Shown here: positions 1 to 64,000 of the stretch, piece by piece
Layout of the letters: the number at the start of each line of letters is the position of its first letter
Numbering within the stretch: position 1 is the first letter of the stretch
Assembly (NCBI GenBank): GCA_035289485.1
Contig: DATDXA010000029.1
Span: forward strand, 2,691 to 66,690
Direction of reading: 5' to 3'
DNA: 64,000 bases
DNA from: an archaeon
Lineage (GTDB): Archaea > Iainarchaeota > Iainarchaeia > Iainarchaeales > Iainarchaeaceae
Position numbers and translations under genes: made by a program
The notes under the pieces: model-generated
What the model was told of the DNA's origin: nothing
Database searches by the model: none
What the model saw: the letters and a program-made list of their open reading frames with translations, nothing else

Positions 1-714
1 TTTTGGGCTAATAAGGTTGAATGTGTTTGCGCCGTTGTAGAACTGGCCGTCCTTGAGCTTTATTCGCCAGGATTTCTTGGCGCCGCCCCAGTGATAATAA
101 TTGTCCCCCCGGTAGCGCACTTTTGCATTCAGCACATTTTGGTCAACCTGAAAGTTTCCAGGCACATAGTCCATGCCTGAGAACGGCAGGTTTGAATCAA
201 GCCCTAGCAGGTGGCTGTCCCTAACATACAGGCGATAAACAGGGATTTCAAGCCGTTCAGGGTTCAGCTCCGAAAGCACGAGGCTGTTTTGAAGCTCGAC
301 AAGAATGTCCTTCTCAAGCTTAAGGGGCAGGATTATGTAATGGTGCCACTTTACCCCTTCGCTCTGTTCGATTACTTCAAGTTTGAACGCCAGATTATTC
401 GCAAAAATTGCGCCGACAAATATCACAAGCATGAGCAGCAGAAGTGCGGCAAATTTTTTTGTTTCATTGCCATTTGCCCGCGGTGATATGATGTGTTTTT
501 TTGCAAGCGCGGCGGCATAAACCAGGATTGCGAGGATAAAAAAGTTTATGGATGCCATGCCTATGAGGAAATTTACCTTTTCGGCATCGAATATTCCCTC
601 GAAAAGACCGGCAAGCGGCTCGTGCAGGATTGCAGCGGCGAGTGAGAGAGCTAGCAGTGACAAAACAAGCAGCAGTGGCCTGTAGGTAGGAGTTAGTTTT
701 TCAGCGAATCCCAT
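1..714 (-). CDS. Partial CDS running off the window start. N-terminal membrane anchor, then a soluble domain with a possible CotH-like motif (RYRGDNYYHWGGAKKSWRIKL).
   Basis: Manual translation of the minus strand from ATG 714 is continuous to position 1, starting MGFAEKLTPTYRPLLLVLSLLALSLAAAIL with hydrophobic helices. It overlaps the stop of the upstream gene by 14 nt, which is typical of operon coupling. The ORF track omits it because it is edge-truncated. The CotH-like call rests on motif resemblance only. Confidence 0.55.
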   Translation of the reverse strand, partial: MGFAEKLTPTYRPLLLVLSLLALSLAAAILHEPLAGLFEGIFDAEKVNFLIGMASINFFILAILVYAAALAKKHIISPRANGNETKKFAALLLLMLVIFVGAIFANNLAFKLEVIEQSEGVKWHHYIILPLKLEKDILVELQNSLVLSELNPERLEIPVYRLYVRDSHLLGLDSNLPFSGMDYVPGNFQVDQNVLNAKVRYRGDNYYHWGGAKKSWRIKLKDGQFYNGANTFNLISPK

Positions 715-1672
715 AATACCAGTCTATTGTTTTTTGAAGGCCTTCTTTCAAGCGAATTTTTGGCTCAAAACCCAAAAGCCGTTTGGCTTTTGAATTGTCA
801 CAAATCCTGTCCTGGCTTTCAACATAATTGTTATTGACGATATTTATTATTGCTTTCGCCCCCATGAGCTCCGAAATTAGTTGGGCAAGTTCAAGCAAGG
901 TGATTTGTTCGGAGCTTCCAACATTTATCGGATCTGCCTTTGGATGTTTTTGCATGATAAGTTTAAGGCACTCTACGGCATCTGAAACATAGACAAAGCT
1001 CATTTTCTGCTGGCCATTCCCGAAAATCTTGATTGGCTGCCCTTGCGCAATGTTCAGTATCATTCTTGGGATTATTCCGGCAGATTCATACTCAAAATTG
1101 CTTCTTGGCCCGTAAACTCCAAACGGCCTTGCAATGCCTATTTTCATGCCGAACTCAGAAGAGTAGGAATGCGCAAGAAGTTCGGCGATCTTTTTGCTCC
1201 ACGCATACCCAAATCTGGCCGGATCCGAATTGCCCTCTAAATCAATGTCCTCGGTTAGCGGATGTTTTATGTTTGCAGGATACACATTTGAGGAGCTTAC
1301 GATTACAGATCGCTTGACTCCCGATTCTTTAATTGCGTCCAGCATATTGACGGTTATTTTGACATTTCCGGACAGCACGGTTGCAGGGTGCCTTATGTTG
1401 AACTCCGCGCCGCCCACAATGGCGGCAAGGCAAAAAACAAAGTCCATATCTTTGACTGCACTGGAACATTCTTTCTTTTCATTGAGGTCTGCTTGAATAA
1501 CCTTGATGCCCGCCAATTGGCCCCCGATGTTTTGTGCAAGTTTTCGAGAGCCCTTGTCCCTTGCGGTTATAGAAACATTTGCCCCCTCGTGCAGCAGGCT
1601 CTGTGCCAAATTGCTGCCAACAAAGCCTCCGCCGCCGGCAACCAGCACCCTTTTCCCTTTCCAAAAAGACAT
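701..1672 (-). CDS. NAD-dependent epimerase/dehydratase (extended SDR family, nucleotide-sugar modifying).
   Basis: N-terminal Rossmann motif VLVAGGGGFVGSNL and catalytic YxxxK (YAWSKK). Length of 323 aa is typical. Confidence 0.85.
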   Translation of the reverse strand: MSFWKGKRVLVAGGGGFVGSNLAQSLLHEGANVSITARDKGSRKLAQNIGGQLAGIKVIQADLNEKKECSSAVKDMDFVFCLAAIVGGAEFNIRHPATVLSGNVKITVNMLDAIKESGVKRSVIVSSSNVYPANIKHPLTEDIDLEGNSDPARFGYAWSKKIAELLAHSYSSEFGMKIGIARPFGVYGPRSNFEYESAGIIPRMILNIAQGQPIKIFGNGQQKMSFVYVSDAVECLKLIMQKHPKADPINVGSSEQITLLELAQLISELMGAKAIINIVNNNYVESQDRICDNSKAKRLLGFEPKIRLKEGLQKTIDWYYGIR

Positions 1673-1773
1673 CCGTTCACTCCAACTTTCACTCCAAAAT
1701 ACCCTGTAATGCCGCTAAATTCTAACGCGGGAAAACCGTTTTAATATTATTCACTGCAGGCAAGCGGACTGCC

Positions 1774-2757
1774 CTATTCATGGAATGCGCCCGGCATTTT
1801 CCTGTTCGTGGAAATAAAATAAAATAGCCCAACAAGGGAGATTAGGAGGTAGCCTGTGAAAAATACAAGAAGGGATAGGGCCACTGCATGCTCGGCTGGA
1901 ACGGCAAAGAATGAAAACAGGAAAATTAGAGCCGCGTCCCTTGTGCCGATGCCAGAGACGCTAATTGGCAGCACATCCACAAGTGCCATTATTGGAAAAA
2001 TGGCGAGCAGCACTTCGGCAGGGAGGCTGATTGAAAGGGACATTGCAAGCAGGTAAAAAACAACGGCATTGAGCAGCCAGAGAACGGCGCCAAGGCACAA
2101 TGATGCAAGAAACAATGGCATGTTTTTGCCTGCGGATTTTAGTGCGGAGAAAAAATCCGTGAAAAGCGAGGAGAGCTTCTCCCTGAACGATTCTGGCACC
2201 ATGAACCTGAAGAGCGGGCGGAAAGCCGCCCTGAGGTATTTCTCCTTGAAGAGGAAAAATATTGCAATGAGAAAAGCCGCCGTAACCAGCACTATCAAAT
2301 CTGTGCTTATTGGCATGGCGCCATAGGACTGCGCAAGCCAAAGGGCGGAAAAAAGCGAGAGCGCGAGCAGCATTCCTATGTCCATCACCCGGTCAATAAA
2401 AACCGAAGCAAGGCCTGCAGGAAGCCTAACTTTGTCCTTCACATACCATGCGCGGGCAAAATCCCCCACCTTTCCTGGAGTGATGTTGCCAACGAACAGG
2501 CCTACAAGGTATATTTTGATGGCGTCGGAAAGCCCTATTTTTTCCCCGACGCACTGGACAAGGGCCTTCCATTTGAGCCCCTTTAGCAAAATGGTCAGTG
2601 CAAGCAGCAGAAGGCAAACAAAATAAATTTGGAGATTGGCATGTAAGAGCACCTGCCAAACTTGCGCAAGGTCGGCCCTTGAGAGTATGAATACGAAAAG
2701 CACTATTCCGAGCAGCGCAAGAAGGCCTTTTTTGAGCACCATTGGATCACGCAGCAA
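1774..2757 (-). CDS. Flippase-like polytopic membrane protein (UPF0104 / lysylphosphatidylglycerol-synthase TM-domain family).
   Basis: About 8 TM helices and a GNITPGKVGDF motif, which is typical of the LPG_synthase_TM family that often sits next to GT2 enzymes. Its start abuts the stop of the upstream GT2 gene (2757/2758). Confidence 0.6.
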   Translation of the reverse strand: MLRDPMVLKKGLLALLGIVLFVFILSRADLAQVWQVLLHANLQIYFVCLLLLALTILLKGLKWKALVQCVGEKIGLSDAIKIYLVGLFVGNITPGKVGDFARAWYVKDKVRLPAGLASVFIDRVMDIGMLLALSLFSALWLAQSYGAMPISTDLIVLVTAAFLIAIFFLFKEKYLRAAFRPLFRFMVPESFREKLSSLFTDFFSALKSAGKNMPLFLASLCLGAVLWLLNAVVFYLLAMSLSISLPAEVLLAIFPIMALVDVLPISVSGIGTRDAALIFLFSFFAVPAEHAVALSLLVFFTGYLLISLVGLFYFISTNRKMPGAFHE

Positions 2758-3699
2758 TCATTTTCGCAAAAGCCTTTTCTTCCCGAAATAGAGCGCCTCT
2801 TCCTGCACTTTCCTGTTCCGCTTTATCAGCTCGGCTATTGCGCCCACAATTATCAGCTGGAAGCCGAAAATCAGCAATAGCGCCGAGAGCACGGCGCTTG
2901 GAAGGTATGGGGAGACAAGGCCTGTCTTTGCATAATGGAGCAGCACCCTTGCGCCAAAGAGAATGCCGGCAAGGGACATAAGCCCGCCTGCCGTGAAAAA
3001 AACCTTGAATGGCTTGTAGTTGAGGTATGTCTGGATTATTGTAAAGCCGACCTTTTTCGCGTACACAAAAATGTTTGAAATGAGCCTTGAGCTGTCCGCG
3101 CGTTTCCTGAAATCAACCGGCACTTCTTCTATCAAAAAATTTTTCTCGTGGGCCTCCAGTATTGTTTCCTGTGTGTATGTGTAATCCGAAAAAATGTTTA
3201 TTCGCATGGCGGCCTCTCGGGAGAATGCACGAAACCCTGTCTGCGAATCTGTCAGGCGAAGGCCAGTAATGAAGCTCATTATTGCGGAAAGCGCCATGTT
3301 GCCGAGCCTTTTCTGCAAGGGCATGTGCTCTATTTTCCCCTCAAAACGCGAGCCAAGCACAAGCCCGGCATTTCCTTTGAGAATTGGGGCAATCAGAAGC
3401 GGTATTTGCGCCTGGTTGTATTGCAAATCGGCATCCGTATTGACTATTATGTCCGCGCCCATTTCAAGCGCACGTTCCATGCCGCGGGAAAAAGTGAACG
3501 CAAGCCCGCAATTCTTGCTATTCCTTATCACAGCGGCGCCGGCCTTCCTCGCCTCATGCGAAGTTGAATCCGCAGAGCCGTCATCGATTACAAGGACTTC
3601 TATCTTGCTTATTCCGCCGATTTTTTTCGGAATTTCCCTTATGACCTTGGCTATTGTTTTTTCCTCATTATAGGCCGGGATTGTCACCACAAGTTTCAT
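2758..3699 (-). CDS. GT2 glycosyltransferase, dolichyl-phosphate sugar synthase-like (DPM1/AglD-like) with a C-terminal TM segment.
   Basis: VVTIPAYNEE and DADLQY (DxD) motifs, plus C-terminal hydrophobic helices. Confidence 0.85.
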   Translation of the reverse strand: MKLVVTIPAYNEEKTIAKVIREIPKKIGGISKIEVLVIDDGSADSTSHEARKAGAAVIRNSKNCGLAFTFSRGMERALEMGADIIVNTDADLQYNQAQIPLLIAPILKGNAGLVLGSRFEGKIEHMPLQKRLGNMALSAIMSFITGLRLTDSQTGFRAFSREAAMRINIFSDYTYTQETILEAHEKNFLIEEVPVDFRKRADSSRLISNIFVYAKKVGFTIIQTYLNYKPFKVFFTAGGLMSLAGILFGARVLLHYAKTGLVSPYLPSAVLSALLLIFGFQLIIVGAIAELIKRNRKVQEEALYFGKKRLLRK

Positions 3700-3753
3700 G
3701 CAAAAACACCCAATAAAAGTCCGAGGTTGAATAAAAGCCTGCCGCAGAAATGC

Positions 3754-4704
3754 CTAGGGAAGGCCCTTGTATTCGGAGAACCATCTGCAAAATTTTTCAA
3801 TCCCTTCCTCAAGGCTGACTTTGGGGCTATAGCGAAGAAGCCTTTTTGCCTTGCTTATGTCTGCGAGGGTGAAATCCACGTCCTCGCTGAAGCGCGCGGC
3901 GTATTTTCGCTTCGCTTTCCTGCCAAGGTTTTTCTCAAGCAGTGAAACAAGTTCCCCAAGTTCACGCGAATCCGAGCTGCCTATATTGAAAACCTCGAAC
4001 TTGAAGCCCGCTTCAAGGGAAAGCATTATCGCATCGACAACGTCTGATATGTAAGTGAAGTCGCGCCTGGACTTGCCGTCCCCGAAAATCTCAATTTCCT
4101 TTCCCCTGTTTATGAGGTCGGAAAACTTGTAAACCGCCATATCAGGCCTGCCGCCAGGGCCATAAACTGTAAAGAACCTTAGCACAGTAATTGGCAAGCC
4201 GGTTGTGTGGTGGAAGGCGTGCGCGCAGCCCTCCATGCCTGATTTGGACGCGGCGTAGATGCTCAGCACGGTTCCAACGGGCTGGGTTTCGGTGAATGGC
4301 AAGGTGTTGAGGCCATAAACACTTGAGGTGGACGCGAGAATTGTGCTTTTGGCGCCGCACTTTTTGGCAAATTCCAGGACATTATAAGTCCCCCCGATGT
4401 TGGTGCGGAAATATTCGTGCGGCATGCGGGTGGAATCCCTGATGCCTGCACGTGCGGCAAGGTGCACCACATGGGTTATGCCTTTTCCTGAAAGCTTTTT
4501 GAAATCCTGCGGCCTTGTGATGTCGGCCTTTATGAATTCCCCGACTTCACTCGCCCTTATTTTTTTCACATTATCAAGCTTTAACGACATGCCGTAATTG
4601 TCAATCATGCTGTCAAGGCCGATGAATGGGATTTTTTCATCAATTAGGCGGCGGCACAAATTGCCACCGATAAATCCCGCAGCGCCGGTTACCAGAACTT
4701 TCAT
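3754..4704 (-). CDS. NAD-dependent nucleotide-sugar epimerase, probably a UDP-glucuronate 4-epimerase or GalE-like enzyme.
   Basis: VLVTGAAGFIGGNL, catalytic YAASK, and RFFTVYGPGGRPDMAVYKF resembling UDP-GlcA 4-epimerases. Confidence 0.8.
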   Translation of the reverse strand: MKVLVTGAAGFIGGNLCRRLIDEKIPFIGLDSMIDNYGMSLKLDNVKKIRASEVGEFIKADITRPQDFKKLSGKGITHVVHLAARAGIRDSTRMPHEYFRTNIGGTYNVLEFAKKCGAKSTILASTSSVYGLNTLPFTETQPVGTVLSIYAASKSGMEGCAHAFHHTTGLPITVLRFFTVYGPGGRPDMAVYKFSDLINRGKEIEIFGDGKSRRDFTYISDVVDAIMLSLEAGFKFEVFNIGSSDSRELGELVSLLEKNLGRKAKRKYAARFSEDVDFTLADISKAKRLLRYSPKVSLEEGIEKFCRWFSEYKGLP

Positions 4705-4904
4705 GCCACCAAAGATTATTTACGGTTTCCCCATTATTTTAACTGATTGGTTCAACGGAACGCCGCCTAAAACTTGGAAAGTATTAAATGACCATCACAA
4801 TTAATTTAAGCAAAGGGCCGGGAGATTTGCTGCCTGCGCCAAAAAATGATTTCTGCGGAACTTGGAATATTCCGGAAATGTGATTTTAAAAAAGTGAGTG
4901 ATAT

Positions 4905-6545
4905 ATGGTTTTGGATTTGAAGGGCTATTTTTCAGGATTCGGCGCGGAAAAATGCGTTGTTGTGGCAATACTGATAATTTCAATCACGATAATTTTGTCC
5001 AACATTGTGGGGTTTTTCCGGCTTGACATGCCGCTTATTCTCCTTGGGGCGGCAATCATTTCCCTCTGGCTCTCAAAAGGATATGAATCGGAGGCGGTTG
5101 ATGGAAAAGTATTGCTGCTGGCATTTTTCTTATTCGCGCTGCTTATTTACCCGATTATTCTCATAACTCCGGTTTTTCCCGCAAGCAATGATGCGGTCTC
5201 AACCACTGCAATGCGCGTAATGCAGGAAAAAATCGAGCCCGATTATGCCCAATACGGAAAAATAAACATGCCGTACCCGATTGGCCTGCCGGTCATGGCA
5301 AAGGCATTTGACTCCATTGTTCCTGCGGCAATTCCTGATTACCTGGCGCCGTACTCGGTTGCCCTGATTGCGGGGGTTTTGCAGATTCTTTTTATATACC
5401 TCATTGCAAGCGCCCTGTTCGGGGATAAAAAGGCGGGGGTTGTTTGCGCCGCATTGCTTTTTGCAAGCAAATATATTTTTGAAAACATTTATGTCGGCGA
5501 ACTCGGATGGTATCTTGGCTCTGCCCTGATGCTCGGATTCATTTACCTTTTCATAAAAAAGAGCAGGCTGCAGTACGTGGTTTTCCCGGCGATATTTCTC
5601 GCCCATCCGGTCGCTGGAGTGAACACGCTACTCTTTTTGGCTGCTACTTTGCCGGTTTACAGGGCGGATTTTTTGCGGGAACTGCCAAAGCTTCTTGCCT
5701 CCCTGCTGCTTATAATTCCGGGAATAATCATGACGTACCTGCCAATAGCCACGAATATTTTTCAGTCAGGGTTCGCCAAGGGCGAATCGCTTGGCCTTGT
5801 AAGGCTACTCACAATGCTCCCGGTATGGATAGGGCCTGGGCTTACAATAATTGCGGCAACTGCTATCGCATACCTGATCCTATCACGGAAAAAGATTGCG
5901 GTTGAAAAAGGGCTAAAAATAGCCATTGCGCTCTTTGCGGTCTCATTGATTGCACTGGGTGTTTTTGAATTGGCGCATTTTATGCTCTCCCATAAGGTCA
6001 TAGAGATGATAATACTCTCGCTCATTTTCATAACCGGCGCGGTTTTGTCAAGCAAAGAGCTGAATTTAATGGGAAGGAAAAGTGAGGCCGCCCTGATAAT
6101 CGGAATTCTCCTCATTGGCATGGTGTTCTTTGCCACATCCACAACATTAAGCCATTATAGGTCGGGGTCAAAAATCCCCGCTGAAGCGAGGGAGTTTTCC
6201 GTGGCATTCCATGATTTTGACAAGGGGCAGAAAAAAGTGCTGTTTCTGACAAGATGGGGCGGAAAAATCGCCGAATATTCCAACAAAATACCGTTTGACA
6301 TAACCGCGGCACATTCAATTATATCATTTGACTTTATGTATTACCATAATGAGGCTTTTTATGAAATGCGCGAAAACGAGCGCATATGGAAGGAAATTTT
6401 TGTGGGAAAAAAAACCGGGCTGATTGAAGGAATTGATGTGGAGTATATTGTGGCAAGCAAAAGTGAATTCAATATTGACCTGAACTATCCTATAGTGCTT
6501 GAACGGAATGGTTTTCTTGTTTACCAAAAAAGAGTGATGCCATGA
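4905..6545 (+). CDS. Polytopic membrane protein, possibly a GT-C-fold glycosyltransferase, with a C-terminal soluble domain.
   Basis: About 12 predicted TM helices in the first ~420 aa, followed by a ~120 aa soluble tail. No WWDYG motif, so it is not a canonical AglB. It is co-operonic with a methyltransferase and the GT2 genes. Confidence 0.4.
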   Translation: MVLDLKGYFSGFGAEKCVVVAILIISITIILSNIVGFFRLDMPLILLGAAIISLWLSKGYESEAVDGKVLLLAFFLFALLIYPIILITPVFPASNDAVSTTAMRVMQEKIEPDYAQYGKINMPYPIGLPVMAKAFDSIVPAAIPDYLAPYSVALIAGVLQILFIYLIASALFGDKKAGVVCAALLFASKYIFENIYVGELGWYLGSALMLGFIYLFIKKSRLQYVVFPAIFLAHPVAGVNTLLFLAATLPVYRADFLRELPKLLASLLLIIPGIIMTYLPIATNIFQSGFAKGESLGLVRLLTMLPVWIGPGLTIIAATAIAYLILSRKKIAVEKGLKIAIALFAVSLIALGVFELAHFMLSHKVIEMIILSLIFITGAVLSSKELNLMGRKSEAALIIGILLIGMVFFATSTTLSHYRSGSKIPAEAREFSVAFHDFDKGQKKVLFLTRWGGKIAEYSNKIPFDITAAHSIISFDFMYYHNEAFYEMRENERIWKEIFVGKKTGLIEGIDVEYIVASKSEFNIDLNYPIVLERNGFLVYQKRVMP

Positions 6546-7282
6546 AGAGCTATATGGGTGTTGCCGGGGACTATTATGAAAAGGCCCATAGTTCGAGGCA
6601 CAAATCCCAGGGATTTTTTTATGAAACACGCGAAGAGTACATGCTTGATTTCATGGGCCTGAAAGGAAATGAAAAAATAATCGATGTCGGGTGCGGATCC
6701 GGGACTTTTTCAAGGGTGCTAGCGGAAAAACACCCCAAAGCAAAAATAACCGGGGTAGACATCTCCGAACACGCAATAAGTTTTGCGCGGAAGACGGCGA
6801 AGGAGAAAAATATTGGGAATCTCAAATTCATTTCCGCCTCGATAAGCTCGATACCCGTAAAAAGCGGCTCGTTTGATGTTGCCGTGGTTTCGCATTTGAT
6901 TGAGCATGTAAAAAACCCGGAAAATGACCTCAAGGAAGTTAACCGCATCCTAAAGCCCAACGGAATCTTGATACTCACAACTCCGAACTATTTTTCCCTC
7001 TGGCCGCTTGCGGAGATGGTTTTTGACAGGACAATGGCCGAAAAAAATTACAGCCTGGATGAGCAGCACATCAGCAGGTTCACTTCATTTTCAATAAAAA
7101 AGCCGATAAATAACAAGGGGTTTGCCATCCTTAGAGAGAAAACCCTTTACATTTTTTCGCTTGAGGCAAGCTTACTGTCAAGAAGGCTTGGGCAGGCAAT
7201 ATTCGCCATTGATAAGCTCCTTGATTTTTTGCCAATAGGGATGGTTGTGTACCTGAAGGCAAGGAAAATAACGAACTTATGA
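6542..7282 (+). CDS. Class I SAM-dependent methyltransferase.
   Basis: Motif I IIDVGCGSGTFS and a Methyltransf_11-like layout. There is a 4-nt ATGA overlap with the upstream gene. Confidence 0.85.
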   Translation: MKSYMGVAGDYYEKAHSSRHKSQGFFYETREEYMLDFMGLKGNEKIIDVGCGSGTFSRVLAEKHPKAKITGVDISEHAISFARKTAKEKNIGNLKFISASISSIPVKSGSFDVAVVSHLIEHVKNPENDLKEVNRILKPNGILILTTPNYFSLWPLAEMVFDRTMAEKNYSLDEQHISRFTSFSIKKPINNKGFAILREKTLYIFSLEASLLSRRLGQAIFAIDKLLDFLPIGMVVYLKARKITNL

Positions 7283-7972
7283 AAAGAACCTGAGCCGGAG
7301 CAGCGTTAGGGGGAACTTTAACACTTCCATTTTCCTGAGCTTTGATTTTCCAAAAACCCTGTCCGTGAAAAAAATCGGAACTTCGTGGATTTTTGCGCCC
7401 TCCTTGTGGCAGTAATAGACAAGCTCTTCAAGGAAAGAGTAGCTTGTTGATTTGAATTCCCTGCCAAGGACTTTTTTGAGAATGCCTGTGCGATAGCACC
7501 TGTATCCGGAAGTGAGGTCATTTGCCGGGACTCCGAGAATGATTTTTGAGAGGATGTTTGCGCCAAAACTTATTATCTTCCTTGATATCGGCCAGTTCGT
7601 GCCGCCCCCCGGAACATACCTAGAGCCTATCACCACATCGGCGCCATTGCGGATTTCCCTGATGAAATTTTTGGCATAGGAAAAATCGTGCGAAAGGTCA
7701 GCGTCCATGGAAAATATTACCTCGGCGCCCAGTTTCATGGCCTCGCCAAAGCCGGTCAGATATGCAGACCCCAAACCCAGTTTTGACGGCCGCGATATCA
7801 CGGCCACACCGGAAAATTTTTTCGCTTCCTTTGCCGTGCCATCTGGGGAATTGTCATCAACAACTATTAGCAGGAATTTTACCCCGCCAACTTTCTGCGA
7901 TTTTATCGCAGGGATGAGCTTTTGTATGTTATTTTTTTCATTATAAGTCGGAATGACCACGGCTGCCAGCAT
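7277..7972 (-). CDS. GT2 glycosyltransferase (dolichyl-phosphate sugar synthase-like).
   Basis: VVIPTYNEKNNI and DADLSHD motifs. Confidence 0.85.
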   Translation of the reverse strand: MLAAVVIPTYNEKNNIQKLIPAIKSQKVGGVKFLLIVVDDNSPDGTAKEAKKFSGVAVISRPSKLGLGSAYLTGFGEAMKLGAEVIFSMDADLSHDFSYAKNFIREIRNGADVVIGSRYVPGGGTNWPISRKIISFGANILSKIILGVPANDLTSGYRCYRTGILKKVLGREFKSTSYSFLEELVYYCHKEGAKIHEVPIFFTDRVFGKSKLRKMEVLKFPLTLLRLRFFS

Positions 7973-8198
7973 AGAAAATAGTTAAAGCCATCCACATAAA
8001 ATACCTTTTGAATGGCAGCGCAGCCATTGTGTTATATTAAATGCCAAACCGCCGTAAAACGACCAGCCCCTGAAGGGGCTGGCGTTCGGACGGTTGCACA
8101 GCAAGTGCAAGGATACAACGCCGCAGTTGCAGCCATTCATCACAAGGCTGAAGCCATGTGCGTTCTGGCTGCGGCGGTGTAAAAATCCACGGGGAGCT

Positions 8199-9131
8199 TT
8201 AGGCTGTCCTGAAAAAGTCGATTGTCTTGCGCAACCCATCGCCAAGGCCAACTTCTGGCTGCCAGCCAAGTTTCTGCTTTGCAAGTGAAATGTCGGGGAG
8301 CCTCCTTTCAGGGTCATCTGCCGGAAGGTCTGCGTAAACAAGCTCGTATCTTCCGCCCGCAATCGAGGTGATTAGCCTTGCAAGGCCAAGGATGGTGATT
8401 TCATTTGGGTTGCCAAGATTTACCGGGCTTGTTTCTTGGGAATTCATGAGCTTGTATAGGCCATCCACCATGTCGCTCACATAGCAAAAGCTCCTTGTCT
8501 GCGAGCCGTCCCCGTATATGGTAATCGGCTTTTGCGCAAGTGCCTGGACTATAAAGTTCGGGACAACCCTGCCGTCATCTTTGCGCATGCGCGGGCCATA
8601 GGTGTTGAATATCCTTGCAATCTTCACATCCAGGGAATATTTTTCACGGTAAGAGTAGCACAGTGCCTCGCCAAAGCGCTTGGCCTCATCATAGCAGCTG
8701 CGCGGCCCGAAGGAATTCACATTGCCCCAATAGGTTTCCTTCTGCGGGTGCTCAAGCGGGTTGCCGTAAACTTCGGAGGTCGAGGCGAAAAGGAATTTGG
8801 CGCCTTTTGACCGCGCAAAATCGAGGAGATTTTTCACACCGGCCGAGCCCGCCTCAAGGGTTTGCAGAGGCTTTTGCTGGTAATCTACGGGCGAAGCTGG
8901 GGACGCAAGATTGTATATCTGTGAAATTTTTCCGCCCACTGAAATTTTCTTTGAGATGTCTTTTTTAAGGAAAGAAAATTTGCCGCTTTTGAGCAGGTGC
9001 GAAATATTTTTTTTGTTTCCGGTAATGAGGCTGTCAACACAAACAACCTGATAACCCCTTGCAATGAGATAATCGCAAAGGTGCGAGCCTATAAAGCCGG
9101 CGCCACCCGCCACCAGTATGCGCTCAGCCAT
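8199..9131 (-). CDS. uxs: UDP-glucuronate decarboxylase (UDP-xylose synthase), SDR family.
   Basis: ERILVAGGAGFIGSHLCDYL...VVCVDSLITGNKKNI and the catalytic Y-D-E-A-K-R match the UXS/ArnA-C pattern. The true start is most likely MAERI at 9131; the listed ORF extends upstream into the next gene. Confidence 0.75.
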   Translation of the reverse strand: MAERILVAGGAGFIGSHLCDYLIARGYQVVCVDSLITGNKKNISHLLKSGKFSFLKKDISKKISVGGKISQIYNLASPASPVDYQQKPLQTLEAGSAGVKNLLDFARSKGAKFLFASTSEVYGNPLEHPQKETYWGNVNSFGPRSCYDEAKRFGEALCYSYREKYSLDVKIARIFNTYGPRMRKDDGRVVPNFIVQALAQKPITIYGDGSQTRSFCYVSDMVDGLYKLMNSQETSPVNLGNPNEITILGLARLITSIAGGRYELVYADLPADDPERRLPDISLAKQKLGWQPEVGLGDGLRKTIDFFRTA

Positions 9132-9870
9132 CGAATTCCTCCCTTGCCTTTCCCAGGCTTTCAAAGCTTCCGATGTCATACCACTTTTCCGTGAACACAA
9201 AAGCGTAAATATTAGTGTGGTTAGCGAGCCACTTCACGAAATCGCCCGCATTGTCCGGCTTGTTACCGGCCTCTATGTAATGCTCAATGGATTTGAGGTC
9301 ATGCCTTGTGAAAATATAGCATGCGGTGGCGGCAAATGTCGTCTTCGGCTCCGCGGGCTTCTCCTCAAAACCCACTACCCTGCTGCCTTCACCAATCTCG
9401 ACTACTCCGAACTTTTCCTTCACCTCATCCTTGCTGCCCATGTCCTTGCATGCGACAACGGAGGATTTCTTTTCAAGGAAAAATTTGTGGAAGTCCGAGA
9501 GCTTGTACTCGAAGAGGTTGTCGCCGGCAATGACAAGGAGGTCATCATCAAGCTTGACCTCATCAATCACATATTTCATGTCCCCTATTGCGCCCTTGCG
9601 GTCATCATTGGACGTGGTCATGTCATTTATGATTTTTATCGGGATCGGAAACTTGAATGAATTCGCCCAGTCCTCGAAATCGCGCGCGAATTTCTCGTTA
9701 GTGACAACATAAATCTCCGAAATCCCCTTGATTTCAGTGAAATGCTTCACTATGTGATCCATGATTGTTTTCCCTTTCACCTCAAGAAGCGGCTTTGGCT
9801 TGTTTTTTGTTAGGGGCCACAATCTTGTAGCGTACCCCGCGGCTAGAATTAGCGCTTTAATTTTTATCAC
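9124..9870 (-). CDS. Sugar-phosphate nucleotidyltransferase (NTP_transferase family).
   Basis: N-terminal KALILAAGYATRLWPLTKNKPKPLLEV, a GXGTRL-type signature. Confidence 0.8.
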   Translation of the reverse strand: MIKIKALILAAGYATRLWPLTKNKPKPLLEVKGKTIMDHIVKHFTEIKGISEIYVVTNEKFARDFEDWANSFKFPIPIKIINDMTTSNDDRKGAIGDMKYVIDEVKLDDDLLVIAGDNLFEYKLSDFHKFFLEKKSSVVACKDMGSKDEVKEKFGVVEIGEGSRVVGFEEKPAEPKTTFAATACYIFTRHDLKSIEHYIEAGNKPDNAGDFVKWLANHTNIYAFVFTEKWYDIGSFESLGKAREEFDG

Positions 9871-9890
9871 CGCAAAAAGTTTTCAAATTT

Positions 9891-11174
9891 TCATCTCCCG
9901 ATACCAATGTACTTGAACCCAAGCGCCTGCATCTTTTCCTTATCATAAATATTCCTTCCGTCAACGATTATTTTTGTCTTCATGAGCTTCCCAAGCCTTG
10001 CAAAATCCAGCTCGCGGAACTCGTTCCACTCGGTGACAAGAATTATGGCGTCAGCGCCTTTGGCGGCATCATAGGGTGAATCCGCATATTCAATGCCTTT
10101 GAGGATTTTCTGCGCATTCTCTTTTGCAACGTGGTCGACTGCAAAAACTTTTGCTTTCGCGCCTACGAGAGCGTTCACGATTTCAGTGGAACTTGCCTCG
10201 CGCATGTCATCGGTGTCTGGCTTGAACGCGAGCCCGAGCACCGCTATTTTTTTGCCATCAAGAGTGCCAAGCTCCTTTTTGAGCTTTTGAAACGGGAGGG
10301 TTTTTTGCTCATCGTTCACCGCCTCAACCTGTGCTATTATCCTGAAATCATAGCCGGAATTCTCCGAAATTTTGCGCAGCGCCTGCACATCCTTTGGAAA
10401 GCAGCTGCCGCCATACCCGCATCCCGCACTGAGAAAATCCCTGCCAATGCGCGGGTCAGAACCCATGCCTTTGGCAACATCAGTGACATCAGCGCCAACA
10501 CGCTCTGAGAGGTTTGCGACCTCATTGATGAATGAAATCTTGGTGGCAAGGAAGGCATTTGAGGCATATTTTATCAGCTCGGCGCTCTCGGGGCTTGTCA
10601 TGATTATTTCCCTGCCAAGCGGCCGGTACAAATCGGCAATGGCATTTGCCGCGGCCTTATCATCAGAGCCTATCACGACCCTGTCAGGCTCCAAAAAATC
10701 CTTCACGGCCGAGCCTTCGCGCAAGAACTCGGGATTTGAGACAACTGAAAACCCGTGTTCCGAGAGCGCGGCTATTTTCTCCTTCACTTTTCTTGCGGTG
10801 CCAATCGGAACAGTGCTCTTGTGAACGACAATTTTTCTAGAGTTCATGCTTTTCCCTATCGTGTCCGCTGCCTGCATCACATATTTGAGGTCGGCCTCGC
10901 CGTCCTGCCCTTGCGGAGTCCCCACGGCAATGAAAATTATCTCGGAATCCTTCACCGCCATTGCAGTGTCAGTTGAAAATGAGAGCCTTTTCTCCCGCGC
11001 GTTTTTTTTGACGAGCGCCTCAAGGCCGGGCTCGTAAATCGGGATTTTTCCCCCCCTAAGCGAGGAAATCTTCTTTTCATCAACATCAATGCAGATGACT
11101 TCATTTCCAAGGTCCGCAAGGCACGCGCCCGCCACAAGACCGACATAGCCTGTTCCAATTACCGCTATCCTCAT
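9891..11174 (-). CDS. ugd: UDP-glucose 6-dehydrogenase.
   Basis: MRIAVIGTGYVGLV, the catalytic GGSCFPKD and a C-terminal UDPG_MGDP_dh domain. Length is 427 aa. Confidence 0.92.
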   Translation of the reverse strand: MRIAVIGTGYVGLVAGACLADLGNEVICIDVDEKKISSLRGGKIPIYEPGLEALVKKNAREKRLSFSTDTAMAVKDSEIIFIAVGTPQGQDGEADLKYVMQAADTIGKSMNSRKIVVHKSTVPIGTARKVKEKIAALSEHGFSVVSNPEFLREGSAVKDFLEPDRVVIGSDDKAAANAIADLYRPLGREIIMTSPESAELIKYASNAFLATKISFINEVANLSERVGADVTDVAKGMGSDPRIGRDFLSAGCGYGGSCFPKDVQALRKISENSGYDFRIIAQVEAVNDEQKTLPFQKLKKELGTLDGKKIAVLGLAFKPDTDDMREASSTEIVNALVGAKAKVFAVDHVAKENAQKILKGIEYADSPYDAAKGADAIILVTEWNEFRELDFARLGKLMKTKIIVDGRNIYDKEKMQALGFKYIGIGR

Positions 11175-11271
11175 TTCGGAAACCTTTCAAATCGGTTTAA
11201 TCTGCAAAAAAAGACTGAAATTAATACTAACAAAAGGTGCCGCACACATTTTAAATGAAATTGGTACAACC

Positions 11272-11320
11272 TTTTTCTTTCCTTTAACAAGGAAAGAAAA
11301 ATGTTGACGAAAAAGAAAGG
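11272..11320. promoter_or_regulatory. Perfect 13-bp inverted repeat (TTTTTCTTTCCTT-taac-AAGGAAAGAAAAA) followed by TGTTGACGAAAAAGAAA, in the divergent promoter region.
   Basis: Read directly from the sequence. It is homologous to the repeat units at 50086-50300 (see findings). Confidence 0.6.
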
Positions 11321-11383
11321 TGTAAAGCCTAGGGCATAAATCAACCAAAAAGGCTATATTTGCCCTGCGCGCAATTATGCTCT

Positions 11384-12118
11384 ATGAAAATAACACAGGC
11401 ATTTGTGCTTGCTGGCGGAAAAGGTGAGAGGCTGCGCCCGCTAACAGATAAGATTCCAAAGCCGCTTGTTGAGGTTTCAGGAAAACCGATTCTGCAATAT
11501 TGCATAGAAAGCCTAGCTTCGCACGGAGTGAAAGAAATAATCCTTGCAACCGGGCACATGCATGAAAAGGTGGAGAAATATTTCGGCTCTGGGGAAAAAT
11601 TCGGCGTGAACATTGTCTACTCCGTTGAAGAGGAGCCGCTTGGAACCGGAGGCGCGCTAAAGGAAGCGGAACAGATGCTTGATTGGAATTTTTTCATGCT
11701 GAATGGGGACAACATCGCGGATTTTGATTTTACGGACATGGCAAAACAGCATTTTTCGAGCGGCGCGCTTGCAACAATTGCGCTCAAAGAGGTTGCGGAT
11801 GTTTCCGGATTCGGAGTTGCAAGGATTGATGGAAAGAGAATTGTGGAATTTGTTGAGAAGCCTAAAATCGGGGAGGAGCCGAGCCATTTGGTGAATGCGG
11901 GAGCTTACATTATCCAAAAGGATGCGCTTGAAATGCTGCCCGCGGGATTCAATTTGATTGAAAGAACGCTTTTTCCAAAGCTCGCGCAGGGCGGGAAACT
12001 TTTTTGGTTCACGCACAGGGGATTGTGGCTGACCACGGATACGCCGCAGCGGCTGAAGGCGGCAGAAAAAGAAATCTCGCAAAAAAAACAGGTGAAATTT
12101 TCCGGGCAGTTCATTTAA
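11384..12118 (+). CDS. Sugar-phosphate nucleotidyltransferase (RmlA/ManC-like).
   Basis: MKITQAFVLAGGKGERLRPLTDKIPKPLVEV. The start is probably the second Met at 11384. Confidence 0.8.
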   Translation: MKITQAFVLAGGKGERLRPLTDKIPKPLVEVSGKPILQYCIESLASHGVKEIILATGHMHEKVEKYFGSGEKFGVNIVYSVEEEPLGTGGALKEAEQMLDWNFFMLNGDNIADFDFTDMAKQHFSSGALATIALKEVADVSGFGVARIDGKRIVEFVEKPKIGEEPSHLVNAGAYIIQKDALEMLPAGFNLIERTLFPKLAQGGKLFWFTHRGLWLTTDTPQRLKAAEKEISQKKQVKFSGQFI

Positions 12119-12151
12119 AAAGAAGTTCAGGGCTGAAGTATAACGATTTTT

Positions 12152-15040
12152 TTGGCACATACTTTTACGAATAAAGCGATTTTGCTCGCATTCTTCGCGC
12201 TTTTTGCGGGATTTTCAGTTGCGGCGCCAACACTTGGTTCGGTTAGCGATTCACCTGACCCCCTTACTGCGGGAGCCGCAATAACTTTTACCGCAAGTGC
12301 ATCAACTCCGGATGGGCTCCCATTCAAGCTGATTGTTTGCAAAACAGGGAACGATTCTTCCTGCACGAAATGGTGCGAGGATGCGGATTTGAACAGCAGC
12401 GCCACGGCCTCGGAGTGCACATATACAACGAGTGCTGCAGACATTGGCGCAAAGGATTACAACGCACTTGTCTGCGACACGAACAGCCCAGCACAATGCT
12501 CTGGAATTCAGGCAGGAACATTTACAGTGAATGCGGCAGCGGACACAACGCCCCCGGCTGCGGGAGTAAAGGACATTAACGGCGACACTTCGGCCCCCTA
12601 TTGGGCAAGAACTGACCAGCCAGTGAATCTTGTGTTAAATATTGGGGAGAGCAGCGGGGAATGCAAATGGAGCGATGCGAATTGGGGCGCATCCGCATAC
12701 GCTGATGTTGGAAATGCCTGCACGACATCTGGAAACGAGGCGGCATGCGGCCTTGGCGCGAAAAGCCAGACAACAGGCACGGACATCAATGTGTTTTACA
12801 ACTGCAAGGATTCTTCTGGAAATGCAACGGGTGGAATCTTGGCAACATATGGCGTTGACTTTACTGCGCCAACCGGCTCGATTTCGGCAAGCGTTTCTGA
12901 AAACAACGCGACCGCGACATACTCGGGTTCGGACGCACATAGCGGGCTGCAAAAATACGAGATAGGCCTTGATGGCGGCAGCTATACTGACAAGGGAACA
13001 GCAACAACACACAGCTTCAGCGGCCTTGGGAACGGCGACCACAACTTCACCGTAAGAATCACGGACAATGCGGGCAATTCCACAACATTTACTGACACAA
13101 AAAATGTAAATTTCAGCTCTTCTGCTGTCGGCACACTTGATATCAACTCAGCAACGCACCCACAGAACGATTGGAAAAGCAATAGCGGCCCGGAATTCGC
13201 CTGGACAAGCGCCTCGAATGCATCAAAATACAGGTATGCACTTAGCACAAGTTCTGACACCGTGCCGGACTCGAACAACGAGACCACGGAGAGGGCAAAA
13301 TCATATTCCGGAATCGGCGATGGCGAGCGCTGGTTCCATGTGCGCGGGTGCAATTCCTCAAATGAATGCGGCACCACTTCCCATTACAGGATAAGGATTG
13401 ACACGACCGCGCCCGAGCCTGTCTCGAATATCAGCGGCTTTAGCCAGTCGAATGGCAGCATCTACATCACATGGGGCGCGCCAACCGACACTTCTGGCAT
13501 AAAGGAATACATTGTTTATAGGAGCATTTTCGAAAAAGTCGGAAGCAGGGATTTCGTGCCAAGCGATACCGGAGTAAAGGCATTCACAGGCATAGCAGCA
13601 ACCAATTTCACGGACAGGAACGGCCTGGAACTCGGCCAAGTTTATTATTACAGGATAAGGGCAGTTGACAATGCGCTCAACCAGGGCAGCATGAGTTCTG
13701 TTCAAAAAATCCAAAATTCCGGAAGCTCGTGCCAGCTCGAAATTTCCTCGAATGTGCCGCAGTACACCAAAGGCGGCACCCTCAACATCCAGATAACAAT
13801 TGCAGGCGGCCAGATTGCGAATACTACCTTGAGGATAAAAACTCCGGGCAAGGATTACATCAAGCTGCTCGAATCGCAGAAAGGGACAAGCATCACAAAG
13901 GCAATCGATGTGCCTGCGGATTCTGGGGATGGGATTGTAGAGCTTGAAGGCAAGGATGAAAGGGGCAACGCGTGCAAGAAGCAGTTCGGCTTCACTGTGG
14001 ATTCTGAAAAGCCCTCGGTTGAGATAAGCGCGCCTCAGGAAGGCACTTCGCTGAAAGGGAACGTGAAAGTAACTGCCAAGGTCACTGATGCTTTTTCAGG
14101 AGTTGATACTGTTTCACTCTTGGTTGATGAAAAGAGCGCAGGCACATTGCAAAAAAACGGCGACAATTATGAAATTACCTGGAACTCCAACTCAATATCG
14201 GCAGGTAGGCACACTCTTGCGGCGGTGGCAAAGGACAAGGCTGGCAATGAAGGCAGGGCGGAGATTGAAATAAACGCTGGCAATTCGGAGGATGGCATTT
14301 TCCTTCGCAAGGAATATTCATATGTTGAGAGCAATGTGCCCTCGCAGCTAAAAGCCGCCGGGCTAAAGGACGCATACATTAAGAGGGCGCAGCAGCTAAT
14401 AGAAGAAAATTCCCCGACAAGAAGCCTTGTGATTACCAAAACCGCATCAGGGCTTAAGGCGGATATTGTAATCAGGGTGAAAAACAGCGGCTCAACAAAA
14501 TCTTTGCAGGCAATTGAGGTGATACCAAAGGGCGTGATTGGAAACGCAAGGGACATCACAAGTTCAGAGAGCTTTGTGGTTGTGCAGGCGGACCCAATCA
14601 TAAGGTTTGACCTCGGAGAAGTTGAAACGGGGGAGGAAATGAGCATTTCATACAACGTTGGAACAGGCCTTGCGGACTGGCAGGCAAACCTCATAGCTGA
14701 AGCGTTCGATTCGTACGAGGCGCCTCCCGTAATACTTGAGGGAGATGCAAAGGATGCGATTGAAGCCTCACAGACAAGTGACCTGATATTTTGGATTTTC
14801 ATCGCGGCGGTTGCAATAATTGTGCTCATCTTGGCGGTTGCTGTAGTTGGCGGGGGCGCATTCATTTTGCACAGGCATATCAAGACAAGGGATTCGGGCT
14901 TTGGAAATGTTAAAGATAAAGATAAGCCCCTGCGACACGTAGAGACCGTGCCTGCAAGGCCGCCGCGCACAAAAAGAGAGCCCAAAAGCAAAGGAAAATT
15001 TGCATTCGGGAAGGAAGACTCTGGCGATAAGCCGCAGTAA
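12152..15040 (+). CDS. Large secreted surface protein with Ig/FN3-like domains and a C-terminal transmembrane anchor. S-layer or adhesin-like.
   Basis: N-terminal hydrophobic signal (AILLAFFALFAGFSVAAPTLG). FN3-like segments with YYYRIRAVDNALNQGS. C-terminal TM helix IFWIFIAAVAIIVLILAVAVVGG followed by a basic tail. Many N-x-S/T sequons. The start codon is TTG. Confidence 0.7.
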   Translation: MAHTFTNKAILLAFFALFAGFSVAAPTLGSVSDSPDPLTAGAAITFTASASTPDGLPFKLIVCKTGNDSSCTKWCEDADLNSSATASECTYTTSAADIGAKDYNALVCDTNSPAQCSGIQAGTFTVNAAADTTPPAAGVKDINGDTSAPYWARTDQPVNLVLNIGESSGECKWSDANWGASAYADVGNACTTSGNEAACGLGAKSQTTGTDINVFYNCKDSSGNATGGILATYGVDFTAPTGSISASVSENNATATYSGSDAHSGLQKYEIGLDGGSYTDKGTATTHSFSGLGNGDHNFTVRITDNAGNSTTFTDTKNVNFSSSAVGTLDINSATHPQNDWKSNSGPEFAWTSASNASKYRYALSTSSDTVPDSNNETTERAKSYSGIGDGERWFHVRGCNSSNECGTTSHYRIRIDTTAPEPVSNISGFSQSNGSIYITWGAPTDTSGIKEYIVYRSIFEKVGSRDFVPSDTGVKAFTGIAATNFTDRNGLELGQVYYYRIRAVDNALNQGSMSSVQKIQNSGSSCQLEISSNVPQYTKGGTLNIQITIAGGQIANTTLRIKTPGKDYIKLLESQKGTSITKAIDVPADSGDGIVELEGKDERGNACKKQFGFTVDSEKPSVEISAPQEGTSLKGNVKVTAKVTDAFSGVDTVSLLVDEKSAGTLQKNGDNYEITWNSNSISAGRHTLAAVAKDKAGNEGRAEIEINAGNSEDGIFLRKEYSYVESNVPSQLKAAGLKDAYIKRAQQLIEENSPTRSLVITKTASGLKADIVIRVKNSGSTKSLQAIEVIPKGVIGNARDITSSESFVVVQADPIIRFDLGEVETGEEMSISYNVGTGLADWQANLIAEAFDSYEAPPVILEGDAKDAIEASQTSDLIFWIFIAAVAIIVLILAVAVVGGGAFILHRHIKTRDSGFGNVKDKDKPLRHVETVPARPPRTKREPKSKGKFAFGKEDSGDKPQ

Positions 15041-15150
15041 ATTTTTGGCAAAAGCCCCCTAAAAGCCCCACTATTGAAATTGAACGTTTTTTTAGTGAAT
15101 CCGCCGTATTTTAATTTTTTCCCCCCTTTTCCTTTGAAGTGAACTGAAAA

Positions 15151-16296
15151 ATGTACATGGCAACTGTAATTGGAGCAGGGCCTGCGGGGCTTGCCGCCGC
15201 AAAGCGCATACAGGAGAGGGGCTGGAAAACCGCGGTAATCGAGGAGCACCCTGTGGTTGGAGACCCTGTTGCATGCACGGGGCTAATTAGCGCAACCGGA
15301 GTGCAATCTCTAAACATCCGCAAGGAAACCGAGGAAGTTCTCATGAATAAAATTCGCGGGGCGCAGATTTTCTCGCCAAACCACGAGATGATTGAAATAA
15401 AGAGAAGCGAAACAGTAGCATATGTCGTTGACCGCGCGGGGTTTGACCGCGTGCTTGCAAGGAACGCAACCAATGCGGGGGTTGATTTGAAGACTAGCAC
15501 GAGAATGATTGATATCCGCAATGAAACGATTTTTGTCGAGCACAAGGGGCGCGGCGAGCTCTTAAAATCCAAGGTTATTGTGGGCGCGGATGGCGTGAAT
15601 TCTAGGACAAGGAAAATAATGGGAATCAACACAACCGCCGCGGATTACGTGCACGCATACCAGGTGGACGCAACAGGAAAATTCGACCCGCGGTATGTGC
15701 AGCTCTTTTTCGGGGATTATGCGAAGGATTTTTTCGCATGGATTGTTCCTGAGAGCGAAACCCGCGCGCGCGTCGGGCTTGCAAGCACTTCCGGAAACAT
15801 TCGGAAAGATTTCAATGTTTTCGCAAATGAGAAGAATGTGGGCGGGGAATTCTGCGACATGTGCAGCTCATTAATCCCGATAGGAGAGCCGCTCAAAACC
15901 GTGGCAAAGGACAATGTGCTTTTGGTGGGAGATTCTGCCTTCCAGACCAAAGCGACCACGGGCGGCGGAATAATCACAGGAATGATTGCCGGGCAGATTG
16001 CAGGAGATGTCATTCACAAGCACTTCAAGGACAACGCGACCCTTAAGAACTATGAAAAGGATGTTGTGAACCTCAATAAGGAGCTGCGGCTTCACTGGAA
16101 GATAAGGCAGTACATGAACAGCAAAAGCGAGGACCAGATTGACAGGCTTTTTAGGGGCATGAACAAGGCAAAAATCGGCGAATTCCTTTCTGAACATGGC
16201 GATATGGACATGCCGAGCAAATTTGTGGGAAAAGTCCTCACAAAGCCGTCGATGTGGAGGCTTTTTCCGGAAGCGCTTAGGTTAATTGGCACATAA
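15151..16296 (+). CDS. Geranylgeranyl reductase family flavoprotein (digeranylgeranylglycerophospholipid reductase-like).
   Basis: FAD-binding N-terminus VIGAGPAGLAAAKRIQERG...VIEEH...ACTGLIS, and a GDSAF motif near residue 250. Confidence 0.8.
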   Translation: MYMATVIGAGPAGLAAAKRIQERGWKTAVIEEHPVVGDPVACTGLISATGVQSLNIRKETEEVLMNKIRGAQIFSPNHEMIEIKRSETVAYVVDRAGFDRVLARNATNAGVDLKTSTRMIDIRNETIFVEHKGRGELLKSKVIVGADGVNSRTRKIMGINTTAADYVHAYQVDATGKFDPRYVQLFFGDYAKDFFAWIVPESETRARVGLASTSGNIRKDFNVFANEKNVGGEFCDMCSSLIPIGEPLKTVAKDNVLLVGDSAFQTKATTGGGIITGMIAGQIAGDVIHKHFKDNATLKNYEKDVVNLNKELRLHWKIRQYMNSKSEDQIDRLFRGMNKAKIGEFLSEHGDMDMPSKFVGKVLTKPSMWRLFPEALRLIGT

Positions 16297-16610
16297 ATGC
16301 GCGCAAAATATTTTTTTCTTTCACCTGCGCGCGCAAAAAATGCGTTTATATAAATATTTTGTTTTTTTCTAAAAAAAATTTCATTCCAAATCTGTTTTTC
16401 CAATATATTAAAGAATAATAATACGGAAATTTTGCGCCGCACGGAAAAATTTATTTTGTAACGGGAATAAATGTCACAGGCGCGCGGAAAAATCACAAAC
16501 AATACTAAAAAAATAATTTTTGCGCTTCGGAAAAAATCTTTTAGTGAAATTCGCAAACAAAAAATAATTTTTGCAAAATTTCCGCAAAAAAAATTAACAG
16601 CGGGAGCTGA

Positions 16611-16618
16611 TTTATAAA
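16611..16618 (+). promoter_or_regulatory. TATA box (TTTATAAA) for the giant adhesin gene.
   Basis: Canonical archaeal TATA element. It lies about 90 bp upstream of the hydrophobic signal-peptide coding region. Confidence 0.45.
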
Positions 16619-16702
16619 GACATCTCAACGAAGATAAACTGGTGTGGGGGAATTCAGACGAACTTTGATAAACTGCAGCACGGAAATTCAAATTTCATAA
16701 AA

Positions 16703-19700
16703 ATATTTTCAATCTTTTTCTCATTGATTATTATTTCAGCTGCGGCAAGCGCGGCGCATGAAGCAAATGTAACTCTTACACCAAACATTACAACCTGTTC
16801 TGAAGAAGGAAATACTTTCAATGTAAGTGTTGAAAACACTCCAGGAAGCACTGATGACATAATACAGGTTGAAATTTACAAAGCATTAGCAGGAATTTCA
16901 AATTTTTCCTGCGGTAGCGCACCGTTCGGATGGACATTGTTCTCGTTTATCGACAGATGTATATATGTGACAGAGCTTGCAGGTACAGAAAAAATTGCGC
17001 CAACTGAAACCCTTAATTTTACATTTGATGCTACAATGAACAGTAATGCCTGTATAAGCAACTTCACTGTGGTAACAGTCGATGACGCAACTCCGGTTGG
17101 AGACCGCGACACTCACCTTAAAGGCGTTTCAATCGACTGCACCCCGCCGATTGTGCAGAAATTTGTTGGCGACCCTGCAATACCGCTGACATGCGATGCA
17201 AAGGACATTAACGCGCAGGGCGGAGCAAATCTCGCGTGCAACTTCTGGATTACCGATGACACCATACTAAGCTTTTCAGCACAGGACAATAATACGGTTC
17301 TTGACGTGAATAAGCATATAATCCAGGCTGATGGCAACCTAATGTGCGACACTGGACTTGCTTACTGCCAGTGGAAATATGATGTTGACGGCTCTGCCCC
17401 TGAAAATTGGGAAAATGAATGTGAAAATAATTATGGGGGAATTTACGAAAATGGATGGTGTAAATTCTCAAATGGCAATACTTGGCAATTATCTGGCATT
17501 AAATTTGATGAGGACTCACAGCACAATATAGAAGTTGAGTGCTTTGACAATGCCGGAAATTCCACTTCAATTGAAGAAACCGACAAGGTCGACCAAACAG
17601 ACCCTGAGACGATTAAGACCCTCGGAGAGCCAAAAAAAGTTGTTGGGAATATTGAATGGATTAGCACTTCAACTCCGATAACACTCGCGCCAAATGACCC
17701 TGACCCGAGCGGATTTTCGTGCAATATTGGTGTTGATGAAACCAAATGGGTGAATATACTCGCGCCAGGCGGTCCAATACTAAGTCAGGATGATTTCTGC
17801 AATTATCCGGAGCTTTACTGTAACTCAAATTATATCAATACTCAAGACGAAAGCCTAAATTGGCAGGATTACACAGGGTCGTTCACAAAGGACGAGGAAT
17901 CGTGCCACGTGCTCATGTACTACAGCACTGATTTGATAGGCAATACACAAGACATCAACTTTAATTGCTTCTTTGTTGACGATACGCCACCTGCAATTGT
18001 AAAAGAGATAGGCGAGCCCAGTTCCGGCGACTGCCCTCCGGGACAAGAGGACTTATGTTACATAACTTCGGACACTAATATCACATTGCACTGCACAGAT
18101 ACAGGCCCTCACCCATCAGGCGGAGAAGTCGCCTGGTATAGGTACAGGTACACAGAAGACGGAAATACATGGAGCGACTGGCTGCCAACACTTGAAGATT
18201 GTGAAGGTCCGGAGTATGACACCAACGGGAATTGGTGCGACTGGAACGTTCAGAAGAAAGTTCACCTCCCTGAAGATTCGCTCCATCAACTGCAGTGGTA
18301 CTGCGAGGATGCGGTCGGAAACAAGAGCGAAATTGATGATGAATTCATAAGAGTTGACAATGAGCCGCCGACAATAACAAAGACAATGCTTGGCGATGCC
18401 AATGTTGATTATTTGGGAGACTGCCCGCCAGACCAGAACAGCAATGATGTCTGCTATGTTGCGGATAACGGAAGGGGTGGAGTGAATGTTTCAGTCACTG
18501 ATTTGGGCAACCCGGTGCACGCGGCAAACAACGTCACATGCAACTATGCGATGGAATGGGCAACTGATGAAAGTACCTGCCTTTTACACGCAGGAAGCTG
18601 GACAGGAACCACATGTGTGATTGATTCAGGATTATTTGTAGAACCTGACACGAACATACTCTTCGGCGAAGATTCAACGCACACCCTCAAAATCTGGTGC
18701 GCAGATTCGGTTGGAAACACAGCATATGATGAGGAAGTATTCCTAGTCGATTCAACGCCGCCGGTGTCAACCAAAACTTTCGGCCCTGAAGGGACGTTTT
18801 ACATTGAAGAAGAGTGCGAATACCAAGATGGATATGAGGGAGAGTATCAGTGCGAAGAAAAGGTCAAGGTTGAATGGATAGACACCAACACCCTCATTGA
18901 CATCAATGCAACAGACAACAAGGTCGGTGTTGACAAGACTTATTACAAGGTAATTGGGCCGGTTGATGATGTGGTCTGTGAGACGCAGTGCGAAGCATGG
19001 CAGGCATATGAAGAGCAAACAGAAGACTGGAACGTTTACACAGGGCCATTCAACGGCATCGGACAGTCGTGCCATGTGCTTGAATATTACAGCGTTGACA
19101 AGCTTGGCAATACTGAACAAACAAAGTACAATTGCTTCTTTGTGGATAAGACAGTTCCGTTAGTGGGCAAGATTAATGGTGACGAAGAGAACATTGCAAT
19201 TGCAGATTCAGGGGAGGCACTTTTCACGAATGCGAACAATCCGGATGGAAATTTCCACTGGGTTACAAGCTCAACGCCCATAACGATTACATGCACAGAC
19301 CAGCTCCCGCACCCTTCAGGAGTCCGAGAAGTCGGATTCAAGGTCGCATACGACCAGCCGGCATGGCCAACAGATGTCACGACGGATTATTGTGAAGGAG
19401 AGGTCGATGAGAGCGGATACTGCATAGCACAGCTCCAAAACGACAGCTTCACATTCTATTTCAATGAAGAAGAGGAGTCAATGCACAGCCTTGAGTACTA
19501 CTGCATAGATAATGTCGGCAAGGAAAGCGGAGTGCACAAGCAATATTACAAGGTAGATGACACTCCGCCGCAGTTCCAGAAAATTATCAGCGGGCCTTCA
19601 TATGGCGACTGCTCATTTGCAGGAACGGCAACTCCGGATTCAAACTGTTACGTTGACACTGCAACTTCAATTGATTTGAATATAGTCGACGGCGGAGCAA

Positions 19701-21481
19701 TCTGCGCGGTCGGGCTTGACAGCGAAGGATGCAGATGGAGATACCAGGTGCACGAGCAAGGATTCTCAACAGACGGCAACTGGTCAGACTGGAACAGCTC
19801 GTTCCCAATAGTATTCCCAGAAGAGAGCTATCACACGCTTGAAGTTGCGTGCAGCGACAGATTAGGCAATAGCACTGAGGGAGACATTGAATACTTCGTA
19901 GTGGACAAGACTCCGCCTGTGACGACAAAGCAGTTCAGCGAGGCAGGGCCTTACTTCTCATGCGTTGACTGGTGCGAAGCAGGAAACAAGTATGAGTGGC
20001 AGGTAGAAAATTGTGTGCAGCAATACTGCGCGGAGGATGTAGAAGGGCACTGGGTACCGCAGTGGGGAACATCAGACCTTAACATTTTGCTAAGCGCCTA
20101 CGACCCGCAGCCGCACCCAAGCGGAGTTGACGAGACAAAGTTTAGGATTAGCATGGTTGATGACGAGTTCTGCGGAACCGGAATACAAGAAGAGTACGAA
20201 GAGCCGCAAGTGTACTGTGAAGATGCTATTGGAAATGATTTGAACGGCGGATGGCAGACATACACAGGGGCGCCATTCAATGTGCCGGAGCAATCATGCC
20301 ACATGATAGAATACTACTCGGTTGATAATGTTCAGAAGACGGAGCAGACAAAGAAGGAATGTATTTACATCGACAATACCGGGCCAGAACCTGGCAAGAC
20401 TGTTGGGCAGCCATCAACAGAGTGGCACCCAAATGTCAATTGGACGCCGGGCAACCCGGTTGGCGACCAGCCAAGCGCGTTCTACCCATACATTGATGAC
20501 GGCAACCTGCTAAATGGGGAATGCTGGAGCGGTTCGAACTCAATCGACTGCTGGAAAGTAACGCTCATGACACCAGTGTATATGAGCTGCAACGACCCAG
20601 AGCCGCATCCGGTTGACCACAGTAAGATGTTCTTTATGGTAGGGCTTGATGGCGATGACGCAACCGAGAATTATTGTAATAAGGTAGATTACCAGCATGG
20701 TGTCGAAGCGAACATGACGGAAGATGGCTGGTGTGAAGTGAACAAGGACGACCTCACGTTCTACTTCCAGGAAGAAACAGAGCACAATCTCAAGTTCTAC
20801 TGTGAGGATGCACTAGGCAACGTCGGGCCAATTGATGATGAGAAGTTCAAGGTTGAGGGCGACAAGTTCAAGATTAAGCTAAACAAAAAATGGAACCTAA
20901 TATCGGTGCCATTTGTACTGCAGGATAGCAACATAGTGAAAGTATTCAAAGAAGTTGAGGATGAAATAGATTCAGTATGGACATTCGACGCTTTCACAGG
21001 CCAGTGGTATGTGTATAGGCCTTCGAGCCCGGGAACAAGCAACCTTGATTCAGTGGATTCCGGAATGGGCTACTGGGTACTCGCGCTTGATGAGAATGTG
21101 CTCGCAATCGGAGGAGCGCTATTCAGCCCCATTACAACTCCGCCAAGCAGGAGCCTCAAGGCAGGATGGAACCTTATAGGATATTACGGAACGGATGTGC
21201 TGCACAGCCACCCTGAAGCCGCAAAGTACTATGACGGGCCTGACGGGCACGGAAGGGTTGCTGGATGCTCACTGCTCTCACTTAAGACCAGCCTCACGGA
21301 TTTGGGATGGACTTCGCTTGAAACATATTGGGAACCATATAACCCCAACCAGTGGAAGTTCTTTGAGCCGGATGACAGGATGGATCCCGGTGCAGGGTAC
21401 TGGGTGCTTGCCTCCAAAGACGGCATCTACGCATACACTTCAATTGACGAGGGAGATTGCTCGCTCACAGATCTTGACTGA
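16703..21481 (+). CDS. Giant secreted adhesin-like protein (about 1590 aa) made of about 13 tandem Cys-containing Ig-like modules.
   Basis: Recurrent module signature ...SCHVLEYYSVDKLGNTEQTKYNCFFVDKT(P)P..., present in 9 or more recognisable copies. This is the D-x-x-G-N ... V-D-x-T-P-P hallmark of bacterial-Ig-like/cadherin-like surface domains. The protein is dense in N-glycosylation sequons. The first canonical in-frame start is TTG 16724, but a perfect signal peptide (KIFSIFFSLIIISAAASAAHEA) is encoded from 16703. Confidence 0.75.
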   Translation: MFSIFFSLIIISAAASAAHEANVTLTPNITTCSEEGNTFNVSVENTPGSTDDIIQVEIYKALAGISNFSCGSAPFGWTLFSFIDRCIYVTELAGTEKIAPTETLNFTFDATMNSNACISNFTVVTVDDATPVGDRDTHLKGVSIDCTPPIVQKFVGDPAIPLTCDAKDINAQGGANLACNFWITDDTILSFSAQDNNTVLDVNKHIIQADGNLMCDTGLAYCQWKYDVDGSAPENWENECENNYGGIYENGWCKFSNGNTWQLSGIKFDEDSQHNIEVECFDNAGNSTSIEETDKVDQTDPETIKTLGEPKKVVGNIEWISTSTPITLAPNDPDPSGFSCNIGVDETKWVNILAPGGPILSQDDFCNYPELYCNSNYINTQDESLNWQDYTGSFTKDEESCHVLMYYSTDLIGNTQDINFNCFFVDDTPPAIVKEIGEPSSGDCPPGQEDLCYITSDTNITLHCTDTGPHPSGGEVAWYRYRYTEDGNTWSDWLPTLEDCEGPEYDTNGNWCDWNVQKKVHLPEDSLHQLQWYCEDAVGNKSEIDDEFIRVDNEPPTITKTMLGDANVDYLGDCPPDQNSNDVCYVADNGRGGVNVSVTDLGNPVHAANNVTCNYAMEWATDESTCLLHAGSWTGTTCVIDSGLFVEPDTNILFGEDSTHTLKIWCADSVGNTAYDEEVFLVDSTPPVSTKTFGPEGTFYIEEECEYQDGYEGEYQCEEKVKVEWIDTNTLIDINATDNKVGVDKTYYKVIGPVDDVVCETQCEAWQAYEEQTEDWNVYTGPFNGIGQSCHVLEYYSVDKLGNTEQTKYNCFFVDKTVPLVGKINGDEENIAIADSGEALFTNANNPDGNFHWVTSSTPITITCTDQLPHPSGVREVGFKVAYDQPAWPTDVTTDYCEGEVDESGYCIAQLQNDSFTFYFNEEEESMHSLEYYCIDNVGKESGVHKQYYKVDDTPPQFQKIISGPSYGDCSFAGTATPDSNCYVDTATSIDLNIVDGGAICAVGLDSEGCRWRYQVHEQGFSTDGNWSDWNSSFPIVFPEESYHTLEVACSDRLGNSTEGDIEYFVVDKTPPVTTKQFSEAGPYFSCVDWCEAGNKYEWQVENCVQQYCAEDVEGHWVPQWGTSDLNILLSAYDPQPHPSGVDETKFRISMVDDEFCGTGIQEEYEEPQVYCEDAIGNDLNGGWQTYTGAPFNVPEQSCHMIEYYSVDNVQKTEQTKKECIYIDNTGPEPGKTVGQPSTEWHPNVNWTPGNPVGDQPSAFYPYIDDGNLLNGECWSGSNSIDCWKVTLMTPVYMSCNDPEPHPVDHSKMFFMVGLDGDDATENYCNKVDYQHGVEANMTEDGWCEVNKDDLTFYFQEETEHNLKFYCEDALGNVGPIDDEKFKVEGDKFKIKLNKKWNLISVPFVLQDSNIVKVFKEVEDEIDSVWTFDAFTGQWYVYRPSSPGTSNLDSVDSGMGYWVLALDENVLAIGGALFSPITTPPSRSLKAGWNLIGYYGTDVLHSHPEAAKYYDGPDGHGRVAGCSLLSLKTSLTDLGWTSLETYWEPYNPNQWKFFEPDDRMDPGAGYWVLASKDGIYAYTSIDEGDCSLTDLD

Positions 21482-21534
21482 GTAACAACCTCGTTTTTAA
21501 TTATTTCATTGAGTAACGGTATATAGGGGTTTTA

Positions 21535-22545
21535 ATGCACAAGAATTTTTTACTTGTTTTGGTTTCGCTCGCATTTTTCACAGCTTCAGCTTATGCAATA
21601 CCCGGAATTCCGCACCAATTCTTTGGGAATGTTACAATCAATGGTGCAGCGGCGCCTGATGGAACTGAAGTGCGGGCAACAATTGATTTGTCTGAAGTTT
21701 ATACAACTGTCACGGTTGGTGGCAGATATGGCTACTCACCCAACACTTTTGTTGTGCAAAACCCAGACCCGGTGAATAATGAGGGCAAGACCATACGATT
21801 TTTTGTCAATGGAACAGATACTGGCGTTACTAAGCCATTCTCAACAGGTGCGCTAACTGATCTTAACCTTGCAATTACAGTGGCAACGCCGCCAGCAACA
21901 ACACCGCCTTCAGGCGGAAGCGGCGGAGATAGCGGTGGCTCCGGAGGGGGCGGCGGTGGAGGTGGCGGAGGAGGCTCAGGCGGCAGCTCTTCTAGCGGCA
22001 CTGCATCGGCAGCAGGAGGAGGCGGAGGTGGCGGCGGATCTGGAGACCCGACAAAGAGCAATCTATTGCAGGTTTCAGCATCTGAAACGCAAGTCGGAGA
22101 GGAAATAATCATTAGTGCCCTATGCAAATGGAGTTTTGGGTGCACGGTTAAAGCTGGCGGCAATACGCTAGTCGAACTTGTAATGAGCTCAGGATTCCAA
22201 GGAATCAATTATTCTTTTTCACAGCCAGGAACTTACAAGGTTCAGCTGTTCTGGAACGGAACAAAAGAGACACTTGTTGCGGAGAAAGAAGTTAAGGTAA
22301 CACAAAGGCAGGAGCCTGCACCAGTAGCCGGAAATGAGACCGACTCACAGGGTGCAGCAGTGCCAACTGGAAACGGAGCGCAGCAAACTACCGGATTGGA
22401 TAAGGGCACCACACAAGGAAATGCGCCGCCCACAGGCTTTTTCGGGCTTGGCGGCAATTCACTTGGGATAGGCCTTGGAATACTTGTAATACTTCTAGTG
22501 GCAGGGTTTTTGCTCTCGCAGAAGAAAAAGACAGAAATTCAATAG
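21535..22545 (+). CDS. Secreted protein with a poly-Gly/Ser linker and a C-terminal TM anchor (possible PGF-CTERM-like sorting tail).
   Basis: Signal peptide MHKNFLLVLVSLAFFTASAYA. A GGSGG...GGGGGGGGGG low-complexity linker. C-terminus PPTGFFGLGG...GILVILLVAGFLLSQKKK. Confidence 0.7.
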   Translation: MHKNFLLVLVSLAFFTASAYAIPGIPHQFFGNVTINGAAAPDGTEVRATIDLSEVYTTVTVGGRYGYSPNTFVVQNPDPVNNEGKTIRFFVNGTDTGVTKPFSTGALTDLNLAITVATPPATTPPSGGSGGDSGGSGGGGGGGGGGGSGGSSSSGTASAAGGGGGGGGSGDPTKSNLLQVSASETQVGEEIIISALCKWSFGCTVKAGGNTLVELVMSSGFQGINYSFSQPGTYKVQLFWNGTKETLVAEKEVKVTQRQEPAPVAGNETDSQGAAVPTGNGAQQTTGLDKGTTQGNAPPTGFFGLGGNSLGIGLGILVILLVAGFLLSQKKKTEIQ

Positions 22546-22598
22546 GCAAAAGAGCCCCTGATTTTTTATAAAAAACCTTTGCAGCAATGCCTATTAGC

Positions 22599-23681
22599 AT
22601 GAATAGGGTCATTCTGCACGTTGATTTGGACTATTTCTATGCCCAAACCGAGGAGCTTCGCAAGCCAGAGCTTAGGGGAAAACCTGTAATTGTTTGCATG
22701 TTTTCCGGAAGAACTGAAAGCTCAGGAGCAGTGGCGGCGGCAAATTACAAGGCGCGAGAACTCGGGGTTCATGCGGGAATGCCGATTGCGTTTGCAAAAA
22801 AGAAGGCGCCGAACGGGGTTTTCCTTGCGGCGGACAGGGAGCACTACAATGAGGTGTCCTCTCGCGTCATGGATATCTTGCGCGAATACTCAGATAAGTT
22901 CGAGCAGGTGAGCGTTGATGAGGCATTTGTTGATGCAACGGAGAGGTGCAGGGGAAGCTACATAGAAGGGTCAAAGCTTGCGGGCGAAATAAAGAAAAGG
23001 GTGCTTGAGGAAGAGAAACTCACTTGCTCTATTGGAGTTGGCCCGAATAAATTGATTGCAAAAATGGCTTCAGGGGTGAAAAAGCCGGACGGGATGACTT
23101 TAGTTACGCCGGGGGAAGTGAAGGCATTTTTGCGCTCTAAAAGAATTTCGGATTTGCACGGGATTGGAGATAAAACAGTGGAAGCGCTTGCGCAGAAGGG
23201 AATCAAAACCATTTCAGAACTCGCTTCTGCGGATATTGCGCAGCTACAGGAGATGTTTGGGGAAAACAGGGGACCATCGCTCAGGGAAAAGGCACTAGGA
23301 ATTGATGAGAGCCCGGTTGAAGAGCGCGAAAAGCAGCAGTACTCGCGGATTGTGACACTAAAAGAGGACACATCCGAACCCAAAAAACTCATTTCAGAAT
23401 CTGAAAAGCTCGCAGACGAGCTTGCCGCGAAATCGATTGAAAAAAAAGTGATGTTCAAAACGATTTCAATCCTTTTGATTTCAGATAAGCTTGAGAGCGT
23501 TGCACGGAGCAGGACAATTGAGGTTCCAACACAGAGCAAATCGGAAATAATTAAGGTGGCATCCGAACTGTTCAAGGAATTTTTTGAGCAGAACCTGAAA
23601 TTCGTGGCGCGCAGGTTTGGTTTGCGCATCAGCAACTTCTCAGAGCCAAAAAAGCAGAAGAGCATTTTGGAGTTTTCCTAA
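22599..23681 (+). CDS. dinB: DNA polymerase IV (Y-family, DinB/Dpo4).
   Basis: MNRVILHVDLDYFYAQTEELRKPELRGKPVIVC, SVDEAFVD, and a little-finger domain. TATA TTTATAAA at 22566-22573 sits about 26 bp upstream of ATG 22599, so the transcript is leaderless. Confidence 0.92.
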   Translation: MNRVILHVDLDYFYAQTEELRKPELRGKPVIVCMFSGRTESSGAVAAANYKARELGVHAGMPIAFAKKKAPNGVFLAADREHYNEVSSRVMDILREYSDKFEQVSVDEAFVDATERCRGSYIEGSKLAGEIKKRVLEEEKLTCSIGVGPNKLIAKMASGVKKPDGMTLVTPGEVKAFLRSKRISDLHGIGDKTVEALAQKGIKTISELASADIAQLQEMFGENRGPSLREKALGIDESPVEEREKQQYSRIVTLKEDTSEPKKLISESEKLADELAAKSIEKKVMFKTISILLISDKLESVARSRTIEVPTQSKSEIIKVASELFKEFFEQNLKFVARRFGLRISNFSEPKKQKSILEFS

Positions 23682-23699
23682 AAAATGCCGCGTGGAAAT

Positions 23700-24086
23700 T
23701 CAGTCTACTATGCGGAAAGGTATTTCCTTTGCATAGCTGCGCTCCACATGGTCAAAGTCATTGAAGTGCTCCATGACCTTTATTTTTCCCATGTGGTTTC
23801 CTGTGCGTGCGTAGCTTGAGATGTATACCGGAAGCTTGAACTGCGCCCTGCTGCTTGCACGAAAGCTCTCAACCTGCTTTAAGTAATTCCTTGAAAGGCC
23901 CACGGTGCTGAAATTCGCAACGCCTGGGAGGTCTATTTGAATTGAAATCATCTTATCCTTCGGGTCCTCGTTCTGAAGATCCACTATTAATTCCCACGAG
24001 TCCTTCTTTTTCAGGCTCGCGCGCAGCGGGAATATTTCTGTTTTAACGACCATGCCCATTATGTTCACCCTCCAAATAAAAATCAA
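23700..24086 (-). CDS. Hypothetical protein.
   Basis: 128-aa ORF that is translationally coupled to the upstream Zn-ribbon gene by an ATGA overlap. No recognisable motif. Confidence 0.5.
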   Translation of the reverse strand: MIFIWRVNIMGMVVKTEIFPLRASLKKKDSWELIVDLQNEDPKDKMISIQIDLPGVANFSTVGLSRNYLKQVESFRASSRAQFKLPVYISSYARTGNHMGKIKVMEHFNDFDHVERSYAKEIPFRIVD

Positions 24087-24391
24087 ATTATCTCGAAATC
24101 ATCGGTTTTAGTACCCTTGAGAGATTTCAATTTCGCCTTTAGCTGGGCGTTTGTAGTGCCAGTGTTTATTTCCCTCGGCGCCGCGGGAGTGATGCCGGAT
24201 TTGAGGGATTTTTTGAAGGAGTTGATTTCATCCATGCTCCCTTCCTTAAAAGCGCCCCTGTACTTGCAGCGCGTGCACTCTTCCATTCCGCTAACAAGCC
24301 TTTTCATGTCAAGCGAGGCGCAGGAAGGGCAGTATTTGTGCATCATATAAGGTAGAAAAGTTGCGAAAACGATAAAAAGGAGGGCCTTCAA
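24083..24391 (-). CDS. Small zinc-ribbon protein.
   Basis: CPSC...CTRC four-Cys ribbon followed by a Lys-rich tail. The true start may be the internal Met (MMHKYCPSC). Confidence 0.5.
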   Translation of the reverse strand: MKALLFIVFATFLPYMMHKYCPSCASLDMKRLVSGMEECTRCKYRGAFKEGSMDEINSFKKSLKSGITPAAPREINTGTTNAQLKAKLKSLKGTKTDDFEII

Positions 24392-24451
24392 TTCCGGCTT
24401 AAAAGCCCCTAAAAATCAGCTTTATATTCTCAAAAGCAGTTTCTCATAAAC

Positions 24452-25948
24452 ATGGTAGAAGTACTGCCTCTCACAACTATAGGCATCATCATTGTAATCG
24501 CCATATTCGTGAGCATTCTTGTAAAAAAGTTCGGCCAGAACCCGGTGCTAGGTTACATTGTGGCGGGATTTCTTTTAGGGCCATTCCTTCTGAATTTTCT
24601 GCACCCAGGCGACCCGCTCATTTTGGGTTTTGGGGAAATGGGGCTTTTTATTCTCCTATTCTATCTCGGGCTTGAATCATCGCTAAAGGATTTTCTTGCA
24701 GCAGGCACAACCGCGTTTTTCCTTGGAATTTTAGACATTGTAGGCTCAATAGCAATTGGCTTTGCAATATCGCAGGTGTTTGGCTTCTCATTCCTTTTTT
24801 CATTCCTTGTGGGAGTCATGCTCTTTTGCACAAGCACGGCAATAGTTGCGAAGTTTGCATTTGACAATAAAATAATCAAGGACCCCTCAACTCACATCGC
24901 AATTTCAATCCTGATATTTCAGGACCTTGTCGCAATCACGATGCTTGTATTCATCACAAGCTTCTCAAAAGGCGGGCAGGGTTTGGAGCTCCCCATTAGC
25001 GCCGTGATGTTTGCAACCGCGGCGTTCTTTGTGGTTTACCAGCTAAGCCAGTGGGTTGAGGACTGGCTTACAAAAAATGGCTTTGGGCACACTGAGATGA
25101 CCCTGTTCGCGCTTGGAATCGGGCTAATTGTTGCAACGCTTGCAAACCTTTTGCTTATTTCAACCGCTCTGGGAGCGCACTTTGCCGGGTTCGCGCTTGC
25201 GGAAACAAAGGCTGGAAACAAGATAAAGAAAGACATTAATTTTTTGAGGGACTTTTTCTTGGTTTTCTTTTTTGTAAGCTTTGGCACAACGATTTTTTTC
25301 AGCCACGAAGCCGGCACGGTTGTAATACCTGACATTGTAACCCTTGCATACATGCTAGGGTTTGCCGCGCTTCTTGTGTTTGCCGGGACGATTGTTCATG
25401 GAATTGTGTTCACGCTCTTTGGCCCGCTCTTTGGGCTCAAGCGCGGGGATGATACAAGTAGGCCAGCAATATTCATGGGGCCGCTTGGAGAATTCGTGGT
25501 CATCATAGCAACATCTGCAGTTGTTTTGCTAAAAGGCACCGAGGCATTCCTTTTGCCGACAGTAGCGTTTCTCATAATCGCTGTGAGCGTGATTATTTTC
25601 CAGCCGATGTATCACGGGTTAAGTTTGCACAAGCGTATTTTCGGGGTTATTCCAAGAGTTTTCCAAGACAGGAAAGAGACGCAGATTGTAAAGCACAACA
25701 GCGAAACAATGGATTACATGAAAAAAATCGCAGTGAACCTCTTTTTGGTTCTTGCAATGGCATGGGTTGCGGTGCTGCTATACAATGAGCTTCCGCACAT
25801 AGGAGTGCCAATAATCTACAGCAGGGAAAGCACTACTGTTTTGATTTTTCTGATATTTGCGGCGCTTCCGCTTTTGCGCACGTTCAGGGCGGCAAGGCAC
25901 ATCATAAAGAAGTTTCACTGGAGAGGGGCGGCGAGGCAGGCGGCGTGA
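24452..25948 (+). CDS. Monovalent cation:proton antiporter (CPA2 / Kef-type Na_H exchanger family).
   Basis: About 13 TM helices. The N-terminal region (GQNPVLGYIVAGFLLGPFLLNF ... LFYLGLESS) is typical of Na+/H+ exchanger-family transporters. Confidence 0.8.
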   Translation: MVEVLPLTTIGIIIVIAIFVSILVKKFGQNPVLGYIVAGFLLGPFLLNFLHPGDPLILGFGEMGLFILLFYLGLESSLKDFLAAGTTAFFLGILDIVGSIAIGFAISQVFGFSFLFSFLVGVMLFCTSTAIVAKFAFDNKIIKDPSTHIAISILIFQDLVAITMLVFITSFSKGGQGLELPISAVMFATAAFFVVYQLSQWVEDWLTKNGFGHTEMTLFALGIGLIVATLANLLLISTALGAHFAGFALAETKAGNKIKKDINFLRDFFLVFFFVSFGTTIFFSHEAGTVVIPDIVTLAYMLGFAALLVFAGTIVHGIVFTLFGPLFGLKRGDDTSRPAIFMGPLGEFVVIIATSAVVLLKGTEAFLLPTVAFLIIAVSVIIFQPMYHGLSLHKRIFGVIPRVFQDRKETQIVKHNSETMDYMKKIAVNLFLVLAMAWVAVLLYNELPHIGVPIIYSRESTTVLIFLIFAALPLLRTFRAARHIIKKFHWRGAARQAA

Positions 25949-26007
25949 AGGCTTTAAGAAAAAGTATTTGAACAGATAAAAGGAGGCATGACGCAGGAGA
26001 ATATTGG

Positions 26008-26526
26008 ATGATGCGCATGGATAAACTTGAAATAAAAAATCTGGCGTACTGCAAGAAGCACGTCCCGGCAATATCAAAATGGATGTGGGAAGAATGGGAC
26101 AAAAAGAACGGAATTCCGCTTAAGGCAATAGAATACCGCACACGCCACTGCCTCGGAAAAAAGTCCATCCCGATGACATTTGTGGGGATTGTAAATGAAA
26201 GGCCTGTTGCAACAGTATCATTGTGGCGAAATGATGTGAACTCAAGGCAGGATCTCTTTCCCTGGCTCGCGGCCCTTTTTGTCGCCCCTGAGATGAGAAA
26301 GCTTGGGTTAGGAAGGGAAATGCAGGAATTTGCACTTGCAAAAGCAGGTGAACTCGGGTTTGGAAAAATTTACCTCATGACTTCGTACAAAAACTATTAC
26401 GAAAAAAACGGATGGAAATTTATAGACATGGCGCCGCTCGAAAGCCGGAAAAAAACCCGCATTTATTCCCATAAACTCTCGAGTAGCCCCAAAAATAACG
26501 ATGTCTATAACCCAAAAAATAAGTAG
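26008..26526 (+). CDS. GNAT family N-acetyltransferase.
   Basis: Acetyl-CoA binding block VAPEMRKLGLGREMQEFALAKAGELGFGKIYL. Confidence 0.75.
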   Translation: MMRMDKLEIKNLAYCKKHVPAISKWMWEEWDKKNGIPLKAIEYRTRHCLGKKSIPMTFVGIVNERPVATVSLWRNDVNSRQDLFPWLAALFVAPEMRKLGLGREMQEFALAKAGELGFGKIYLMTSYKNYYEKNGWKFIDMAPLESRKKTRIYSHKLSSSPKNNDVYNPKNK

Positions 26527-26684
26527 CCCCGCCCGGATTCGAACCGGGGTATCGGGCTCGCTTCAAAAAACCCATATAATATGAGATTTTTCCCAGAGGC
26601 CCGCATCCTGTCCAGTCGGGGACCAATCGTTCAAACAACGTGATTTACTAAACTGCGTTCCCTTGGCCACTAGACGACGGGGCT
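26524..26684 (-). tRNA. tRNA-Gln(CUG), archaeal type (A1:U72), 161 nt, apparently interrupted by two introns.
   Basis: 5' AGCCCCG pairs with 3' CGGGGCU plus discriminator A. T-arm CCCGG-UUCGAAU-CCGGG. D-loop UAGUGGCCAAGG. Anticodon stem CGGGC with loop CUCUGG and GCCCG 40 nt downstream. There are about 50 nt inserted between the D-arm and anticodon stem and about 33 nt after loop position 37. The leader and trailer extend the acceptor helix to 10 bp. Confidence 0.7.
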
Positions 26685-26853
26685 ACTGAAACTTTATTCT
26701 GCATGGCTGCCAACCTAGTGGACTTGGCAGGATGCCTGAAACTAATACATTCGGGAAACCTTAAAATAGCTTGCCCCGCGGGTTCTTGCCGCCTAGAATA
26801 AGCCGCGTTGGCTTTTGGCAAAAAGGTAATTTTATATATTTTCAGGGCGCAAT

Positions 26854-27018
26854 ATGTTTGAAGTGATTTTTGTGTACCAGAAAACCGTGCAAGAGGAATC
26901 GGGTTATTCAAAAGCTCAACTAGCTAAAATTAAGCGGGTTTTGAAAAAGATTGAAAGGGCCCAAAAGAATCCCAACATAATAAGGGCAGCAAGGCAGTTT
27001 GTGAAAGATACTACCTGA
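26854..27018 (+). CDS. Small basic hypothetical protein (54 aa).
   Basis: TATA TTTTATATATTTT about 20 bp upstream of the ATG suggests a leaderless start. The ORF encodes MFEVIFVYQKTVQEESGYSKAQLAKIKRVLKKIERAQKNPNIIRAARQFVKDTT. It converges on and overlaps the 3' end of the PIN gene. It is below the 60-aa cutoff of the ORF track. Confidence 0.35.
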   Translation: MFEVIFVYQKTVQEESGYSKAQLAKIKRVLKKIERAQKNPNIIRAARQFVKDTT

Positions 27019-27499
27019 GAAGTTGGCGCAGCTCTTCAAGTTTTATGAATTTCGGGGTTCGCAATTCAAATTTCTTATTTACTATCCGGTAAGCTTGGAT
27101 AGCGTCTTGGGAAATCATTGTTTTTTCGTCATTGCTGACCGCAATGTCAACACCATGCAGGGATGCTGAGGCGATTATTAGGAAATCGTGCTCAAGCTCG
27201 CTCCAAGAATAAAGCCCAATATAATTATTGTTGTATTCCATGCTAATTGCGCGTATAATTTCGTTTAGATTATAGTTCCTTTTGTCATCAACCAGCGTGT
27301 CGTATAATTCGAGGCAAAGTTTTCGAAAGCCCGCATTTCCTTTCCTGACTTTTTTTGGAATATCACGCAATTCTTGCCGGATAATGGCTGAACCACATAC
27401 AATTACGCCGTGCCTTTTCACTCCATCAAAGAGCCAGGCAGTATCAGCTTTCTCTACGAGCTGTCCATAAACATTTGTATCAAGCAAAATCCTTCGCAT
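27011..27499 (-). CDS. PIN-domain protein (VapC-like ribonuclease fold).
   Basis: MRRILLDTNVYGQLV (first acidic D), with a further Asp in AVSND. No cognate antitoxin gene is seen on the same strand. Confidence 0.65.
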   Translation of the reverse strand: MRRILLDTNVYGQLVEKADTAWLFDGVKRHGVIVCGSAIIRQELRDIPKKVRKGNAGFRKLCLELYDTLVDDKRNYNLNEIIRAISMEYNNNYIGLYSWSELEHDFLIIASASLHGVDIAVSNDEKTMISQDAIQAYRIVNKKFELRTPKFIKLEELRQLLR

Positions 27500-27620
27500 G
27501 CAAAAAAATATGGATTTTTTGTTTAAAAAGAAACGGAGGGTTAGGTGCCGGTGTCAAGTATGGCAAAGCCATACAACCCCGCGCTACAAAAATTTATTAA
27601 CAAAAAAGCCCTCTGTATTG

Positions 27621-27896
27621 ATGCATATTATGACTGAAAAGAATGCAAAGCCAAGGCAAGCAAAAAAGATGCTTGCGGGAAGGGTGCAGCCCGGCAAAAA
27701 CAGGGCAATTGAGCAGGTCATTGCGGACATGGAGGTTCGGCTAGATGAACTCGAATCAATAAGGGAAGGCATCAGAAAGGATGGCTCACGCAGCATCTCG
27801 CCTCAGAAATCCGTACAAATGCTTGAGGAAATAATAATACCAAATATCGAGCTCATACATTATGATAAGAAAGTTGCAGCGGCCAAATCGCACTGA
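27621..27896 (+). CDS. Small hypothetical protein (about 91 aa), basic N-terminus then a helical region.
   Basis: The ORF begins at MHIMTEK. The listed upstream extension overlaps the PIN gene start and is implausible. Confidence 0.4.
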   Translation: MHIMTEKNAKPRQAKKMLAGRVQPGKNRAIEQVIADMEVRLDELESIREGIRKDGSRSISPQKSVQMLEEIIIPNIELIHYDKKVAAAKSH

Positions 27897-27901
27897 TTCT
27901 G

Positions 27902-28255
27902 ATGTTGAAGAACATTTCAAGCGGCAAAACAATAATTGGCAAGGTCAGGCTTGCTTCTGATTCATTTTCTCGCTTCAGGGGTCTGATGCTTGAGAATAAG
28001 GAGAATTTTGATTATGCGCTCGTGTTTGTGCTCGCGGGTGAAACCAAAATTGGAGCGAGCGTGCACATGATGTTTGTTGCGTTCCCGATTGACATAGCGT
28101 ATCTTGATTCGCAGAAAAAGGTTGTGGACACGGCAACGCTGCAGCCGTGGATTTTGAACTACACGCCCAAAGCGGCGGCGAAGTATTTTGTGGAGCTCCC
28201 TATTGGGGCGGCTAAAGGAATTTCTATTGGTAACAGGCTTGAGTGGGACAAATAG
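27902..28255 (+). CDS. DUF192 family protein (COG1430).
   Basis: SRFRGLMLEN...YALVFV...HMMFVAFPIDIAYLD...L.PW...YFVELPIGAAKGISIGNRLEW matches the conserved DUF192 layout. Confidence 0.7.
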   Translation: MLKNISSGKTIIGKVRLASDSFSRFRGLMLENKENFDYALVFVLAGETKIGASVHMMFVAFPIDIAYLDSQKKVVDTATLQPWILNYTPKAAAKYFVELPIGAAKGISIGNRLEWDK

Positions 28256-28288
28256 CGTGTTTAATTTGTTTATAGAGCCAAGGGCCAA

Positions 28289-28452
28289 TCAGCCCATGTA
28301 CTTGTCCTTGCAATTCTCCGAGCAAAAACCGGCATAGAAGAGATGGCGAGCGGTTGTGTCCTTGTTTATTTCTTTCCCGCACGTGGTGCAGGTTTTTGAT
28401 TGAGGCATGTTGTAGACTTTGCCGGATTTTTTGGTGAATTTGCTAAGATCCA
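28289..28452 (-). CDS. TRASH/YHS-type small metal-binding zinc-ribbon protein (54 aa).
   Basis: Manual translation gives MDLSKFTKKSGKVYNMPQSKTCTTCGKEINKDTTARHLFYAGFCSENCKDKYMG, the C-x2-C-G-x-I...Y-x-G...FCS-x2-C signature. It is below the ORF-track cutoff. Confidence 0.5.
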
Positions 28453-28581
28453 TGAAGACAACTGGGAATTGAATGTAATTTAAATCTTAGCCGAACCTGA
28501 ATTCTACATAATAAGTTTGTATGGCGCGGCCATACCGCCTATACAATCCCAATAAATACAACCAAGACAGCCGCTTCAAGT

Positions 28582-30054
28582 ATGGGATTGCGCACCGAAG
28601 CCGTTTTCGAGCCGATTGAAATTGAAAAGGCGCTTGGATGGCGGGTTTTTAGATTAGCGGACACGGAGCGCGCGAAAACGGTTTCGGATAATGACCTGCG
28701 CGAAATCGTGCAGATGAAAAGCGGCAAGCGCGTTTATGTGCAAAAGGCAATCCCTGAACTTAGTTCGCATGAGGCGCGGCTCTTGCGCAGCGCGCTTGAG
28801 CAGTATCGGGGGGCGCATTCCAAATCATTTGCAGGGCCGCATGATGCGTTTTTGGAATTTTGCAAATCAAGCAACATTGCACTCGATGAAGCGCAGGCGC
28901 AATATTTGAGGCGCGTGATTTTGTGCATTTCTTCGCAGGCCGGAGTGCTCTCTGCCTTCCTTGAAGATGAAAGCCTTGAGGAAATCGCGGTGATTGGCAT
29001 TGGAAGGCACAGGCCAGTGCATGTGTTTGATTGCGCGTTTGGCTGGCTTGAAACAAATATTTATTTTTCCTCAGAAGAGGAGGTGAGAAACATCGTGAAT
29101 GCCATGGCTTCTGGGATTGGGAGAAGAATCACATTCCAAAAGCCAAGGATAAATGCCGTGCTTTCGGATGGCTCGCGGCTAAATGCGTGCATCGAACCGG
29201 CATCCGTATCGGGGCCGTGCGTTACAATAAGAAAGTTCCGCAAAAAGCCGTTCACGCCATCTGACCTCATAAAAAGCGGAACAGTTTCCGCGCAGATGAT
29301 GGCGTTTTTGTGGATGGCAATGCAGGCGGACTGCTCCTTGCTTGTGTGCGGGAACACCGGCTCTGGAAAAACCACATTGCTAAACAGCCTTTTCAATTTC
29401 GTGCCCGCAACGGAGCGCATAATAATTGTTGAAGAGACTCCGGAAGTGAATGTGCCGCACGCGCACGTGGTGCGGCTTGCGACAGCGGAAGGAATTGAGA
29501 TTGGGATGCAGGAGCTGATTGTAAATACACTAAGAATGAGGCCGGATAGGGTGCTTGTTGGCGAAGTGCGCGATAGAAGCGAACTCGGGGCGTTAATAGA
29601 TACACTGCTTGCTGGGCAGGGAAAGGGAAGCTACGCAACATTTCACGCCCAGTCGGCTGCCGATGCGATTGCAAGGATGAGGAATATGGGAACGCTTGAA
29701 TCAGACCTTGCTGCGCTTGACATCATTTTGGTGCAAAGGCGCTGGAGCTCTTATTCTGCGGGCGCGGCATCGGAGGAGCGCAGACTTGTTAGTGTGTGTG
29801 CGGTTGAGGAAGGAAGCGCGGGCGCTCTTGCGCAGGACATGTTTTCATACGATTTCAAAGGAAAGGAGTTCATTTCGCACGGCATTTCGGGGCGCGTTTT
29901 GGAAAAAATATGCAGGGCTTTTGGAATTGGCAAAAAGGAATTCCAATCCGAGCTTTGCGAACGGGAGGAATTTTTGCGCACACTTGAGGGGAAAGGAGGC
30001 GAGGAGTTCTTTGCGGCAATACAAAATTATGGAAAAGGCGATGCGCGAAATTGA
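28582..30054 (+). CDS. Type IV pilus / Tad-like secretion ATPase (GspE/VirB11/FlaI-TadA family).
   Basis: Walker A LLVCGNTGSGKTTLLNSL, Walker B/Asp box IIIVEETPEV, and RMRPDRVLVGEVRD. Length is 490 aa. Confidence 0.9.
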   Translation: MGLRTEAVFEPIEIEKALGWRVFRLADTERAKTVSDNDLREIVQMKSGKRVYVQKAIPELSSHEARLLRSALEQYRGAHSKSFAGPHDAFLEFCKSSNIALDEAQAQYLRRVILCISSQAGVLSAFLEDESLEEIAVIGIGRHRPVHVFDCAFGWLETNIYFSSEEEVRNIVNAMASGIGRRITFQKPRINAVLSDGSRLNACIEPASVSGPCVTIRKFRKKPFTPSDLIKSGTVSAQMMAFLWMAMQADCSLLVCGNTGSGKTTLLNSLFNFVPATERIIIVEETPEVNVPHAHVVRLATAEGIEIGMQELIVNTLRMRPDRVLVGEVRDRSELGALIDTLLAGQGKGSYATFHAQSAADAIARMRNMGTLESDLAALDIILVQRRWSSYSAGAASEERRLVSVCAVEEGSAGALAQDMFSYDFKGKEFISHGISGRVLEKICRAFGIGKKEFQSELCEREEFLRTLEGKGGEEFFAAIQNYGKGDARN

Positions 30055-30826
30055 GGAGTGCCTCATGTGCCTTGGAAGGAAGGAGAGCGCGGAGCAGTAC
30101 ACTACGCAGTCCGCAAAGGCTGCTGCAGTGGCATTTGCTCTTGCCTTTCTTGCATGGAGCCTTTTTTCGCGCGCAATTCTTGAAGGAGTTTTTGTATCCG
30201 CGGTTTTTGGTGGCGCGGTTTTCATCTGGAGAATAGGGATTCCAAAATCTCAGATGCGGCTGCGCGCAAGAAAAATTGAAAAGGACCTCCCATTTGCCCT
30301 GATGCAGCTAAGCGTTGGCCTCAATATCGGAGTTCCCTTCGATGCGGCACTAATGGCACTTGCAGACGGCGATTACGGGGAATTTTCCGCGCTGCTCAAA
30401 AAATCCCTGTGCGCGAGTAAACATTCCGCAAGCTCTGTTCCCAATGCGCTTATGGCAATGGCTTTGCAGGCAAAATCAAGGCAGCTTATGAGAACGGTTT
30501 CGCAGCTTGTTTCGCTCTATGAGCAGGGAACAAAGAAAAGCCCGGGAGAGAGCGTCCGCAGGATGGCTCTTGAACAGCTTTCAAGGCAGAAGGCTCAGGC
30601 AAAGGAGTTTTCTGGTAAGCTTGCCGTGATGTCTCTTGCGTTCATTGTAATTTCGGCAATCGTGCCGGCGCTTTTCCAGGCTTTTATGGTTGTGGGAGGG
30701 GCATTTACGGAAATACCGTTCACGGCGCTGCAGGCACTCGGGATTGTGGCGCTTGGTTTTCCGCTGCTTGATGCGATTATGCTTCTTTATATCAGATCGC
30801 TCACTCCGGAATTTTTGAAGGGATGA
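30028..30826 (+). CDS. Type II secretion system F-domain membrane protein (TadB/FlaJ-like half-size subunit).
   Basis: T2SF-like segment DLPFALMQLSVGLNIGVPFDAALMALADGDYGEFSALL plus 3 TM helices. The start is chosen at MEKAMREIEE, overlapping the ATPase stop. The listed longer ORF runs through the ATPase 3' end. Confidence 0.65.
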
Positions 30827-30827
30827 A

Positions 30828-31718
30828 ATGCTAAATGGAGTGTATTTGGAAATCGGGGCGCTTTTGGAAAGTGCAAAAATAAGGAAAAGCACGGGGGATT
30901 TTCTTGAGCAGATGGCCGCCGCCGGGGCGGTAATTGCAATTTTCACTCTCTTTTACGGCCTCTTTATTGCACAGAGCTCTAAAATTTCCATTCTTTCGGT
31001 GCCGGCGTTTTTTCTCCCCGCGGCACTTGGCTATTTTTATATTCTTTATCTTGCGGAGGAGAGGAAAAGAAAAATAGAAGAGGAAGTTCCAGACCTTCTG
31101 CTTCTTGCATCTTCCATGCCCGCAGGAACCGGAGTTGGGAAGGTGATTGGGTTCATGGCATCAACTGCAAAGGGGCCACTTTCAGAGGAATTTAGGGTTG
31201 CGCTGCGGCAGATGGCTAATGGGATGCCGGTTCACGAGGCGCTTTTCTCAATGAAAAAGAGGAACAAATCAAAGCCGCTTGCAAGGGCTCTTGATTTGAT
31301 TATCAGCGCGCTCAATACCGGAGCGGAAATGAACGCCGTGTTCCGCGAAACCGCGGAGGATTTTCTTGAAACGAATTCAATTTTGCGCGAGCGCTCGGCG
31401 AATATGACTGTTGAGAAATACACGCTGCTTCTTGCAGGAGGAATTGTGGTTCCGCTAGTGCTCGGGCTCATTACTGGGATGGTTGTTGGAATGGATTTTT
31501 CCACCATTTCCGAACTTGGAGTTGGAATGAGCGAGCGGCAAAGGGAGGCGCTTGTTGCGGCGTCAATGCTTGCAAATATCATCTACATCGCAGAATATGC
31601 GCTTCTTGCATCGGCTTTTGTGGCATTCCAGGAAGGGGTTCAGAAGAAGGCAATTGTGTATGCGGCTGTTCTCTTGCCGCTTGGGATGCTTGTGTACTTT
31701 ATTGGCAGGGGATTCTGA
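30828..31718 (+). CDS. Type II secretion system F-domain membrane protein (TadC/FlaJ-like half-size subunit).
   Basis: T2SF-like segment EEVPDLLLLASSMPAGTGVGKVIGFMAS...MPVHEALFSM...LARALDLIISALNTGAEMNAVF plus TM helices. It starts 2 nt after the previous gene. Confidence 0.7.
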   Translation: MLNGVYLEIGALLESAKIRKSTGDFLEQMAAAGAVIAIFTLFYGLFIAQSSKISILSVPAFFLPAALGYFYILYLAEERKRKIEEEVPDLLLLASSMPAGTGVGKVIGFMASTAKGPLSEEFRVALRQMANGMPVHEALFSMKKRNKSKPLARALDLIISALNTGAEMNAVFRETAEDFLETNSILRERSANMTVEKYTLLLAGGIVVPLVLGLITGMVVGMDFSTISELGVGMSERQREALVAASMLANIIYIAEYALLASAFVAFQEGVQKKAIVYAAVLLPLGMLVYFIGRGF

Positions 31719-31801
31719 ATTTTGGAAAGAAAATTGGCTTACTTCTGGGCCGGCTGGTCGGAAAATATTTAAAGGGGCGTTACCTTACAATACCGACCAA
31801 T

Positions 31802-32545
31802 ATGAAACACGATTTGGAATTTGTTGAATTGCAAAAAACCAGCCTTGATGGGTACACGCTCATTGAAGGCTTTCCCGGAATGGGCCTTGTTGGAACAATT
31901 GCGGCAAAATATATTGTGGAAAAGCTCAACTATGAGTACATTGGATACGTTGATTCGGATATTTTCCTCCCCGTTGTGAGAATTCATGAAGGGCTCCCTG
32001 TGCGGCCTGCGCGCATTTACGCCGACAAGAAAAACAAGGTCGCGGTACTGATTTCTGAGCAGGTTATTTCAAAGCAGTTCACATACCTTGTTGCGAAAAA
32101 AACCGCGGACTGGATAAAGGAAAAGGGAATTTCTGAATTGATTTCACTTTCTGGAGTGCACGCAGCGGACAATGAGCAGAAGGCGATAATTTATGGGATT
32201 GCGGCAAACGAAAAATCCAAAGAGCTTCTAAAGCAGTACAAGCTAATGGAAATCGGAGAGGGAATAACAACAGGAATTACTGCTCTGATACTTCTCGAAC
32301 TGCGAAATTCAAAAATCAACGCGATTTCAATTCTTGGAAATGTGCAGGTTTCCGCCGATTACAAGGCTTCTGCCGAGGTTCTGAAAAAACTTAATGAAAT
32401 TTTGGGGCTTAATTTGAATGTCGAGCCGCTTCTTGAGGAGGCGCGCGAGACTGAAAAACAGCTGCTCTCGCAGCTCCAAAAGCTCAAGGACACAAAGGAC
32501 AATTCGGATAAATTTGAGACGAAAACGCCGCCTTTGATAACGTAA
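31802..32545 (+). CDS. PAC2 family protein (proteasome assembly chaperone-like, COG1938).
   Basis: N-terminal LIEGFPGMGLVGTIAAKYIVEKL, which is characteristic of the PAC2 family. Confidence 0.6.
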   Translation: MKHDLEFVELQKTSLDGYTLIEGFPGMGLVGTIAAKYIVEKLNYEYIGYVDSDIFLPVVRIHEGLPVRPARIYADKKNKVAVLISEQVISKQFTYLVAKKTADWIKEKGISELISLSGVHAADNEQKAIIYGIAANEKSKELLKQYKLMEIGEGITTGITALILLELRNSKINAISILGNVQVSADYKASAEVLKKLNEILGLNLNVEPLLEEARETEKQLLSQLQKLKDTKDNSDKFETKTPPLIT

Positions 32546-32595
32546 AACATTGTACATAAGCAAATGTTTTTATTGCGGCTGATTAATCTTTAGTT

Positions 32596-33495
32596 ATGAC
32601 CGGCAAACCTTCTGGTAAATCAAATGCAGGAAAACAATCTTTGGGCAAAGCCCTGCTTGGGTTGGCGGCAAGAAAAAGGCATGAACCTGCGGACACAAGA
32701 AGGATATTCAAAAATGTTGGCGGCATATACGACCATGTGATTGATGCAACTCTCCAAAGAGAGGGAGTCCTGCACGCCCAAAAAGAAAAGACCAATTTAT
32801 CTGAACTGCATGATTCAAGCATCTTTCTTTTCAAGTATATTTTAGACCGCAAGGATCCGCGGTGGTCACTGGCGTCTGCACATGCTGGCATGAAGAAAAA
32901 AAGGGTATTTGAGCCGATAAATATGGAAAATGCCCTGCTTGCAGCATATGCGTCACATTACAAAGGCGAGAGGGGAAAATTTTCCGTTTTCAATAGTCTG
33001 GAGCATATAACCCAACTGGCAAGGGCGTTAAAGAACATTGAAATAGGATTCGCACGCGTTATGCCGCTGCGGGAAAAAATGAGGCTCAAAAATGGGTATG
33101 AAATTCAATTCGAAAGGACTCGGTCAATACAAAGGGGAAAAGACAAAAGGGGAGTTACAGGCTGCCCTGAGGCGCTCTGGCAACTTCAGCTTTACCATGA
33201 TGGCGGCTACCTCGGAAGGATAGGCTTCAACTTCCACGTGGAGGAGAATAGGCCGGTTGTTACGGTGGCAAATGTTCAGGGAGTTGGAAAGGAATTCGGA
33301 AAACATAATGAAGTGCTTGGTATCAAGAGAGAATTCGGAACTGATCTTGGCGGATTGCTCTGCGGAAAGCTCAAGGAAATTATGGGGCAGGAATTCGAGT
33401 ACCGCGGAGTCATGAATAGGGAGCAGAACGTTGTTCAGTATGCAATGGCTTTCCGGCGAGGAAAAATACCGGTTTTCAAGGCTAAGGGCAGATAA
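32596..33495 (+). CDS. Hypothetical protein (299 aa).
   Basis: Long ORF with no recognisable motifs. It sits at the boundary of the low-GC island. Confidence 0.5.
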   Translation: MTGKPSGKSNAGKQSLGKALLGLAARKRHEPADTRRIFKNVGGIYDHVIDATLQREGVLHAQKEKTNLSELHDSSIFLFKYILDRKDPRWSLASAHAGMKKKRVFEPINMENALLAAYASHYKGERGKFSVFNSLEHITQLARALKNIEIGFARVMPLREKMRLKNGYEIQFERTRSIQRGKDKRGVTGCPEALWQLQLYHDGGYLGRIGFNFHVEENRPVVTVANVQGVGKEFGKHNEVLGIKREFGTDLGGLLCGKLKEIMGQEFEYRGVMNREQNVVQYAMAFRRGKIPVFKAKGR

Positions 33496-33499
33496 TGAA

Positions 33500-34830
33500 A
33501 ACGGCGTTGTCTAAAAACTCAGGCTTTGAATGAGACTTTTTGGTTTTTTGGGACTTCTGTCCAAAAAGTGTTTTTGAGGTCAAATTTGTAATAAGCCCTT
33601 ATTAGGCAGCAGATGTTGTGGCATATTATTTTGCAGGCCATTTCGGAGAAGTTTGCTGTGAGGTTTTTTGTAAATAAGATGTCTCCAAACTTTTGTTTTA
33701 TCATGTAAAATGTGGTTTCCACGTTGCTTCGTTTGTGGTAGTGTTCGTTGAATTTTTGTGGGTTTTCTTGGAAAAAGAATAGTGCCTTTCTCCAGACCGG
33801 GCCATTGCCCCTGCCTCTTTCATTGCTATTGCTTTTGAATGGAATAAAACCGGTTGCTCCGATTTCATCAATGAAATTGTAGTTTTCTTTGGAGAGATAT
33901 CCTTTGTCTGCAACTACTTCTTTTACGTCAAAAGCTAGGGCAGTCCTTTTCACAAGATATTTGAGTTGAGGCGCATCCCCAACAAACTGGTCTGTAAGTA
34001 CTGCCGATGTAACGACATTGGTTTTCACGCCAATTGTTATATGCGCTTTCCTGTAAACTCTCTCCTGATTTTCATTGTTTTTATCTACAGACCAATGACC
34101 AAATCTGGAAGTAGAGAACCCTGTTGAATCAACCCCAAAAACAAGCTCATCACACTGCACTAGTGGTCTTGCAGACAATTCTATTAACGAAGTAAGGACA
34201 CCGCACAATTTTTTGTTGTTGAAGTAATTGAGGATTGTAGCTCTTGAAGGCACCTTTTGTAGAAATCCTTTTTGTTTGTAATCTTCGAGAGTTGACATTA
34301 ACCTTCCGGCTGAGCGCCTATAGTAAACTTTCAAAAGCATACAAAAAATCACGTCTTTTATGTCAGAGATTGGTCTGCCTGTTTTCTGTATTTTTTCAAT
34401 GCTCAATTGTTCAAGCAGTTCGTCAATAAGGCTGTCAAACATGTGCGCTTCCTCAGCTTGATATTCATTATATGCTTTCCAGTCTGTAGGCGGAATTGGC
34501 TGACTTTGATATTTGAAAGGCATGGGCTCCGACATTTGCCTTTTGCCCCAAGCAAACTTGAAATGGCACTTAGCGCACTCATATTTTTGCCGCCAAATGC
34601 CCTTCATAATATTGGCGTATGCCTTGCCTTTCTTCACAAGCTTTTCATGCCCGCATTTCCTGCAAAATTTTGGCTCGCTTCTCAGGTTATCCATAAGTAA
34701 ACACTTTTCTGCCGAATTATGATATACTTGATAGGTAAAGTATATAAATATTCTGCCGAAAAATGAATATTTATATAGAAGTTCTGCCTAATAATAGTGA
34801 AAATTTAATACTAACAGGCAGATAATTATG
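33500..34830 (-). mobile_element. Insertion-sequence-like element: one DDE transposase gene flanked by TTCTGCC-containing repeats.
   Basis: 11-bp inverted repeat TTATTAGGCAG (33599-33609) paired with CTGCCTAATAA (34784-34794). Three direct TTCTGCC(G/T)AA copies at 34707, 34751 and 34782, plus an inverted copy at 34815. GC content is lower than the surroundings. Confidence 0.6.
33519..34694 (-). CDS. DDE transposase with an N-terminal zinc-ribbon (IS5/IS1595-like).
   Basis: N-terminal CRKCGHE...CAKCHF zinc finger. C-terminal ADKGY ... HYHKRSNVETTFYMIKQKFG, matching the DDE_Tnp_1 Y-x-R-x3-E-x6-K signature. Confidence 0.8.
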   Translation of the reverse strand: MDNLRSEPKFCRKCGHEKLVKKGKAYANIMKGIWRQKYECAKCHFKFAWGKRQMSEPMPFKYQSQPIPPTDWKAYNEYQAEEAHMFDSLIDELLEQLSIEKIQKTGRPISDIKDVIFCMLLKVYYRRSAGRLMSTLEDYKQKGFLQKVPSRATILNYFNNKKLCGVLTSLIELSARPLVQCDELVFGVDSTGFSTSRFGHWSVDKNNENQERVYRKAHITIGVKTNVVTSAVLTDQFVGDAPQLKYLVKRTALAFDVKEVVADKGYLSKENYNFIDEIGATGFIPFKSNSNERGRGNGPVWRKALFFFQENPQKFNEHYHKRSNVETTFYMIKQKFGDILFTKNLTANFSEMACKIICHNICCLIRAYYKFDLKNTFWTEVPKNQKVSFKA

Positions 34831-35055
34831 AAACTACAAAGGGACTATCTTGACGATAAAGCCATGCAAATGGCTGGAGTAATAGAAAAGACAGTAAACG
34901 TAACCTATGACGGAAAACAATGCGCGATAAAAGTACCGTCCAAGCTAGCGCGTATTCTGCGTATTAAAAAAGGGGATAAAGTCAAATTTACTCTGTTAAT
35001 GCCTGAGGGAAAAGTCTTGCCGAAAAAAAATGAACTGAAGATAGAAATGATTTGA
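34828..35055 (+). CDS. AbrB/MazE/SpoVT-type swapped-hairpin DNA-binding protein.
   Basis: QCAIKVPSKLARILRIKKGDKVKF, an SpoVT-AbrB-like motif. The ATG follows directly after an inverted copy of the TTCTGCC repeat. Confidence 0.6.
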   Translation: MKLQRDYLDDKAMQMAGVIEKTVNVTYDGKQCAIKVPSKLARILRIKKGDKVKFTLLMPEGKVLPKKNELKIEMI

Positions 35056-35352
35056 ATGAAGAACGACAGGCGAAAAAAACTGCTCCTTGAAGTAATGGAG
35101 CGCCGAAAATATCCGGTAACCACGAGAGAGCTCGCCAGGATATCTATAATGAGTCCGATTACAGTAAAAAAGAAATTAAGCAAATTGGAAAAAGAAAAAA
35201 AAGTTAGAAAAAGAAAAACTGGAGACAAAATCGAGTGGATGCTGTCACAAGCCTACGCAAAAATGGAACGCCAATATTTCGAATTATTGGACAACATTGA
35301 GATTATCCCAAAGGAAAAAACCATTAAAAGGCATATCAATAAAACGAAATAA
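35056..35352 (+). CDS. Winged-helix transcriptional regulator (small HTH protein).
   Basis: LLLEVMERRKYPVTTRELARISIMSPITVKKKLSKLEKEKKV is wHTH-like. The ATG overlaps the stop of the AbrB-like gene. Confidence 0.55.
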   Translation: MKNDRRKKLLLEVMERRKYPVTTRELARISIMSPITVKKKLSKLEKEKKVRKRKTGDKIEWMLSQAYAKMERQYFELLDNIEIIPKEKTIKRHINKTK

Positions 35353-35360
35353 TTTGTGAG

Positions 35361-36257
35361 TTAAACAAATCCTTTGAATGAGCCTGCGATAAATTCGCCG
35401 TATATTTTTTCCCCTTTTTTGTTATAGACAAAAACGGCATAGCGTTTTACTTTTTTGATTTTTCCTTGTTTGTGTTGTGTGTTATAGCCTGCTTTATTTG
35501 CAGATTTTTGAATTTGCGGTTCAAGTTTCTTGATTGTTTGTGTATTGATTCCAGCACCGTGAATTGCTATATAGTTCAACCCTAAGGACAAGTAGTAGTG
35601 AACTTTACCCAAGAGTTCATCTTTATCGGTTCCTTCGTGGACAAATAAAACTCCTTTGTATCGGGTAACATAATCAAGAACCTGTTGAATAGCATTTTTA
35701 TCAATTAACCCTATATCGTTGATGTAAGCTAGAACTTCTGGAATGTATCCTTCAGTATACAAATTACAAAATTGTTTCTCTTCTTGATTAAGTTCAAGTT
35801 TCCTTGCAGCCGCTATATCTCGGTCTCCTTTTTCGTAAAGTTCTTGTATGTACATGCACTCTTTTATGCGAGCACGATATGCCACATCCAACAATTTTAC
35901 GAATGGATACGGGTAATCAGTATTCTCAAAAAATTGTTTGTACTTATCGTATTCTTCATTGAATTTTGTTTCTATTACTCTGGTTGGCACTCCTTTTTCC
36001 AAGCGCTTTGCTAACCATTGGCGGTCCTTATCCCTATCTAAGTTTCCAAAAGAAATGTCCCCGTCACTTTTTTCTATTACATATACTGACACGGGCGCGT
36101 TTACGTCACCGTTTATTACAATTTGTTTCAGACCTTTATTTAGTTCGGGATTTTTAAATTTGAGAAATTTGTCTTTCAAAATTGGCAATATTTTAAGAAG
36201 TTCGCCGAGTGCTTCGAGCCATGGTCCTACTACTGGTATGCTCCCCACTACGGACAC
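35361..36257 (-). CDS. Hypothetical protein (298 aa) in the low-GC island.
   Basis: Long ORF in AT-rich DNA with no clear family assignment. A weak degenerate hG[SD]-x13-DxD nucleotidyltransferase-like pattern (INGDVNAPVSVYVIEKSDGD) was noted. Confidence 0.5.
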   Translation of the reverse strand: MSVVGSIPVVGPWLEALGELLKILPILKDKFLKFKNPELNKGLKQIVINGDVNAPVSVYVIEKSDGDISFGNLDRDKDRQWLAKRLEKGVPTRVIETKFNEEYDKYKQFFENTDYPYPFVKLLDVAYRARIKECMYIQELYEKGDRDIAAARKLELNQEEKQFCNLYTEGYIPEVLAYINDIGLIDKNAIQQVLDYVTRYKGVLFVHEGTDKDELLGKVHYYLSLGLNYIAIHGAGINTQTIKKLEPQIQKSANKAGYNTQHKQGKIKKVKRYAVFVYNKKGEKIYGEFIAGSFKGFV

Positions 36258-36262
36258 GGAAG

Positions 36263-36625
36263 CTACTCCTTGTCCGCTAGATATCTGCTCAAACTACTAA
36301 GATTATTTTTTATAAAAACATGGGGGGAATTAGCAGGCATGAGAGCCCCAATTTCAGTAACTTTAAACTCTTGCTCATCTGACGAGAGTACTCTTTTCCC
36401 AGTATCTTTGAATACTACAAATCCATCGTCATCTATGGCGTAACCTAATTCTTTTATGATTTCTCGGATTTGCTTTTTGTTTGTATAGATGGTTATAGGT
36501 TGGTCGTTAGAGATTTCATCTATGGAAACCTCCTCAAAAATCTCAGTTTTGGCTTTGCCAGCCATATTCATCCCGCTCATAATACCAAACCCCAACATAT
36601 AAGCTTTTTGGTCACGAAAAACCAA
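36263..36625 (-). CDS. Hypothetical protein (about 100-120 aa), co-operonic with the 298-aa protein.
   Basis: There is a 5-bp gap to the downstream gene. Several candidate starts exist (M1, M10, M21). No recognisable motif. Confidence 0.45.
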   Translation of the reverse strand: MVFRDQKAYMLGFGIMSGMNMAGKAKTEIFEEVSIDEISNDQPITIYTNKKQIREIIKELGYAIDDDGFVVFKDTGKRVLSSDEQEFKVTEIGALMPANSPHVFIKNNLSSLSRYLADKE

Positions 36626-36777
36626 TTTGTGTCAATATACTAAACACCCTGCAAAACTCTTATATTTGACATACTTTTGGGCTCGGTTAAAAATGCCTAA
36701 AGTGCATTTTTCTCAATAAACGCCGGTTAAATTAGCCAAAGTAAACTTTAAAAGGAGAAAGAAGCAGTAGTCCCTTA

Positions 36778-36978
36778 ATGAAAAAGGTTCTTTCAATTGT
36801 AGTATTTCTTCTTGTGATTGGACTTTTTTTAACTGCCGGTTGCACCAGTAGCCAAAATAATCAGGGCAATACCCAAGGTCAAAATCCACAAGGCGGGGTG
36901 TCGCCGACAAATAATCAACCTTCTAACGACGAAGGAAATACTGGGACACTTCCGCAACCGCCAGAACTACCAGAGTAA
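36778..36978 (+). CDS. Small secreted lipoprotein-like protein (Gln/Asn/Gly-rich).
   Basis: Signal peptide MKKVLSIVVFLLVIGLFLTAGC with lipobox-like LTAGC, then a low-complexity polar tail. Confidence 0.55.
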   Translation: MKKVLSIVVFLLVIGLFLTAGCTSSQNNQGNTQGQNPQGGVSPTNNQPSNDEGNTGTLPQPPELPE

Positions 36979-36992
36979 AAGGGGAAAACAAA

Positions 36993-37676
36993 ATGAAACA
37001 ATTGATGCTAATTGGATTAGTTGCCTTATTATTGGCAGGATTAGTTTTTGCTGGCGATTACAATCCACAAAGTAATGAAGTTACAGTTAACCTATACAAA
37101 GGGTGGAACTTAGTTCCACACGGAGTATATGGATGTAACAACAGCTTAGGGGCAGTTTTCTATTATTCAACACTTAGTAAGGGGTATGTCGGTGCAAATG
37201 TCAAAAATGGAGCTATAGGTGCCGATAGTAAGTATTTCCCAAGTAAAACCGCTTATGATAGTTTCACCCAAAACGAAATTTCTTCACAGTTATCAGGTGC
37301 ATCGTGGATATACTCAACCGCTAATTGCTCGGCGAAAAAAAGTTACTTGCTTCTATCTGGGAAAGGTGATGAATTTGTTAATAGTTATCCAATAAAAAGT
37401 GGCTGGAATTTCATTGACATTTCACCCGTTATGGTTGGAAAAACACTGCCAACGCTATTTTCGAAATGCAGTGTTTTAGCAAGTAATAGCTGGGTAAATT
37501 CTGAACAGCATTGGTATTACTCATCAAGTTCAAGTGAAATTGCAAGAACCTTTGCTGAAGACACAAGCATATTAACAAACTCAGCTGTTGGAACAACTTT
37601 AATAGTAAAAGTTGCAAGTGACTGCTCTCTTTTAGCTGGAGAAGAGACAGTTTCACCACCCTCAGTACCAAACTGA
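36993..37676 (+). CDS. Secreted hypothetical protein (227 aa).
   Basis: Signal peptide MKQLMLIGLVALLLAGLVFAG. No recognisable domain. Low-GC DNA. Confidence 0.55.
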   Translation: MKQLMLIGLVALLLAGLVFAGDYNPQSNEVTVNLYKGWNLVPHGVYGCNNSLGAVFYYSTLSKGYVGANVKNGAIGADSKYFPSKTAYDSFTQNEISSQLSGASWIYSTANCSAKKSYLLLSGKGDEFVNSYPIKSGWNFIDISPVMVGKTLPTLFSKCSVLASNSWVNSEQHWYYSSSSSEIARTFAEDTSILTNSAVGTTLIVKVASDCSLLAGEETVSPPSVPN

Positions 37677-37811
37677 CCAACATTGAAATTATTTAAAGGA
37701 TAAGTCGATTTGTGACAATACGAGTTTTTAGACGGAAGTCCCTAAAAAATAGTTTTTAGACAACGCCAATGAAAACGAAGCGTTTATTAACATAAAATCC
37801 CAATTCTATCC

Positions 37812-38669
37812 ATGGATTACAAGTGGCTTGCAGTTCCGGCAATTCTTATTGTTGCCCTTGGGATTGCGCTTTTTCTAAACCAGCCAAAAATTGCGCCCGT
37901 GCAGGGCGTTGAGTACACCGATGTGAACGGCGATGAGTACTTGCCAGGGGACTATGTAACTCCTGAATTTGAGGGCATTGGGGATGTCAGGCCGGAGGGC
38001 GGCACGGATTCAGATTATGATTTTCCAACACTTGTTTCGGACTGTACAAATAGGCCAGGAGTGGAAAAGGACAGGTGCCTTTTGCTCTACTCCGTGATGA
38101 ATGAGGACGGCTCTGGATGCTCTGCAATGGATGACCAGATTTTGAAGGATGATTGCTTTGCAAAAGCTGCCGCGATAAATGGAAATGAATCGTTCTGCGG
38201 AGAAGTGGGTTTTGCAAAGCAGGAGTGCTATGTTGATGTTGCGATTGTGAAAAATGACGCATCGCTCTGTGAGAGCGGCCATCTTGCAAGGGACCGGTGC
38301 TTTGAGGCCGTGGCTGCGGGGGACATTTCGCTTTGCGCCAATACTGATGATATGAGCATCTGCGGGTTTGCGGTAACTGACAATAATTCCCTTGCATGTA
38401 GCAGCCTGCAGGTGCAGGACGGGTACTGCTATTACACGATTGCGAGGCAAACAAAAAACCCGGTCCTTTGTGAAAAGTCCAAGAATGCAAGAAGCACATG
38501 TTACTTTGGAATTGCACTTGAAACCAACAACGCCTCACTTTGTGAGAACCTAACAGATACCCGCGACAACTGCGTTGCATGGGTGGCATTCAACACAGGG
38601 GACATCCGGCTCTGCGAGCAGGCGGGAACGGAGAGGGAGAGCTGCATACAGGACATTCAGGAAGAGTAA
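37812..38669 (+). CDS. Membrane-anchored Cys-rich repeat protein (about nine 24-aa C-x8-C-x13 repeats).
   Basis: N-terminal signal anchor WLAVPAILIVALGIALFL. Repeats such as CENLTDTRDNCVAWVAFNTGDIRL, CEKSKNARSTCYFGIALETNNASL and CESGHLARDRCFEAVAAGDISL. Confidence 0.6.
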   Translation: MDYKWLAVPAILIVALGIALFLNQPKIAPVQGVEYTDVNGDEYLPGDYVTPEFEGIGDVRPEGGTDSDYDFPTLVSDCTNRPGVEKDRCLLLYSVMNEDGSGCSAMDDQILKDDCFAKAAAINGNESFCGEVGFAKQECYVDVAIVKNDASLCESGHLARDRCFEAVAAGDISLCANTDDMSICGFAVTDNNSLACSSLQVQDGYCYYTIARQTKNPVLCEKSKNARSTCYFGIALETNNASLCENLTDTRDNCVAWVAFNTGDIRLCEQAGTERESCIQDIQEE

Positions 38670-38719
38670 AAGGCAATTTTTCAGCTATATTTTTATACCT
38701 GCATGGCATTATTCTGTTT

Positions 38720-39457
38720 ATGAGCGGAGGCGCACATCACAAGCACCATGGCAAGGGGCATCACGGCAAGCCATTGCCAACTAGCGGATTTGGGATTTTA
38801 AAGCACGATCTCAAGCGCCACGCAAAAGAGGAGTGGTTTTCAAAGCAGGGCTATTACGGAGTGCAGTTCATTTTCGACATTGTAAACCCGTTTTTCTTTC
38901 TCAACAGGACCATAAACGCGTTTTCAGTTGCAAAAAGAAACAGGGGCCTTCTGAGGGCTCATGTGGAGAAAAGCCATGACCGGAGGTTCAAAGAGTTGCA
39001 AGCTGGGCTCATAAGGGGCATGAATCATATTCCCGAAATGCAGCACTTTTTCTTAACAGACCCGACTGGGCAACTTAGCAGGCTTTTTGCAAGCAACAAA
39101 AGGACAATGCAGGCAAGGCTTGAGAGGCTGAGGGGAAAGAAAAAATTCGATGTTGACGGGGAAGGCGCACTCGAGAAATACGGGATAAAGGATGCGCAGA
39201 GGCTTGATGAGGCGCAGATTGAAAAGTACCTCAAATTATTAGAACAGAGAGAGGAGGTGTTGGCAGAATATTCACTGCTCAAGAAAGATTTGCTTAAACT
39301 AACGCAGGAAGGCGAGGAAAAATTCGCGGAGAATTACGGGAAGTTCATCATGAAAGTGAACAAGCTCGCGAGCAGCCTCAATGATTCACAGGCACTTGTA
39401 CTGAGGGCTGAGGGCGAAGCGCGTGCAATTGACAGGGTTGGCTACGCCAACAAATGA
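38720..39457 (+). CDS. His-rich hypothetical protein with a coiled-coil C-terminus.
   Basis: N-terminus MSGGAHHKHHGKGHHGKPLP, then a helical K/E-rich region. The start is chosen at the first Met after the stop of the preceding gene. Confidence 0.5.
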   Translation: MSGGAHHKHHGKGHHGKPLPTSGFGILKHDLKRHAKEEWFSKQGYYGVQFIFDIVNPFFFLNRTINAFSVAKRNRGLLRAHVEKSHDRRFKELQAGLIRGMNHIPEMQHFFLTDPTGQLSRLFASNKRTMQARLERLRGKKKFDVDGEGALEKYGIKDAQRLDEAQIEKYLKLLEQREEVLAEYSLLKKDLLKLTQEGEEKFAENYGKFIMKVNKLASSLNDSQALVLRAEGEARAIDRVGYANK

Positions 39458-39508
39458 ACTCCGCACGAATGCAACAGCCTCGAGGCAACGGCGTCATATA
39501 TCATCTTT

Positions 39509-42500
39509 TCAGCGCTTCTTTGCATTGCGCCTTGTGTAAATGAATGAGCCCACAATCAGCGCTATGAAAAGCAATAGCAGCAGCCTCTCTTCCGGAAGCG
39601 AAGGCAAGTTCAAAAAGCTTGAATCCTTCTTGCCAAGGTCCACATTGAGCACATTTCCGGTTGCGGTTGCAGTGGTCTCCCCGTTTGGCTGCACCTTTGC
39701 CGCAATTCCCTCGCGGAACGCATCAATAAGCGGCAAGAGCTGCGCATTTTCGGCAAACCATAATCCCTTATCAGGGTCATAGTAGAATGAGCCGTTCTTG
39801 CCCTGCGCCGCGATGAGAACTTCCGGCTTATTCTCATCAAGCTGCACAATCGGCGCCCCGTCCTTGGTTGAGAATTTCACTTCGTGCGTCTGCCCATCAT
39901 TTGTGGTTATCTTAAAGCCGTCCGGCGTCTGTGAAATTGTTCCTGTGTAGTCGGTAACCTTGCCTGTGGCCTTGTCTATTACTCGCAGATGGTCCTCGCA
40001 CACTCCCTGCGCATTCTTCTCGGCCGAAATCACATAGCGCTGTGTGGGCGTTTCAAACACTGTGAACGGGCCCTGGTGCTGCAGCGCCTTATTGAACTTG
40101 TCAACTTTTGCGGCCTGCAAATCCGAACCAAGGTCTGGCAGCACTTCAAAGTTCACAACAGGGTCTGCACAACCGGTTTCGGGGTTTGCCGCCCTTTCCA
40201 AATCCGTTTTGAGGCCCTTTGCAAGTTCCTTGCTAAGGATTCCATCCTCGTGGTGCTTTAGCCAGGCAAGGAAGCACCCATTTGGCTTTACAATAATCAC
40301 TCCGTTAGCAAACTGCAGGCTCTCAAGCTTTCCTACCGAAGTCTCGCCATCATTGGAGCTTGAGAGGTTCACGTCCTTGTTTGCGAGCACTGTAACGGTG
40401 GCATTCTTGCCTTCCGCAACCTTTCTTGGAACTCCCTCCGCCTGTATCTTGTCGCCAAGAGGCCTGATGTTTGGGTGAGTGGTGGTCACAATCGCCTCAA
40501 GCTTTCCGAACGCGTCATTGAGCTTTTCTGAATCAAGCGTAAGCCCTGTCTGCTCAATAACGCCTTTCTTGATGCAGTCAAGAAGTTCCTTGTTAACCAC
40601 GCGCACTTCTCCTTGCGCATTTATTTCAAATGCCTTTTCGGTTGTGTTCTCAAGGCAGGTTTCAGTAAGGGTATTTGGAATTTCTATAAAGGGGCCGTTT
40701 AGGTTTGTTGTTGCAAGCCTCACATTGTCCGGAGTCTGAACTATCGGAGAGCCATTTAGTGTAATCTCCCCCTTTGCAAAATCAATGCCAACATCAAGGC
40801 CATTTACGCCCCTAATCTCTTCGCTTCCCGATTGCTTGTATGATGCGGGGGTCATTTCACATCCCTTGCCGCACCAGAAGTAGAATAGTGAAGTTGAATC
40901 AAGCTGGCCGCTGTTGAGCCCTTCAAGGCGCAGTGTTGCCTGCACCAAGTTGTTCTCTTTTGAATCCTTCTGGAACCTGTCAAGTTCATCTCCGAGCTTT
41001 TGCGCGGCGTCCTTTGTGAGGCTGTCTTTGTCGCTCTGGAACGTGTCAACAAAGCTTGACTTGAACCTCTGCACCAAATTGGAAACCTTTTCGGTTGATA
41101 TTTCAGTGGAGTTGGTTTTTTTATCCTCTTTCTTCAGCACGGGAACAAAGTAGTGAACGTAATACCCCTCATCAACATCGATGCAGTCCTGCAATTGCGG
41201 CACAACTACTATTTGTATTGTCGCGGTTGCGAAAATTCCGGCCCAGAAAAATGTCCCGTAAGTGATTGATTCAAGGCCTCCGAGCACTGCGCCAATTCTT
41301 CCCTTTTCCTTGAGCTTATCAGGAATAATTTTGCCAAGGCTTATGCCGTAGAGGTTTAGCTGGTCTAGGGCATCTGAGCATGTTTTTTTATCGTTGATTG
41401 CATCGGCAAGGTTTATTGGCTCTCCCTTCTCATTCCCGCTCTGGCCAATTAGGTTTGTGTGCGCGGCAAACATTATAAGTGTCTGGCCCTTATCCCTTGC
41501 CGCCTGGCTTACTGTATCTTCCAGTATATATGAAACAAGCTTTTGGTTTTCTGTAAAGAAGAATGGCCTGAAGCGCGTGAGATCGTCCGAGCGCAATGTA
41601 AGAGAGCAATTCGCGCAGTCCTCGGGGCCTGTCAGGTAGAACGCGAGGTTTTCTGTTTCATTGCGCAGCTCATTTTTGGTGAGCGCATCGTAGAGGTTTT
41701 TTACAGGATTGTATTTTTCCGAAAGCTCATCTAGCACGAGTTTCCACGGGAGCTTGTTGATTACCTGAACGAACAAATCCCCCTGGTCCGAGCCTTCGTT
41801 TGCGAAGAAATCGAGGTATGCGTAATCGTATATGTTTTGCGCGCCTGTTGTGAAGCTTAGCCTGTGCCATGTTTCAGGAAGCTGGTATTGGCTTATTCCT
41901 TCTATTCCGAACCCTTTCTTTGCCCACCAGTACCCGAACGGTAGCGCGGTCCATTTAGCGCCGCCCTTTACAGTAAAGTAGCTGCGTATGAGTTCATTTT
42001 CCTGCGCGGTGAGCTTATCAAGTGCGCTCCAGTACCTGCGCGAAACCCAGTTCTGCTCGCGCAGCGCATCAAGTGTTTGCTCTATGTTTATGTGCCCGAA
42101 CTTCATGTTCGCGTTCACTCCCGTTCTTCCGCTGTCTATTCTCGCAATGACATCTTCTGGGGTAATTTCGCCCCACTCTTTCCAGCCGCCGTATTTGACG
42201 CTTGTGACATTGGAAGTTAACCTGTTTTGGATGTACTCAGCAGAGCCGGCATTGTAAGGGATGTAATTGCCGTACTGGTCTGGGATGAATGCGTCCGCGG
42301 AGTTTTTCGCTGCGGCCTTTACATTGCTGTATGAAACACCGGGGCCTGCCTTGGCTGTTGCTTCATCGAATGAATATAGAACAAGCTTGTCTCCTCTTGT
42401 TTCAAACACCTGCCCGTATTCTGCTAATTTATTTGGGAATGTTGAAAAGCCGCCGTGTGGGTCATCCTTTAACTGCTTTAGAATCCTCTGAAGGTTCCTG

Positions 42501-44053
42501 TGATCCTGGAACAAGTTGACGACTTCGCCCTGCCCATCGGGGGTAACAATTTTGACACCCTTATCGTAAAATCCGGCGTTCGGGTATCTTGCGACCCATT
42601 CGATGTAATCCGCTCCGAGATTGGATTCGTCGTAGACATCATCCATCATCCTAATCATTTCCTGCCCGTACTCGCGGTATTTCTGGCGCACAACAGGGTC
42701 TTCGAAGACGTTTGCAACGCCGCGTATCTTCGCCGCCTTTTCAGCGTCCTGGAACGCGCCCTGCGCGCCCTTGACCCTTGCATACCCTCCCCTTAGCACG
42801 GAGCGCATGTCCTCAAGAAGCCTTATGAATTCGCCGCGCTCTTCAAGGGATTTCATCTTGGTGAGAAACCCGTCGTGCCCGAGCGCTTCACCAAGCAAAT
42901 CCTGGTATTCCTCGGTTTTGAATAAGTAGTACCCTGTTCCGTCAGATTTTCCGCCGACAACTTTTTGCCACCACTCGCGCCATCCGGGGTATTTGTCAAG
43001 GCGGGTTTTGATTCGGTTTGTTAGGATTTTTCCATAAGGTGAGTCATTTGTGATGTACTGCGCCCTGAACTTGTCAGCGAACTCCTGATAGCCATCCCTC
43101 ACTCCTGAAAAGAACCCCCTTCTTCCGCTCCAGCCGAAAAGTTTTTTTGTGTGGTAGAGAAGGCTTGGGCCGAACGCACTCACAACCATTTCAGAAGACA
43201 TCCAGGAGTTGAAATATTTGTCAAAAAGTGAGTAGGTGCTTATCACGCACGAGGAGTTGTTGCAGTTTGTTTCCAGTTTTGCGCTGAACGAATCTGAGAG
43301 AATGGAATTGGAAATGAGTTGCTTTTCAAGCCTTGCCGCGGTTTTTACCTGCGCATCTTCGGGCTCTTTTGCAACGAGCGCATTTTTTAGCACCTCATTT
43401 TCCGCGGCGCTGAACTTGTTAGTGTCCTCTTTTGTGAAAACTTCCTGTATGGGCTTTAGGTCTGCCACAATTCCCGCGCCGGAATTTCGGTACTTGAGAT
43501 TGGGGCCTGTCAGGCCGCACTCGGATGAGCTCATGCTCTCGCATCTTCCCGCGCGCAGCGAATCATCAAGCACCACTCCAAGTGAGAACGGCCCCTTTAT
43601 TGAATTATTCAGGAACTGCGAAATTTCCCATGGCTTGAATTTGAGCGAAGGGACTTCGCCCTTCACCGCGACATTTTCATCGCCGGGTTTTGTGAGAACT
43701 ATTGTATTCGCATCGAGCTTTTCGCGGTCTGTGTCTTTTGAAGTCTGCCCCGCGATTTCATTTCCGGTAAAGCCCTTTTTCAAAAGGTCAATTAGGTTTT
43801 GTGTTTCATTTCCGGGGAGCTGCGATGAGGCGCACATGAACTCATTTACTTGCGGCACGCCCTGCGTAGCTGAAGTTGTTTGCACTCCAGTACCTGTCTC
43901 GCGCGCAGCGGTTTGCTCCGGAGTTTCAATAAGAGTGCGCGGATCCTGTGCAGATGGAGGGTCGGCAAAATCAGCAAGCAGCGGGTTTGAAGCGAACGCC
44001 AGAGCTGGGAAAAACATCATGTAAATGAGGAAAAGAGCGTAAACCTGCCGCAT
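39509..44053 (-). CDS. Giant surface protein (1514 aa) with an N-terminal signal peptide and a C-terminal transmembrane anchor.
   Basis: Start at MRQVYALFLIYMMFFPALAFASNP. The C-terminus is LLLLLFIALIVGSFIYTRRNAKKR. The intervening ~1450 aa have no recognised domain. The gene is adjacent to pilus locus 2. Confidence 0.7.
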   Translation of the reverse strand: MRQVYALFLIYMMFFPALAFASNPLLADFADPPSAQDPRTLIETPEQTAARETGTGVQTTSATQGVPQVNEFMCASSQLPGNETQNLIDLLKKGFTGNEIAGQTSKDTDREKLDANTIVLTKPGDENVAVKGEVPSLKFKPWEISQFLNNSIKGPFSLGVVLDDSLRAGRCESMSSSECGLTGPNLKYRNSGAGIVADLKPIQEVFTKEDTNKFSAAENEVLKNALVAKEPEDAQVKTAARLEKQLISNSILSDSFSAKLETNCNNSSCVISTYSLFDKYFNSWMSSEMVVSAFGPSLLYHTKKLFGWSGRRGFFSGVRDGYQEFADKFRAQYITNDSPYGKILTNRIKTRLDKYPGWREWWQKVVGGKSDGTGYYLFKTEEYQDLLGEALGHDGFLTKMKSLEERGEFIRLLEDMRSVLRGGYARVKGAQGAFQDAEKAAKIRGVANVFEDPVVRQKYREYGQEMIRMMDDVYDESNLGADYIEWVARYPNAGFYDKGVKIVTPDGQGEVVNLFQDHRNLQRILKQLKDDPHGGFSTFPNKLAEYGQVFETRGDKLVLYSFDEATAKAGPGVSYSNVKAAAKNSADAFIPDQYGNYIPYNAGSAEYIQNRLTSNVTSVKYGGWKEWGEITPEDVIARIDSGRTGVNANMKFGHINIEQTLDALREQNWVSRRYWSALDKLTAQENELIRSYFTVKGGAKWTALPFGYWWAKKGFGIEGISQYQLPETWHRLSFTTGAQNIYDYAYLDFFANEGSDQGDLFVQVINKLPWKLVLDELSEKYNPVKNLYDALTKNELRNETENLAFYLTGPEDCANCSLTLRSDDLTRFRPFFFTENQKLVSYILEDTVSQAARDKGQTLIMFAAHTNLIGQSGNEKGEPINLADAINDKKTCSDALDQLNLYGISLGKIIPDKLKEKGRIGAVLGGLESITYGTFFWAGIFATATIQIVVVPQLQDCIDVDEGYYVHYFVPVLKKEDKKTNSTEISTEKVSNLVQRFKSSFVDTFQSDKDSLTKDAAQKLGDELDRFQKDSKENNLVQATLRLEGLNSGQLDSTSLFYFWCGKGCEMTPASYKQSGSEEIRGVNGLDVGIDFAKGEITLNGSPIVQTPDNVRLATTNLNGPFIEIPNTLTETCLENTTEKAFEINAQGEVRVVNKELLDCIKKGVIEQTGLTLDSEKLNDAFGKLEAIVTTTHPNIRPLGDKIQAEGVPRKVAEGKNATVTVLANKDVNLSSSNDGETSVGKLESLQFANGVIIVKPNGCFLAWLKHHEDGILSKELAKGLKTDLERAANPETGCADPVVNFEVLPDLGSDLQAAKVDKFNKALQHQGPFTVFETPTQRYVISAEKNAQGVCEDHLRVIDKATGKVTDYTGTISQTPDGFKITTNDGQTHEVKFSTKDGAPIVQLDENKPEVLIAAQGKNGSFYYDPDKGLWFAENAQLLPLIDAFREGIAAKVQPNGETTATATGNVLNVDLGKKDSSFLNLPSLPEERLLLLLFIALIVGSFIYTRRNAKKR

Positions 44054-44179
44054 TGGACCAGCCCGTGAATACAGTAATTTATTACAATTAATAAGGTACG
44101 TTTTGGCATATTTATTTATATGCCCGAAAGAAAAAAGCCCGAAAATATGTTCTAAATTTCTCAAGGCAAGAGAGATTTT

Positions 44180-44713
44180 CTATCCAAAGTAAATGAAGAA
44201 AAGAATGCCCGTGACAGCTTCTGGGATTATGAAAAGCACTATTGCGGCGGAAATTACCGAAGCAATGTAGGAGGCAATGAAAAGATTCACGAGCTTGTTT
44301 GCTTTCCTGCGCTTTTTCATGACCCACTCGAATATGAAGGCGCCTATTAGCTCAAATGGCATTAGCACAAGTGAAACCACCGCAGCGGAAACCGAAACTT
44401 TCACAAGGCCGAAAATGTATGATGCAAGAACGTCCCCGGCAGACGGCGCGAACATGGCGGGAATCTCCCCGATTCCGCTTTCATTAAGGGCGAGCAGGAA
44501 CGGGAGAAAATAGAGAAGTAAGATGCCGGTCCAAACAAGGGCAAATGTTGCGGCAAGGGCACTGAAAAGCCAGGTCCACTTGGTTTTGGCCTGTATTCTC
44601 TCACGCAGCCACTTGCCAATAACGATTAGTATGAAAAGAGGGATGGCAATCACTATGGAGCCCTTGAGCAGGTCAAGCAAGGAAAAGAGCAGCAGTTCTA
44701 GCGGGTTTGCCAT
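44180..44713 (-). CDS. Hypothetical polytopic membrane protein (177 aa).
   Basis: 4-5 hydrophobic helices. No motif. Confidence 0.5.
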   Translation of the reverse strand: MANPLELLLFSLLDLLKGSIVIAIPLFILIVIGKWLRERIQAKTKWTWLFSALAATFALVWTGILLLYFLPFLLALNESGIGEIPAMFAPSAGDVLASYIFGLVKVSVSAAVVSLVLMPFELIGAFIFEWVMKKRRKANKLVNLFIASYIASVISAAIVLFIIPEAVTGILFFIYFG

Positions 44714-44758
44714 CTAAACATTAGTTTATTTAACTACTATAAATATCTGTAGTTTACC

Positions 44759-46639
44759 ATGGTTGTCTTTGCTAATGTCGTTGATGCCGCAATTGTCGCA
44801 TATCTTGTTTTTGGCGCCGGGACTTGGGGCTACATTTTCCTGCGTACCGGCTGGCCAAATATCCGGCAGCTTGAGCAAAGTTACAAGAAGGGCTGGAGCA
44901 TTGCATTTGGAATTTCGTTTGCCGCAACCATGGCGGTGATTGTGGGGGCCGCGGCATATTTCATGCCGCAATACGGGAGCGTCACAGAGCTGGTTTTGGT
45001 CGGGTCTCCGGCGGTTTTCATCTCAGGGATAATCGTGTTTTCATTCAAGAGAAGATTCCTGCGCAGGCACGGCCTCACGGTTTCGGTGCCGAAAAGGGTT
45101 GTTGTCGCAAGCATTGCTGCAAGGCGCGCAATGGAGCGCATACCAACCGCAATGTATGTAAGCGCGGGCCAGCTCGCGCTTGCGGGTGATTCTGTTTCAT
45201 TGGACGAAGACGGAGGAATACAGTTCGAGACGCGGCAGACGCGCGCCGCAGCGCAGAAAAAAGGCGCGGGCATGAAGGCGCATGATTTGGAATCCCACAA
45301 GATTGAAGAGCCGACGACGCGAATGATAGAAACGGAAAAAATGTTTGTTGAGGAGCGCTCTGCTCCCCGCGCCAGAGCGCCGCCCGCACAGGCGAAGGCC
45401 GCAAGGGGCAGCACGGAAAAAGAAATCAGCCCGCTGCAGGAGCGGCCGCGCGAGGGCGCGCAGGCTTTAGGCACAGGGAACAAAGAGTGGGCAAAACCCG
45501 GGGCGCAAACAAAACCCCTGAGCGCAAGGCAGATGCATCCCGCGGAGAAGCGCTCATTCTTTGCGGGATTTTTTGGCCAGAAGAAAAAGCCCGCGCAGGC
45601 ACCTGTGCAGCCATCGCCCGCTGCAAAGCCAATTCCGGCCGCATCTGCAAAGCCGTTGCCGGCTGCAGCGAAAGCTTATGTGCCGACACGCGCTGAAATA
45701 GAGGATGCGAAAAAAAGCATAACCGAAGCCGAGAGGGAAATGGAAATAATAGGGCGCAGGATCACGCTCAAAGAGCTCGCGCTTGCAGAAAGGGAGGCCG
45801 AGGAAATAAGGCGCGAACTTGAGGCGCATGATGCGGCAAGGGCAAAGGCGGCCGCAGTGGGAGCGGCAGCGAAAAAGGCCGCGCCCGCTGGCGGCGGAAT
45901 TTTTTCCTCGTTTGGAAAATTGTTCTCCAAAAAAAGCGCGGCGGAACCGTTGCCAGCGAAAGTTCGGCCAGCTGGCACAGTGCACGGAGAGCAGCCTGCG
46001 GCTAAGCCTGCGCAGAATTTGCCGGCAGTAATTGTAAAGCAAAAGCCAAGTGATGCCCAAAATGCAAAGGCCGGCACTGCTGGCACTGCAAAAGGGCCCG
46101 GAAAAGGATGGGAGGGGCAAAAAGTGCTTGCGCCGCAAAAGCCGCCCCAAAAGGAGCCTCTTGGGCAGCGCCCTGCATCTGACCAGTTTGAGGTCAAAGG
46201 CGGCATGGATGAGCAGAGAATGGAGAGGCTAAGGCGCAGGCTTGCAGAGATTGAGGCCCAGAAGGCCACGGCGCAGCGGAGCGGTTTTGGCGGCGCGATG
46301 GATGCGCCAAGGCGCATAAGCGAAAGCTTCCGGCAGGACATGGGCGGAACGCGGGCAAGAAAGTCCACAGAGAACATACTCAGGATTCTTGAGAAAAAAT
46401 CCGCGGAAAAGACCGGGCAGGTCATTTCTGGCGAACAGGCAAGGCGCGAGGCGGAGTCCTCAAAGGAGTTCATAATGGAGAGCGTGAGGGAGGCTAGCTT
46501 TGAGGAAGGGGCGCAGGCGCAGCCCGCTGCGATGACGCAGGAGATTGAGAGGCGCAGGGCTGAAATGGTTCATGCAGAAGAGGCATTGCCAAAATCCGCG
46601 TTGCTGCTAAAAAAGCTTTTGAAAGAGGAAAGTGATTGA
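44759..46639 (+). CDS. Membrane protein with 3 N-terminal TM helices and a ~500-aa Ala/Lys/Pro/Glu-rich disordered region.
   Basis: N-terminal helices (AIVAYLVFGAGTWGYIFL, IAFGISFAATMAVIVGAAAYF, LVLVGSPAVFISGIIVFSF), then low-complexity charged sequence. The local GC is high, so the many overlapping ORFs here are artefacts. Confidence 0.55.
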   Translation: MVVFANVVDAAIVAYLVFGAGTWGYIFLRTGWPNIRQLEQSYKKGWSIAFGISFAATMAVIVGAAAYFMPQYGSVTELVLVGSPAVFISGIIVFSFKRRFLRRHGLTVSVPKRVVVASIAARRAMERIPTAMYVSAGQLALAGDSVSLDEDGGIQFETRQTRAAAQKKGAGMKAHDLESHKIEEPTTRMIETEKMFVEERSAPRARAPPAQAKAARGSTEKEISPLQERPREGAQALGTGNKEWAKPGAQTKPLSARQMHPAEKRSFFAGFFGQKKKPAQAPVQPSPAAKPIPAASAKPLPAAAKAYVPTRAEIEDAKKSITEAEREMEIIGRRITLKELALAEREAEEIRRELEAHDAARAKAAAVGAAAKKAAPAGGGIFSSFGKLFSKKSAAEPLPAKVRPAGTVHGEQPAAKPAQNLPAVIVKQKPSDAQNAKAGTAGTAKGPGKGWEGQKVLAPQKPPQKEPLGQRPASDQFEVKGGMDEQRMERLRRRLAEIEAQKATAQRSGFGGAMDAPRRISESFRQDMGGTRARKSTENILRILEKKSAEKTGQVISGEQARREAESSKEFIMESVREASFEEGAQAQPAAMTQEIERRRAEMVHAEEALPKSALLLKKLLKEESD

Positions 46640-47391
46640 AAATGGATGAAGAGGTACCAAGGAGAATGAGGAGATTTTACAGGGGCGAGAAGCCAACAGA
46701 GGAGGAGGTTAAGCACGAGAGCGCGCAGATTGCGATAAGCGAGGTTGACAGGTTCAGGGAAACCCAGGGCAGATACCCCGCAAGAAACGAGCTTGACGAG
46801 ATAAGCCAGAACGTCTTTGACCAGCTCAAAAGGGAGCTCGCCATTGCAGATGCGGAGGAGAAGGAGAAATCCACGGCGCAGGAAAAATGGGCAAAGCAGG
46901 CAAAAGACGGGAAAAGCTTTTTGGAGCTGCGCAGGCAAAAGCATGTGGCCGCGAAGACAGAGGAAAAAGCGGCGAAAGGCACTGCAAACGGGAAGAAGAA
47001 AATAACGGAGGAAGAGGAAACCCCAATTGGCGGGCCGGAAGAATATGGCGAGGAAGCCGAAGGCCAAGAGCCAAGCGGCGAAATGGAAGTTGATTCGGAA
47101 GAAATTTCCGATGATAAGAATGTGCAAAAGCTCGCGGAGATGGATGAGGTCTCAGGCCTTGAAAAGGAGCTCTCGGACGATGACTCTGACCTTGTTGAGA
47201 GGAAAATCGATTCAGATTTGAACGTGTGCCCAAGGTGCGGCAATCGGGCGGACGAACTTATCTATTGCCCAAGCTGCGGCGAGGCTTTCTGCGACCACTG
47301 CGCAAAGGCCGTTGAGGCGCAGGGAGACTCGGTAAAATACACATGCCCAAAGTGCATGAACGTGTTCAAAAAATCTAAGTCGAGGATGTAG
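46636..47391 (+). CDS. Acidic coiled-coil protein with a C-terminal double zinc-ribbon.
   Basis: The C-terminus CPRCGNRADELIYCPSCGEAFCDHCAKAV...YTCPKCM supplies 8 Cys. ATGA overlap with the upstream gene. Confidence 0.55.
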   Translation: MKMDEEVPRRMRRFYRGEKPTEEEVKHESAQIAISEVDRFRETQGRYPARNELDEISQNVFDQLKRELAIADAEEKEKSTAQEKWAKQAKDGKSFLELRRQKHVAAKTEEKAAKGTANGKKKITEEEETPIGGPEEYGEEAEGQEPSGEMEVDSEEISDDKNVQKLAEMDEVSGLEKELSDDDSDLVERKIDSDLNVCPRCGNRADELIYCPSCGEAFCDHCAKAVEAQGDSVKYTCPKCMNVFKKSKSRM

Positions 47392-48223
47392 GGTTTTGGG
47401 CCAGGGCTGATGTCTCCTGCGCGGATTCCTCTATGCAGTTGAAAACGGCGCTGTCGAAAAGCGGCTCTTTGCGGTCATCTGTTGCGCCAAGCCATGCGGC
47501 ATCCCAGAGCACCAAATCAACCTGCGCATCCTTTGGGCAGAAATGCGATTCGCGGCACGCCACATCATCCACAAGAAGCGTTGTTTTTGCGGTTGCCTGA
47601 GAGGTCTGGCCAACGTTTGAAACAAGGCGCGAGAGCTTCGCCATCAAAATGCCATAGTCCGCCTTTTTGCCCTCGAAATCTATTCCGCAGAAGTAATTCA
47701 CATGCTTTTTGGCAGGATCTGGCGTGTAGGTGACGAATTTCCGAAGTGTCCCGCCAAGATTTTCCCTCTGAAAATTCGTGATGTGCAGGTACATGAATAC
47801 CGGCCTTTTTTCGGAAGGGATTGTGAGGTAGAACGCGTAATCGAAATTGTCCTGCACAGGGTTTAGAATTGATGATATCGCCTTTCCAAGAACCACCCTC
47901 TCATCTGGCCCTATCTGCTGGTCATCATAATAGTCCTCCTTTATTATTGAAAGCAAAAAATCAACTTCTGCCGTGCTCTCCGTAAGGGATGTGCGCACAT
48001 CCCTTGGCGTCGAGGAATAAAGTATCGCCTTAAGGGAGTTCGTGGCAAATGTGGTGCTCGACTCCGCACTTATCTGCTGCTTTACATTGTCGCCATATGA
48101 ATTGGCAAAGCCGAAGAGGAATATTGAAAGGGAGGTGATTATAAGAACGAAGTAGAGCGCGTCGGTTACCGCCGCCTGCCCTCTCTTGCTGCGCAGGTGC
48201 ATGATTTTTACGCTCATTTCCAC
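47375..48223 (-). CDS. Archaeal type IV pilin-like protein (class III signal peptide).
   Basis: KRGQAAVTDALYFVLIITSLSIFLFGF, a K/R-G-Q prepilin peptidase motif followed by a hydrophobic helix. Confidence 0.65.
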   Translation of the reverse strand: MEMSVKIMHLRSKRGQAAVTDALYFVLIITSLSIFLFGFANSYGDNVKQQISAESSTTFATNSLKAILYSSTPRDVRTSLTESTAEVDFLLSIIKEDYYDDQQIGPDERVVLGKAISSILNPVQDNFDYAFYLTIPSEKRPVFMYLHITNFQRENLGGTLRKFVTYTPDPAKKHVNYFCGIDFEGKKADYGILMAKLSRLVSNVGQTSQATAKTTLLVDDVACRESHFCPKDAQVDLVLWDAAWLGATDDRKEPLFDSAVFNCIEESAQETSALAQNPTSST

Positions 48224-48735
48224 GCCACCACGTACAGATGCATTGGCCTCACTATTTTGTTGTCCTCAACAACAATCGGGAAAATCCTTGTCACGATTTT
48301 TTTCCCATCGGAGCCTTCTGCGCTTAGAAAATCCCCTATGCCGAGCTCATCTCCCGAACCCGGGAGCGGATCTATGTTGGAGCAGTAGAAGAAATCGCCG
48401 CCGCTCTTGAAGAATTTTATGTCATAGATGTCAATTTTCGCTTCGCTGGAAGATTCTTGGGCATCCGGTGAAATCCCTGCAATGAATTTCAGGTTCACTG
48501 GCCCCACCTGGTCGCAGAGGCTGTGGAAATTATTGTAATTGTAAATGTAGCTGTTTGACTGCAGTGTCCTTGAAATCCTCATCATGGCAAGGTCGTCCTT
48601 GAAGTCGGCGTTTCTTGCGTCAAATGCGTTGAATGCGAGCGTGAATGTTGAGAAAAATATCACAAGCCCGAAAAGCAGCGGAATGAGCGATGGGAGATCG
48701 TCCCCGATAGGCCCGACAAACCCTTTGCTCAGCAA
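48214..48735 (-). CDS. Pilin-like protein (N-terminal hydrophobic helix).
   Basis: N-terminal LPSLIPLLFGLVIFFSTFTLAFNAF. Sits in the pilin operon. Confidence 0.5.
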   Translation of the reverse strand: MLSKGFVGPIGDDLPSLIPLLFGLVIFFSTFTLAFNAFDARNADFKDDLAMMRISRTLQSNSYIYNYNNFHSLCDQVGPVNLKFIAGISPDAQESSSEAKIDIYDIKFFKSGGDFFYCSNIDPLPGSGDELGIGDFLSAEGSDGKKIVTRIFPIVVEDNKIVRPMHLYVVAWK

Positions 48736-49445
48736 AGAAATCCCCCCTCGCCCTGGTTTCCGGAAATGTGGGCGATTTTTCCTATCCTTTCCCGGTCAAC
48801 TTCGCACCCCGCGGCCTCCTTATTGCAGCCTATTACATAAAAGCTTGTCTTGCCTGCGACGACCTCTTTTATGAACTCAAGAGAGTTCTTGGGGTTTTCG
48901 GCCTGGGGGTCTATAAAAATCGAATCCTCCTCAGGAACAGTTCCGGACCCGTCACCTGAAAGGGTGTCGTACCCTGAGCCGTTGTATGAACCCACGGCGT
49001 AGAGGTGTATTTGCGCGCTTGTCCTGAAGCTGTCTGCCGCTATTGCCTTTGGGACATATGCGCCGCTTGAAGTTGATGAGGTAAATGACCTCTTGATTTC
49101 ATCGCGCGTGTAAATGGAATAAATCAGCACGTTTATTTTGCCCCCGTCTTCCATCTCAAGTTCCTGCTTTGAAACCTTCAGGACATAATAGTAGCTGCTC
49201 CCCGCAATCGCAAGCTCATCTGGGATTTGGTAAGAGTCAGTAAAGCAATAATTCGGGGAGTTCACAAGGGAGAAGGACTGCTCCTTTATTTTCGAGGCGA
49301 GCTCTGAGGCCTCCTTTACCTTTGCAATGTCTGTGAGGCTTGCCGCGAAGAACGCCACAATCGCAAATATCGCGGTAACAAGTATGAGAAGATTCAGCTT
49401 GCTTAGTATGAAATCCAGCATCTTCATCTCCTCCGGTAAACGCAC
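48729..49445 (-). CDS. Pilin-like protein (N-terminal hydrophobic helix).
   Basis: MKMLDFILSKLNLLILVTAIFAIVAFFAASL. Sits in the pilin operon, with overlapping stop/start on both sides. Confidence 0.5.
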   Translation of the reverse strand: MRLPEEMKMLDFILSKLNLLILVTAIFAIVAFFAASLTDIAKVKEASELASKIKEQSFSLVNSPNYCFTDSYQIPDELAIAGSSYYYVLKVSKQELEMEDGGKINVLIYSIYTRDEIKRSFTSSTSSGAYVPKAIAADSFRTSAQIHLYAVGSYNGSGYDTLSGDGSGTVPEEDSIFIDPQAENPKNSLEFIKEVVAGKTSFYVIGCNKEAAGCEVDRERIGKIAHISGNQGEGGFLC

Positions 49446-49984
49446 ACTTCTGGGGTTCCGCTAAAAAGGTTGAACTCCGCTTTCAGAGTGTACTGCCCGC
49501 CGCTTATTCCTTCCTGCTGGTTTTCCCACTCAACGGTTTCGTATTCGTCCGGGTTTCCAAAAACCCCCGGGTTGCACGGCGGGTCATCGCTTGGGAAGGT
49601 GGTCACCTGCGATATGCGCAGGCATTTTGTGTCGGAGAAGAGAGGGTTGTAAAATGTCAGGACCTTGCAGCTCTGGACTCCGCCACCGCAGTACGCAGAG
49701 CAGTAAGCCGGCTCCTCGCTTGTAAGAATCCTTAGCTTGCTCTCATCTTCGCGAAAGCACCCGGGAAGCTCGAACCCGACATTTGCCTTTGACTTGTTTT
49801 TTACAACGGTTTCTATTGCGGTGCGTATCTGCTCCATGCTCTGGTTCATGTTGCCCTTGCATATCTCGAAGTTGAGCTTGTCAAGGGCGTTAAATCCCAC
49901 GACGAGGACAAATCCCATGAGTATCATTGCAATGAGCAGCTCGAAGGGAGCGGACTCCTGGCCCCTTTGGGATAGCATGAGCAT
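49424..49984 (-). CDS. Archaeal type IV pilin (class III signal peptide).
   Basis: MLMLSQRGQESAPFELLIAMILMGFVLVVGF, a canonical RGQ motif plus hydrophobic helix. Confidence 0.7.
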   Translation of the reverse strand: MLMLSQRGQESAPFELLIAMILMGFVLVVGFNALDKLNFEICKGNMNQSMEQIRTAIETVVKNKSKANVGFELPGCFREDESKLRILTSEEPAYCSAYCGGGVQSCKVLTFYNPLFSDTKCLRISQVTTFPSDDPPCNPGVFGNPDEYETVEWENQQEGISGGQYTLKAEFNLFSGTPEVCVYRRR

Positions 49985-50085
49985 TAAAAGGGAAAACCAT
50001 GTATTTAAGGTTCACTTTGGGTTTGAAATGGAGACGCAGTGGCGTAAAAAGCTTGAAGTAGTTTTGGAGAAATAGGCAGAAAATT

Positions 50086-50300
50086 ATTTTTTGTCGGCGA
50101 GCACAGGCTGGTTTTGCACCAACCTTTTTCCTTGGGGAAAAACGTTGACGAAAAAAATGCGAACTCACTACTTATTCGCCAAAACCGGCTGGTTTTGCAC
50201 CAACCTTTTTCCTTGGGGAAAAACGTTGACGAAAAGAAAAGCCATCAAAACTATTTATTGGCAAGCACAGGCTGGTTTTGCACAATGTCCTGGCTCTGCT
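50086..50300. repeat. About 2.5 tandem copies of an ~80-bp repeat, each containing the hairpin TTTTTCC-ttgg-GGAAAAA followed by CGTTGACGAAAA.
   Basis: Copies start near 50086, 50166 and 50246. The cores are identical and the flanks are variable. A diverged inverted copy lies at about 50497-50550. The repeat is homologous to the element at 11272-11320. Confidence 0.8.
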
Positions 50301-50430
50301 TGAACATGGGCTTTATGAGAGCAATGATGAGGATTGCCGCAATCACGAAAACTATCAGAAGGTATACCGAGTTCCACTCGCCCTGCGCGCGCTCTTCTGA
50401 AATCAGTTTTTTGAGTGCTTTTGGCAGCAT
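50254..50430 (-). CDS. Small pilin-like or membrane peptide (59 aa), with its C-terminus encoded by the first repeat copy.
   Basis: Manual translation gives MLPKALKKLISEEREQGEWNSVYLLIVFVIAAILIIALIKPMFKQSQDIVQNQPVLANK. It has a Flp-like G-x4-V-Y hydrophobic core. It is below the ORF-track cutoff. Confidence 0.4.
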
Positions 50431-50604
50431 GAAAAAATTAGGGGGTTGAAAGTATTAAAGGTTAATGTTTGTGAATGGGGAACATAAAATTAGGCACTCT
50501 TTCTTTTTCGCCAACGTTTCAGGGCAAAACTTTGGTTTTGCTCTGCCTAGCAAACCATTTGGTTTGCAAGGTTCTTTCTCTGCAAGAGAAAGAAAAAGGT
50601 TGAG

Positions 50605-51171
50605 TTATGGGATGATTGCAACGAGGCAGACGCGCTTGCTTCCGCCATCAGATGCGAAATCGGATGAGGCATCGCTTTCATTGCAGTTCGTCACATCAAG
50701 CGCATAATCGCTGCTTTCGCCATATTCGTAATCATCCATTGTCTGGCCGATATCGCCTGACCGGTCGCACACAACAAGAAGCCTCACTTTCTGCTCGAAA
50801 TTGCCTGTATACCTTATTACCTGCGTGTTGCCTGCGCTGAAACTATCTATATTCGGGGCATTGTCCGCGACAAGAAGGCATATTTCCCCTCCCGAGAGCG
50901 CCTTTGACCCTTCCGCAACCGTTCTTGCATTCAGGCTGTCGCCATTTTTGAAGCTGACATTTTCTATGATGCCGGGAAGCCCGAGCTCATTGACCTTGCT
51001 TTTGACGGCATTAGTTGCCGCATTGTTTGCAGTGGTGCTTCCAATTGCAGGCAACACCTGCAGGGTCTGAAGAAGGATAAGGAGAATTGCGCCCGCGACA
51101 ACGGCGGCTATAAGCAGCTTAAAGACATCAAAGCCCTGCCCGCGTGCATTCATATGAACCATGGAAATCAT
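50605..51171 (-). CDS. Archaeal type IV pilin (class III signal peptide).
   Basis: NARGQGFDVFKLLIAAVVAGAILLILL. Confidence 0.7.
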   Translation of the reverse strand: MISMVHMNARGQGFDVFKLLIAAVVAGAILLILLQTLQVLPAIGSTTANNAATNAVKSKVNELGLPGIIENVSFKNGDSLNARTVAEGSKALSGGEICLLVADNAPNIDSFSAGNTQVIRYTGNFEQKVRLLVVCDRSGDIGQTMDDYEYGESSDYALDVTNCNESDASSDFASDGGSKRVCLVAIIP

Positions 51172-51237
51172 TATGCTAAAGGTTTTACAAATATATAAAC
51201 CTTGTTATTTGCGCAGGCGCAGGCGGTTTTTTTCGGG

Positions 51238-51723
51238 TTATTCGGGCGGCTCGTTGAATGAGATTTCGCACCCGACCGTGCACTGCGCGCTTGGGTTCGC
51301 GTCGCATTTTATGTACGCGTCAACCTGCTGGCCTTCTGTGAATTCAACGGTTTTGCCGCTGGTTTTTATTGAGCCGGAACTGTTTTGCGGGAAAGTTATG
51401 CACTCTCCGTCAATGCCCACATTCTTCCCAAGGCCCGAAGAGGAGAATGCCTGGCCGCGCTGGAACTGGAGGCTGTCAACGACCAGCAGATTCCCGTTTG
51501 GCTGCCGGACTGCGTTTGAAATGCCTTCGATGAACCTCTGCTTGCTGACATCTAGGCGCAGGTTCTCAAAGTATTGTATGGCGCCGATGATTATGAGAAG
51601 CACGGTGAGAGCCATTATGGCGCCTATGAGCATTTTGAATGGCTCGAACGCTTGGCCGCGCTCATCAATGAATAATTTTGTTTTTGCCCTGCGCATAAAA
51701 ATCAATTTAGATTGAGCCAACAA
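51238..51723 (-). CDS. Archaeal type IV pilin (class III signal peptide).
   Basis: ERGQAFEPFKMLIGAIMALTVLLIII. Confidence 0.7.
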   Translation of the reverse strand: MLAQSKLIFMRRAKTKLFIDERGQAFEPFKMLIGAIMALTVLLIIIGAIQYFENLRLDVSKQRFIEGISNAVRQPNGNLLVVDSLQFQRGQAFSSSGLGKNVGIDGECITFPQNSSGSIKTSGKTVEFTEGQQVDAYIKCDANPSAQCTVGCEISFNEPPE

Positions 51724-54034
51724 GTGCGTTGGAAATTATCATGCTTATCACAAACATTGCAACGGCTATCGGCAGGTACGATGCGATGTTGATTCTCACA
51801 AGCAGGTCGTTGTCCTCCTCTATCTTTGTCGTGAAGTAGGTCATTATCACGACAAGCTCTACAATGTAGAGCGCAACTATCAGTATGAACTGCGTGGGCG
51901 TTGCTATGTTTGCAATTGACTCCGGCTTTATGAAGCCGGTAGTGGTAAGGCCGGTGAAGCTCGTTCCGAAAGAGGCGCTTGATGAGGCTGAAGAAGATGA
52001 GACAATATCGGAGGATGCGATTGATGCTATTGTAACTATTACGACGCGCTGCAGGCTCGTTGTTATGCCAAGAACAATCGGGGCTATGAAAAGCGTCATT
52101 GTTTTCATTGTCCCGGTGACATCGGAGACAAGTATCTTGAGCTGGTTTGCGACCTTTTCTGCGTTCTGGAGCTGGATTGAGAGCGAAATGAGCGTGCGTG
52201 CGGCAACATTCACGCCGAGCTGTACGGAATCGACAAGCATCTTCATGGAGCCCTTTATTATGGCGGATGGTATTTTCGCAACAGAGCCGGCGTACTCGTC
52301 AAATATCGCCTGCTCAAGCGGCATCCCCGCAAGATTTATGTTGTCAAGTGTTTTTGCAAAAACCGTCCTTGATATCTTGAGGTCTGGCAGGAATTCGACA
52401 ACGTGCTTTATCGCGTCCTCAACAGGCTTATTCTCACCCATGCGTGAGGCGAGAACATAGAGTGAGTCCTTGAATTCCGATTCCATTGCCTGCACCTCCA
52501 CTTGCGCCTTGCGCTTGTAGATGTTTGAATAGTACAGGAAGATGAAGGCGGCAAGCGAGAGAGTTATGAGTACGCCAAACACCATCTTGTAGGGCGCTAT
52601 GTCGTTGTCGCCCTGTGAGAAAAAGAGCTGCTCTTCTGAGAGTACCTGCACCTTCACGCGCTGCGCAACCGAATCGCGCTCTTCGGGAAGTGCATTGCGC
52701 ACATACTGCGAATAAAGCTCTGAATAGCGCTGGCCTGTTTCATCGAGGTTAAAATAAGTAGAGGAGCGGCCGGCACTTACAAGGGCTTCTTCCTTTGAGA
52801 GGTCGGCTGGGATTATCTGCCCTGACCTGTCCTCTATTCCCAAATCATTCCACATGAACTTTGGCGGAATTCCCTGCGTGGAAACAAGAAGCGAGGCTCC
52901 AAGGCCTGCGACAAGGACCAGAATGGCCGCAAGGCGCAAATCAATCCTTATCCCACGGATGTTTGCGGTCCACTTGCGCGGGATTCCCTCGTAGTCGTCA
53001 GGAATCACTGGAGGCTCGTAAGTGGGCGGCCTGTTCTGCAGCAGGTTGTAGGCGAAGGCGATTGTGATTAGCGGGATTGCGATATTGTAAATCGTGAAAA
53101 GGACAACCGGGTTTGCAAGCGGAGCTCCGGAAAACGAGCTTCCAACAGGCAGAATTATTATGAGAAGGAGCGGCAGGAGCACTCCTATATAGAAGAGCAT
53201 TGTGCTCGGCTGTGAGAGGTCGCGCGCATACCTTTCCATCTTGTTTCTTATGCTGTCGAGCATTTCCGCAATCGTCTGGTCCAGAATAGCGTACCTTTTC
53301 GATTCGCTGTTCTCGATAACGGACCCGCGTATCCTCATAAGGGCACGCTTGAACTCGTCGCTGTACTTCCCCCACTGGTATGCGAGCGCATCAAGGCCTT
53401 CAGAAAGGGAGTTGTATGTGCCAAGCTGCACTGCCCATATGAGCTCCTTGAAATCCTTTGCGATTTTTCCTTTCCCGTGCGCTGCGGAAAACTCTATTGC
53501 GCGCTCAAGGTTTGGGACAAGCTTTATCGACATCACCATGTAGCCAAGGATTTCCGGAACATAAGTGAGCGCCTTTGTCTGCTCGCGCTTTGCCGCGATC
53601 TCTGGGAAAGTGTTGAAAAAGTTCACGGCAAATGCGGCGACTATGAGCTGCGGGCCGAATGCGACAGCATAAACTCCAAGGCCGCTCCCGCCCAGAAGAG
53701 CGAGCACTTCACTTAGTGGGGAAAATAGCGCAATTATTCCTGTAAGAAACGCGGCGCCGAATGCGAGAAGGAGAAAAATCTTTGCTGCTGCGGTGAATTC
53801 TTCGGCAGAGAGCCTCCATTTGAGAAAATCAATTGCATTCTGGTTTTGCACTGTGAACTTCCCGCCGGCTCCGAGCGAAGGAGAGTATGCATAGAGGCGC
53901 TTGCAGAGGCGCACGAAAAACGGATCCGGTTCTTTTGTAAGCTTGCGGTCCCCTTCTGAGAAGTCCTCTCCCGAGACCTTGATTTTGCGGTAAAAATCGC
54001 CGATTGTTGGGCGTGCCCTTTCATCCTGCGGCAT
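51707..54034 (-). CDS. Type IV pilus platform protein (PilC/TadC/FlaJ family, two T2SF domains).
   Basis: 775 aa with about 9 or more TM helices. Two T2SF-like cytoplasmic domains (…VPEILGYMVMSIKLVPNLERAIEFSAAHGKG… and …LASRMGENKPVEDAIKHVVEFLPDLK…). Sits immediately downstream of the ATPase. Confidence 0.7.
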   Translation of the reverse strand: MPQDERARPTIGDFYRKIKVSGEDFSEGDRKLTKEPDPFFVRLCKRLYAYSPSLGAGGKFTVQNQNAIDFLKWRLSAEEFTAAAKIFLLLAFGAAFLTGIIALFSPLSEVLALLGGSGLGVYAVAFGPQLIVAAFAVNFFNTFPEIAAKREQTKALTYVPEILGYMVMSIKLVPNLERAIEFSAAHGKGKIAKDFKELIWAVQLGTYNSLSEGLDALAYQWGKYSDEFKRALMRIRGSVIENSESKRYAILDQTIAEMLDSIRNKMERYARDLSQPSTMLFYIGVLLPLLLIIILPVGSSFSGAPLANPVVLFTIYNIAIPLITIAFAYNLLQNRPPTYEPPVIPDDYEGIPRKWTANIRGIRIDLRLAAILVLVAGLGASLLVSTQGIPPKFMWNDLGIEDRSGQIIPADLSKEEALVSAGRSSTYFNLDETGQRYSELYSQYVRNALPEERDSVAQRVKVQVLSEEQLFFSQGDNDIAPYKMVFGVLITLSLAAFIFLYYSNIYKRKAQVEVQAMESEFKDSLYVLASRMGENKPVEDAIKHVVEFLPDLKISRTVFAKTLDNINLAGMPLEQAIFDEYAGSVAKIPSAIIKGSMKMLVDSVQLGVNVAARTLISLSIQLQNAEKVANQLKILVSDVTGTMKTMTLFIAPIVLGITTSLQRVVIVTIASIASSDIVSSSSASSSASFGTSFTGLTTTGFIKPESIANIATPTQFILIVALYIVELVVIMTYFTTKIEEDNDLLVRINIASYLPIAVAMFVISMIISNALVGSI

Positions 54035-54072
54035 TTACTTGCACCGCCCACTCAAAAGTTTTGGCTGGATTG

Positions 54073-56364
54073 TCATTTCCCGCGCCCCTTTATTCTTTTT
54101 ATTAAATTGGTTTTCACCCAGTTCTTCCACTTGCCAAGCGCCTCATCATAATCTACAGAGCCAAATTCCTCGAGCTGCTCTTCTTTTAGCAGCACGAGCT
54201 TGTTGTTTGCAACAACAGTGTTCTCGGCTTCGAGTAGCTCTGGCATCTTGAACTCGTTTTTCATCTCAACCATATATGCCTTTGATTCGGCGTTCATGCG
54301 AATCCCTTTCCAAATTTTATCTATTCCAAGGCCTGAAACTTCGCTAATCCTTGTGAAGAGGTCGCTCTCCTTTAAATTGTCCTCAAGAAGGTGCAGGTTG
54401 TCCTTCACCGCATCATATGACATCAAATCAAGCAATCCGCCCTCATCATCCGGGTCATTGTTCCAGTGCTTTTTCACTTCAGTAACCTGCACAACGCGCC
54501 TGTGCCTTGAAAGCGAACCCTTAAACCTTATTGGGCGCGCGACAACAACAATATCAGTTGCCTTAAAAGAGGTTGTTGGAACGCCCAAATCATTTACAAT
54601 CCTGTCCCAAACAGAGTAGGCGCTATCTCCGTGGATTGTTCCCATCACAATGTTTCCCGCAGCGCCAACACGCATTGCTTCGTAGAGAACTTTCGCTTCC
54701 TTGCTTCGCACTTCTCCAACAATAAGGGCGCTGTCTCCGAGTCGCAGGGCCGTTCGCAGCGCTTCTTCTGGCGCTACCTCATTGTCGCTCTCGCTTGTGC
54801 CAATTGGCGAGCGGGTTTTGAGGCGCTGGACATTAAAGCCGATTTTTTTCATGTAATCGACAGGTAACTCGAGCGTGTCCTCCTGCACAATCACGCGCGA
54901 GTTCTGCAAAATTTCAAGCATCAGTGCGCTCATTAAAGATGTTTTTCCAGAACCGCGAGAACCTGTGACAAGCATCGTTGCCTGCGAATCTATAAAAAAG
55001 GACATTAGCCCCGCTGCAAGCGGAGAGAGGTATTTCACATCGACAAACTGCGCAAGTGTCCACGGAGTTGTCTTATGCAGCCTGAACGCAAAAGCCGGGC
55101 CGTCTGGCGAGAGCGGCGGGGAAATTGCCGCAACCCTTGTTTCCAAATCAGGAAGGTCGAAATCAAGAACCGGGTGCGCCTCATCAAACGGGCGCCCTGA
55201 CATCGCGCGAAGCTTTGAAATAATCCTGTCGGCTTCCTTTTGCGCGTACACAACATTTGTCTGGCACTGCCCGAACTCGGAGTGCACAAGATATATTGTC
55301 TTGCTTCCAATCGGGGCGTCTATGTAAATGTCTGTAATCCGCCTATCAGAGAGAAGGACTTCAAGAACTCCGTACCCTACAGTGTAGCGGGCAACCACTT
55401 GCGAGAGCTCAATTATTTCTTCATTGCTAATATCAATGCGCTCAGTTTTGGAAATTTCGCGCAAGGTAGACTGGTAAATCCTCTCGAAGTATCTCCTGCT
55501 CTTTGCAAGGTTTGAAAGCGATGCCCTTCCCGGCTGGTAGCTCTTGACCATTTCAATTGTTTTGTTGACCAGAAGGAACTTTTCAGGAGGAAGCGAATAC
55601 TCCGGAAGATTGATGAAGTAGAGCCGCTCGGTCTTGTCCGGGTGCTTGAAAATCTGCACCGTGGCATCCTTAACGGAGTATTCATCGAGCAGCTCAAGCG
55701 CTTCCTCATCGCCGAAAACTATTCGTGAATAGAAGAGGCTTGGTTTCACTTGCGCCTCGAAAAAACTTCGGTAGAGGTCATCGGTTTCTGGAGCCTTCTC
55801 GAATTTTGAAATCAGGGTTTTTGCATTCTTTATAAGCGAAGCCTTTTCAAATTCGGTTTTGACTTCTGAAAGAGTTTTTAGATAAATTCCAACGCGCTTC
55901 TCTTTTGGAAGAGATTCAAGCCTTGCGGTTTCGCGCGGGATTTCCTGGAGGAGCATCAGGTAAGCATTTATCGGGTCGTACAAGAGCTCATCGTGCGTTA
56001 CCTTGACAATGAGATTGTGCCGCTCGCCAAAATCCTTTTCGGATTCTATTTCGGCGTTTCCGAGGTGAGCAAAGCTCCAAATTGAATCCGCCTCGAATTT
56101 CAAATAAAGCGCCGCGATTTCCGCGAGCATTTTTGTCTGATTCTCATCATACACTCGCTCATATTTTTCTGCGAGAACGATAAGGTCCGCTTCCGCTTCG
56201 GTGAGAATTTTGAGCACGTGAAAACGGCAGTTTCGGTCGTCCGCAAGCGAAGGCGTGTAGAAAGAATCGCGCACATCTACAACGAGCGTCCTTTTCCCGC
56301 CCTCGTCCCTTACAATGTATGGCCCGACATCAAACCCTTCAATTTTCACAGCAAGCCCGTCCAA
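54073..56364 (-). CDS. Type IV pilus / secretion ATPase (GspE/FlaI/VirB11 family) with an extended N-terminal region.
   Basis: Walker A MLVTGSRGSGKTSLMSAL, Walker B/Asp box VIVQEDTLEL, and ALIVGEVRSKE. 763 aa. A TATA-like element lies about 28 bp upstream on the minus strand. Confidence 0.85.
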   Translation of the reverse strand: MDGLAVKIEGFDVGPYIVRDEGGKRTLVVDVRDSFYTPSLADDRNCRFHVLKILTEAEADLIVLAEKYERVYDENQTKMLAEIAALYLKFEADSIWSFAHLGNAEIESEKDFGERHNLIVKVTHDELLYDPINAYLMLLQEIPRETARLESLPKEKRVGIYLKTLSEVKTEFEKASLIKNAKTLISKFEKAPETDDLYRSFFEAQVKPSLFYSRIVFGDEEALELLDEYSVKDATVQIFKHPDKTERLYFINLPEYSLPPEKFLLVNKTIEMVKSYQPGRASLSNLAKSRRYFERIYQSTLREISKTERIDISNEEIIELSQVVARYTVGYGVLEVLLSDRRITDIYIDAPIGSKTIYLVHSEFGQCQTNVVYAQKEADRIISKLRAMSGRPFDEAHPVLDFDLPDLETRVAAISPPLSPDGPAFAFRLHKTTPWTLAQFVDVKYLSPLAAGLMSFFIDSQATMLVTGSRGSGKTSLMSALMLEILQNSRVIVQEDTLELPVDYMKKIGFNVQRLKTRSPIGTSESDNEVAPEEALRTALRLGDSALIVGEVRSKEAKVLYEAMRVGAAGNIVMGTIHGDSAYSVWDRIVNDLGVPTTSFKATDIVVVARPIRFKGSLSRHRRVVQVTEVKKHWNNDPDDEGGLLDLMSYDAVKDNLHLLEDNLKESDLFTRISEVSGLGIDKIWKGIRMNAESKAYMVEMKNEFKMPELLEAENTVVANNKLVLLKEEQLEEFGSVDYDEALGKWKNWVKTNLIKRIKGRGK

Positions 56365-56549
56365 ACCTTTGGCTATGAATTGGGAATTCGTATTATTATA
56401 CTTATTTATAAAGGCACGAATCCGAGATAAAGAGCATTAGGAGTGCCGGAGGGGCAATGCCGGAAAATCCGCGCGCATTCCGCCATGCACGTGCCGCAAT
56501 AATCAATACTATTTTAAATCCGGAAACCATTCATAATAAAGAGATTCAA

Positions 56550-59500
56550 ATGTCGACTGATTTTACAAAAAGCGGCGCGGCAAAACTTTTGCTCTTTTTT
56601 GCGGTGTTTATTGCCACGGCGGCTTTGATGATTAATTTCACGGCAACCGGTTTTGCACCCCTCTCCGGCGCGGGCTCGGGGCTTGTCGCACACTACACAT
56701 TCGATGAGGGAAGCGGCACAACCTCGGTTGATTTTAGCGGGCAGGGAAATAACGCAACGCTTGTCGGCAGCGCATCTTGGGCCGCGGGAAAAACCGGGCA
56801 GGCGCTTTTGGTTTCAGGCGGCTCAAGAGCCACAATATCGGGGGACAGAATAGGCACAGGAGCGGCAACTATTTGCGCATGGATAAACCCCTCAGCAGTG
56901 ACATACCTTCACTCAATCGTTTCCACTACCGCTTTCCAGTTACAGGCCTTCAATACGGGAAGCGGCAGCAGCTACAGCATTTATCTTTTGAATAATTCGG
57001 CGGCATGGCAGAACACTGCGATTTCGGCCGGCGGAATAACCCCCGGGCAGTGGGCACATGTGTGCGCGGTAAGGCAGAGCAGCGGAAACACCACCCTCTA
57101 TGTTAACGGCGCGCAATCTGGAGCGGCAAACCAGTTCGCGGGCACACCGGTAAATAATTACGGCGGCGTCCCGCTCACACAAACAACAATCGGCGCGGAC
57201 CCAAACGGCAGCGCCGCATTCACAGGCAGCATCGATGACGTGCGCATCTACAACAGGGAACTGCCGGCAAACGAAGTGCAAGAACTCTACAACGGAGCCC
57301 CAGCAGTTCCTGACACGCAAGCGCCGAGCACACCAACAGGGCTGAATGCAACCGCAGCATCCCAAAGCCAGATAAATCTCACATGGAACCCGTCATCGGA
57401 CAACGTCATTATAATCGGATATAATGTGTACAGGAACGGAACGCATGTCGGCACAGCCACAACAACAGCATACAACGACACAGGCCTTGCCGCAAACACC
57501 GCATACTCATACACCGTGGCGGCATACGACGCCGCAGGAAACACAAGCGCGCAATCATCACAGGCAAGCGCAACAACAACATCAACCCCGCCCGCAACAT
57601 TCACCCTAACAGTTGCAAAGTCCGGGACCGGAAGCGGAACCATTTCAGGCGGCGCAATCAACTGCGGAACAACCTGCACACAAACAGCAATCACAACAGG
57701 AACACAAATCACACTCACAGCAAACCCCGCAACCGGCTCAACATTCACAGGCTGGAGCGGAGCATGCACAGGAACAACAAACTGCACACTCACAATCGGC
57801 GCAAACACAAGCACAACCGCAACATTCAACACAACAAGCGGCGGAGGTTCCGGCAACACAATAAATGTGAACTGCTCTGGCAACATCACAACCGCACTGC
57901 AAAACGCAATAAACTCCGCCTCGGACGGGGACACAATCAACATCGGCGCGGGAAGCTGCTCTGCTGGCCAGGTTTCTTGGGTGAACAAGAACATAACCGT
58001 GAGGGGCCAGGGAATTGGCGCAACCAACGTGAGCGGGCTGTCATTTGATGTCAAAAATAGCACAAAATCGGCTTTCAGAATCACGGGCATGAGTGTGGGC
58101 GCGGCGCCGCAATGGCGCATCAACGCCGACAACAGGACAACCGGCATAAAGGGCTGGAGGCTTGATCACATCGAATGGTCATATCCCACGTGCACGCAAA
58201 ACATTGCGGTGATGATTGACGGCATTACCTGGGGCCTTATTGACAACAGCGTGTTCCGGAATGCGGGCAACGCGATTTTCCTACGCAGCTACGCAGAGGG
58301 CACAGACGAGGTAAGCCCATGGCCGCCAGACGGCTCGCCGGGAATGGGCGGCTATTCGTGGCTTCTCCCGCTGAATATGGGCAGCGATGAGGCAGTGTAT
58401 GTTGAGGACAGCACTTTCATAATGGACAATGGCTGCTATTACGGTGTCGGCGATTCATTCTATGGCGGAAAGAGGGTGTTTCGCCACAATACAGTCACCA
58501 ATGCCTATTTCCAGAACCACGCGGCGCGCGGGCATGAAAGGGGCGGAAGCATTAGTTCTGAGGTTTACAACAATGTTTTTGACGCAACGGATTCGGGATG
58601 GTACCGGCCGATACACATAAGGTCCGGCACAGGGGTTGTGTTCAACAACACAATTAAGGGATTTTTCAACAGAATTGATGTGGACGACCAGAGGAGTTGT
58701 GGCGAGAACATCAATTCGCCCTTTGGTGCGTGCAACGGCTCAAGCCCGTGGGACGGGAACCAGCCGGGGCAGAGCGGCTATCCGTGCCTTGACCAGATAG
58801 GCAGGGGCACTGGCCAGTACCCTAATCAGCCGCTGGCACCGTACTATTTCTGGAACAACGGTTCATCCGCCACATGCTCAACTGGCGGGAGCTGCAACAA
58901 CAGCACAAGCATAGGGCAGAGCGCGTGCAGCACATCGCACATACAGGAGGGCAGGGACTACATAATCGGAACGCAAAAGCCAGGGTATTCCCCATACACC
59001 TATCCGCATCCGCTTCAGGGCGGGGTTTCGCCGCCATCTGACACATCGGCGCCAACAGTTCCAGCCGGGCTTGGCGCTTCGCAAACCACTTCCAGTGGCA
59101 CCACGATTTCCTGGAACGCCTCAACAGACAACACGGGCGTCACAGGATACAGGGTCTACAGAAACAGCGTTCAAATAGGCACGGCAACCGGCACATCATA
59201 CGCCGACACCGGCCTCTCACCCTCAACAACATACTCATACAGAATCTCCGCATACGACGCCGCAGGAAACACAAGCGCACAATCAAGCGCACTCTCGGTA
59301 ACAACAAGCGCGGGAACAGCAACATTTACCCTAACAGTTGCAAAGTCCGGGACCGGAAACGGAACAGTCTCAGGCGGCACAATCAACTGCGGAACAACCT
59401 GCACACAAACAGCAACAACAGGAACACAAATCACACTCACAGCAAACCCCGCAACCGGCTCAACATTCACAGGCTGGAGCGGAGCATGCACAGGAACAAC

Positions 59501-62500
59501 AAACTGCACACTCACAATAAACACCAACACAAGCGCAACCGCAACATTCAACACAACAACCCCGCCACCCACCGGAGGGCTGATACCAGCAGACAGGCTC
59601 AATGACTGGACCTATACGGGCGTTCCAGGCGGCATACCTAACAGGACCACGATTTGCGCGACTTTAAATCCGGGGGCGAGCGCAAGCCAGATTAACAGCG
59701 CAATCTCCTCGTGCAACAACGGAGTGGTCTATCTCAACGCTGGCACTTACAATGTCACTGGAATCCAGCTCTACAAGAGCAATGTGACCTTGCGAGGGGC
59801 TGGCGCCGACAAGACAATTCTCAAGGGCGGCAATATCATTGCAATGGGCAACGGAGGCAATTCAGCATCCGGCATATCCATAACAGGCGGAACAGCCAAG
59901 GGCTCAACGGCGATTACAGTCAGCAACACAAGCGGCCTGTCCGCAGGCATGATGATAGAAATTGACAGGGCAAACGACCCGGGCGTGGTCGTATCCACAA
60001 CGGGCAACGCTTCACGTTTCATCCGCCAGGTCAACAGGATAAAATCCATCAGCGGCAATACAATCAACCTGGAAAATCCGCTTTTCTATAATTTCAACTC
60101 AAGCCCCACAATCAGATACACATTCCCCACATTTACGAGCATGAGCGGTGTTGAAGACCTCAAGCTCGACCACTCAGGGAGCGGTTCATCTGGTTATGCA
60201 TTTTACACCAATTATTGCTATGGCTGCTGGGTCAAAGGAGTCCATTCATACAACCCCTATGGATTTCATATGGTCATTCTTGGCACTCTGAATATCGAGA
60301 TTAGGGACTCTTTTTTCAATGACGCCCAGACAGTGGGAGCCAACAACGCAGGGCTTGCGGTGTATGGAAGCGACCTATACGGCTCAAACAGCAACATGAA
60401 AATAGAAAACAACATTTTTGACAAATCGTTCCCCGGAATTGAACTGCAAAATTCCACCAGCGGCAACTATCTTGGCTACAACTACGGGCATGCAACCCAG
60501 GTCGTACCCGACGATTACTTCACCACATGGATGTTCCTTGACAATCACGGCCCGCATGACATGATGAACCTGTGGGAAGGCAATACCGGCGAGCTCTTCG
60601 GCTCTGATGGGTATTTCGGCGGCTCAAGCCACGGCGTGGCATTCCGCAACAATTTCACAGGAGTAAACCTGCGCGGGCCGCAAAACCCTGACAATCCGGT
60701 GCGCCTCAACCGCCTGTCCTATTACTACACGCTGGTCGGAAACGTCCTCGGTTCGCCAAGCGCAAGGCCGGTCAAATATGAGCAGGCAAGCGACGGGTGC
60801 GGCGATGGCCTTGCAGTATACCGGCTTGGCTATCCCAACATCGGCAATTGCGGGCTCACCGATGTTACCGGAAACAACGTGCCAGGCGGCATGAGTTATC
60901 CTGATGCCAAGGTCAAATCAACCCTTTTCAGGTGGGGCAATTATGATTACTTCAATAACGCCGCGCGCTGGGATTCAAGCGAAATACCGGCAGGTGTCGC
61001 AGTCCCCGCCACCCAGGCACTGCCAGATTCGCTCATATACAGTTCAAGGCCTTCATGGTGGCCATCGGCAGTTGCATGGCCCCCAATAGGCCCCGATGTT
61101 GCGGCAAAGGCCAATAAGATTCCCGCACAGCTATGTTTTGAAAATAACAATATCGCGAACGGCGGCGCCTTCAATGCGGCTTCATGCTATGGGTCGACTA
61201 CATCACCGACATGCACTTCTTTTACTTATTCCGCTTGGGGCGCATGTATTGGAGGGATGCAGACGCGGACGGTGCTTTCAAGTTTGCCAAGCGGGTGCAC
61301 GGGCGGCAGCCCAATCACTTCGCAGGCATGCACGGTTGCAAACAACCCGCCAACGGTTTCTATCACAAGCCCCGCGAACAACACAACGCTCTCATCCCCG
61401 TCAAGCGTTACAATCACGGCGAGCGCAAGCGACAGCGACGGCGCAATCAACAAGGTCGAATTCTTCAACGCAGCAACACTCATAGCAACAACCACAACCC
61501 CGCCCTACACAACAACACTCAACAACCCAACCGCCGGAACATACACGCTCACGGCAAAAGCAACCGACAACCAAAGCGCAACCACAACCTCCACACCAAT
61601 AACACTCACAATCACACAAGACACAACACCACCCATAAGAAGCAACGGAGAGCCAACAGGAACACTCCCCTCAACAATAACACAAACAAACATCTCACTC
61701 AACACAAACGAACCCGCAAACTGCCGCTACACAACCATAGCAAACACAACCTACAACAACATGGGACTCACACTAACACCAAACACACCAATCTCAACAA
61801 CACACACAACAAACATCACAGGAATACAACCATCAAGAACCTACACATACTACATACGCTGCACCGACAACGCCGGAAACGCCAACACGAACGACTACAC
61901 AATCACATTCACAACAGCAGCACCCTCACCAATAAACGGCTCATGCGGACCAACAAACAACACATGCACACAAGGAACACTAAATGATGTCACAGATTCG
62001 GCAACCAACTACCTCTGGAACTGCAACGGAACAAATGGAGGAACAAACGCAAGCTGCTCAATACCAAAACCGGTAAACGGAGCTTGCGGAACAACACTCA
62101 ATTCCTGCACACAAGGAACACTAAACGACACAGCAGACAACGCAACACAATACCTATGGAACTGCAACGGAACAAACGGAGGAACTGTCGCTAGCTGCTC
62201 GCTTACCAAACCCATAAACGGAACATGCGGAACCGCAGCAAAAGCATACGCACCAACCGAAAACTTCCCCAACGGAAACTACTGCAACACCGGAACACCA
62301 AACCCCACAACACCAACAAACCCAACCACAACAACACCCTCGAACTGGACGTGCACCGGAACCAACGGCGGCACAAACAGCCCAACATGCACCGCAACAA
62401 GAACAGCAACACCAATCAACGGAACATGCTCAAACACGCCCGAAACATGCACAACAGGAACATACACCGATGCAACAGACACACCCACACAATACAACTG

Positions 62501-63518
62501 GAACTGCAACGGAATCAACGGCGGAACGAATGCGACATGCACACAACCAAAACCACCACCAACAGTACAAGACGGAACAACACTTGATGTAATACTTGAC
62601 ACACCACAACAATTCACACTTGCAACACCCGGAACATACAAACTAACCGGAACCGTTATTGCACCAGACGGCGGACAAAACTCAGTATACATAGACATCG
62701 ACACCAACCCCGGAACCGGCGCAGGAACAGGAGACGAAACAAAAGCATGGGGCATGACAATAACAACAACACCACAACAGCAAGACGCAACATGGCAAGG
62801 CAACCCAAAAACATGGACACTCACAACCGGAACACACACACTCTACATAAACACAAGAGAAACAGGAACACAAATCACCACCATTAGATTCACAAACCTA
62901 CAACCAGTAAATGGCATCTGCTCAACAACACTAAACACATGCAACAACGGAACATTCCAAGACGCTACCGACACAGCAACAACCTACAACTGGAACTGCA
63001 ACGGAACAAACGGCGGAACCAACGCCACATGCTCAACACCCAAACCACCAACAGCAACAGACGCCGACGCAGACGGAGTATCAGACGCAGTCGACAGATG
63101 CCCAACACCCCCACTCGCAGCAAACCAAATCAATAGCTACGGCTGCCCAATACCAACAGCAACCAAATTCGACATCAAACCAGACTTCACAAACATGGAC
63201 CTAAACAACGTCACAAACCTAGAAATCGGAATCTCAACCTACGGAAAAATAACATACACCAACACACACCTAACACTCGCAAACATACAAAACGGACTAT
63301 ACCACCCAGCAAACCTCGACAACGACATAAACATCACACGCGGCCTAATCACAGTAAACGCAAACAACATACCCGCACTAAACCAACCAGTAGCAATAAC
63401 ACTCTACAACATAAACGTAACAAACCCAAAAATCAAAAGAAACGGAACAATCTGCACAGAATGCCAAATAATATCAAACACAAACGGAACACTCGTATTC
63501 ACAGTACCCGGATTCTAA
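56550..63518 (+). CDS. Giant secreted multidomain surface protein (2322 aa): LamG/ConA-like lectin domain, FN3 domains, divergent InlB B-repeat-like modules, right-handed beta-helix regions, CNGTNGGTN-Cys repeats and a Thr/Asn/Pro-rich C-terminal region.
   Basis: Signal anchor MSTDFTKSGAAKLLLFFAVFIATAALMINF. LamG-like LVAHYTFDEGSG...VDDVRIYNRELPANEVQELY. FN3 LTWNPSSDN...YRNGTHVGTA...YSYTVAAYDAAGNTS, present twice. FTLTVAKSGTGSGTISGGAINCGTTCTQ...FTGWSGACTGTTNCTL, present twice. Repeated YLWNCNGTNGGTNASCS. Very dense in N-x-S/T sequons. Confidence 0.8.
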   Translation: MSTDFTKSGAAKLLLFFAVFIATAALMINFTATGFAPLSGAGSGLVAHYTFDEGSGTTSVDFSGQGNNATLVGSASWAAGKTGQALLVSGGSRATISGDRIGTGAATICAWINPSAVTYLHSIVSTTAFQLQAFNTGSGSSYSIYLLNNSAAWQNTAISAGGITPGQWAHVCAVRQSSGNTTLYVNGAQSGAANQFAGTPVNNYGGVPLTQTTIGADPNGSAAFTGSIDDVRIYNRELPANEVQELYNGAPAVPDTQAPSTPTGLNATAASQSQINLTWNPSSDNVIIIGYNVYRNGTHVGTATTTAYNDTGLAANTAYSYTVAAYDAAGNTSAQSSQASATTTSTPPATFTLTVAKSGTGSGTISGGAINCGTTCTQTAITTGTQITLTANPATGSTFTGWSGACTGTTNCTLTIGANTSTTATFNTTSGGGSGNTINVNCSGNITTALQNAINSASDGDTINIGAGSCSAGQVSWVNKNITVRGQGIGATNVSGLSFDVKNSTKSAFRITGMSVGAAPQWRINADNRTTGIKGWRLDHIEWSYPTCTQNIAVMIDGITWGLIDNSVFRNAGNAIFLRSYAEGTDEVSPWPPDGSPGMGGYSWLLPLNMGSDEAVYVEDSTFIMDNGCYYGVGDSFYGGKRVFRHNTVTNAYFQNHAARGHERGGSISSEVYNNVFDATDSGWYRPIHIRSGTGVVFNNTIKGFFNRIDVDDQRSCGENINSPFGACNGSSPWDGNQPGQSGYPCLDQIGRGTGQYPNQPLAPYYFWNNGSSATCSTGGSCNNSTSIGQSACSTSHIQEGRDYIIGTQKPGYSPYTYPHPLQGGVSPPSDTSAPTVPAGLGASQTTSSGTTISWNASTDNTGVTGYRVYRNSVQIGTATGTSYADTGLSPSTTYSYRISAYDAAGNTSAQSSALSVTTSAGTATFTLTVAKSGTGNGTVSGGTINCGTTCTQTATTGTQITLTANPATGSTFTGWSGACTGTTNCTLTINTNTSATATFNTTTPPPTGGLIPADRLNDWTYTGVPGGIPNRTTICATLNPGASASQINSAISSCNNGVVYLNAGTYNVTGIQLYKSNVTLRGAGADKTILKGGNIIAMGNGGNSASGISITGGTAKGSTAITVSNTSGLSAGMMIEIDRANDPGVVVSTTGNASRFIRQVNRIKSISGNTINLENPLFYNFNSSPTIRYTFPTFTSMSGVEDLKLDHSGSGSSGYAFYTNYCYGCWVKGVHSYNPYGFHMVILGTLNIEIRDSFFNDAQTVGANNAGLAVYGSDLYGSNSNMKIENNIFDKSFPGIELQNSTSGNYLGYNYGHATQVVPDDYFTTWMFLDNHGPHDMMNLWEGNTGELFGSDGYFGGSSHGVAFRNNFTGVNLRGPQNPDNPVRLNRLSYYYTLVGNVLGSPSARPVKYEQASDGCGDGLAVYRLGYPNIGNCGLTDVTGNNVPGGMSYPDAKVKSTLFRWGNYDYFNNAARWDSSEIPAGVAVPATQALPDSLIYSSRPSWWPSAVAWPPIGPDVAAKANKIPAQLCFENNNIANGGAFNAASCYGSTTSPTCTSFTYSAWGACIGGMQTRTVLSSLPSGCTGGSPITSQACTVANNPPTVSITSPANNTTLSSPSSVTITASASDSDGAINKVEFFNAATLIATTTTPPYTTTLNNPTAGTYTLTAKATDNQSATTTSTPITLTITQDTTPPIRSNGEPTGTLPSTITQTNISLNTNEPANCRYTTIANTTYNNMGLTLTPNTPISTTHTTNITGIQPSRTYTYYIRCTDNAGNANTNDYTITFTTAAPSPINGSCGPTNNTCTQGTLNDVTDSATNYLWNCNGTNGGTNASCSIPKPVNGACGTTLNSCTQGTLNDTADNATQYLWNCNGTNGGTVASCSLTKPINGTCGTAAKAYAPTENFPNGNYCNTGTPNPTTPTNPTTTTPSNWTCTGTNGGTNSPTCTATRTATPINGTCSNTPETCTTGTYTDATDTPTQYNWNCNGINGGTNATCTQPKPPPTVQDGTTLDVILDTPQQFTLATPGTYKLTGTVIAPDGGQNSVYIDIDTNPGTGAGTGDETKAWGMTITTTPQQQDATWQGNPKTWTLTTGTHTLYINTRETGTQITTIRFTNLQPVNGICSTTLNTCNNGTFQDATDTATTYNWNCNGTNGGTNATCSTPKPPTATDADADGVSDAVDRCPTPPLAANQINSYGCPIPTATKFDIKPDFTNMDLNNVTNLEIGISTYGKITYTNTHLTLANIQNGLYHPANLDNDINITRGLITVNANNIPALNQPVAITLYNINVTNPKIKRNGTICTECQIISNTNGTLVFTVPGF

Positions 63519-63589
63519 TAGGCAAAAGCGCAAACTAACGGGACTGGCACTATTTTAAATTCAAAAAATATTCATATTGCAGGGACAAA

Positions 63590-64000
63590 AATGGCGAGGG
63601 CACAAAAGCAAACCAAAGAGGCAAAACTGTTCAGCGGGGCAAATATCTTGTTGTTCCTTGCGGTGTTTTTCCTGACGGCGGCGCTCATGCTCAACTCGAA
63701 CAGGTCAGGCCTTGCCATAATGCTTGAAGGAGTAAGCACATATGAGGTCATTGACGAAGGGGTGCCGCAGGGAGTGTACTTGACAAAAACCGGAAATGGC
63801 AGCGGGAGTGTTTCAAGCAGCCCAAAAGGAATCAGCTGCGGAACCGACTGTGACGAGACTTATGCATTTGGGACATCAGTAACACTTACAGCAAATTCGT
63901 CTACAGGTTCGCAGTTCGGTGGATGGTCAGGGAGCTGTACAGGAACCGGCAGGTGCAGGCTAACAGTTGACGGCGTGAAAAATGTTTCCGCCGCATTCAC
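63590..64000 (+). CDS. Partial CDS running off the window end: secreted protein with an InlB B-repeat-like module.
   Basis: MARAQKQTKEAKLFSGANILLFLAVFFLTAALML, then GSGSVSSSPKGISCGTDCDETYAFGTSVTLTANSSTGSQFGGWSGSCTGTGRCRL. It is edge-truncated. Confidence 0.6.

Follow-up and report, generated by a model that had tools for sequence, protein, structure and literature searches.

The window analysed here is a 64-kb stretch of DNA, and at positions 26684..26524 of its minus strand it was confirmed to carry a pre-tRNA-Gln(CUG) gene of 161 nt with two introns. Precursor positions are numbered from p1 (window 26684) to p161 (window 26524). Exon 1 (26664..26684, minus strand, p1-21) comprises the 5′ strand of the acceptor stem (AGCCCCG), U8 and C9, the 5′ strand of the D-stem (GUCU) and the D-loop AGUGGCCA. 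It is followed by intron 1 (26610..26663, minus strand, p22-75), a non-canonical intron of 54 nt which lies in the D-loop at about Sprinzl position 20b/21 and has at best a relaxed bulge-helix-bulge (BHB) motif. Exon 2 (26593..26609, minus strand, p76-92) contains A21, the 3′ strand of the D-stem (GGAU), G26, the anticodon stem CGGGC and the loop CUCUGG, with the anticodon CUG at 26596..26594. Intron 2 (26559..26592, minus strand, p93-126) is 34 nt long and occupies the canonical position 37/38. Exon 3 (26524..26558, minus strand, p127-161) supplies A38, the anticodon stem strand GCCCG, the variable loop AUAC, the T-arm CCCGG-UUCGAAU-CCGGG, the acceptor strand CGGGGCU and the discriminator A73. 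Read along the precursor, the order is GUCU-AGUGGCCAA (D-stem 5′ strand and D-loop), the 54-nt insertion, GGAU-G-CGGGC-CUCUGG, the 34-nt insertion and A-GCCCG-AUAC. Exon 1 is identical to that of the orthologous locus L116 and of 49 intron-less orthologues, exon 3 to that of L116 and L128. On joining the exons (21+17+35 nt) a 73-nt cloverleaf is obtained, which is called tRNA-Gln(ctg) by ARAGORN.

Archaeal tRNA-Gln is recognized by the anticodon YUG, the A1-U72 pair and the discriminator A73, and it is charged first with Glu, which is then amidated. All these marks can be read from the sequence of the present gene (anticodon CUG, A1-U72, A73). The A1-U72 pair and A73 are common to all the intron-less orthologues but one, L018, which has G73. 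The CCA end is not encoded by the gene, and a run of T residues lies 3′ of the gene end. A T-loop motif search showed that the only perfect T-arm in the window belongs to this gene, and no other disrupted tRNA with a 5-bp T-stem was found in the window by the same search. Three independent metagenome assemblies (L001-L003) carry the gene without any difference in sequence, and its contig is present in Rifle aquifer metagenomes.

A preliminary description of this DNA had proposed a tRNA-Gln(CUG) of 161 nt at 26524-26684, and its coordinates, the acceptor with A1-U72, the T-arm and the anticodon stem and loop are all to be found in the sequence. It had also proposed two introns, one canonical at 37/38 and one non-canonical, with which the orthologue comparison agrees; the sizes, given as about 50 and about 33 nt, are in fact 54 and 34 nt. 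The non-canonical intron had been placed between the D-arm and the anticodon stem, and this placement has to be corrected. The 3′ strand of the D-stem, GGAU, is downstream of the first insertion, so the intron is inside the D-arm, and the BHB motifs of five homologues place it within the D-loop at 20b/21. It had further been noted that leader and trailer extend the acceptor helix to 10 bp. The extra pairs (U-1:A73, G-2:C74 and A-3:U75) do exist, but no relative other than the closest one shares them, and L116, L118, L113 and L114 lack them; since they are not conserved they are probably incidental. The gene does not have the organization of a split or permuted tRNA either, as the three exons are colinear in 161 nt and the leader-trailer pairing is of 3 bp, bulge-free and not conserved.

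With default settings ARAGORN reported no genes over the 64 kb, and Rfam gave no match in the window at the gathering threshold. At an E-value threshold Rfam returned only a partial tRNA match of 16.9 bits, built on the 3′ half of the unspliced gene and below the gathering score of RF00005, which is 29. Splicing was imitated in silico by removing two segments over a grid of boundaries and running each product through ARAGORN. The grid gave thousands of tRNA calls, and the top scores, 119-120, were of Gln(ctg) with intron 2 cut at 37/38, the length being 72-75 nt according to the junction chosen. Once both introns are removed, the sequence has the cloverleaf of a tRNA (RF00005, isotype Gln), with an acceptor stem of 7 bp, a D-arm containing G18 and G19, an anticodon stem of 5 bp with its 7-nt loop, and a T-arm whose loop is UUCGAAU. 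The intron-less syntenic orthologue L122 obtains 57.2 bits as a tRNA in Rfam and is called Gln(ctg) by ARAGORN. The defaults of ARAGORN and of the Rfam tRNA search miss the window gene and all nine of the nine intron-bearing orthologues that were scanned. On such an annotation the genome would seem to be without a CAG-reading tRNA-Gln, which would distort inferences on completeness and codon usage for metagenome-assembled DPANN genomes.

Syntenic orthologues and the distribution of the introns

A scan of a genome collection with the 23-nt 5′ exon as query gave 99 loci, almost all of them from DPANN archaea (Micrarchaeota, Aenigmatarchaeota, Iainarchaeum and Woesearchaeota). Intron-less tRNA-Gln genes of 73 nt account for 49 of the 99, and all of these have the D-arm GUCU-AGUGGCCAA-GGAU/C; the joined exons of the window gene share this D-arm, GUCUAGUGGCCAAGGAU/C, with them. 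Many of the loci also carry introns in the T-loop (for example L026, L055, L069 and L082) or a very long intron at 37/38, which can be of about 100 nt (L040, L027 and L036).

Syntenic orthologues were traced through a DUF192 gene situated some 1.2 kb away from the tRNA. All the syntenic tRNA loci are upstream of this same DUF192 gene, and of a T2SSE gene as well where the contig extends far enough downstream; the DUF192 proteins are 63-73% identical among these loci. The relatives of the DUF192 protein bear the names Diapherotrites, Micrarchaeota and AR10, which agrees with a DPANN-type host, DPANN being among the archaeal groups named in the preliminary description, and the host is probably a DPANN archaeon similar to Diapherotrites/Iainarchaeota.

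Every combination of presence and absence of the two introns was found among the syntenic orthologues. Both introns are absent from L122-L125. The 37/38 intron alone is present in L113, L114, L117, L118 and L116, the last of which has joined exons 100% identical to those of the window gene. The D-loop intron alone is present in L128 (and L126), L115, L121 and L119; the exons of L128 are the same as those of the window gene from position 22 onward, and so is the trailer. Both introns are present in L107, as they are in the window. The window gene thus reads as a 73-nt tRNA-Gln(CUG) body with two independent insertions, and on this comparison of sequences its structure is settled by the syntenic orthologues in related DPANN archaea. 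The intron pattern had earlier been taken as a marker of the lineage. This view could not be maintained, because introns that come and go among syntenic relatives are poor markers above the level of genus; the pattern marks strains or genera and not a lineage.

Alignment showed intron 1 and the D-loop introns of L128, L115, L121, L107 and L119 to be homologous. The intron core CAGTTYAGTAAATC was searched for throughout the window and all 128 loci, and it is confined to tRNA-Gln(CUG) genes, which gives no sign of dispersal. Inspection by eye showed no RUGAUGA/CUGA boxes of a C/D-box guide RNA in intron 1.

Predicted splicing motifs of the two introns

As an intron of the ordinary 37/38 kind, intron 2 has a near-perfect BHB. 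Its motif is of the hBHBh′ form, in which the anticodon stem serves as the outer helix of 5 bp and the inner helix is of at least 5 bp. The central helix is formed by CUCU (nucleotides 32-35) and GAAG with three of the four positions paired and a C34·A mismatch, and the bulges are of 3 nt each (GG|G and CG|A). Intron 2 therefore has the 37/38 position, the two 3-nt bulges and the flanking helices of a canonical BHB intron. In position, in the 3-nt bulges, in the central helix made by nucleotides 32-35 and in the use of the anticodon stem as outer helix it is like the 37/38 intron that is canonical in archaeal and eukaryotic tRNAs, a strict hBHBh′ substrate of alpha4/alpha′2 EndA; it differs in the one C34·A mismatch, which is missing from six homologous introns. 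In these six orthologous introns (five scored computationally and that of L107 by eye) the central helix is fully paired, with GGAG in five and AGAG in L118; of the seven introns, that of the window alone has a mismatch in this helix.

The five relatives of intron 1 have a strict 3-4-3 BHB at one placement, with cuts after CA (p21) and before AGGAU. In each the central helix p16-19 is paired at four of four positions, the bulges are of 3 nt and the inner helix is of 4-7 bp, while the other outer helix is the D-stem, two nucleotides off. The predicted cut site of the family, CA|A...xx|AGGAU, is Sprinzl 20b/21. In the alignment of the six D-loop introns 97% of the cells are paired as against 31-58% in slid controls, and compensatory changes are present at 4 pairs. 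The first central pair varies as U16-A, C16-G and U16·G, and the inner helix covaries as A23-U/G23-C and A25-U/G25-C. In L128, L115 and L121 the cloverleaf with the BHB is what folding without constraints gives as the minimum-energy structure.

The copy in the window departs from the family in the following ways. U69 is changed to A, giving a G18·A69 mismatch; U71 and G72 are inserted within the 3′ strand of the central helix; and there is an A26·C64 mismatch. Counted rigidly, two of the four central pairs are left in the family register, or three of four if a 2-nt bulge is allowed. Because of repeated A and G bases, the same 73-nt product results whether intron 1 is taken as p22-75, p23-76, p24-77 or p25-78, and the repeated bases of the window would by themselves permit any position up to 23/24. 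A rigid search over all plausible splice pairs found no strict BHB for intron 1 among the window placements that give the consensus 73-nt tRNA.

The unconstrained minimum fold of the precursor is at -62.2 kcal/mol, and in it p10-16 of the exon and p69-75 of the intron form a helix of 7 bp in place of the D-stem. This competing exon-intron helix has an ensemble probability of 0.99 and the D-stem a probability of about 0. A relaxed BHB compatible with the cloverleaf was found at -54.9 kcal/mol, which is 7.3 above the minimum free energy. It is made up of the D-stem, two bulges, one of 5 nt (G72-A76) and one of 4 nt (C19-A22), an inner helix in which G23-A26 pair with U63-C66, and a central helix of five positions (A14-U71, G15-C70, U16-A69, G17·G68 and G18-C67). 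Cuts one nucleotide before each outer helix, at p21|22 and p75|76, would give the 73-nt product. Two variants that keep the family register, A (-47.5 kcal/mol) and B (-52.6 kcal/mol), were less favourable than this shifted motif and were set aside. The three junction changes all lengthen the shifted helix (p14-16 with p69-71). As modelled, the window intron would be the degenerate member of the family, for which only a relaxed BHB folds. We conclude from these folds that the motif is probably relaxed and not destroyed.

Non-canonical tRNA introns are known at 20/21 and 22/23 (PMC4090602), and the insertion sites published for archaea include 20/21, 22/23, 25/26, 29/30, 45/46, 53/54 and 59/60 (PMC4090602, PMC4033280, PMC3239211, PMC8450103). 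In Crenarchaeota, Thaumarchaeota, Nanoarchaeota and ARMAN both the introns at 20/21 and 22/23 and tRNA genes interrupted by two or three introns are well documented (PMC4090602, PMC4033280, PMC8450103). The present gene resembles the multi-intron tRNA genes of Thermoproteales, Thaumarchaeota and ARMAN-2/Micrarchaeota in having short, probably BHB-type introns, canonical and non-canonical in one gene, in the D-loop/D-stem site, which is a published hot spot, and in that default tRNA finders are blind to it. It differs from them in the relaxed D-loop motif with bulges of 4 and 5 nt, its five homologues being strict. For Diapherotrites/Iainarchaeota-like DPANN archaea no described case of such introns was found in the searchable literature.

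Another comparison is with the 22/23 intron of tRNA-Gln in Aenigmatarchaeota (L038/L049, L026, L106, L108, L109 and L111, including Candidatus Aenigmarchaeum subterraneum). It interrupts the same tRNA with an identical 5′ exon, has a strict BHB and is inserted 2 nt from the site in the window. However, it is of 15-24 nt, its sequence (AGAGAAAUCUGGUAA...) is unrelated, the cut is at G22|G23 and the central helix is GCCA:UGGU, as against (U/C)GGC in the D-loop family to which the window intron belongs. With a different sequence, cut and central helix, it is an independent insertion. On the same tRNA-Gln 5′ exon, L112 and L013 carry further unrelated D-arm introns with a strict BHB, inserted at about 21/22 and at 24/25, respectively. 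The D-arm of tRNA-Gln is accordingly a recurrent target.

Probable processing of the precursor and competing readings

In our opinion it is highly probable that the locus is a functional two-intron tRNA-Gln(CUG) gene of a DPANN archaeon whose transcript is spliced at BHB motifs. The archaeal splicing endonuclease (EndA) would cut both bulges of each BHB, and an RtcB-type ligase would join the three exons. CCA would be added after ligation, because the gene encodes none, and the product would be the 73-nt tRNA with A1-U72 and A73. This scheme is drawn by homology with the published pathway (PMC4090602, PMC3239211, PMC5829648, PMC12397907). The sequences themselves show the structure of the gene, the identity of the exons, the homology of the introns and the covariation of the BHB within the family, whereas we infer that splicing takes place, where precisely intron 1 is cut in this genome and which type of enzyme cuts it. 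The D-loop motif would have drifted by a 2-nt insertion and two mismatches. Given this drift and the competing 7-bp pairing, splicing of intron 1 probably depends on an endonuclease of broad specificity. No splicing endonuclease gene was found among the 40 ORFs of the window that were scanned against Pfam. In DPANN archaea, EndAs of the alpha4 type with an L3 loop go together with a larger number of disrupted tRNA genes (PMC5829648). Enzymes of broad specificity act on motifs with bulges of 1-4 nt or on half motifs (PMC3239211). A bolder proposal, which we regard as quite unlikely, is that the D-loop motif has moved by two base pairs and that the endonuclease either tolerates the 4/5-nt-bulge motif or cuts in a new register, giving a tRNA-Gln with an altered D-loop.

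The window copy could instead be an incipient pseudogene, with exons intact and a D-loop intron that is no longer accurately excised as its BHB is damaged; in that case the cell would have to make use of a further tRNA-Gln gene, or of a tRNA-Gln(UUG) that reads CAG by wobble. It is true that this copy is the one member in six of its family to lack a strict BHB in intron 1, that it stands alone among seven in the central-helix mismatch of intron 2, and that the folding ensemble strongly favours a pairing other than the cloverleaf. Yet the exons are identical to those of L116 and L128 while introns and flanks have diverged, which suggests continued selection, and the same sequence recurs in three separate assemblies. 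Each of the three changes at the 3′ junction lengthens one and the same alternative helix, a pattern that resembles a motif shift and not decay at random. In other archaea relaxed motifs do undergo splicing (PMC3239211), and within the 64-kb window no second copy is seen. Decay of the gene is thus distinctly unlikely, and a functional gene remains the preferred reading. A functional gene could still yield a different product if the D-loop intron were spliced in a shifted register, leaving a mature D-loop unlike the family consensus. In one such arrangement, GGCC|ACAGGAU, the cut falls two nucleotides past the shifted central helix on each strand and a 74-nt tRNA with the D-loop AGUGGCCACA results; in another the intron is cut out at A22|G23 and G77|G78, and the tRNA is then of 72 nt and has the D-stem GUCU/AGAU. 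The modelled helix p14-18:p67-71, if cut after the second nucleotide of the bulge, would give p20|21 and p73|74. The p22|23 / p77|78 arrangement also has a BHB-like form with three of four central pairs and outer helices of 2 bp, and its 72-nt product scores slightly above the 73-nt product in ARAGORN (120.1 vs 119.2). Against this, the D-loop ends in AA followed by GGAU or GGAC in all 49 intron-less orthologues, and it ends in the same way in the L122-L125 group and in L113, L114, L116, L117 and L118, that is, in all the syntenic loci without a D-loop intron. The size of the D-loop may moreover matter in discrimination between tRNA-Gln and tRNA-Glu. The p22|23 / p77|78 conformer is very unfavourable at -38.4 kcal/mol, and this arrangement was ruled out by its energy together with the conservation of the D-loop in the orthologues. 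Splicing in a shifted register is, on the whole, very improbable.

The preliminary description had named a fold with a single canonical intron and another anticodon as the result that would speak against it. Such folds were indeed forced when ARAGORN was run with -i. For the whole window it proposed Met(CAU) at 26523-26724, the intron being of 114 nt, and for the excised region alone Phe(GAA), the intron being of 83 nt. The two calls contradict each other, their D and anticodon arms are weak, no BHB is present at the junctions, and the Met call has a different 5′ end. The orthologues, which show two independent insertions in a Gln(CUG) body, refute a single long intron, and we give it practically no credence.

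Genes of this kind are a known archaeal oddity, and no new mechanism is revealed by the present one. For the evolution of introns, the orthologues with none, either or both of the introns form a small but clean collection in which the gain and loss of BHB introns can be followed. The collection also shows to what extent a motif can degenerate, which bears on the substrate range of the poorly characterised splicing endonucleases of DPANN archaea. If the shifted-motif reading is true, the gene and the full range of intron states among its syntenic orthologues would together be a natural snapshot of drift, gain and loss of BHB introns in these organisms.

Surroundings of the gene

Downstream of the tRNA gene a convergent ORF for a GNAT acetyltransferase (26008-26526, plus strand) overlaps it with its stop codon by the last 3 nt (26524-26526). 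On the other side, an ORF of the LAGLIDADG family (312-336 aa) is located directly upstream of tRNA-Gln(CUG) and on the same strand in L107 (278-1288, minus strand) and L118 (2726-3664, minus strand), the latter having a Pfam LAGLIDADG_3 domain. The window keeps a C-terminal remnant of about 21 aa at 26708-26770 (minus strand; pairwise E = 0.001). A block of about 70 nt of DNA around this remnant is conserved in L128, L121, L115, L116 and L119, and it may, speculatively, be retained as the carrier of the tRNA promoter. The presence of LAGLIDADG sequences is uncorrelated with that of the D-loop intron.

In several relatives the 3′ end of the tRNA-Gln gene is duplicated as att-like direct repeats 0.1-1 kb downstream of the orthologous gene. 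Such duplicates were observed in L117 (about 190 and 1184), in L120 (about 542 and 605) and in L122-L124 (in L122, for example, 2986 and 3578), and in L122-L124 the insert between the repeats includes a HicB gene. The duplicated 3′ ends indicate that the tRNA-Gln gene is a target of integration in these relatives; no such duplicate is present within the window. An ORF of 391 aa at 33519-34694 (minus strand) has a DDE_Tnp_1 transposase domain (E = 4e-20) and is probably an insertion sequence.

Elsewhere in the window very large ORFs are found at 16724-21481 (plus strand, 1585 aa) and 39509-44164 (minus strand, 1551 aa), neither of which has a Pfam match, and at 56457-63518 (plus strand, 2353 aa). 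From 44 kb to 52 kb many of the smaller ORFs likewise lack a Pfam match. A cluster of sugar-nucleotide and glycosyltransferase genes occupies 0.7-12 kb, and a T2SSE/T2SSF set of the pilus or archaellum type lies at 28.6-31.7 kb.

Follow-up and report, generated by a model that had tools for sequence, protein, structure and literature searches.

A passenger-carrying IS5-family transposon in an Iainarchaeales genome and its conserved gene pair

The low-GC island and the question it raises

A stretch of 64,000 nucleotides from an Iainarchaeales contig (DATDXA010000029.1; hereafter the window) contains a sharply bounded island of low GC content, described in the initial annotation as an insertion sequence (IS) followed by regulatory genes, a two-gene operon and small secreted proteins. 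Its organization raises two questions: whether these genes merely adjoin an IS or travel as part of one mobile element, and what kind of module the operon, which carries no family annotation, might represent.

Measured in 500-nt windows, GC content is 0.34–0.40 over approximately positions 33500–37750 as compared to 0.46–0.52 just outside and a window mean of ~0.488, with a sharp step at both ends. The compositional drop is therefore genuine, although the ~52% initially estimated for the flanks was slightly high. All open reading frames (ORFs) listed previously for the island are present.

A single transposon encloses the island

The transposase gene (33519..34694, minus strand) encodes a 391 aa protein matching Pfam DDE_Tnp_1 (PF01609; E = 4.1e-20, 72.8 bits against a cutoff of 23). 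Its best NCBIfam model, transpos_IS5_2, was matched at 8.6e-35 and 120.6 bits, under the 140-bit equivalog cutoff, and on this sequence evidence it is classed as a divergent member of the IS5 family. Using tblastn, it matched IS5/IS903B transposases on plasmids. The DDE transposase of the initial annotation thus holds, while the accompanying zinc ribbon comes down to a zinc-ribbon-like N-terminal CxxC...CxxC arrangement that matches Zn_ribbon_IS1595 only at E = 0.13.

A 17-bp terminal inverted repeat, GGCGTTGTCTAAAAACT, lies at the 3' end of the transposase gene (33503..33519, plus strand) and forms a perfect inverted pair with a second copy at 37751..37767 (minus strand). Both ends are abutted by a 9-bp target-site duplication, AATGAAAAC, at 33494..33502 and 37768..37776, the left copy of which overlaps the TAA stop codon of a 299 aa host gene. 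The terminal repeat occurs just twice in the window, even when three mismatches are allowed, and the two copies coincide exactly with the GC transitions. The whole low-GC island is one IS5-family transposon of 4265 bp (33503–37767) comprising the transposase and six passenger ORFs. Given the partner repeat at 37751–37767 and the duplication outside both ends, the genes said to follow the IS, that is the regulators, the operon and the genes for secreted proteins, are passengers within it, and the view of the island as compositionally foreign and mobile is supported by the GC drop, the inverted repeats and the target duplication.

The core of the terminal repeat, GTCTAAAAACT, is repeated subterminally at 37723..37733 (minus strand), 28 bp inward of the right end, and possibly serves as an extra transposase-binding site. 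Independent assemblies (ENA, Logan, and JGI) show the same element junctions. In every contig carrying its genes (17–18 contigs per look-up) the element is single-copy and in one context, and neither an empty site nor a second insertion was found among these contigs.

The element most resembles the IS903 group (IS903, IS903B, and IS102), with which it shares a DDE_Tnp_1 transposase, terminal inverted repeats starting GGC.TTGT, a transposase gene that extends into one terminal repeat and a 9-bp target duplication, the size typical of IS903 and IS102 (PMC12670165). The terminal repeat is identical at 12 of 17 positions to that of IS903B, GGCTTTGTTGAATAAATC, as read from plasmid NZ_CP084211. In contrast to this group, the transposase is only ~23% identical across the catalytic half and has the additional N-terminal zinc-ribbon-like region, the host is an archaeon, and the element measures 4.27 kb instead of ~1.06 kb owing to the ~2.9 kb of cargo that separates the transposase promoter from one end. 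The name transporter IS (tIS; PMC9330008) is in use for IS derivatives that carry passengers. The single transposase, single repeat pair and single target duplication around the passengers conform to this description, although the cited tIS examples are bacterial and the present element is archaeal.

Putative regulators and secreted proteins

The AT-rich region between the divergently oriented transposase and first passenger gene (34695..34827) contains TATA-like boxes, three direct copies of TTCTGCC inside 82 bp (34707, 34751, and 34782) and an inverted TCTGCC (34817–34822) immediately ahead of the passenger gene start. TTCTGCC occurs 14 times in the window against 12.9 expected, which is chance level, so that only its local clustering is notable. 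The motif was initially taken for an IS subterminal repeat; as a candidate for the IS ends it was rejected, since the copies are located in the divergent promoter region. This region is presumed to be a promoter/operator, in which the repeats may act as operator sites.

The first passenger gene (34828..35055, plus strand) encodes a 75 aa protein with sub-threshold matches to MazE_antitoxin (E = 0.013, 15.9 bits against a cutoff of 24.7), PrlF (E = 0.005–0.02) and AbrB chains in the PDB (E ~0.2), all of them on residues 30–67. It is followed, with no gap between stop and start codons, by a gene for a 98 aa protein (35056..35352, plus strand) that matches HTH_Crp_2, FaeA, HTH_24, and LexA_DNA_bind, also below threshold, at E = 1e-3 to 1e-2. 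The two are probably an AbrB/SpoVT-type DNA-binding protein and a winged helix-turn-helix protein, respectively, as first proposed; their assignment is plausible but all matches fall under the family thresholds. They and the TTCTGCC repeats may have a regulatory role.

The last two passenger genes, both on the plus strand, encode a 66 aa putative lipoprotein (36778..36978) and a 227 aa putative secreted protein (36993..37676). Both come from the ORF list, and some assemblies annotate the former as a gene. Inspection by eye suggested a lipobox-like N-terminus (...LFLTAGC) for the shorter protein and a signal-like N-terminus for the longer, which had no match in family profile searches.

A conserved gene pair with a predicted Alba-fold domain

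The third and fourth passenger genes form the operon, on the minus strand. The upstream gene encodes a small acidic protein of ~100–105 aa (36263..36580); its maximal ORF is 120 aa (36263–36625), and a length of ~100–111 aa is favored by gene callers and homologues. Its stop codon lies 5 nt ahead of the GTG start of the gene for a 298 aa basic protein (35361..36257). The same architecture is found family-wide, a small protein of ~90–105 aa (pI 4.3–5.1 in nine of ten complete homologues) preceding a basic protein of ~290 aa, in which residues C164, N165, Y171, H233, and Y258 are conserved.

Neither protein had a family-level match in sequence searches of Pfam, NCBIfam, PADLOC, PHROG, and PDB, and the small protein has no recognizable DNA-binding domain. 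PADLOC-DB v2 identified no known defense system in the island, which had been flagged as a candidate defense module; the noise-level matches obtained were between the 98 aa protein and the HTH parts of Csa3/CARF models (E ≥ 1e-3).

Structure prediction was more informative for the large protein. The AlphaFold model (pLDDT 86.9 overall and >90 in the C-terminal domain) comprises an N-terminal amphipathic helix with a small alpha/beta region, a helical middle and a C-terminal domain (approximately residues 200–290) of beta-alpha-beta-alpha-beta-beta topology over ~90 residues. Approximately 40 of the 50 top Foldseek matches in the PDB were Alba-superfamily chains (probability 0.95–1.0), mostly Alba, Rpp20, Rpp25, Pop6, and Pop7, at E = 1e-3 to 1e-2 and with target-normalized TM-scores up to 0.78. 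The C-terminal domain is thus predicted to be an Alba fold, the likeness being at the level of the fold only. The initial description of two proteins with no recognizable domains therefore stands for family-level annotation and needs amending for this domain. None of the nucleotidyltransferase, HEPN, or nuclease folds considered at the outset, nor a toxin-like fold, was detected in the 298 aa protein by AlphaFold and Foldseek.

At the sequence level, HHalign of the large protein against Sso10b was not significant (probability 0.9%); in this alignment the conserved stretch YIAIHSAG.N..KA was placed against the nucleic-acid-binding loop of Sso10b, IVIKARGRAISKA. An Alba Pfam match was obtained for one of 41 relatives (5.7e-6) and not for the window protein. 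When C-terminal domains were searched in isolation, nine of ten, that of the window among them, matched nothing in the Pfam Alba clan at a threshold as loose as E < 1; the remaining one (P0030) matched SpoVS at E = 0.077. The large protein thus shares its predicted C-terminal topology with the Alba/Rpp20/Rpp25 (Pop6/Pop7)/SpoVS superfamily, but differs from it in having no significant sequence match, in the fusion of the domain to ~200 N-terminal residues of unrecognized fold, in the replacement of the basic residues of the binding loop by a nearly invariant histidine, and in always being accompanied by a small acidic partner.

Distribution and genomic contexts of the pair

An exhaustive HMMER search placed the large-protein family in 82 clusters among 1.84 billion representatives, and scanning 185,579 species genomes with one pattern gave eight loci. 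The pair was intact at 18 of 18 loci, mainly in DPANN archaea, with the small gene directly upstream of the large one. At the 17 loci other than the window, the intergenic distance ranged from a 4-nt overlap to ~130 nt and was mostly ≤12 nt.

In a Thermoplasmatota metagenome-assembled genome (MAG), an IS6-family element carries the pair and no other cargo; this element has inverted ends, a perfect 8-bp duplication, CGACAATG, and a GC content of 33–38%. The pair thus has a foreign low GC content in two hosts, each of ~48% GC. Two archaeal elements belonging to different IS families, those of the window and locus L024, carry the same cargo pair; according to a 2019 survey, archaea had yielded no passenger-carrying DNA transposons (PMC6563490). 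Elsewhere the pair is flanked by a C5 methylase and R.HaeIII, preceded by an N6/N4 methylase and R.HinfI, or located after a type I hsdMSR operon. At one further locus, on the border of an integrated element that encodes a DUF87 ATPase, the neighbor is a tyrosine integrase, and at another it is a Fic gene. In a Nanoarchaeota MAG, the pair and an IS200-like gene sit between rpl15 and secY. Ribosomal-protein, SecY, Cdc48, or GatB genes are neighbors at several loci, and four of the 12 loci with usable context have housekeeping neighbors only. No two lineages share the same context.

Among DPANN and a few other archaea, the pair is an accessory module that is mobile and sporadic in occurrence. 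The initial annotation had suggested looking for the cassette beside transposases and integrases. It was found as IS cargo at two loci, next to restriction-modification (R-M) systems at three, and beside an integrase and a Fic gene at one each; in these contexts the operon behaves as a mobile conflict module would.

Possible roles of the pair

These mobile and conflict-associated contexts make a toxin-antitoxin-like or defense module plausible. The genes are always paired and are found in transposons or beside restriction systems, making them a good candidate for a new module of this type. As in type II toxin-antitoxin and abortive-infection pairs, they are coupled and co-oriented, the first product small and acidic and the second larger and basic, and their occurrence is sporadic, on transposons and beside R-M systems and an integrase. 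Unlike in such pairs, neither protein belongs to a known toxin, antitoxin, or defense family, the small protein lacks a recognizable DNA-binding domain, and the large protein has ~290 aa and a predicted Alba fold. We know of no precedent for an Alba-fold “toxin” of 290 aa.

We consider it reasonably probable that the island is an IS903-like tIS carrying a mobile pair, most likely of the toxin-antitoxin, abortive-infection or defense type. According to this model, the host would have acquired the element horizontally, and its insertion at a host gene's stop codon would have duplicated 9 bp of target. The large protein may bind RNA or DNA, and possibly modify or cleave it, through its Alba-like domain and an adjacent surface of conserved Cys, Asn, Tyr, and His residues, and the small acidic partner may neutralize or regulate it.

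A rather less probable reading is that the pair forms a nucleic-acid-binding complex with no role in conflict, either a factor of the Alba/Rpp20–Rpp25 type acting in chromatin or RNA processing or a maintenance helper of mobile DNA, carried passively by mobile elements. Alba folds are usual in chromatin proteins and RNase P/MRP subunits, and the housekeeping neighbors at several loci and the failure to detect a toxin-like or nuclease fold would fit such a factor. They are outweighed in our view by the sparse distribution of the family, the change of context from lineage to lineage, the low GC content of the pair in its two ~48% GC hosts, its capture by two unrelated IS families (in one as sole cargo) and its recurrence beside R-M systems, an integrase, and Fic.

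The origin of the island can also be read differently. Archaeal mobile elements often encode small AbrB-like and winged-helix proteins, such regulators would be typical of archaeal viruses, and the pair homologue at the edge of the integrase-bearing element with a DUF87 ATPase likewise suggests a decayed integrated virus or plasmid beside which an IS landed. We regard this as improbable: profile searches found no capsid, replication, or integrase genes in the island, searches of phage, plasmid, and IMG/VR collections gave no matches, and the repeats and 9-bp duplication enclose all of it, transposase included, as better fits a single transposition. More improbable still is an ordinary IS of ~1.3 kb ending near 34.82 kb, with independently acquired low-GC genes alongside. 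The transposase with short flanks would have the normal size for the IS5 family, and GGCAGATAAT is present at both 33487 and 34817, but this 10-mer pair is direct instead of inverted, is no more than chance would produce in a region this large, and has its left copy outside the element. No second IS end was found near the transposase start (34.7–34.83 kb), even allowing three mismatches, and the true partner repeat and target duplication lie at 37751–37776.

The Low-GC Island Is a Cargo-Carrying IS5-Family Transposon

The low-GC island reported in the initial annotation was confirmed both by GC computed in windows and gene by gene. Sliding-window GC is 0.34–0.40 at ~33.5–37.75 kb, against 0.46–0.52 directly outside and a mean of 0.488 in the rest of the window, and the seven genes of the island have GC contents of 0.36–0.43 compared with 0.46–0.50 in the genes on either side. 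All of the previously listed ORFs were present in our ORF list. The transposase (391 aa) is of the DDE type (Pfam DDE_Tnp_1, 4e-20), has an N-terminal CxxC...CxxC motif, and is closest to IS5-family models and to IS5/IS903B transposases on plasmids. As for the proposed AbrB-like and winged-helix regulators, both ORFs exist and their genes (75 aa and 98 aa) abut stop to start, but their matches to AbrB/MazE/PrlF-type and winged-helix proteins, respectively, all fall below threshold, though they agree with one another. TTCTGCC occurs in three copies within 82 bp plus one inverted copy between the transposase gene and the 75-aa gene, and the two putative regulators may control the divergent promoter region through these repeats.

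A 17-bp sequence, GGCGTTGTCTAAAAACT, is located at 33503–33519 beside the transposase stop codon and has a perfect inverted copy at 37751–37767; even with three mismatches allowed, the 64-kb window contains no match other than these. The outer side of each terminal repeat is abutted by the 9-mer AATGAAAAC (33494–33502 and 37768–37776). By our own estimate, ~6e-4 perfect 17-mer inverted pairs are expected by chance in 4.7 kb, and the abutting 9-mer direct repeat adds a further factor of ~4e-6. The terminal repeats coincide with both GC transitions, the core of the repeat (GTCTAAAAACT) recurs subterminally at the right end, and independent assemblies (ENA, Logan, JGI) show the same junctions with unvarying spacing. 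The island is one 4265-bp unit (33503–37767) enclosing the transposase and six further ORFs. It had been described as an IS followed by other genes, an anatomy refuted by terminal repeats that enclose all of the genes; as nothing like a terminal repeat was found near the transposase start in a search allowing three mismatches, the element is not a 1.3-kb IS with neighboring genes.

The 10-mer GGCAGATAAT is present at 33487–33496, where the 299-aa host gene ends, and at 34817–34826, just before the 75-aa start codon. We rejected these copies as IS ends because they form a direct repeat, such 10-mer pairs are expected by chance (~1.5 in a region of that size by our estimate), and one copy lies outside the element.

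Excision of the element in silico gives a plausible original site (GGCAGATAATGAAAACGAAGCGTTTATT), at which the TAA stop of the 299-aa gene precedes ~40 bp and then the 285-aa gene. Exact-protein look-ups with the 298-aa, 299-aa, and transposase proteins always returned the same context, and revealed no empty site or second copy. The window is of archaeal origin, and NCBI labels the proteins "MAG TPA ... [archaeon]". The window locus recurs in ~18 contigs of several groundwater-type metagenome assemblies, and the element is single-copy and present in every contig read that carries its genes. In one short contig (L035), 53 nt (1372–1424) replace 26 nt of the window sequence (33953–33978) within the transposase gene, which was not called there, a possible inactivating indel variant or scaffolding artefact.

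A virus or plasmid origin was rejected, the island having no matches in IMG/VR, INPHARED, or PLSDB. The island is shown to be a cargo-carrying IS5-family transposon of foreign composition. Its terminal repeat is identical at 12 of 17 positions to that of IS903B (GGCTTTGTTGAATAAATC, from a plasmid record), a member of a group that generates 9-bp duplications (PMC12670165). The element itself conforms to what has been defined as a transporter IS (PMC9330008), and with this organization it represents a divergent relative, from an archaeon, of the IS903 group.

A Strictly Paired Two-Gene Family

Word-indexed searches with the 298-aa protein found two to three proteins in all, among them a single relative at 42% identity, whose 1.1-kb contig carries an upstream gene fragment homologous to the small protein of the window. 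The large-protein family surfaced only by exhaustive HMMER searching, where a two-sequence profile recovered 82 clusters at E <1e-3 among 1.84 billion representatives, nearly all of them 270–350 aa in length. Conserved motifs of the family are GRK(L/F)CNLY..GY, (F/I)F(I/V)H, and YIAIH(S/G)AG.N, and the most conserved polar residues among 74 full-length members are C164, N165, Y171, H233, and Y258 (numbered on the 298-aa protein). Scanning species genomes with one subfamily pattern located the gene in eight metagenome-assembled genomes (MAGs) labeled Woesearchaeota, Pacearchaeota, and Nanoarchaeota plus one Thermoplasmatota; a metagenome scan with the close subfamily returned one short contig only.

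A small gene (~90–105 aa) homologous to that of the window directly precedes the large gene in all 18 loci with upstream sequence, overlapping it or separated from it by 12 nt or less in most cases (largest gap ~130 nt). The small proteins are acidic (pI 4.3–5.1 in nine of ten) and the large proteins mostly basic (median pI 8.4). The suggested screen for defense systems, run as PADLOC, identified no known system for the pair, and neither the 298-aa protein nor the small ORF upstream of it had a family match in PADLOC, PHROGs, NCBIfam, or Pfam. The small family also lacks a Pfam or PDB sequence match, no relative of the pair was detected in IMG/VR, phage, or plasmid collections, and a literature search found no paper describing it. 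The pair belongs to no known toxin, antitoxin, or defense family and represents a two-gene family annotated in no database; it is a concrete and testable candidate conflict module.

Predicted Structure of the Large Protein

AlphaFold produced a confident model from a 41-sequence alignment (mean pLDDT 86.9, pTM 0.71), consisting of an N-terminal helix and small alpha/beta region of lower confidence, a helical middle domain (residues ~100–198), and a C-terminal beta-alpha-beta-alpha-beta-beta domain (~203–290, pLDDT >90). Foldseek comparison of the C-terminal domain with the PDB returned almost only Alba-superfamily chains, among others Rpp20/Rpp25, Sso10b2, Alba1, Pop6/Pop7, and Mja10b; probabilities were 1.0, E-values 1e-3 to 1e-2, and target-normalized TM-scores up to 0.78. 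On this modeled structure the large protein is shown to have an Alba-type fold. The earlier statement that the two proteins contain no recognizable domains therefore holds for the Pfam, NCBIfam, PHROGs, and PADLOC profiles but not for the fold of the large protein; a nucleotidyltransferase, HEPN, or nuclease fold, raised as a possibility at that stage, was not matched by Foldseek in the PDB or BFVD.

Pfam Alba matched one of 41 relatives (5.7e-6). When the domain was scanned in isolation for ten members, among them the window protein, none matched Alba, and the sole match to the Alba clan was to SpoVS, in one member (E 0.077). HHalign against Sso10b (sequence verified against PDB 2bky) was not significant, its alignment placing YIAIHSAG.N..KA on the Sso10b IVIKARGRAISKA binding loop. 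Sequence-level membership of Alba was rejected on the isolated-domain scan and HHalign.

His233, which is nearly invariant, falls in the loop that in Alba holds the basic binding residues, and the conserved Cys, Asn, and Tyr residues lie on the neighboring helix, a hint of a functional pocket. We considered whether C164, H207, and H233 form a zinc site and set this aside because H207 is not conserved. We infer that the large protein is a putative nucleic acid-binding protein.

Genomic Contexts of the Pair

In a Thermoplasmatota MAG of ~48% GC (JAYEPK010000188; L024), the pair has a GC content of 34% and is carried by a 2.35-kb IS6-family element (6624–8984, with 8-bp target duplication, ends, and transposase). 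The IS6-type ends (GGTTCTGTTTCATAG... at 6632 and ...AACAGAACC ending at 8976) are flanked by a perfect 8-bp duplication, CGACAATG, and the left end is itself duplicated (6632 and 6791). Since the only other coding sequence is an IS240/IS6-type transposase split into two ORFs, and the low-GC tract coincides exactly with the element, the pair is all that this second, unrelated IS carries as cargo. Passenger-carrying DNA transposons were reported as undetected in archaea by a 2019 survey of the mobile elements of this domain (PMC6563490); the present elements document such passenger-gene transposons there, with exact terminal repeats and target duplications.

In a Nanoarchaeota MAG (JAHISS010000087, 5954–8364), rpl15 and secY, genes that are normally adjacent, have between them a Y1 transposase gene of the IS200-like type plus the oppositely oriented pair. 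A VapB(AbrB)–VapC-like pair, read by eye, is found ~3 kb from this site. At a further locus (L046), the pair and a tyrosine integrase gene converge at the margin of a block of genes that includes a DUF87/VirB4-like ATPase. The suggestion that the same cassette be sought beside integrases or transposases elsewhere was borne out at these loci.

Restriction–modification (R-M) genes adjoin the pair in three contexts: between a C5 methylase and R.HaeIII (L012–L017), downstream of an N6/N4 methylase-RAMA gene and R.HinfI (L042), and downstream of hsdM-hsdS-hsdR-ygjP (L048). In another locus (L025) the pair adjoins a Fic gene. Housekeeping neighbors only were seen in four loci, three of them identified by eye from ORF translations, and a mobile-element or defense neighbor is present in eight of 12 loci with usable context, a qualitative count. 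The other loci of the pair lack exact flanking inverted repeats of at least 13 nt, and we rejected a generic repeat-bounded cassette transposon. The core cargo is shown to be a strictly paired module of sporadic distribution, one that apparently travels between archaeal lineages on transposons and lodges in defense or mobile regions.

One of the HaeIII R-M loci with the pair (L013, 2270–3211) also has a nucleotidyltransferase (NTP_transf_2/Polbeta) gene and an adjacent 125-aa gene nearby, an arrangement resembling an MNT–HEPN pair. The region looks like a defense island because of this arrangement and a nearby Bro-N gene.

A Candidate Conflict Module

Archaea of the DPANN group live as obligate symbionts and have tiny genomes; to our knowledge, very little is known of their defense or addiction systems. 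The pair is similar in organization and genomic ecology to type II toxin–antitoxin (TA) and abortive-infection modules. The small acidic protein would bind the large protein, neutralizing or regulating it, and the two together may act as an addiction or defense module. We tentatively propose, while rating it somewhat below an even chance, that the pair is an undescribed archaeal TA or abortive-infection system centered on DPANN, whose effector acts on RNA or DNA through an Alba-like domain with a conserved His/Cys/Asn/Tyr surface, and which spreads between phyla as cargo of IS5/IS6-family DDE transposons. If this is correct, the elements would be among the first documented cargo-carrying transposons spreading a conflict module in archaea, with a core effector fold, Alba, not previously linked in that role to conflict systems. 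The only earlier mention of Alba-like domains is as nucleic acid-binding accessories of a defense helicase (PMC12458937).

The main rival explanation is that the pair forms a harmless nucleic acid-binding accessory complex that is passively carried. The candidate status of the pair as a conflict module follows from its strict pairing, its independent capture by two unrelated IS families, and its repeated adjacency to R-M genes. Even if its function proves mundane, the loci are a clean case of low-GC DNA of DPANN type having been transferred horizontally into archaeal genomes with ~48% GC. The initial interpretation of the island as a mobile, conflict-like module is partly supported, in its mobility and conflict-like behavior though not in its anatomy, and the pair is a candidate conflict module.

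Other Features of the Window

At 31802–32545 the window and several assemblies have an intact PAC2-family gene (247 aa), which was called as 48-aa and 189-aa pieces in others (comparison set L001/L002/L026/L029), pointing to a frameshift variant, or an error of assembly, within part of the population. GC dips a second time (0.378) at 16001–17000, over the beginning of a 1585-aa ORF (16724–21481) and the sequence just before it. GC is raised (0.55–0.59), with very strong AT skew (up to +0.6), at 45000–47000 and 57000–63500, the latter stretch coinciding with a 2353-aa ORF (56457–63518) that probably encodes a compositionally biased giant surface protein.

What the first reader, a model, noticed from the sequence alone, without database searches (positions are those of the whole stretch)
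44180..63518. Candidate attachment apparatus: a type IV pilus locus with at least seven pilins, flanked on both sides by giant surface proteins.
One minus-strand operon (56364 down to 47375) encodes a 763-aa FlaI/PilB-like ATPase, a 775-aa double-T2SF platform protein and seven pilin-like genes. Four of the pilins carry canonical K/R-G-Q class III signal peptides. The operon sits directly between a 1514-aa C-terminally anchored giant protein (39509-44053) and a 2322-aa lectin/FN3/beta-helix giant protein (56550-63518). It also includes a TM-plus-disordered protein and a double zinc-ribbon protein on the opposite strand. Pairing an unusually pilin-rich Tad-like machine with giant adhesins is what would be expected of a cell-cell or host attachment organelle in an episymbiotic archaeon. 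This specific gene architecture does not match any named system I can recall.
Basis: partly seen in the sequence, partly recalled or inferred. Interest (0 to 1): 0.7.

Follow-up and report, generated by a model that had tools for sequence, protein, structure and literature searches.

The report
Conserved pilus operon of Iainarchaeota archaea
This is a gene cluster for a type IV pilus-like surface filament that keeps the same gene order across a phylum of tiny uncultured archaea, and it always travels with a 1,500-residue surface protein that resembles nothing known.

Summary
On the minus strand, 56364-47375 encodes a secretion ATPase, a 775-aa platform protein and seven pilin-like proteins. 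Two accessory genes lie on the plus strand, and giant proteins lie on both sides.

I add four points.
- Six of the seven pilin-like proteins, not four, carry a class III signal ([KR][GA]|Q/F plus a hydrophobic helix) that is conserved in 40-85 orthologs each.
- The organism is an Iainarchaeota (Diapherotrites, DPANN) archaeon. The gene order platform, seven pilins, zinc-ribbon protein, membrane proteins, 1514-aa giant recurs in about 40 independent contigs.
- The locus is not an archaellum, Ups or Aap locus. It best fits the loosely defined archaeal "System 2" type IV filament.

Attachment is inferred, not shown. Verdict: a new, phylum-specific variant of a known kind of machine, with orphan conserved parts.

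The parts
54073..56364 (-). Secretion (VirB11/FlaI/CpaF-superfamily) ATPase. It is 763 aa as the maximal ORF and probably 758 aa from the GTG at 56349. About 300 aa at the N-terminus form an extension that matches no model.
   Evidence: T2SSE 9.6e-20. Best PDB sequence relatives are A. fulgidus GspE 2OAP at 3.6e-31, then CpaF and FlaI, all over residues ~300-660 only. Orthologs are 55-99% identical in Iainarchaeota/Diapherotrites MAGs.
51707..54034 (-). Platform (PilC/TadC/FlaJ-type) polytopic membrane protein, 775 aa, with two T2SSF-like halves.
   Evidence: T2SSF match at residues 165-296, below threshold. Both halves align to the window's single-repeat T2SSF protein. About 10 hydrophobic spans. 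Orthologs are 38-86% identical and always lie next to the pilins.
51238..51723 (-). Pilin A (152 aa from 51696), signal ..ERG|QAFEPFKMLIGA. Paralog of pilin B.
   Evidence: Conserved [KR]GQ signal. The AF2 model has pLDDT 83, a 48-residue N-terminal helix and a beta head. hhalign A vs B gives 99% probability.
50605..51171 (-). Pilin B (188 aa), signal ..ARG|QGFDVFKLLIAAVVA.
50251..50430 (-). Mini-pilin (59 aa, about 44 aa mature), signal ..ERA|QGEWNSVYLLIVF. It has no globular head and is Flp/EpdE-like in architecture. It is the most conserved of the pilins.
   Evidence: [KR]AQ is conserved in 44 orthologs. Identity to orthologs is 45-84%, against 25-45% for the other pilins in the same loci. 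One ortholog gives a faint Flp_Fap hit, E=0.042.
50084..50250 (-). Two tandem partial copies (~81 nt each) of the 3' end of the mini-pilin gene, lying in the intergenic gap.
   Evidence: The last 10 codons are kept with synonymous changes only. The copies are absent in the closest relative, L025.
49424..49984 (-). Pilin C (186 aa), signal ..QRG|QESAPFELLIAMILMGF. It is the first gene of a tightly overlapping four-gene block.
   Evidence: Its N-terminal helix is related to those of pilins A and B.
48729..49445 (-). Pilin-like bitopic protein D (232-238 aa). It has no class III signal and starts M(K)MLDFILSKLNLLILV.
   Evidence: No signal in 53 of 54 orthologs. Present in 43/43 testable loci.
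48214..48735 (-). Pilin-like protein E (173 aa), signal ..SKG|FVGPIGDDLPSLIPLLFGLVIFF.
   Evidence: [KR]G[FY] followed by an invariant GxIGDDLPSL motif in 67 orthologs. Present in 61/61 loci.
47375..48223 (-). Pilin-like protein F (280-282 aa, the largest), signal ..KRG|QAAVTDALYFVLII.
   Evidence: It was the anchor of the metagenome scan.
46636..47391 (+). Cytoplasmic accessory protein (241-251 aa). It has a PRRxRRFYR N-terminus, an acidic low-complexity middle and a C-terminal double zinc ribbon.
   Evidence: Weak DZR hit, 1.7e-3. The cysteine pattern and position are conserved.
44759..46639 (+). Membrane protein with 3 N-terminal TM segments and a ~500-aa disordered Ala/Lys/Glu/Pro-rich tail.
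   Evidence: Conserved next to the zinc-ribbon gene in the closer relatives.
44180..44713 (-). Four-TM membrane protein (177 aa), always directly upstream of the 1514-aa gene.
   Evidence: Not related to exosortases (hhalign not significant). No GxGD peptidase motif and no family hit.
39509..44053 (-). Conserved orphan surface protein 'G1514'. It has a signal peptide and a 1,460-aa mixed alpha/beta ectodomain. Its tail is LNLPSLPE followed by a TM segment and RRNAKKR.
56550..63518 (+). Variable neighbour, not a conserved part. It is a 2322-aa N-terminally anchored protein with Laminin_G_3, fn3, InlB-B-repeat, Big_7 and Cys-rich repeat domains. It lies between the ATPase and an archaeosortase-family gene at ~64290-64859, just outside the window.
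   Evidence: No positional homolog was found. The downstream genes were read in L118.

Best explanation
This is the phylum-specific type IV filament (archaeal pilus) system of Iainarchaeota.

Shown:
- The locus encodes a hexameric-type secretion ATPase with intact catalytic motifs, a two-repeat platform protein and six proteins with conserved class III signal peptides.
- All are kept in one fixed order across about 40 independent loci.

Inferred mechanism:
- A prepilin peptidase encoded elsewhere cuts after [KR][GA].
- The ATPase drives the platform to extract the processed subunits from the membrane and stack them into a filament.
- The shaft is made of pilin A and its paralog pilin B, of the headless 44-residue mini-pilin (Flp/EpdE-like), or of a mixture of these.
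- The four translationally coupled genes C-D-E-F form a priming or tip complex, analogous to bacterial minor-pilin complexes. The largest protein, F, would sit at the tip, and the uncleaved protein D would stay in the membrane.
- The zinc-ribbon protein and the TM-plus-disordered protein act on the cytoplasmic face as a scaffold or regulator.
- The four-TM protein and the 1514-aa orphan protein form a conserved envelope module working with the filament. The orphan protein is probably anchored or processed through its LPSLPE-TM-basic tail, possibly by the neighbouring archaeosortase-family enzyme. It could be the filament's adhesin or docking partner, or the wall element the filament passes through.

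The most likely role is adhesion to surfaces or to other cells.
For: - ATPase: T2SSE domain, catalytic motifs, and closest solved relatives afGspE, CpaF and FlaI.
- Platform: each half aligns to a T2SSF protein.
- Class III-type signals are conserved in six families of 41-82 members each.
- The pilin A model shows a 48-residue N-terminal helix and a beta head, pLDDT 83.
- A and B are paralogs, and C shares their N-terminal helix.
- The C-D-E-F start and stop codons overlap or abut.
- Linkage to the F-gene anchor: E 61/61, D 43/43, C 37/37, mini-pilin 35/37, B 32/34, A 28/31, platform 24/26, G1514 31/31.
- The zinc-ribbon and four-TM genes keep their positions even in distant low-GC lineages.
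- An archaeosortase-family gene (TIGR04178 above cut-off) is the divergent neighbour of the ATPase in 21 loci. In this genome it lies just past the window end.
- The tripartite tail is conserved in the G1514 family.
- The published description of System 2 matches: extended ATPase N-terminus, one platform gene, pilins with and without class III signals, membrane proteins and large adhesin-like proteins (bioRxiv 10.64898/2026.04.22.720090, read).
Against: - No prepilin peptidase gene is in the window.
- No pilin matches any Pfam or NCBIfam pilin model.
- The second T2SSF repeat is supported only at P~1e-4, and comparison of the two halves with each other was not significant.
- The ATPase is adjacent in only 11/22 loci. 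It stands alone in a housekeeping context in other lineages, so it may serve more than this filament.
- The G1514 tail hits no known CTERM sorting model. A second protein in the window, 21535-22545, carries a more PGF-like tail.
- There are no expression, proteomic or imaging data, so the adhesion role is by analogy only.
Confidence: 0.72

Rival explanations
1. Envelope-assembly or secretion pseudopilus. The machine builds only a short piston or pseudopilus, as a bacterial type II secretion system does. Its real job would be to export, insert or position the 1514-aa protein, and perhaps other giant surface proteins, in the cell wall rather than to make a long adhesive pilus.
For: - The pilin block and G1514 are linked in 31/31 loci and lie on the same strand.
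- There are many minor-pilin-like subunits and one uncleaved membrane-anchored pilin-like protein.
- An archaeosortase-family gene and variable giant proteins cluster at the ATPase end.
- There is no detectable similarity to known adhesive pilins.
Against: - G1514 has its own Sec-type signal peptide and membrane anchor, so it needs no pseudopilus for export.
- No archaeal T2SS-like secretion has been described (my own knowledge).
- A Flp-like mini-pilin and an A/B pilin pair are typical of true filaments.
Confidence: 0.12
2. Ordinary pilus plus cell-wall gene. G1514 is simply the main S-layer or envelope glycoprotein of Iainarchaeota, anchored by archaeosortase as the Haloferax S-layer glycoprotein is by ArtA. 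It would sit beside the pilus operon only because the two are co-regulated surface genes. The giants would play no part in the pilus.
For: - G1514 appears to be one copy per locus, of constant length, with a signal peptide and a tripartite C-terminal tail.
- An archaeosortase-family gene is in the same neighbourhood.
- S-layer-like genes are often found in archaeal T4P loci (PMC4858521).
Against: - The predicted fold has large helical regions and is not the all-beta, Ig-rich build of known S-layer proteins.
- No structural match to any S-layer protein was found.
- Linkage survives every rearrangement seen, including loss of ATPase adjacency.
- A dedicated four-TM partner always precedes it.
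Confidence: 0.2
3. Archaellum or other motility organelle.
For: The ATPase's best NCBIfam hit by E-value is the FlaI model.
Against: - The score is 154.8 against a cut-off of 550.
- The window contains no archaellin (Arch_flagellin) and no ArlF, ArlG, ArlH, ArlCDE or ArlX gene.
- The ATPase has a large extra N-terminal domain, unlike the minimal archaellum ATPases (bioRxiv 10.64898/2026.04.22.720090).
Confidence: 0.02
4. DNA- or nutrient-uptake filament, that is a competence-pilus-like or bindosome-like device serving a genome-reduced scavenger.
For: - DPANN archaea have reduced biosynthesis (literature).
- Archaeal TFF machines are proposed to carry substrate-binding proteins with class III signals (bioRxiv 10.64898/2026.04.22.720090).
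Against: No ComEC-like channel, nuclease, ABC transporter or substrate-binding protein lies in or beside the cluster in any locus inspected.
Confidence: 0.05

Closest known systems
Archaeal type IV filament 'System 2' / clade 2 (e.g. Haloferax volcanii PilB3-PilC3 adhesion pili). Sources: Makarova, Koonin & Albers 2016 (PMC4858521); Sivabalasarma & Albers 2026 (bioRxiv 10.64898/2026.04.22.720090).
   Same: - ATPase with a long extra N-terminal region.
- A single platform gene.
- Several pilins, with and without class III signals.
- Extra membrane proteins.
- A large surface protein in the locus.
- The closest solved ATPase is the A. fulgidus GspE homolog.
   Different: - None of the pilins or accessory proteins is recognisably homologous to any described family.
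- The signature minor pilin arCOG02911 could not be tested.
- The ATPase's clade was not determined by phylogeny.
- The gene order and the G1514, four-TM and zinc-ribbon modules are specific to Iainarchaeota.
Epd pilus of Methanococcus maripaludis (System 1) and bacterial Tad/Flp pili.
   Same: - A very short major-pilin-type subunit without a globular head (the 59-aa gene).
- A many-gene operon with several minor pilins.
- CpaF is among the closest solved ATPases.
   Different: - System 1 and Tad split the platform into two genes, and Epd has its own peptidase EpdA. Here there is one fused platform gene and no peptidase.
- A separate ATPase with two platform genes, which looks more System 1/4A-like, lies 20 kb away in the same window.
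Archaellum (ArlB/ArlI/ArlJ/ArlF/G/H...).
   Same: The ATPase and platform belong to the same superfamilies, and the subunits have class III signals.
   Different: It is not a FlaI equivalog (154.8 vs 550 bits). There are no archaellins and no ArlF, ArlG, ArlH, ArlCDE or ArlX genes.
DPANN type IV pilus 'dark-matter islands' (Makarova, Wolf & Koonin 2019, PMC6393860, Fig. 2A).
   Same: The general observation is the same: DPANN loci with an ATPase, TadC and a run of unrecognisable proteins that carry signal peptides and are inferred to be pilins.
   Different: That paper gives a generic example. As far as I could find, no paper describes the following:
- the fixed seven-pilin order;
- the census of signals;
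- the obligatory 1,500-aa orphan partner;
- the archaeosortase link.
Archaeosortase/exosortase sorting systems (ArtA with PGF-CTERM S-layer glycoprotein; PEP-CTERM).
   Same: - A conserved short motif, a TM helix and a basic cluster lie at the C-terminus of G1514.
- A TIGR04178-positive sortase-family gene is in the same neighbourhood.
   Different: - The LPSLPE tail matches no curated CTERM model.
- The sortase-family protein is short (189-230 aa) and fits no named subfamily.
- Cleavage is untested.
Bacterial minor-pilin priming/tip complexes (GspH-I-J-K; FimU-PilV-W-X).
   Same: Four co-translated pilin-like genes of graded size follow the major pilin genes. This is a functional analogy only.
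   Different: There is no sequence relationship. One member (D) has no cleavable signal.

Membership tests
Type IV filament (TFF) superfamily | PilB/FlaI/CpaF-type secretion ATPase with Walker A, Asp box, Walker B and His box | tested here: met
   T2SSE 9.6e-20. PDB relatives 2OAP, CpaF and FlaI. The motifs were read in the sequence.
Type IV filament (TFF) superfamily | Polytopic platform protein with T2SSF (PilC/TadC/FlaJ) repeats | tested here: inconclusive
   Pfam T2SSF gives 21.4-22.8 bits against a cut-off of 25.2, for the first repeat only. hhalign of each half to a T2SSF protein gives P=2.6e-5 and 7.8e-5, probability 61-75%. The position next to the ATPase is conserved.
Type IV filament (TFF) superfamily | Subunits with a class III signal peptide: short basic leader, G/A at -1, then a ~20-residue hydrophobic helix | tested here: met
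   Six families have a conserved [KR][GA]|[QFY] motif followed by a hydrophobic helix. The model of pilin A shows a 48-residue N-terminal helix.
Type IV filament (TFF) superfamily | Dedicated class III signal (prepilin) peptidase of family A24 in the genome | not testable with these tools
   None is in the 64-kb window. The rest of the genome is not available here.
Type IV filament (TFF) superfamily | Pilin head domain with a fold like solved pilins or archaellins | tested here: not met
Archaellum | ArlI/FlaI equivalog ATPase | tested here: not met
   NF058587 scores 154.8 bits against a cut-off of 550.
Archaellum | Archaellins and ArlF/ArlG stator, ArlH, ArlCDE or ArlX in the locus | tested here: not met
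   No Arch_flagellin, KaiC-like or other such hit was found in any ORF of the cluster or window.
Archaeal TFF System 2 (clade 2) | ATPase with extended N-terminal region, and a single platform gene | tested here: met
   Residues 1-~300 lie outside every ATPase match. There is one 775-aa platform gene.
Archaeal TFF System 2 (clade 2) | Several pilins including pilin-like proteins without class III signal, membrane proteins, and a large adhesin-like protein | tested here: met
Archaeal TFF System 2 (clade 2) | ATPase falls in clade 2 (arCOG-based tree), and the signature minor pilin arCOG02911 is present | not testable with these tools
   No arCOG profiles or reference ATPase set were available. 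The only indirect hint is the best PDB hit, A. fulgidus GspE.
Aap / Ups pili of Sulfolobales | AapX (Fe-S domain protein), or UpsX with UpsA/B pilins | tested here: not met
   No Fe-S/radical-SAM-type hit or other corresponding hit was found in the cluster. BasE-type ATPase model scores 81 bits against a cut-off of 1000.
System 1 / Epd / Tad | Platform split into two genes, and a dedicated EpdA-type peptidase | tested here: not met
   This operon has a single fused platform gene. The split arrangement is found instead in the second locus at 28582-31718.
Archaeosortase substrate (for the 1514-aa protein) | C-terminal tripartite signal: conserved motif, TM helix and basic cluster | tested here: met
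   LNLPS[LMV]PE, then a TM helix, then R/K residues, conserved in the family.
Archaeosortase substrate (for the 1514-aa protein) | Match to a curated CTERM sorting-domain model, and a cognate sortase in the genome | tested here: inconclusive
   No CTERM model was hit (best is Loki-CTERM at 13.8 vs 19.9 bits, in AR10). A TIGR04178-positive sortase-family gene is adjacent to the cluster in 21 loci and in this genome.

The most novel reading that the evidence does not exclude
The whole supercluster could be the genetic basis of the DPANN cell-contact organelle. The supercluster comprises the archaeosortase-family gene, a variable giant-protein slot, the ATPase, the platform, seven pilin-like proteins, cytoplasmic adaptors, the four-TM protein and the 1514-aa orphan.

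In this reading the filament would deliver or position the 1514-aa protein. That protein's strictly conserved hydrophobic FFWAGIF(S/A)T.AIQ segment would insert into a partner cell's membrane. By topology rules this segment lies outside the cell. The result would be the intercellular bridge or nanotube that cryo-tomography has seen in other DPANN, and whose components are unknown (PMC11329633).

The unusually conserved ATPase, which is detached from the pilins in many lineages, would then be a general motor for this contact apparatus.
Probability: 0.08. Interest if true: 0.9.

Novelty: new variant of a known kind. Interest (0 to 1): 0.55.

Why it matters
DPANN archaea are a large part of archaeal diversity. 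Every cultivated member lives attached to a host, yet the molecules that make the contact are unknown.

This locus gives a concrete, phylum-wide parts list for Iainarchaeota:
- a motor;
- a platform;
- six signal-bearing pilins with defined cleavage sites;
- one uncleaved pilin-like protein;
- two cytoplasmic or membrane adaptors;
- an obligatory 1,500-residue orphan surface protein with a possible new sortase signal.

Each item can be tested directly by proteomics, antibody labelling or cryo-ET in enrichment cultures.

The locus also shows that arCOG-based classifications of archaeal pili miss a complete, well-conserved system, because none of its non-motor parts is recognised by current family models.

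If the function is only generic adhesion, this is a useful but modest addition to the catalogue of archaeal pili.

Tried and rejected
- **Archaellum, Ups, Aap and bindosome identity.** Rejected by model scores and missing accessory genes.
- **The 177-aa four-TM protein as a divergent prepilin peptidase or archaeosortase.** It has no GxGD motif and no family hit. hhalign against the exosortase-like family was not significant.
- **Internal duplication of the platform, tested by comparing its two halves.** Not significant, probability 0.2%. Support came only from comparing each half with a third T2SSF protein.
- **Profile search of the representative library with the full alignment.** It failed because the profile exceeded 1,200 positions. 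I repeated it with a single sequence.
- **The 2322-aa giant as a conserved partner.** Rejected, with no positional homolog. A different giant family (N-terminal LDFLD.KG.P motif plus a TM segment, CarboxypepD_reg domains) occupies the ATPase-upstream side in six other loci. That family is absent from the window.
- **tRNA and Rfam scans of the window.** Both were empty.
- **Literature.** I found no paper describing this operon in Iainarchaeota or Diapherotrites.

Full report
**What is in the sequence**

The ORF map of 38-64 kb shows a run of nine minus-strand genes from 56364 down to 47375:
- a 763-aa ATPase;
- a 775-aa polytopic membrane protein;
- seven small proteins of 161, 188, 59, 186, 238, 173 and 282 aa.

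Two plus-strand genes follow (46636-47391 and 44759-46639). Then come two more minus-strand genes: a 177-aa four-TM protein and a 1514-aa protein (39509-44053).

A 2322-aa protein (56550-63518) is transcribed divergently from the ATPase. A TATA-like TTTTAAAT lies about 30 nt before its ATG.

Public gene calls on identical contigs from other samples give the same genes, including the 59-aa one.

**The motor**

The ATPase matches Pfam T2SSE (9.6e-20). Its Walker A (GSRGSGKT), Asp-box (VIVQEDTLE), Walker B (DSALIVGEVR) and His-box (GTIHGD) motifs are intact (sequence).

Its closest solved relatives are the A. fulgidus GspE homolog 2OAP (3.6e-31), Caulobacter CpaF and Sulfolobus FlaI. All align only to residues ~300-660. 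The first ~300 residues match nothing.

Against NCBI's FlaI equivalog model it scores 154.8 bits, where 550 is required. It is not an archaellum motor.

Orthologs begin at residue 6, so the protein is probably 758 aa.

The platform protein gives only one sub-threshold T2SSF match, at residues 165-296. Comparing its halves with each other was not significant. Each half does align over about 254 columns to the single-repeat T2SSF protein at 30828-31718 of the same window (P=2.6e-5 and 7.8e-5). The hydrophobic-span pattern is that of a two-repeat PilC/FlaJ. I rate 'double T2SSF' as moderately supported.

**The pilins**

I aligned each small protein with its orthologs from related loci. I then took a census over 115 loci. 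Six families have a conserved class III-type signal:

| Family | Signal |
|---|---|
| A (161/152 aa) | [KR]G\|QAFEPF |
| B (188 aa) | [KR]G\|QAFDVF |
| mini-pilin (59 aa) | [KR]A\|Q(G/S)EW |
| C (186 aa) | [KR][GA]\|QESAPFELL |
| E (173 aa) | [KR]G\|[FY](I/V)G.IGDDLPSLIP |
| F (282 aa) | [KR][GA]\|QAA(V/I)TDAL |

In every case a hydrophobic helix follows. Protein D (238 aa) has none in 53 of 54 orthologs; it begins directly with ML.FILSK.NLLILV.

Further points on the pilins:
- A and B are full-length paralogs (hhalign probability 99%). C shares their N-terminal helix. D and E are unrelated in sequence to the rest.
- An AlphaFold model of pilin A, built from 10 sequences, has pLDDT 83. It shows a 48-residue N-terminal helix followed by a small beta-rich head with four conserved cysteines. 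This is the pilin 'lollipop' architecture.
- The head matches no solved pilin.
- No pilin hits any Pfam or NCBIfam model, in this genome or in a distant relative. The only exception is a faint Flp_Fap hit for the mini-pilin, E=0.042.
- The mini-pilin would be about 44 residues after cleavage and has no head domain, like Flp or EpdE.
- The mini-pilin is also the most conserved subunit: 45-84% identity, against 25-45% for the other pilins in the same loci, the near-identical relative L025 excepted.
- C, D, E and F have overlapping or abutting start and stop codons.

**Whose genome, and how conserved**

ATPase homologs at 55-99% identity come from MAGs named Candidatus Diapherotrites or Iainarchaeum. 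More distant ones carry labels of Micrarchaeota, Altiarchaeota and Forterrea.

In 35 genome loci the order is ATPase, platform, A, B, mini, C, D, E, F, then zinc-ribbon and TM-disordered genes on the other strand, then the four-TM gene and the giant. This order is seen wherever the contig is long enough.

A metagenome scan anchored on protein F returned 80 more loci. Profile HMMs of every component gave the following linkage to the anchor:

| Component | Loci with it / testable loci |
|---|---|
| E | 61/61 |
| D | 43/43 |
| C | 37/37 |
| mini-pilin | 35/37 |
| B | 32/34 |
| A | 28/31 |
| platform | 24/26 |
| 1514-aa family | 31/31 |
| ATPase | 11/22 |

In distant low-GC lineages the zinc-ribbon-like gene (N-terminal RRE.RHYR) and the four-TM gene still sit between F and the giant, although they fall below the HMM threshold.

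In other lineages the ATPase stands alone next to MCM- and RPA-like genes.

The conserved core is therefore platform, seven pilin-like genes, the four-TM gene and the 1514-aa gene. The ATPase is often but not always attached.

**The two giants are different things**

*The 1514-aa protein.*
- It has 50 full-length homologs of nearly constant length (1460-1690 aa) at 29-63% identity. All are annotated as hypothetical, and they include one in the complete AR10 genome.
- An exhaustive HMMER search of 1.84 billion representatives finds only 135 clusters. The named ones are Iainarchaeum.
- It has no Pfam domain and no PDB sequence relative.
- Its C-terminus is a conserved LNLPS[LMV]PE motif, then a TM helix, then a basic cluster.
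- A strictly conserved hydrophobic FFWAGIF(S/A)T.AIQ segment lies near residue 940. Given the signal peptide and the positive-inside C-terminal anchor, it should lie outside the cell.

*The 2322-aa protein.*
- It contains Laminin_G_3, fn3, InlB-B-repeat, Big_7 and Cys-rich repeats.
- It has no positional homolog in any related locus.

**An archaeosortase link**

In 21 related loci the gene transcribed divergently from the ATPase is a 189-230-aa membrane protein. It passes NCBI's exosortase/archaeosortase signature model, TIGR04178 (31-41 bits against a cut-off of 23).

The window has no such gene. Reading 1.6 kb past the end of the 2322-aa gene on an identical public contig shows a 216-aa protein followed by a 189-aa member of this family. 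The latter matches the family HMM at E=1.1e-69 and lies at about 64290-64859 in window coordinates.

In this genome the 2322-aa and 216-aa genes therefore lie between the ATPase and the sortase-family gene. In six other loci an unrelated giant family sits on that side. In the close relative L031 a 309-aa protein with local similarity to the 2322-aa protein lies there. This side of the cluster is a variable slot for large surface proteins.

The tripartite tail of the 1514-aa protein makes it a candidate substrate of the sortase-family enzyme. However, its tail hits no curated CTERM model. The window's other tail-anchored secreted protein, 21535-22545, has a more PGF-like tail. This step remains inference.

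**How it most likely works**

*Shown:*
- a catalytically intact secretion ATPase;
- a PilC-like platform;
- six families of class III-signal proteins;
- fixed gene order.

*Inferred from established knowledge of type IV filaments:*
- A prepilin peptidase encoded elsewhere cuts after [KR][GA].
- The ATPase turns the platform to lift subunits out of the membrane into a helical filament.
- A/B and/or the mini-pilin build the shaft.
- The co-translated C-D-E-F set primes or caps the filament, with uncleaved D remaining in the membrane.
- The zinc-ribbon and TM-disordered proteins act at the cytoplasmic face.
- The four-TM protein and the 1514-aa protein form an envelope module that works with the filament.

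Adhesion is the default function by analogy with the characterised archaeal non-archaellum filaments (PMC4858521; bioRxiv 10.64898/2026.04.22.720090).

*Rivals:*
- a short pseudopilus that serves envelope assembly;
- an ordinary pilus that merely neighbours the S-layer gene;
- an uptake device.

None is excluded by sequence alone.

**Comparison with what is known**

The anatomy matches the generic description of archaeal 'System 2': an ATPase with an extended N-terminus, one platform gene, pilins with and without class III signals, membrane proteins and large adhesin-like proteins. Membership by the defining arCOGs and ATPase clade could not be tested.

Makarova et al. (2019) already noted that DPANN pilus islands contain unrecognisable pilins. 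DPANN genome papers simply record 'type IV pili present'.

I found no description of this operon, of its obligatory orphan partner or of the sortase link. I therefore class it as a new variant of a known kind.

Cryo-tomography of another DPANN lineage shows host-symbiont nanotubes and thin filaments of unknown composition. That leaves room for a more interesting role, which I rate as unlikely (about 8%) but not excluded.

**Limits**

- There are no functional data.
- No peptidase gene is in the window.
- The pilin and giant folds are unmatched to any solved structure.
- The second T2SSF repeat is only moderately supported.
- ATPase clade placement was not done.
- Identification of the major pilin rests on conservation and architecture only.

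Noticed in passing
window 28582-31718 (+): There is a second type IV filament motor here. It comprises a 490-aa T2SSE ATPase (4e-41) and two separate T2SSF platform genes, with no pilin genes beside it. The layout is System 1/4A- or Tad-like. The ATPase is only 26% identical to the main one. It may share the pilins 20 kb away.
   Followed up: partly
window 50084-50250 (-): Two extra tandem ~81-nt partial copies of the 3' end of the 59-aa mini-pilin gene lie in the intergenic gap. The last ten codons (VQNQPVLANK) differ from the gene only by synonymous changes, 6 of 6 in the second copy. The closest relative lacks them. They may be remnants of gene duplication or recombination between strains; this is unexplained.
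   Followed up: partly
just beyond the window end (~64290-64859, +), read in L118:7926-8495: This is an exosortase/archaeosortase-family membrane protein of 189 aa. In 21 related loci it is the gene directly next to the ATPase. Here it is separated from the ATPase by the 2322-aa and 216-aa surface-protein genes.
   Followed up: yes
window 33519-37700: A DDE transposase (33519-34694) lies in a low-GC stretch (0.37-0.39) of small unknown genes. This is an insertion relative to the AR10 genome. There the 1514-aa gene is followed directly by homologs of 38579-39457, 37812-38669 and the PAC2 gene.
   Followed up: partly
loci L025-L030, L034, L035; proteins P0003, P0027, P0028, P0054: Many orthologs of the ATPase carry an intein (LAGLIDADG_3 and Intein_splicing, total ~1270 aa). 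It is inserted near residue 498, inside the Asp-box region. The window's copy is intein-free.
   Followed up: no
loci L007, L022, L026, L028, L029, L030: A conserved family of 1,500-2,900-aa proteins lies on the ATPase-upstream side in other lineages. Its members have an N-terminal cytoplasmic LDFLD.KG.PVY.YSDF motif, one TM segment and CarboxypepD_reg domains. The family is absent from the window.
   Followed up: partly
ATPase N-terminus, window ~56230-56300 vs L014, L026, L035: Orthologs in other lineages have a CxxC...C..H motif, probably a zinc site, near the N-terminus of the ATPase. The window protein keeps only the last Cys-x-x-His (..DDRNCRFHV).
   Followed up: no
window 1-12118: This is a cluster of sugar-nucleotide and glycosylation genes: three NAD epimerase/dehydratases, UDP-glucose dehydrogenase, two nucleotidyltransferases, two GT2 glycosyltransferases, a methyltransferase and an LPG_synthase_TM protein. 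It could glycosylate surface proteins.
   Followed up: no
window 12152-15040, 16724-21481, 21535-22545 (+): Three further surface proteins lie here. One is a 962-aa protein with a Big_7 domain. One is a 1585-aa protein with no Pfam hit. One is a 336-aa secreted protein with a PGF-CTERM-like tail (PPTGFFG, then a TM segment, then KKK), which is another candidate sortase substrate.
   Followed up: no
5' extensions of pilin A orthologs (P0122, P0124, P0125): Several orthologs have an in-frame upstream partial copy of the signal motif ((R/K)GQAFEPF) without the hydrophobic helix. It lies ahead of the real signal, and the window gene lacks it.
   Followed up: no
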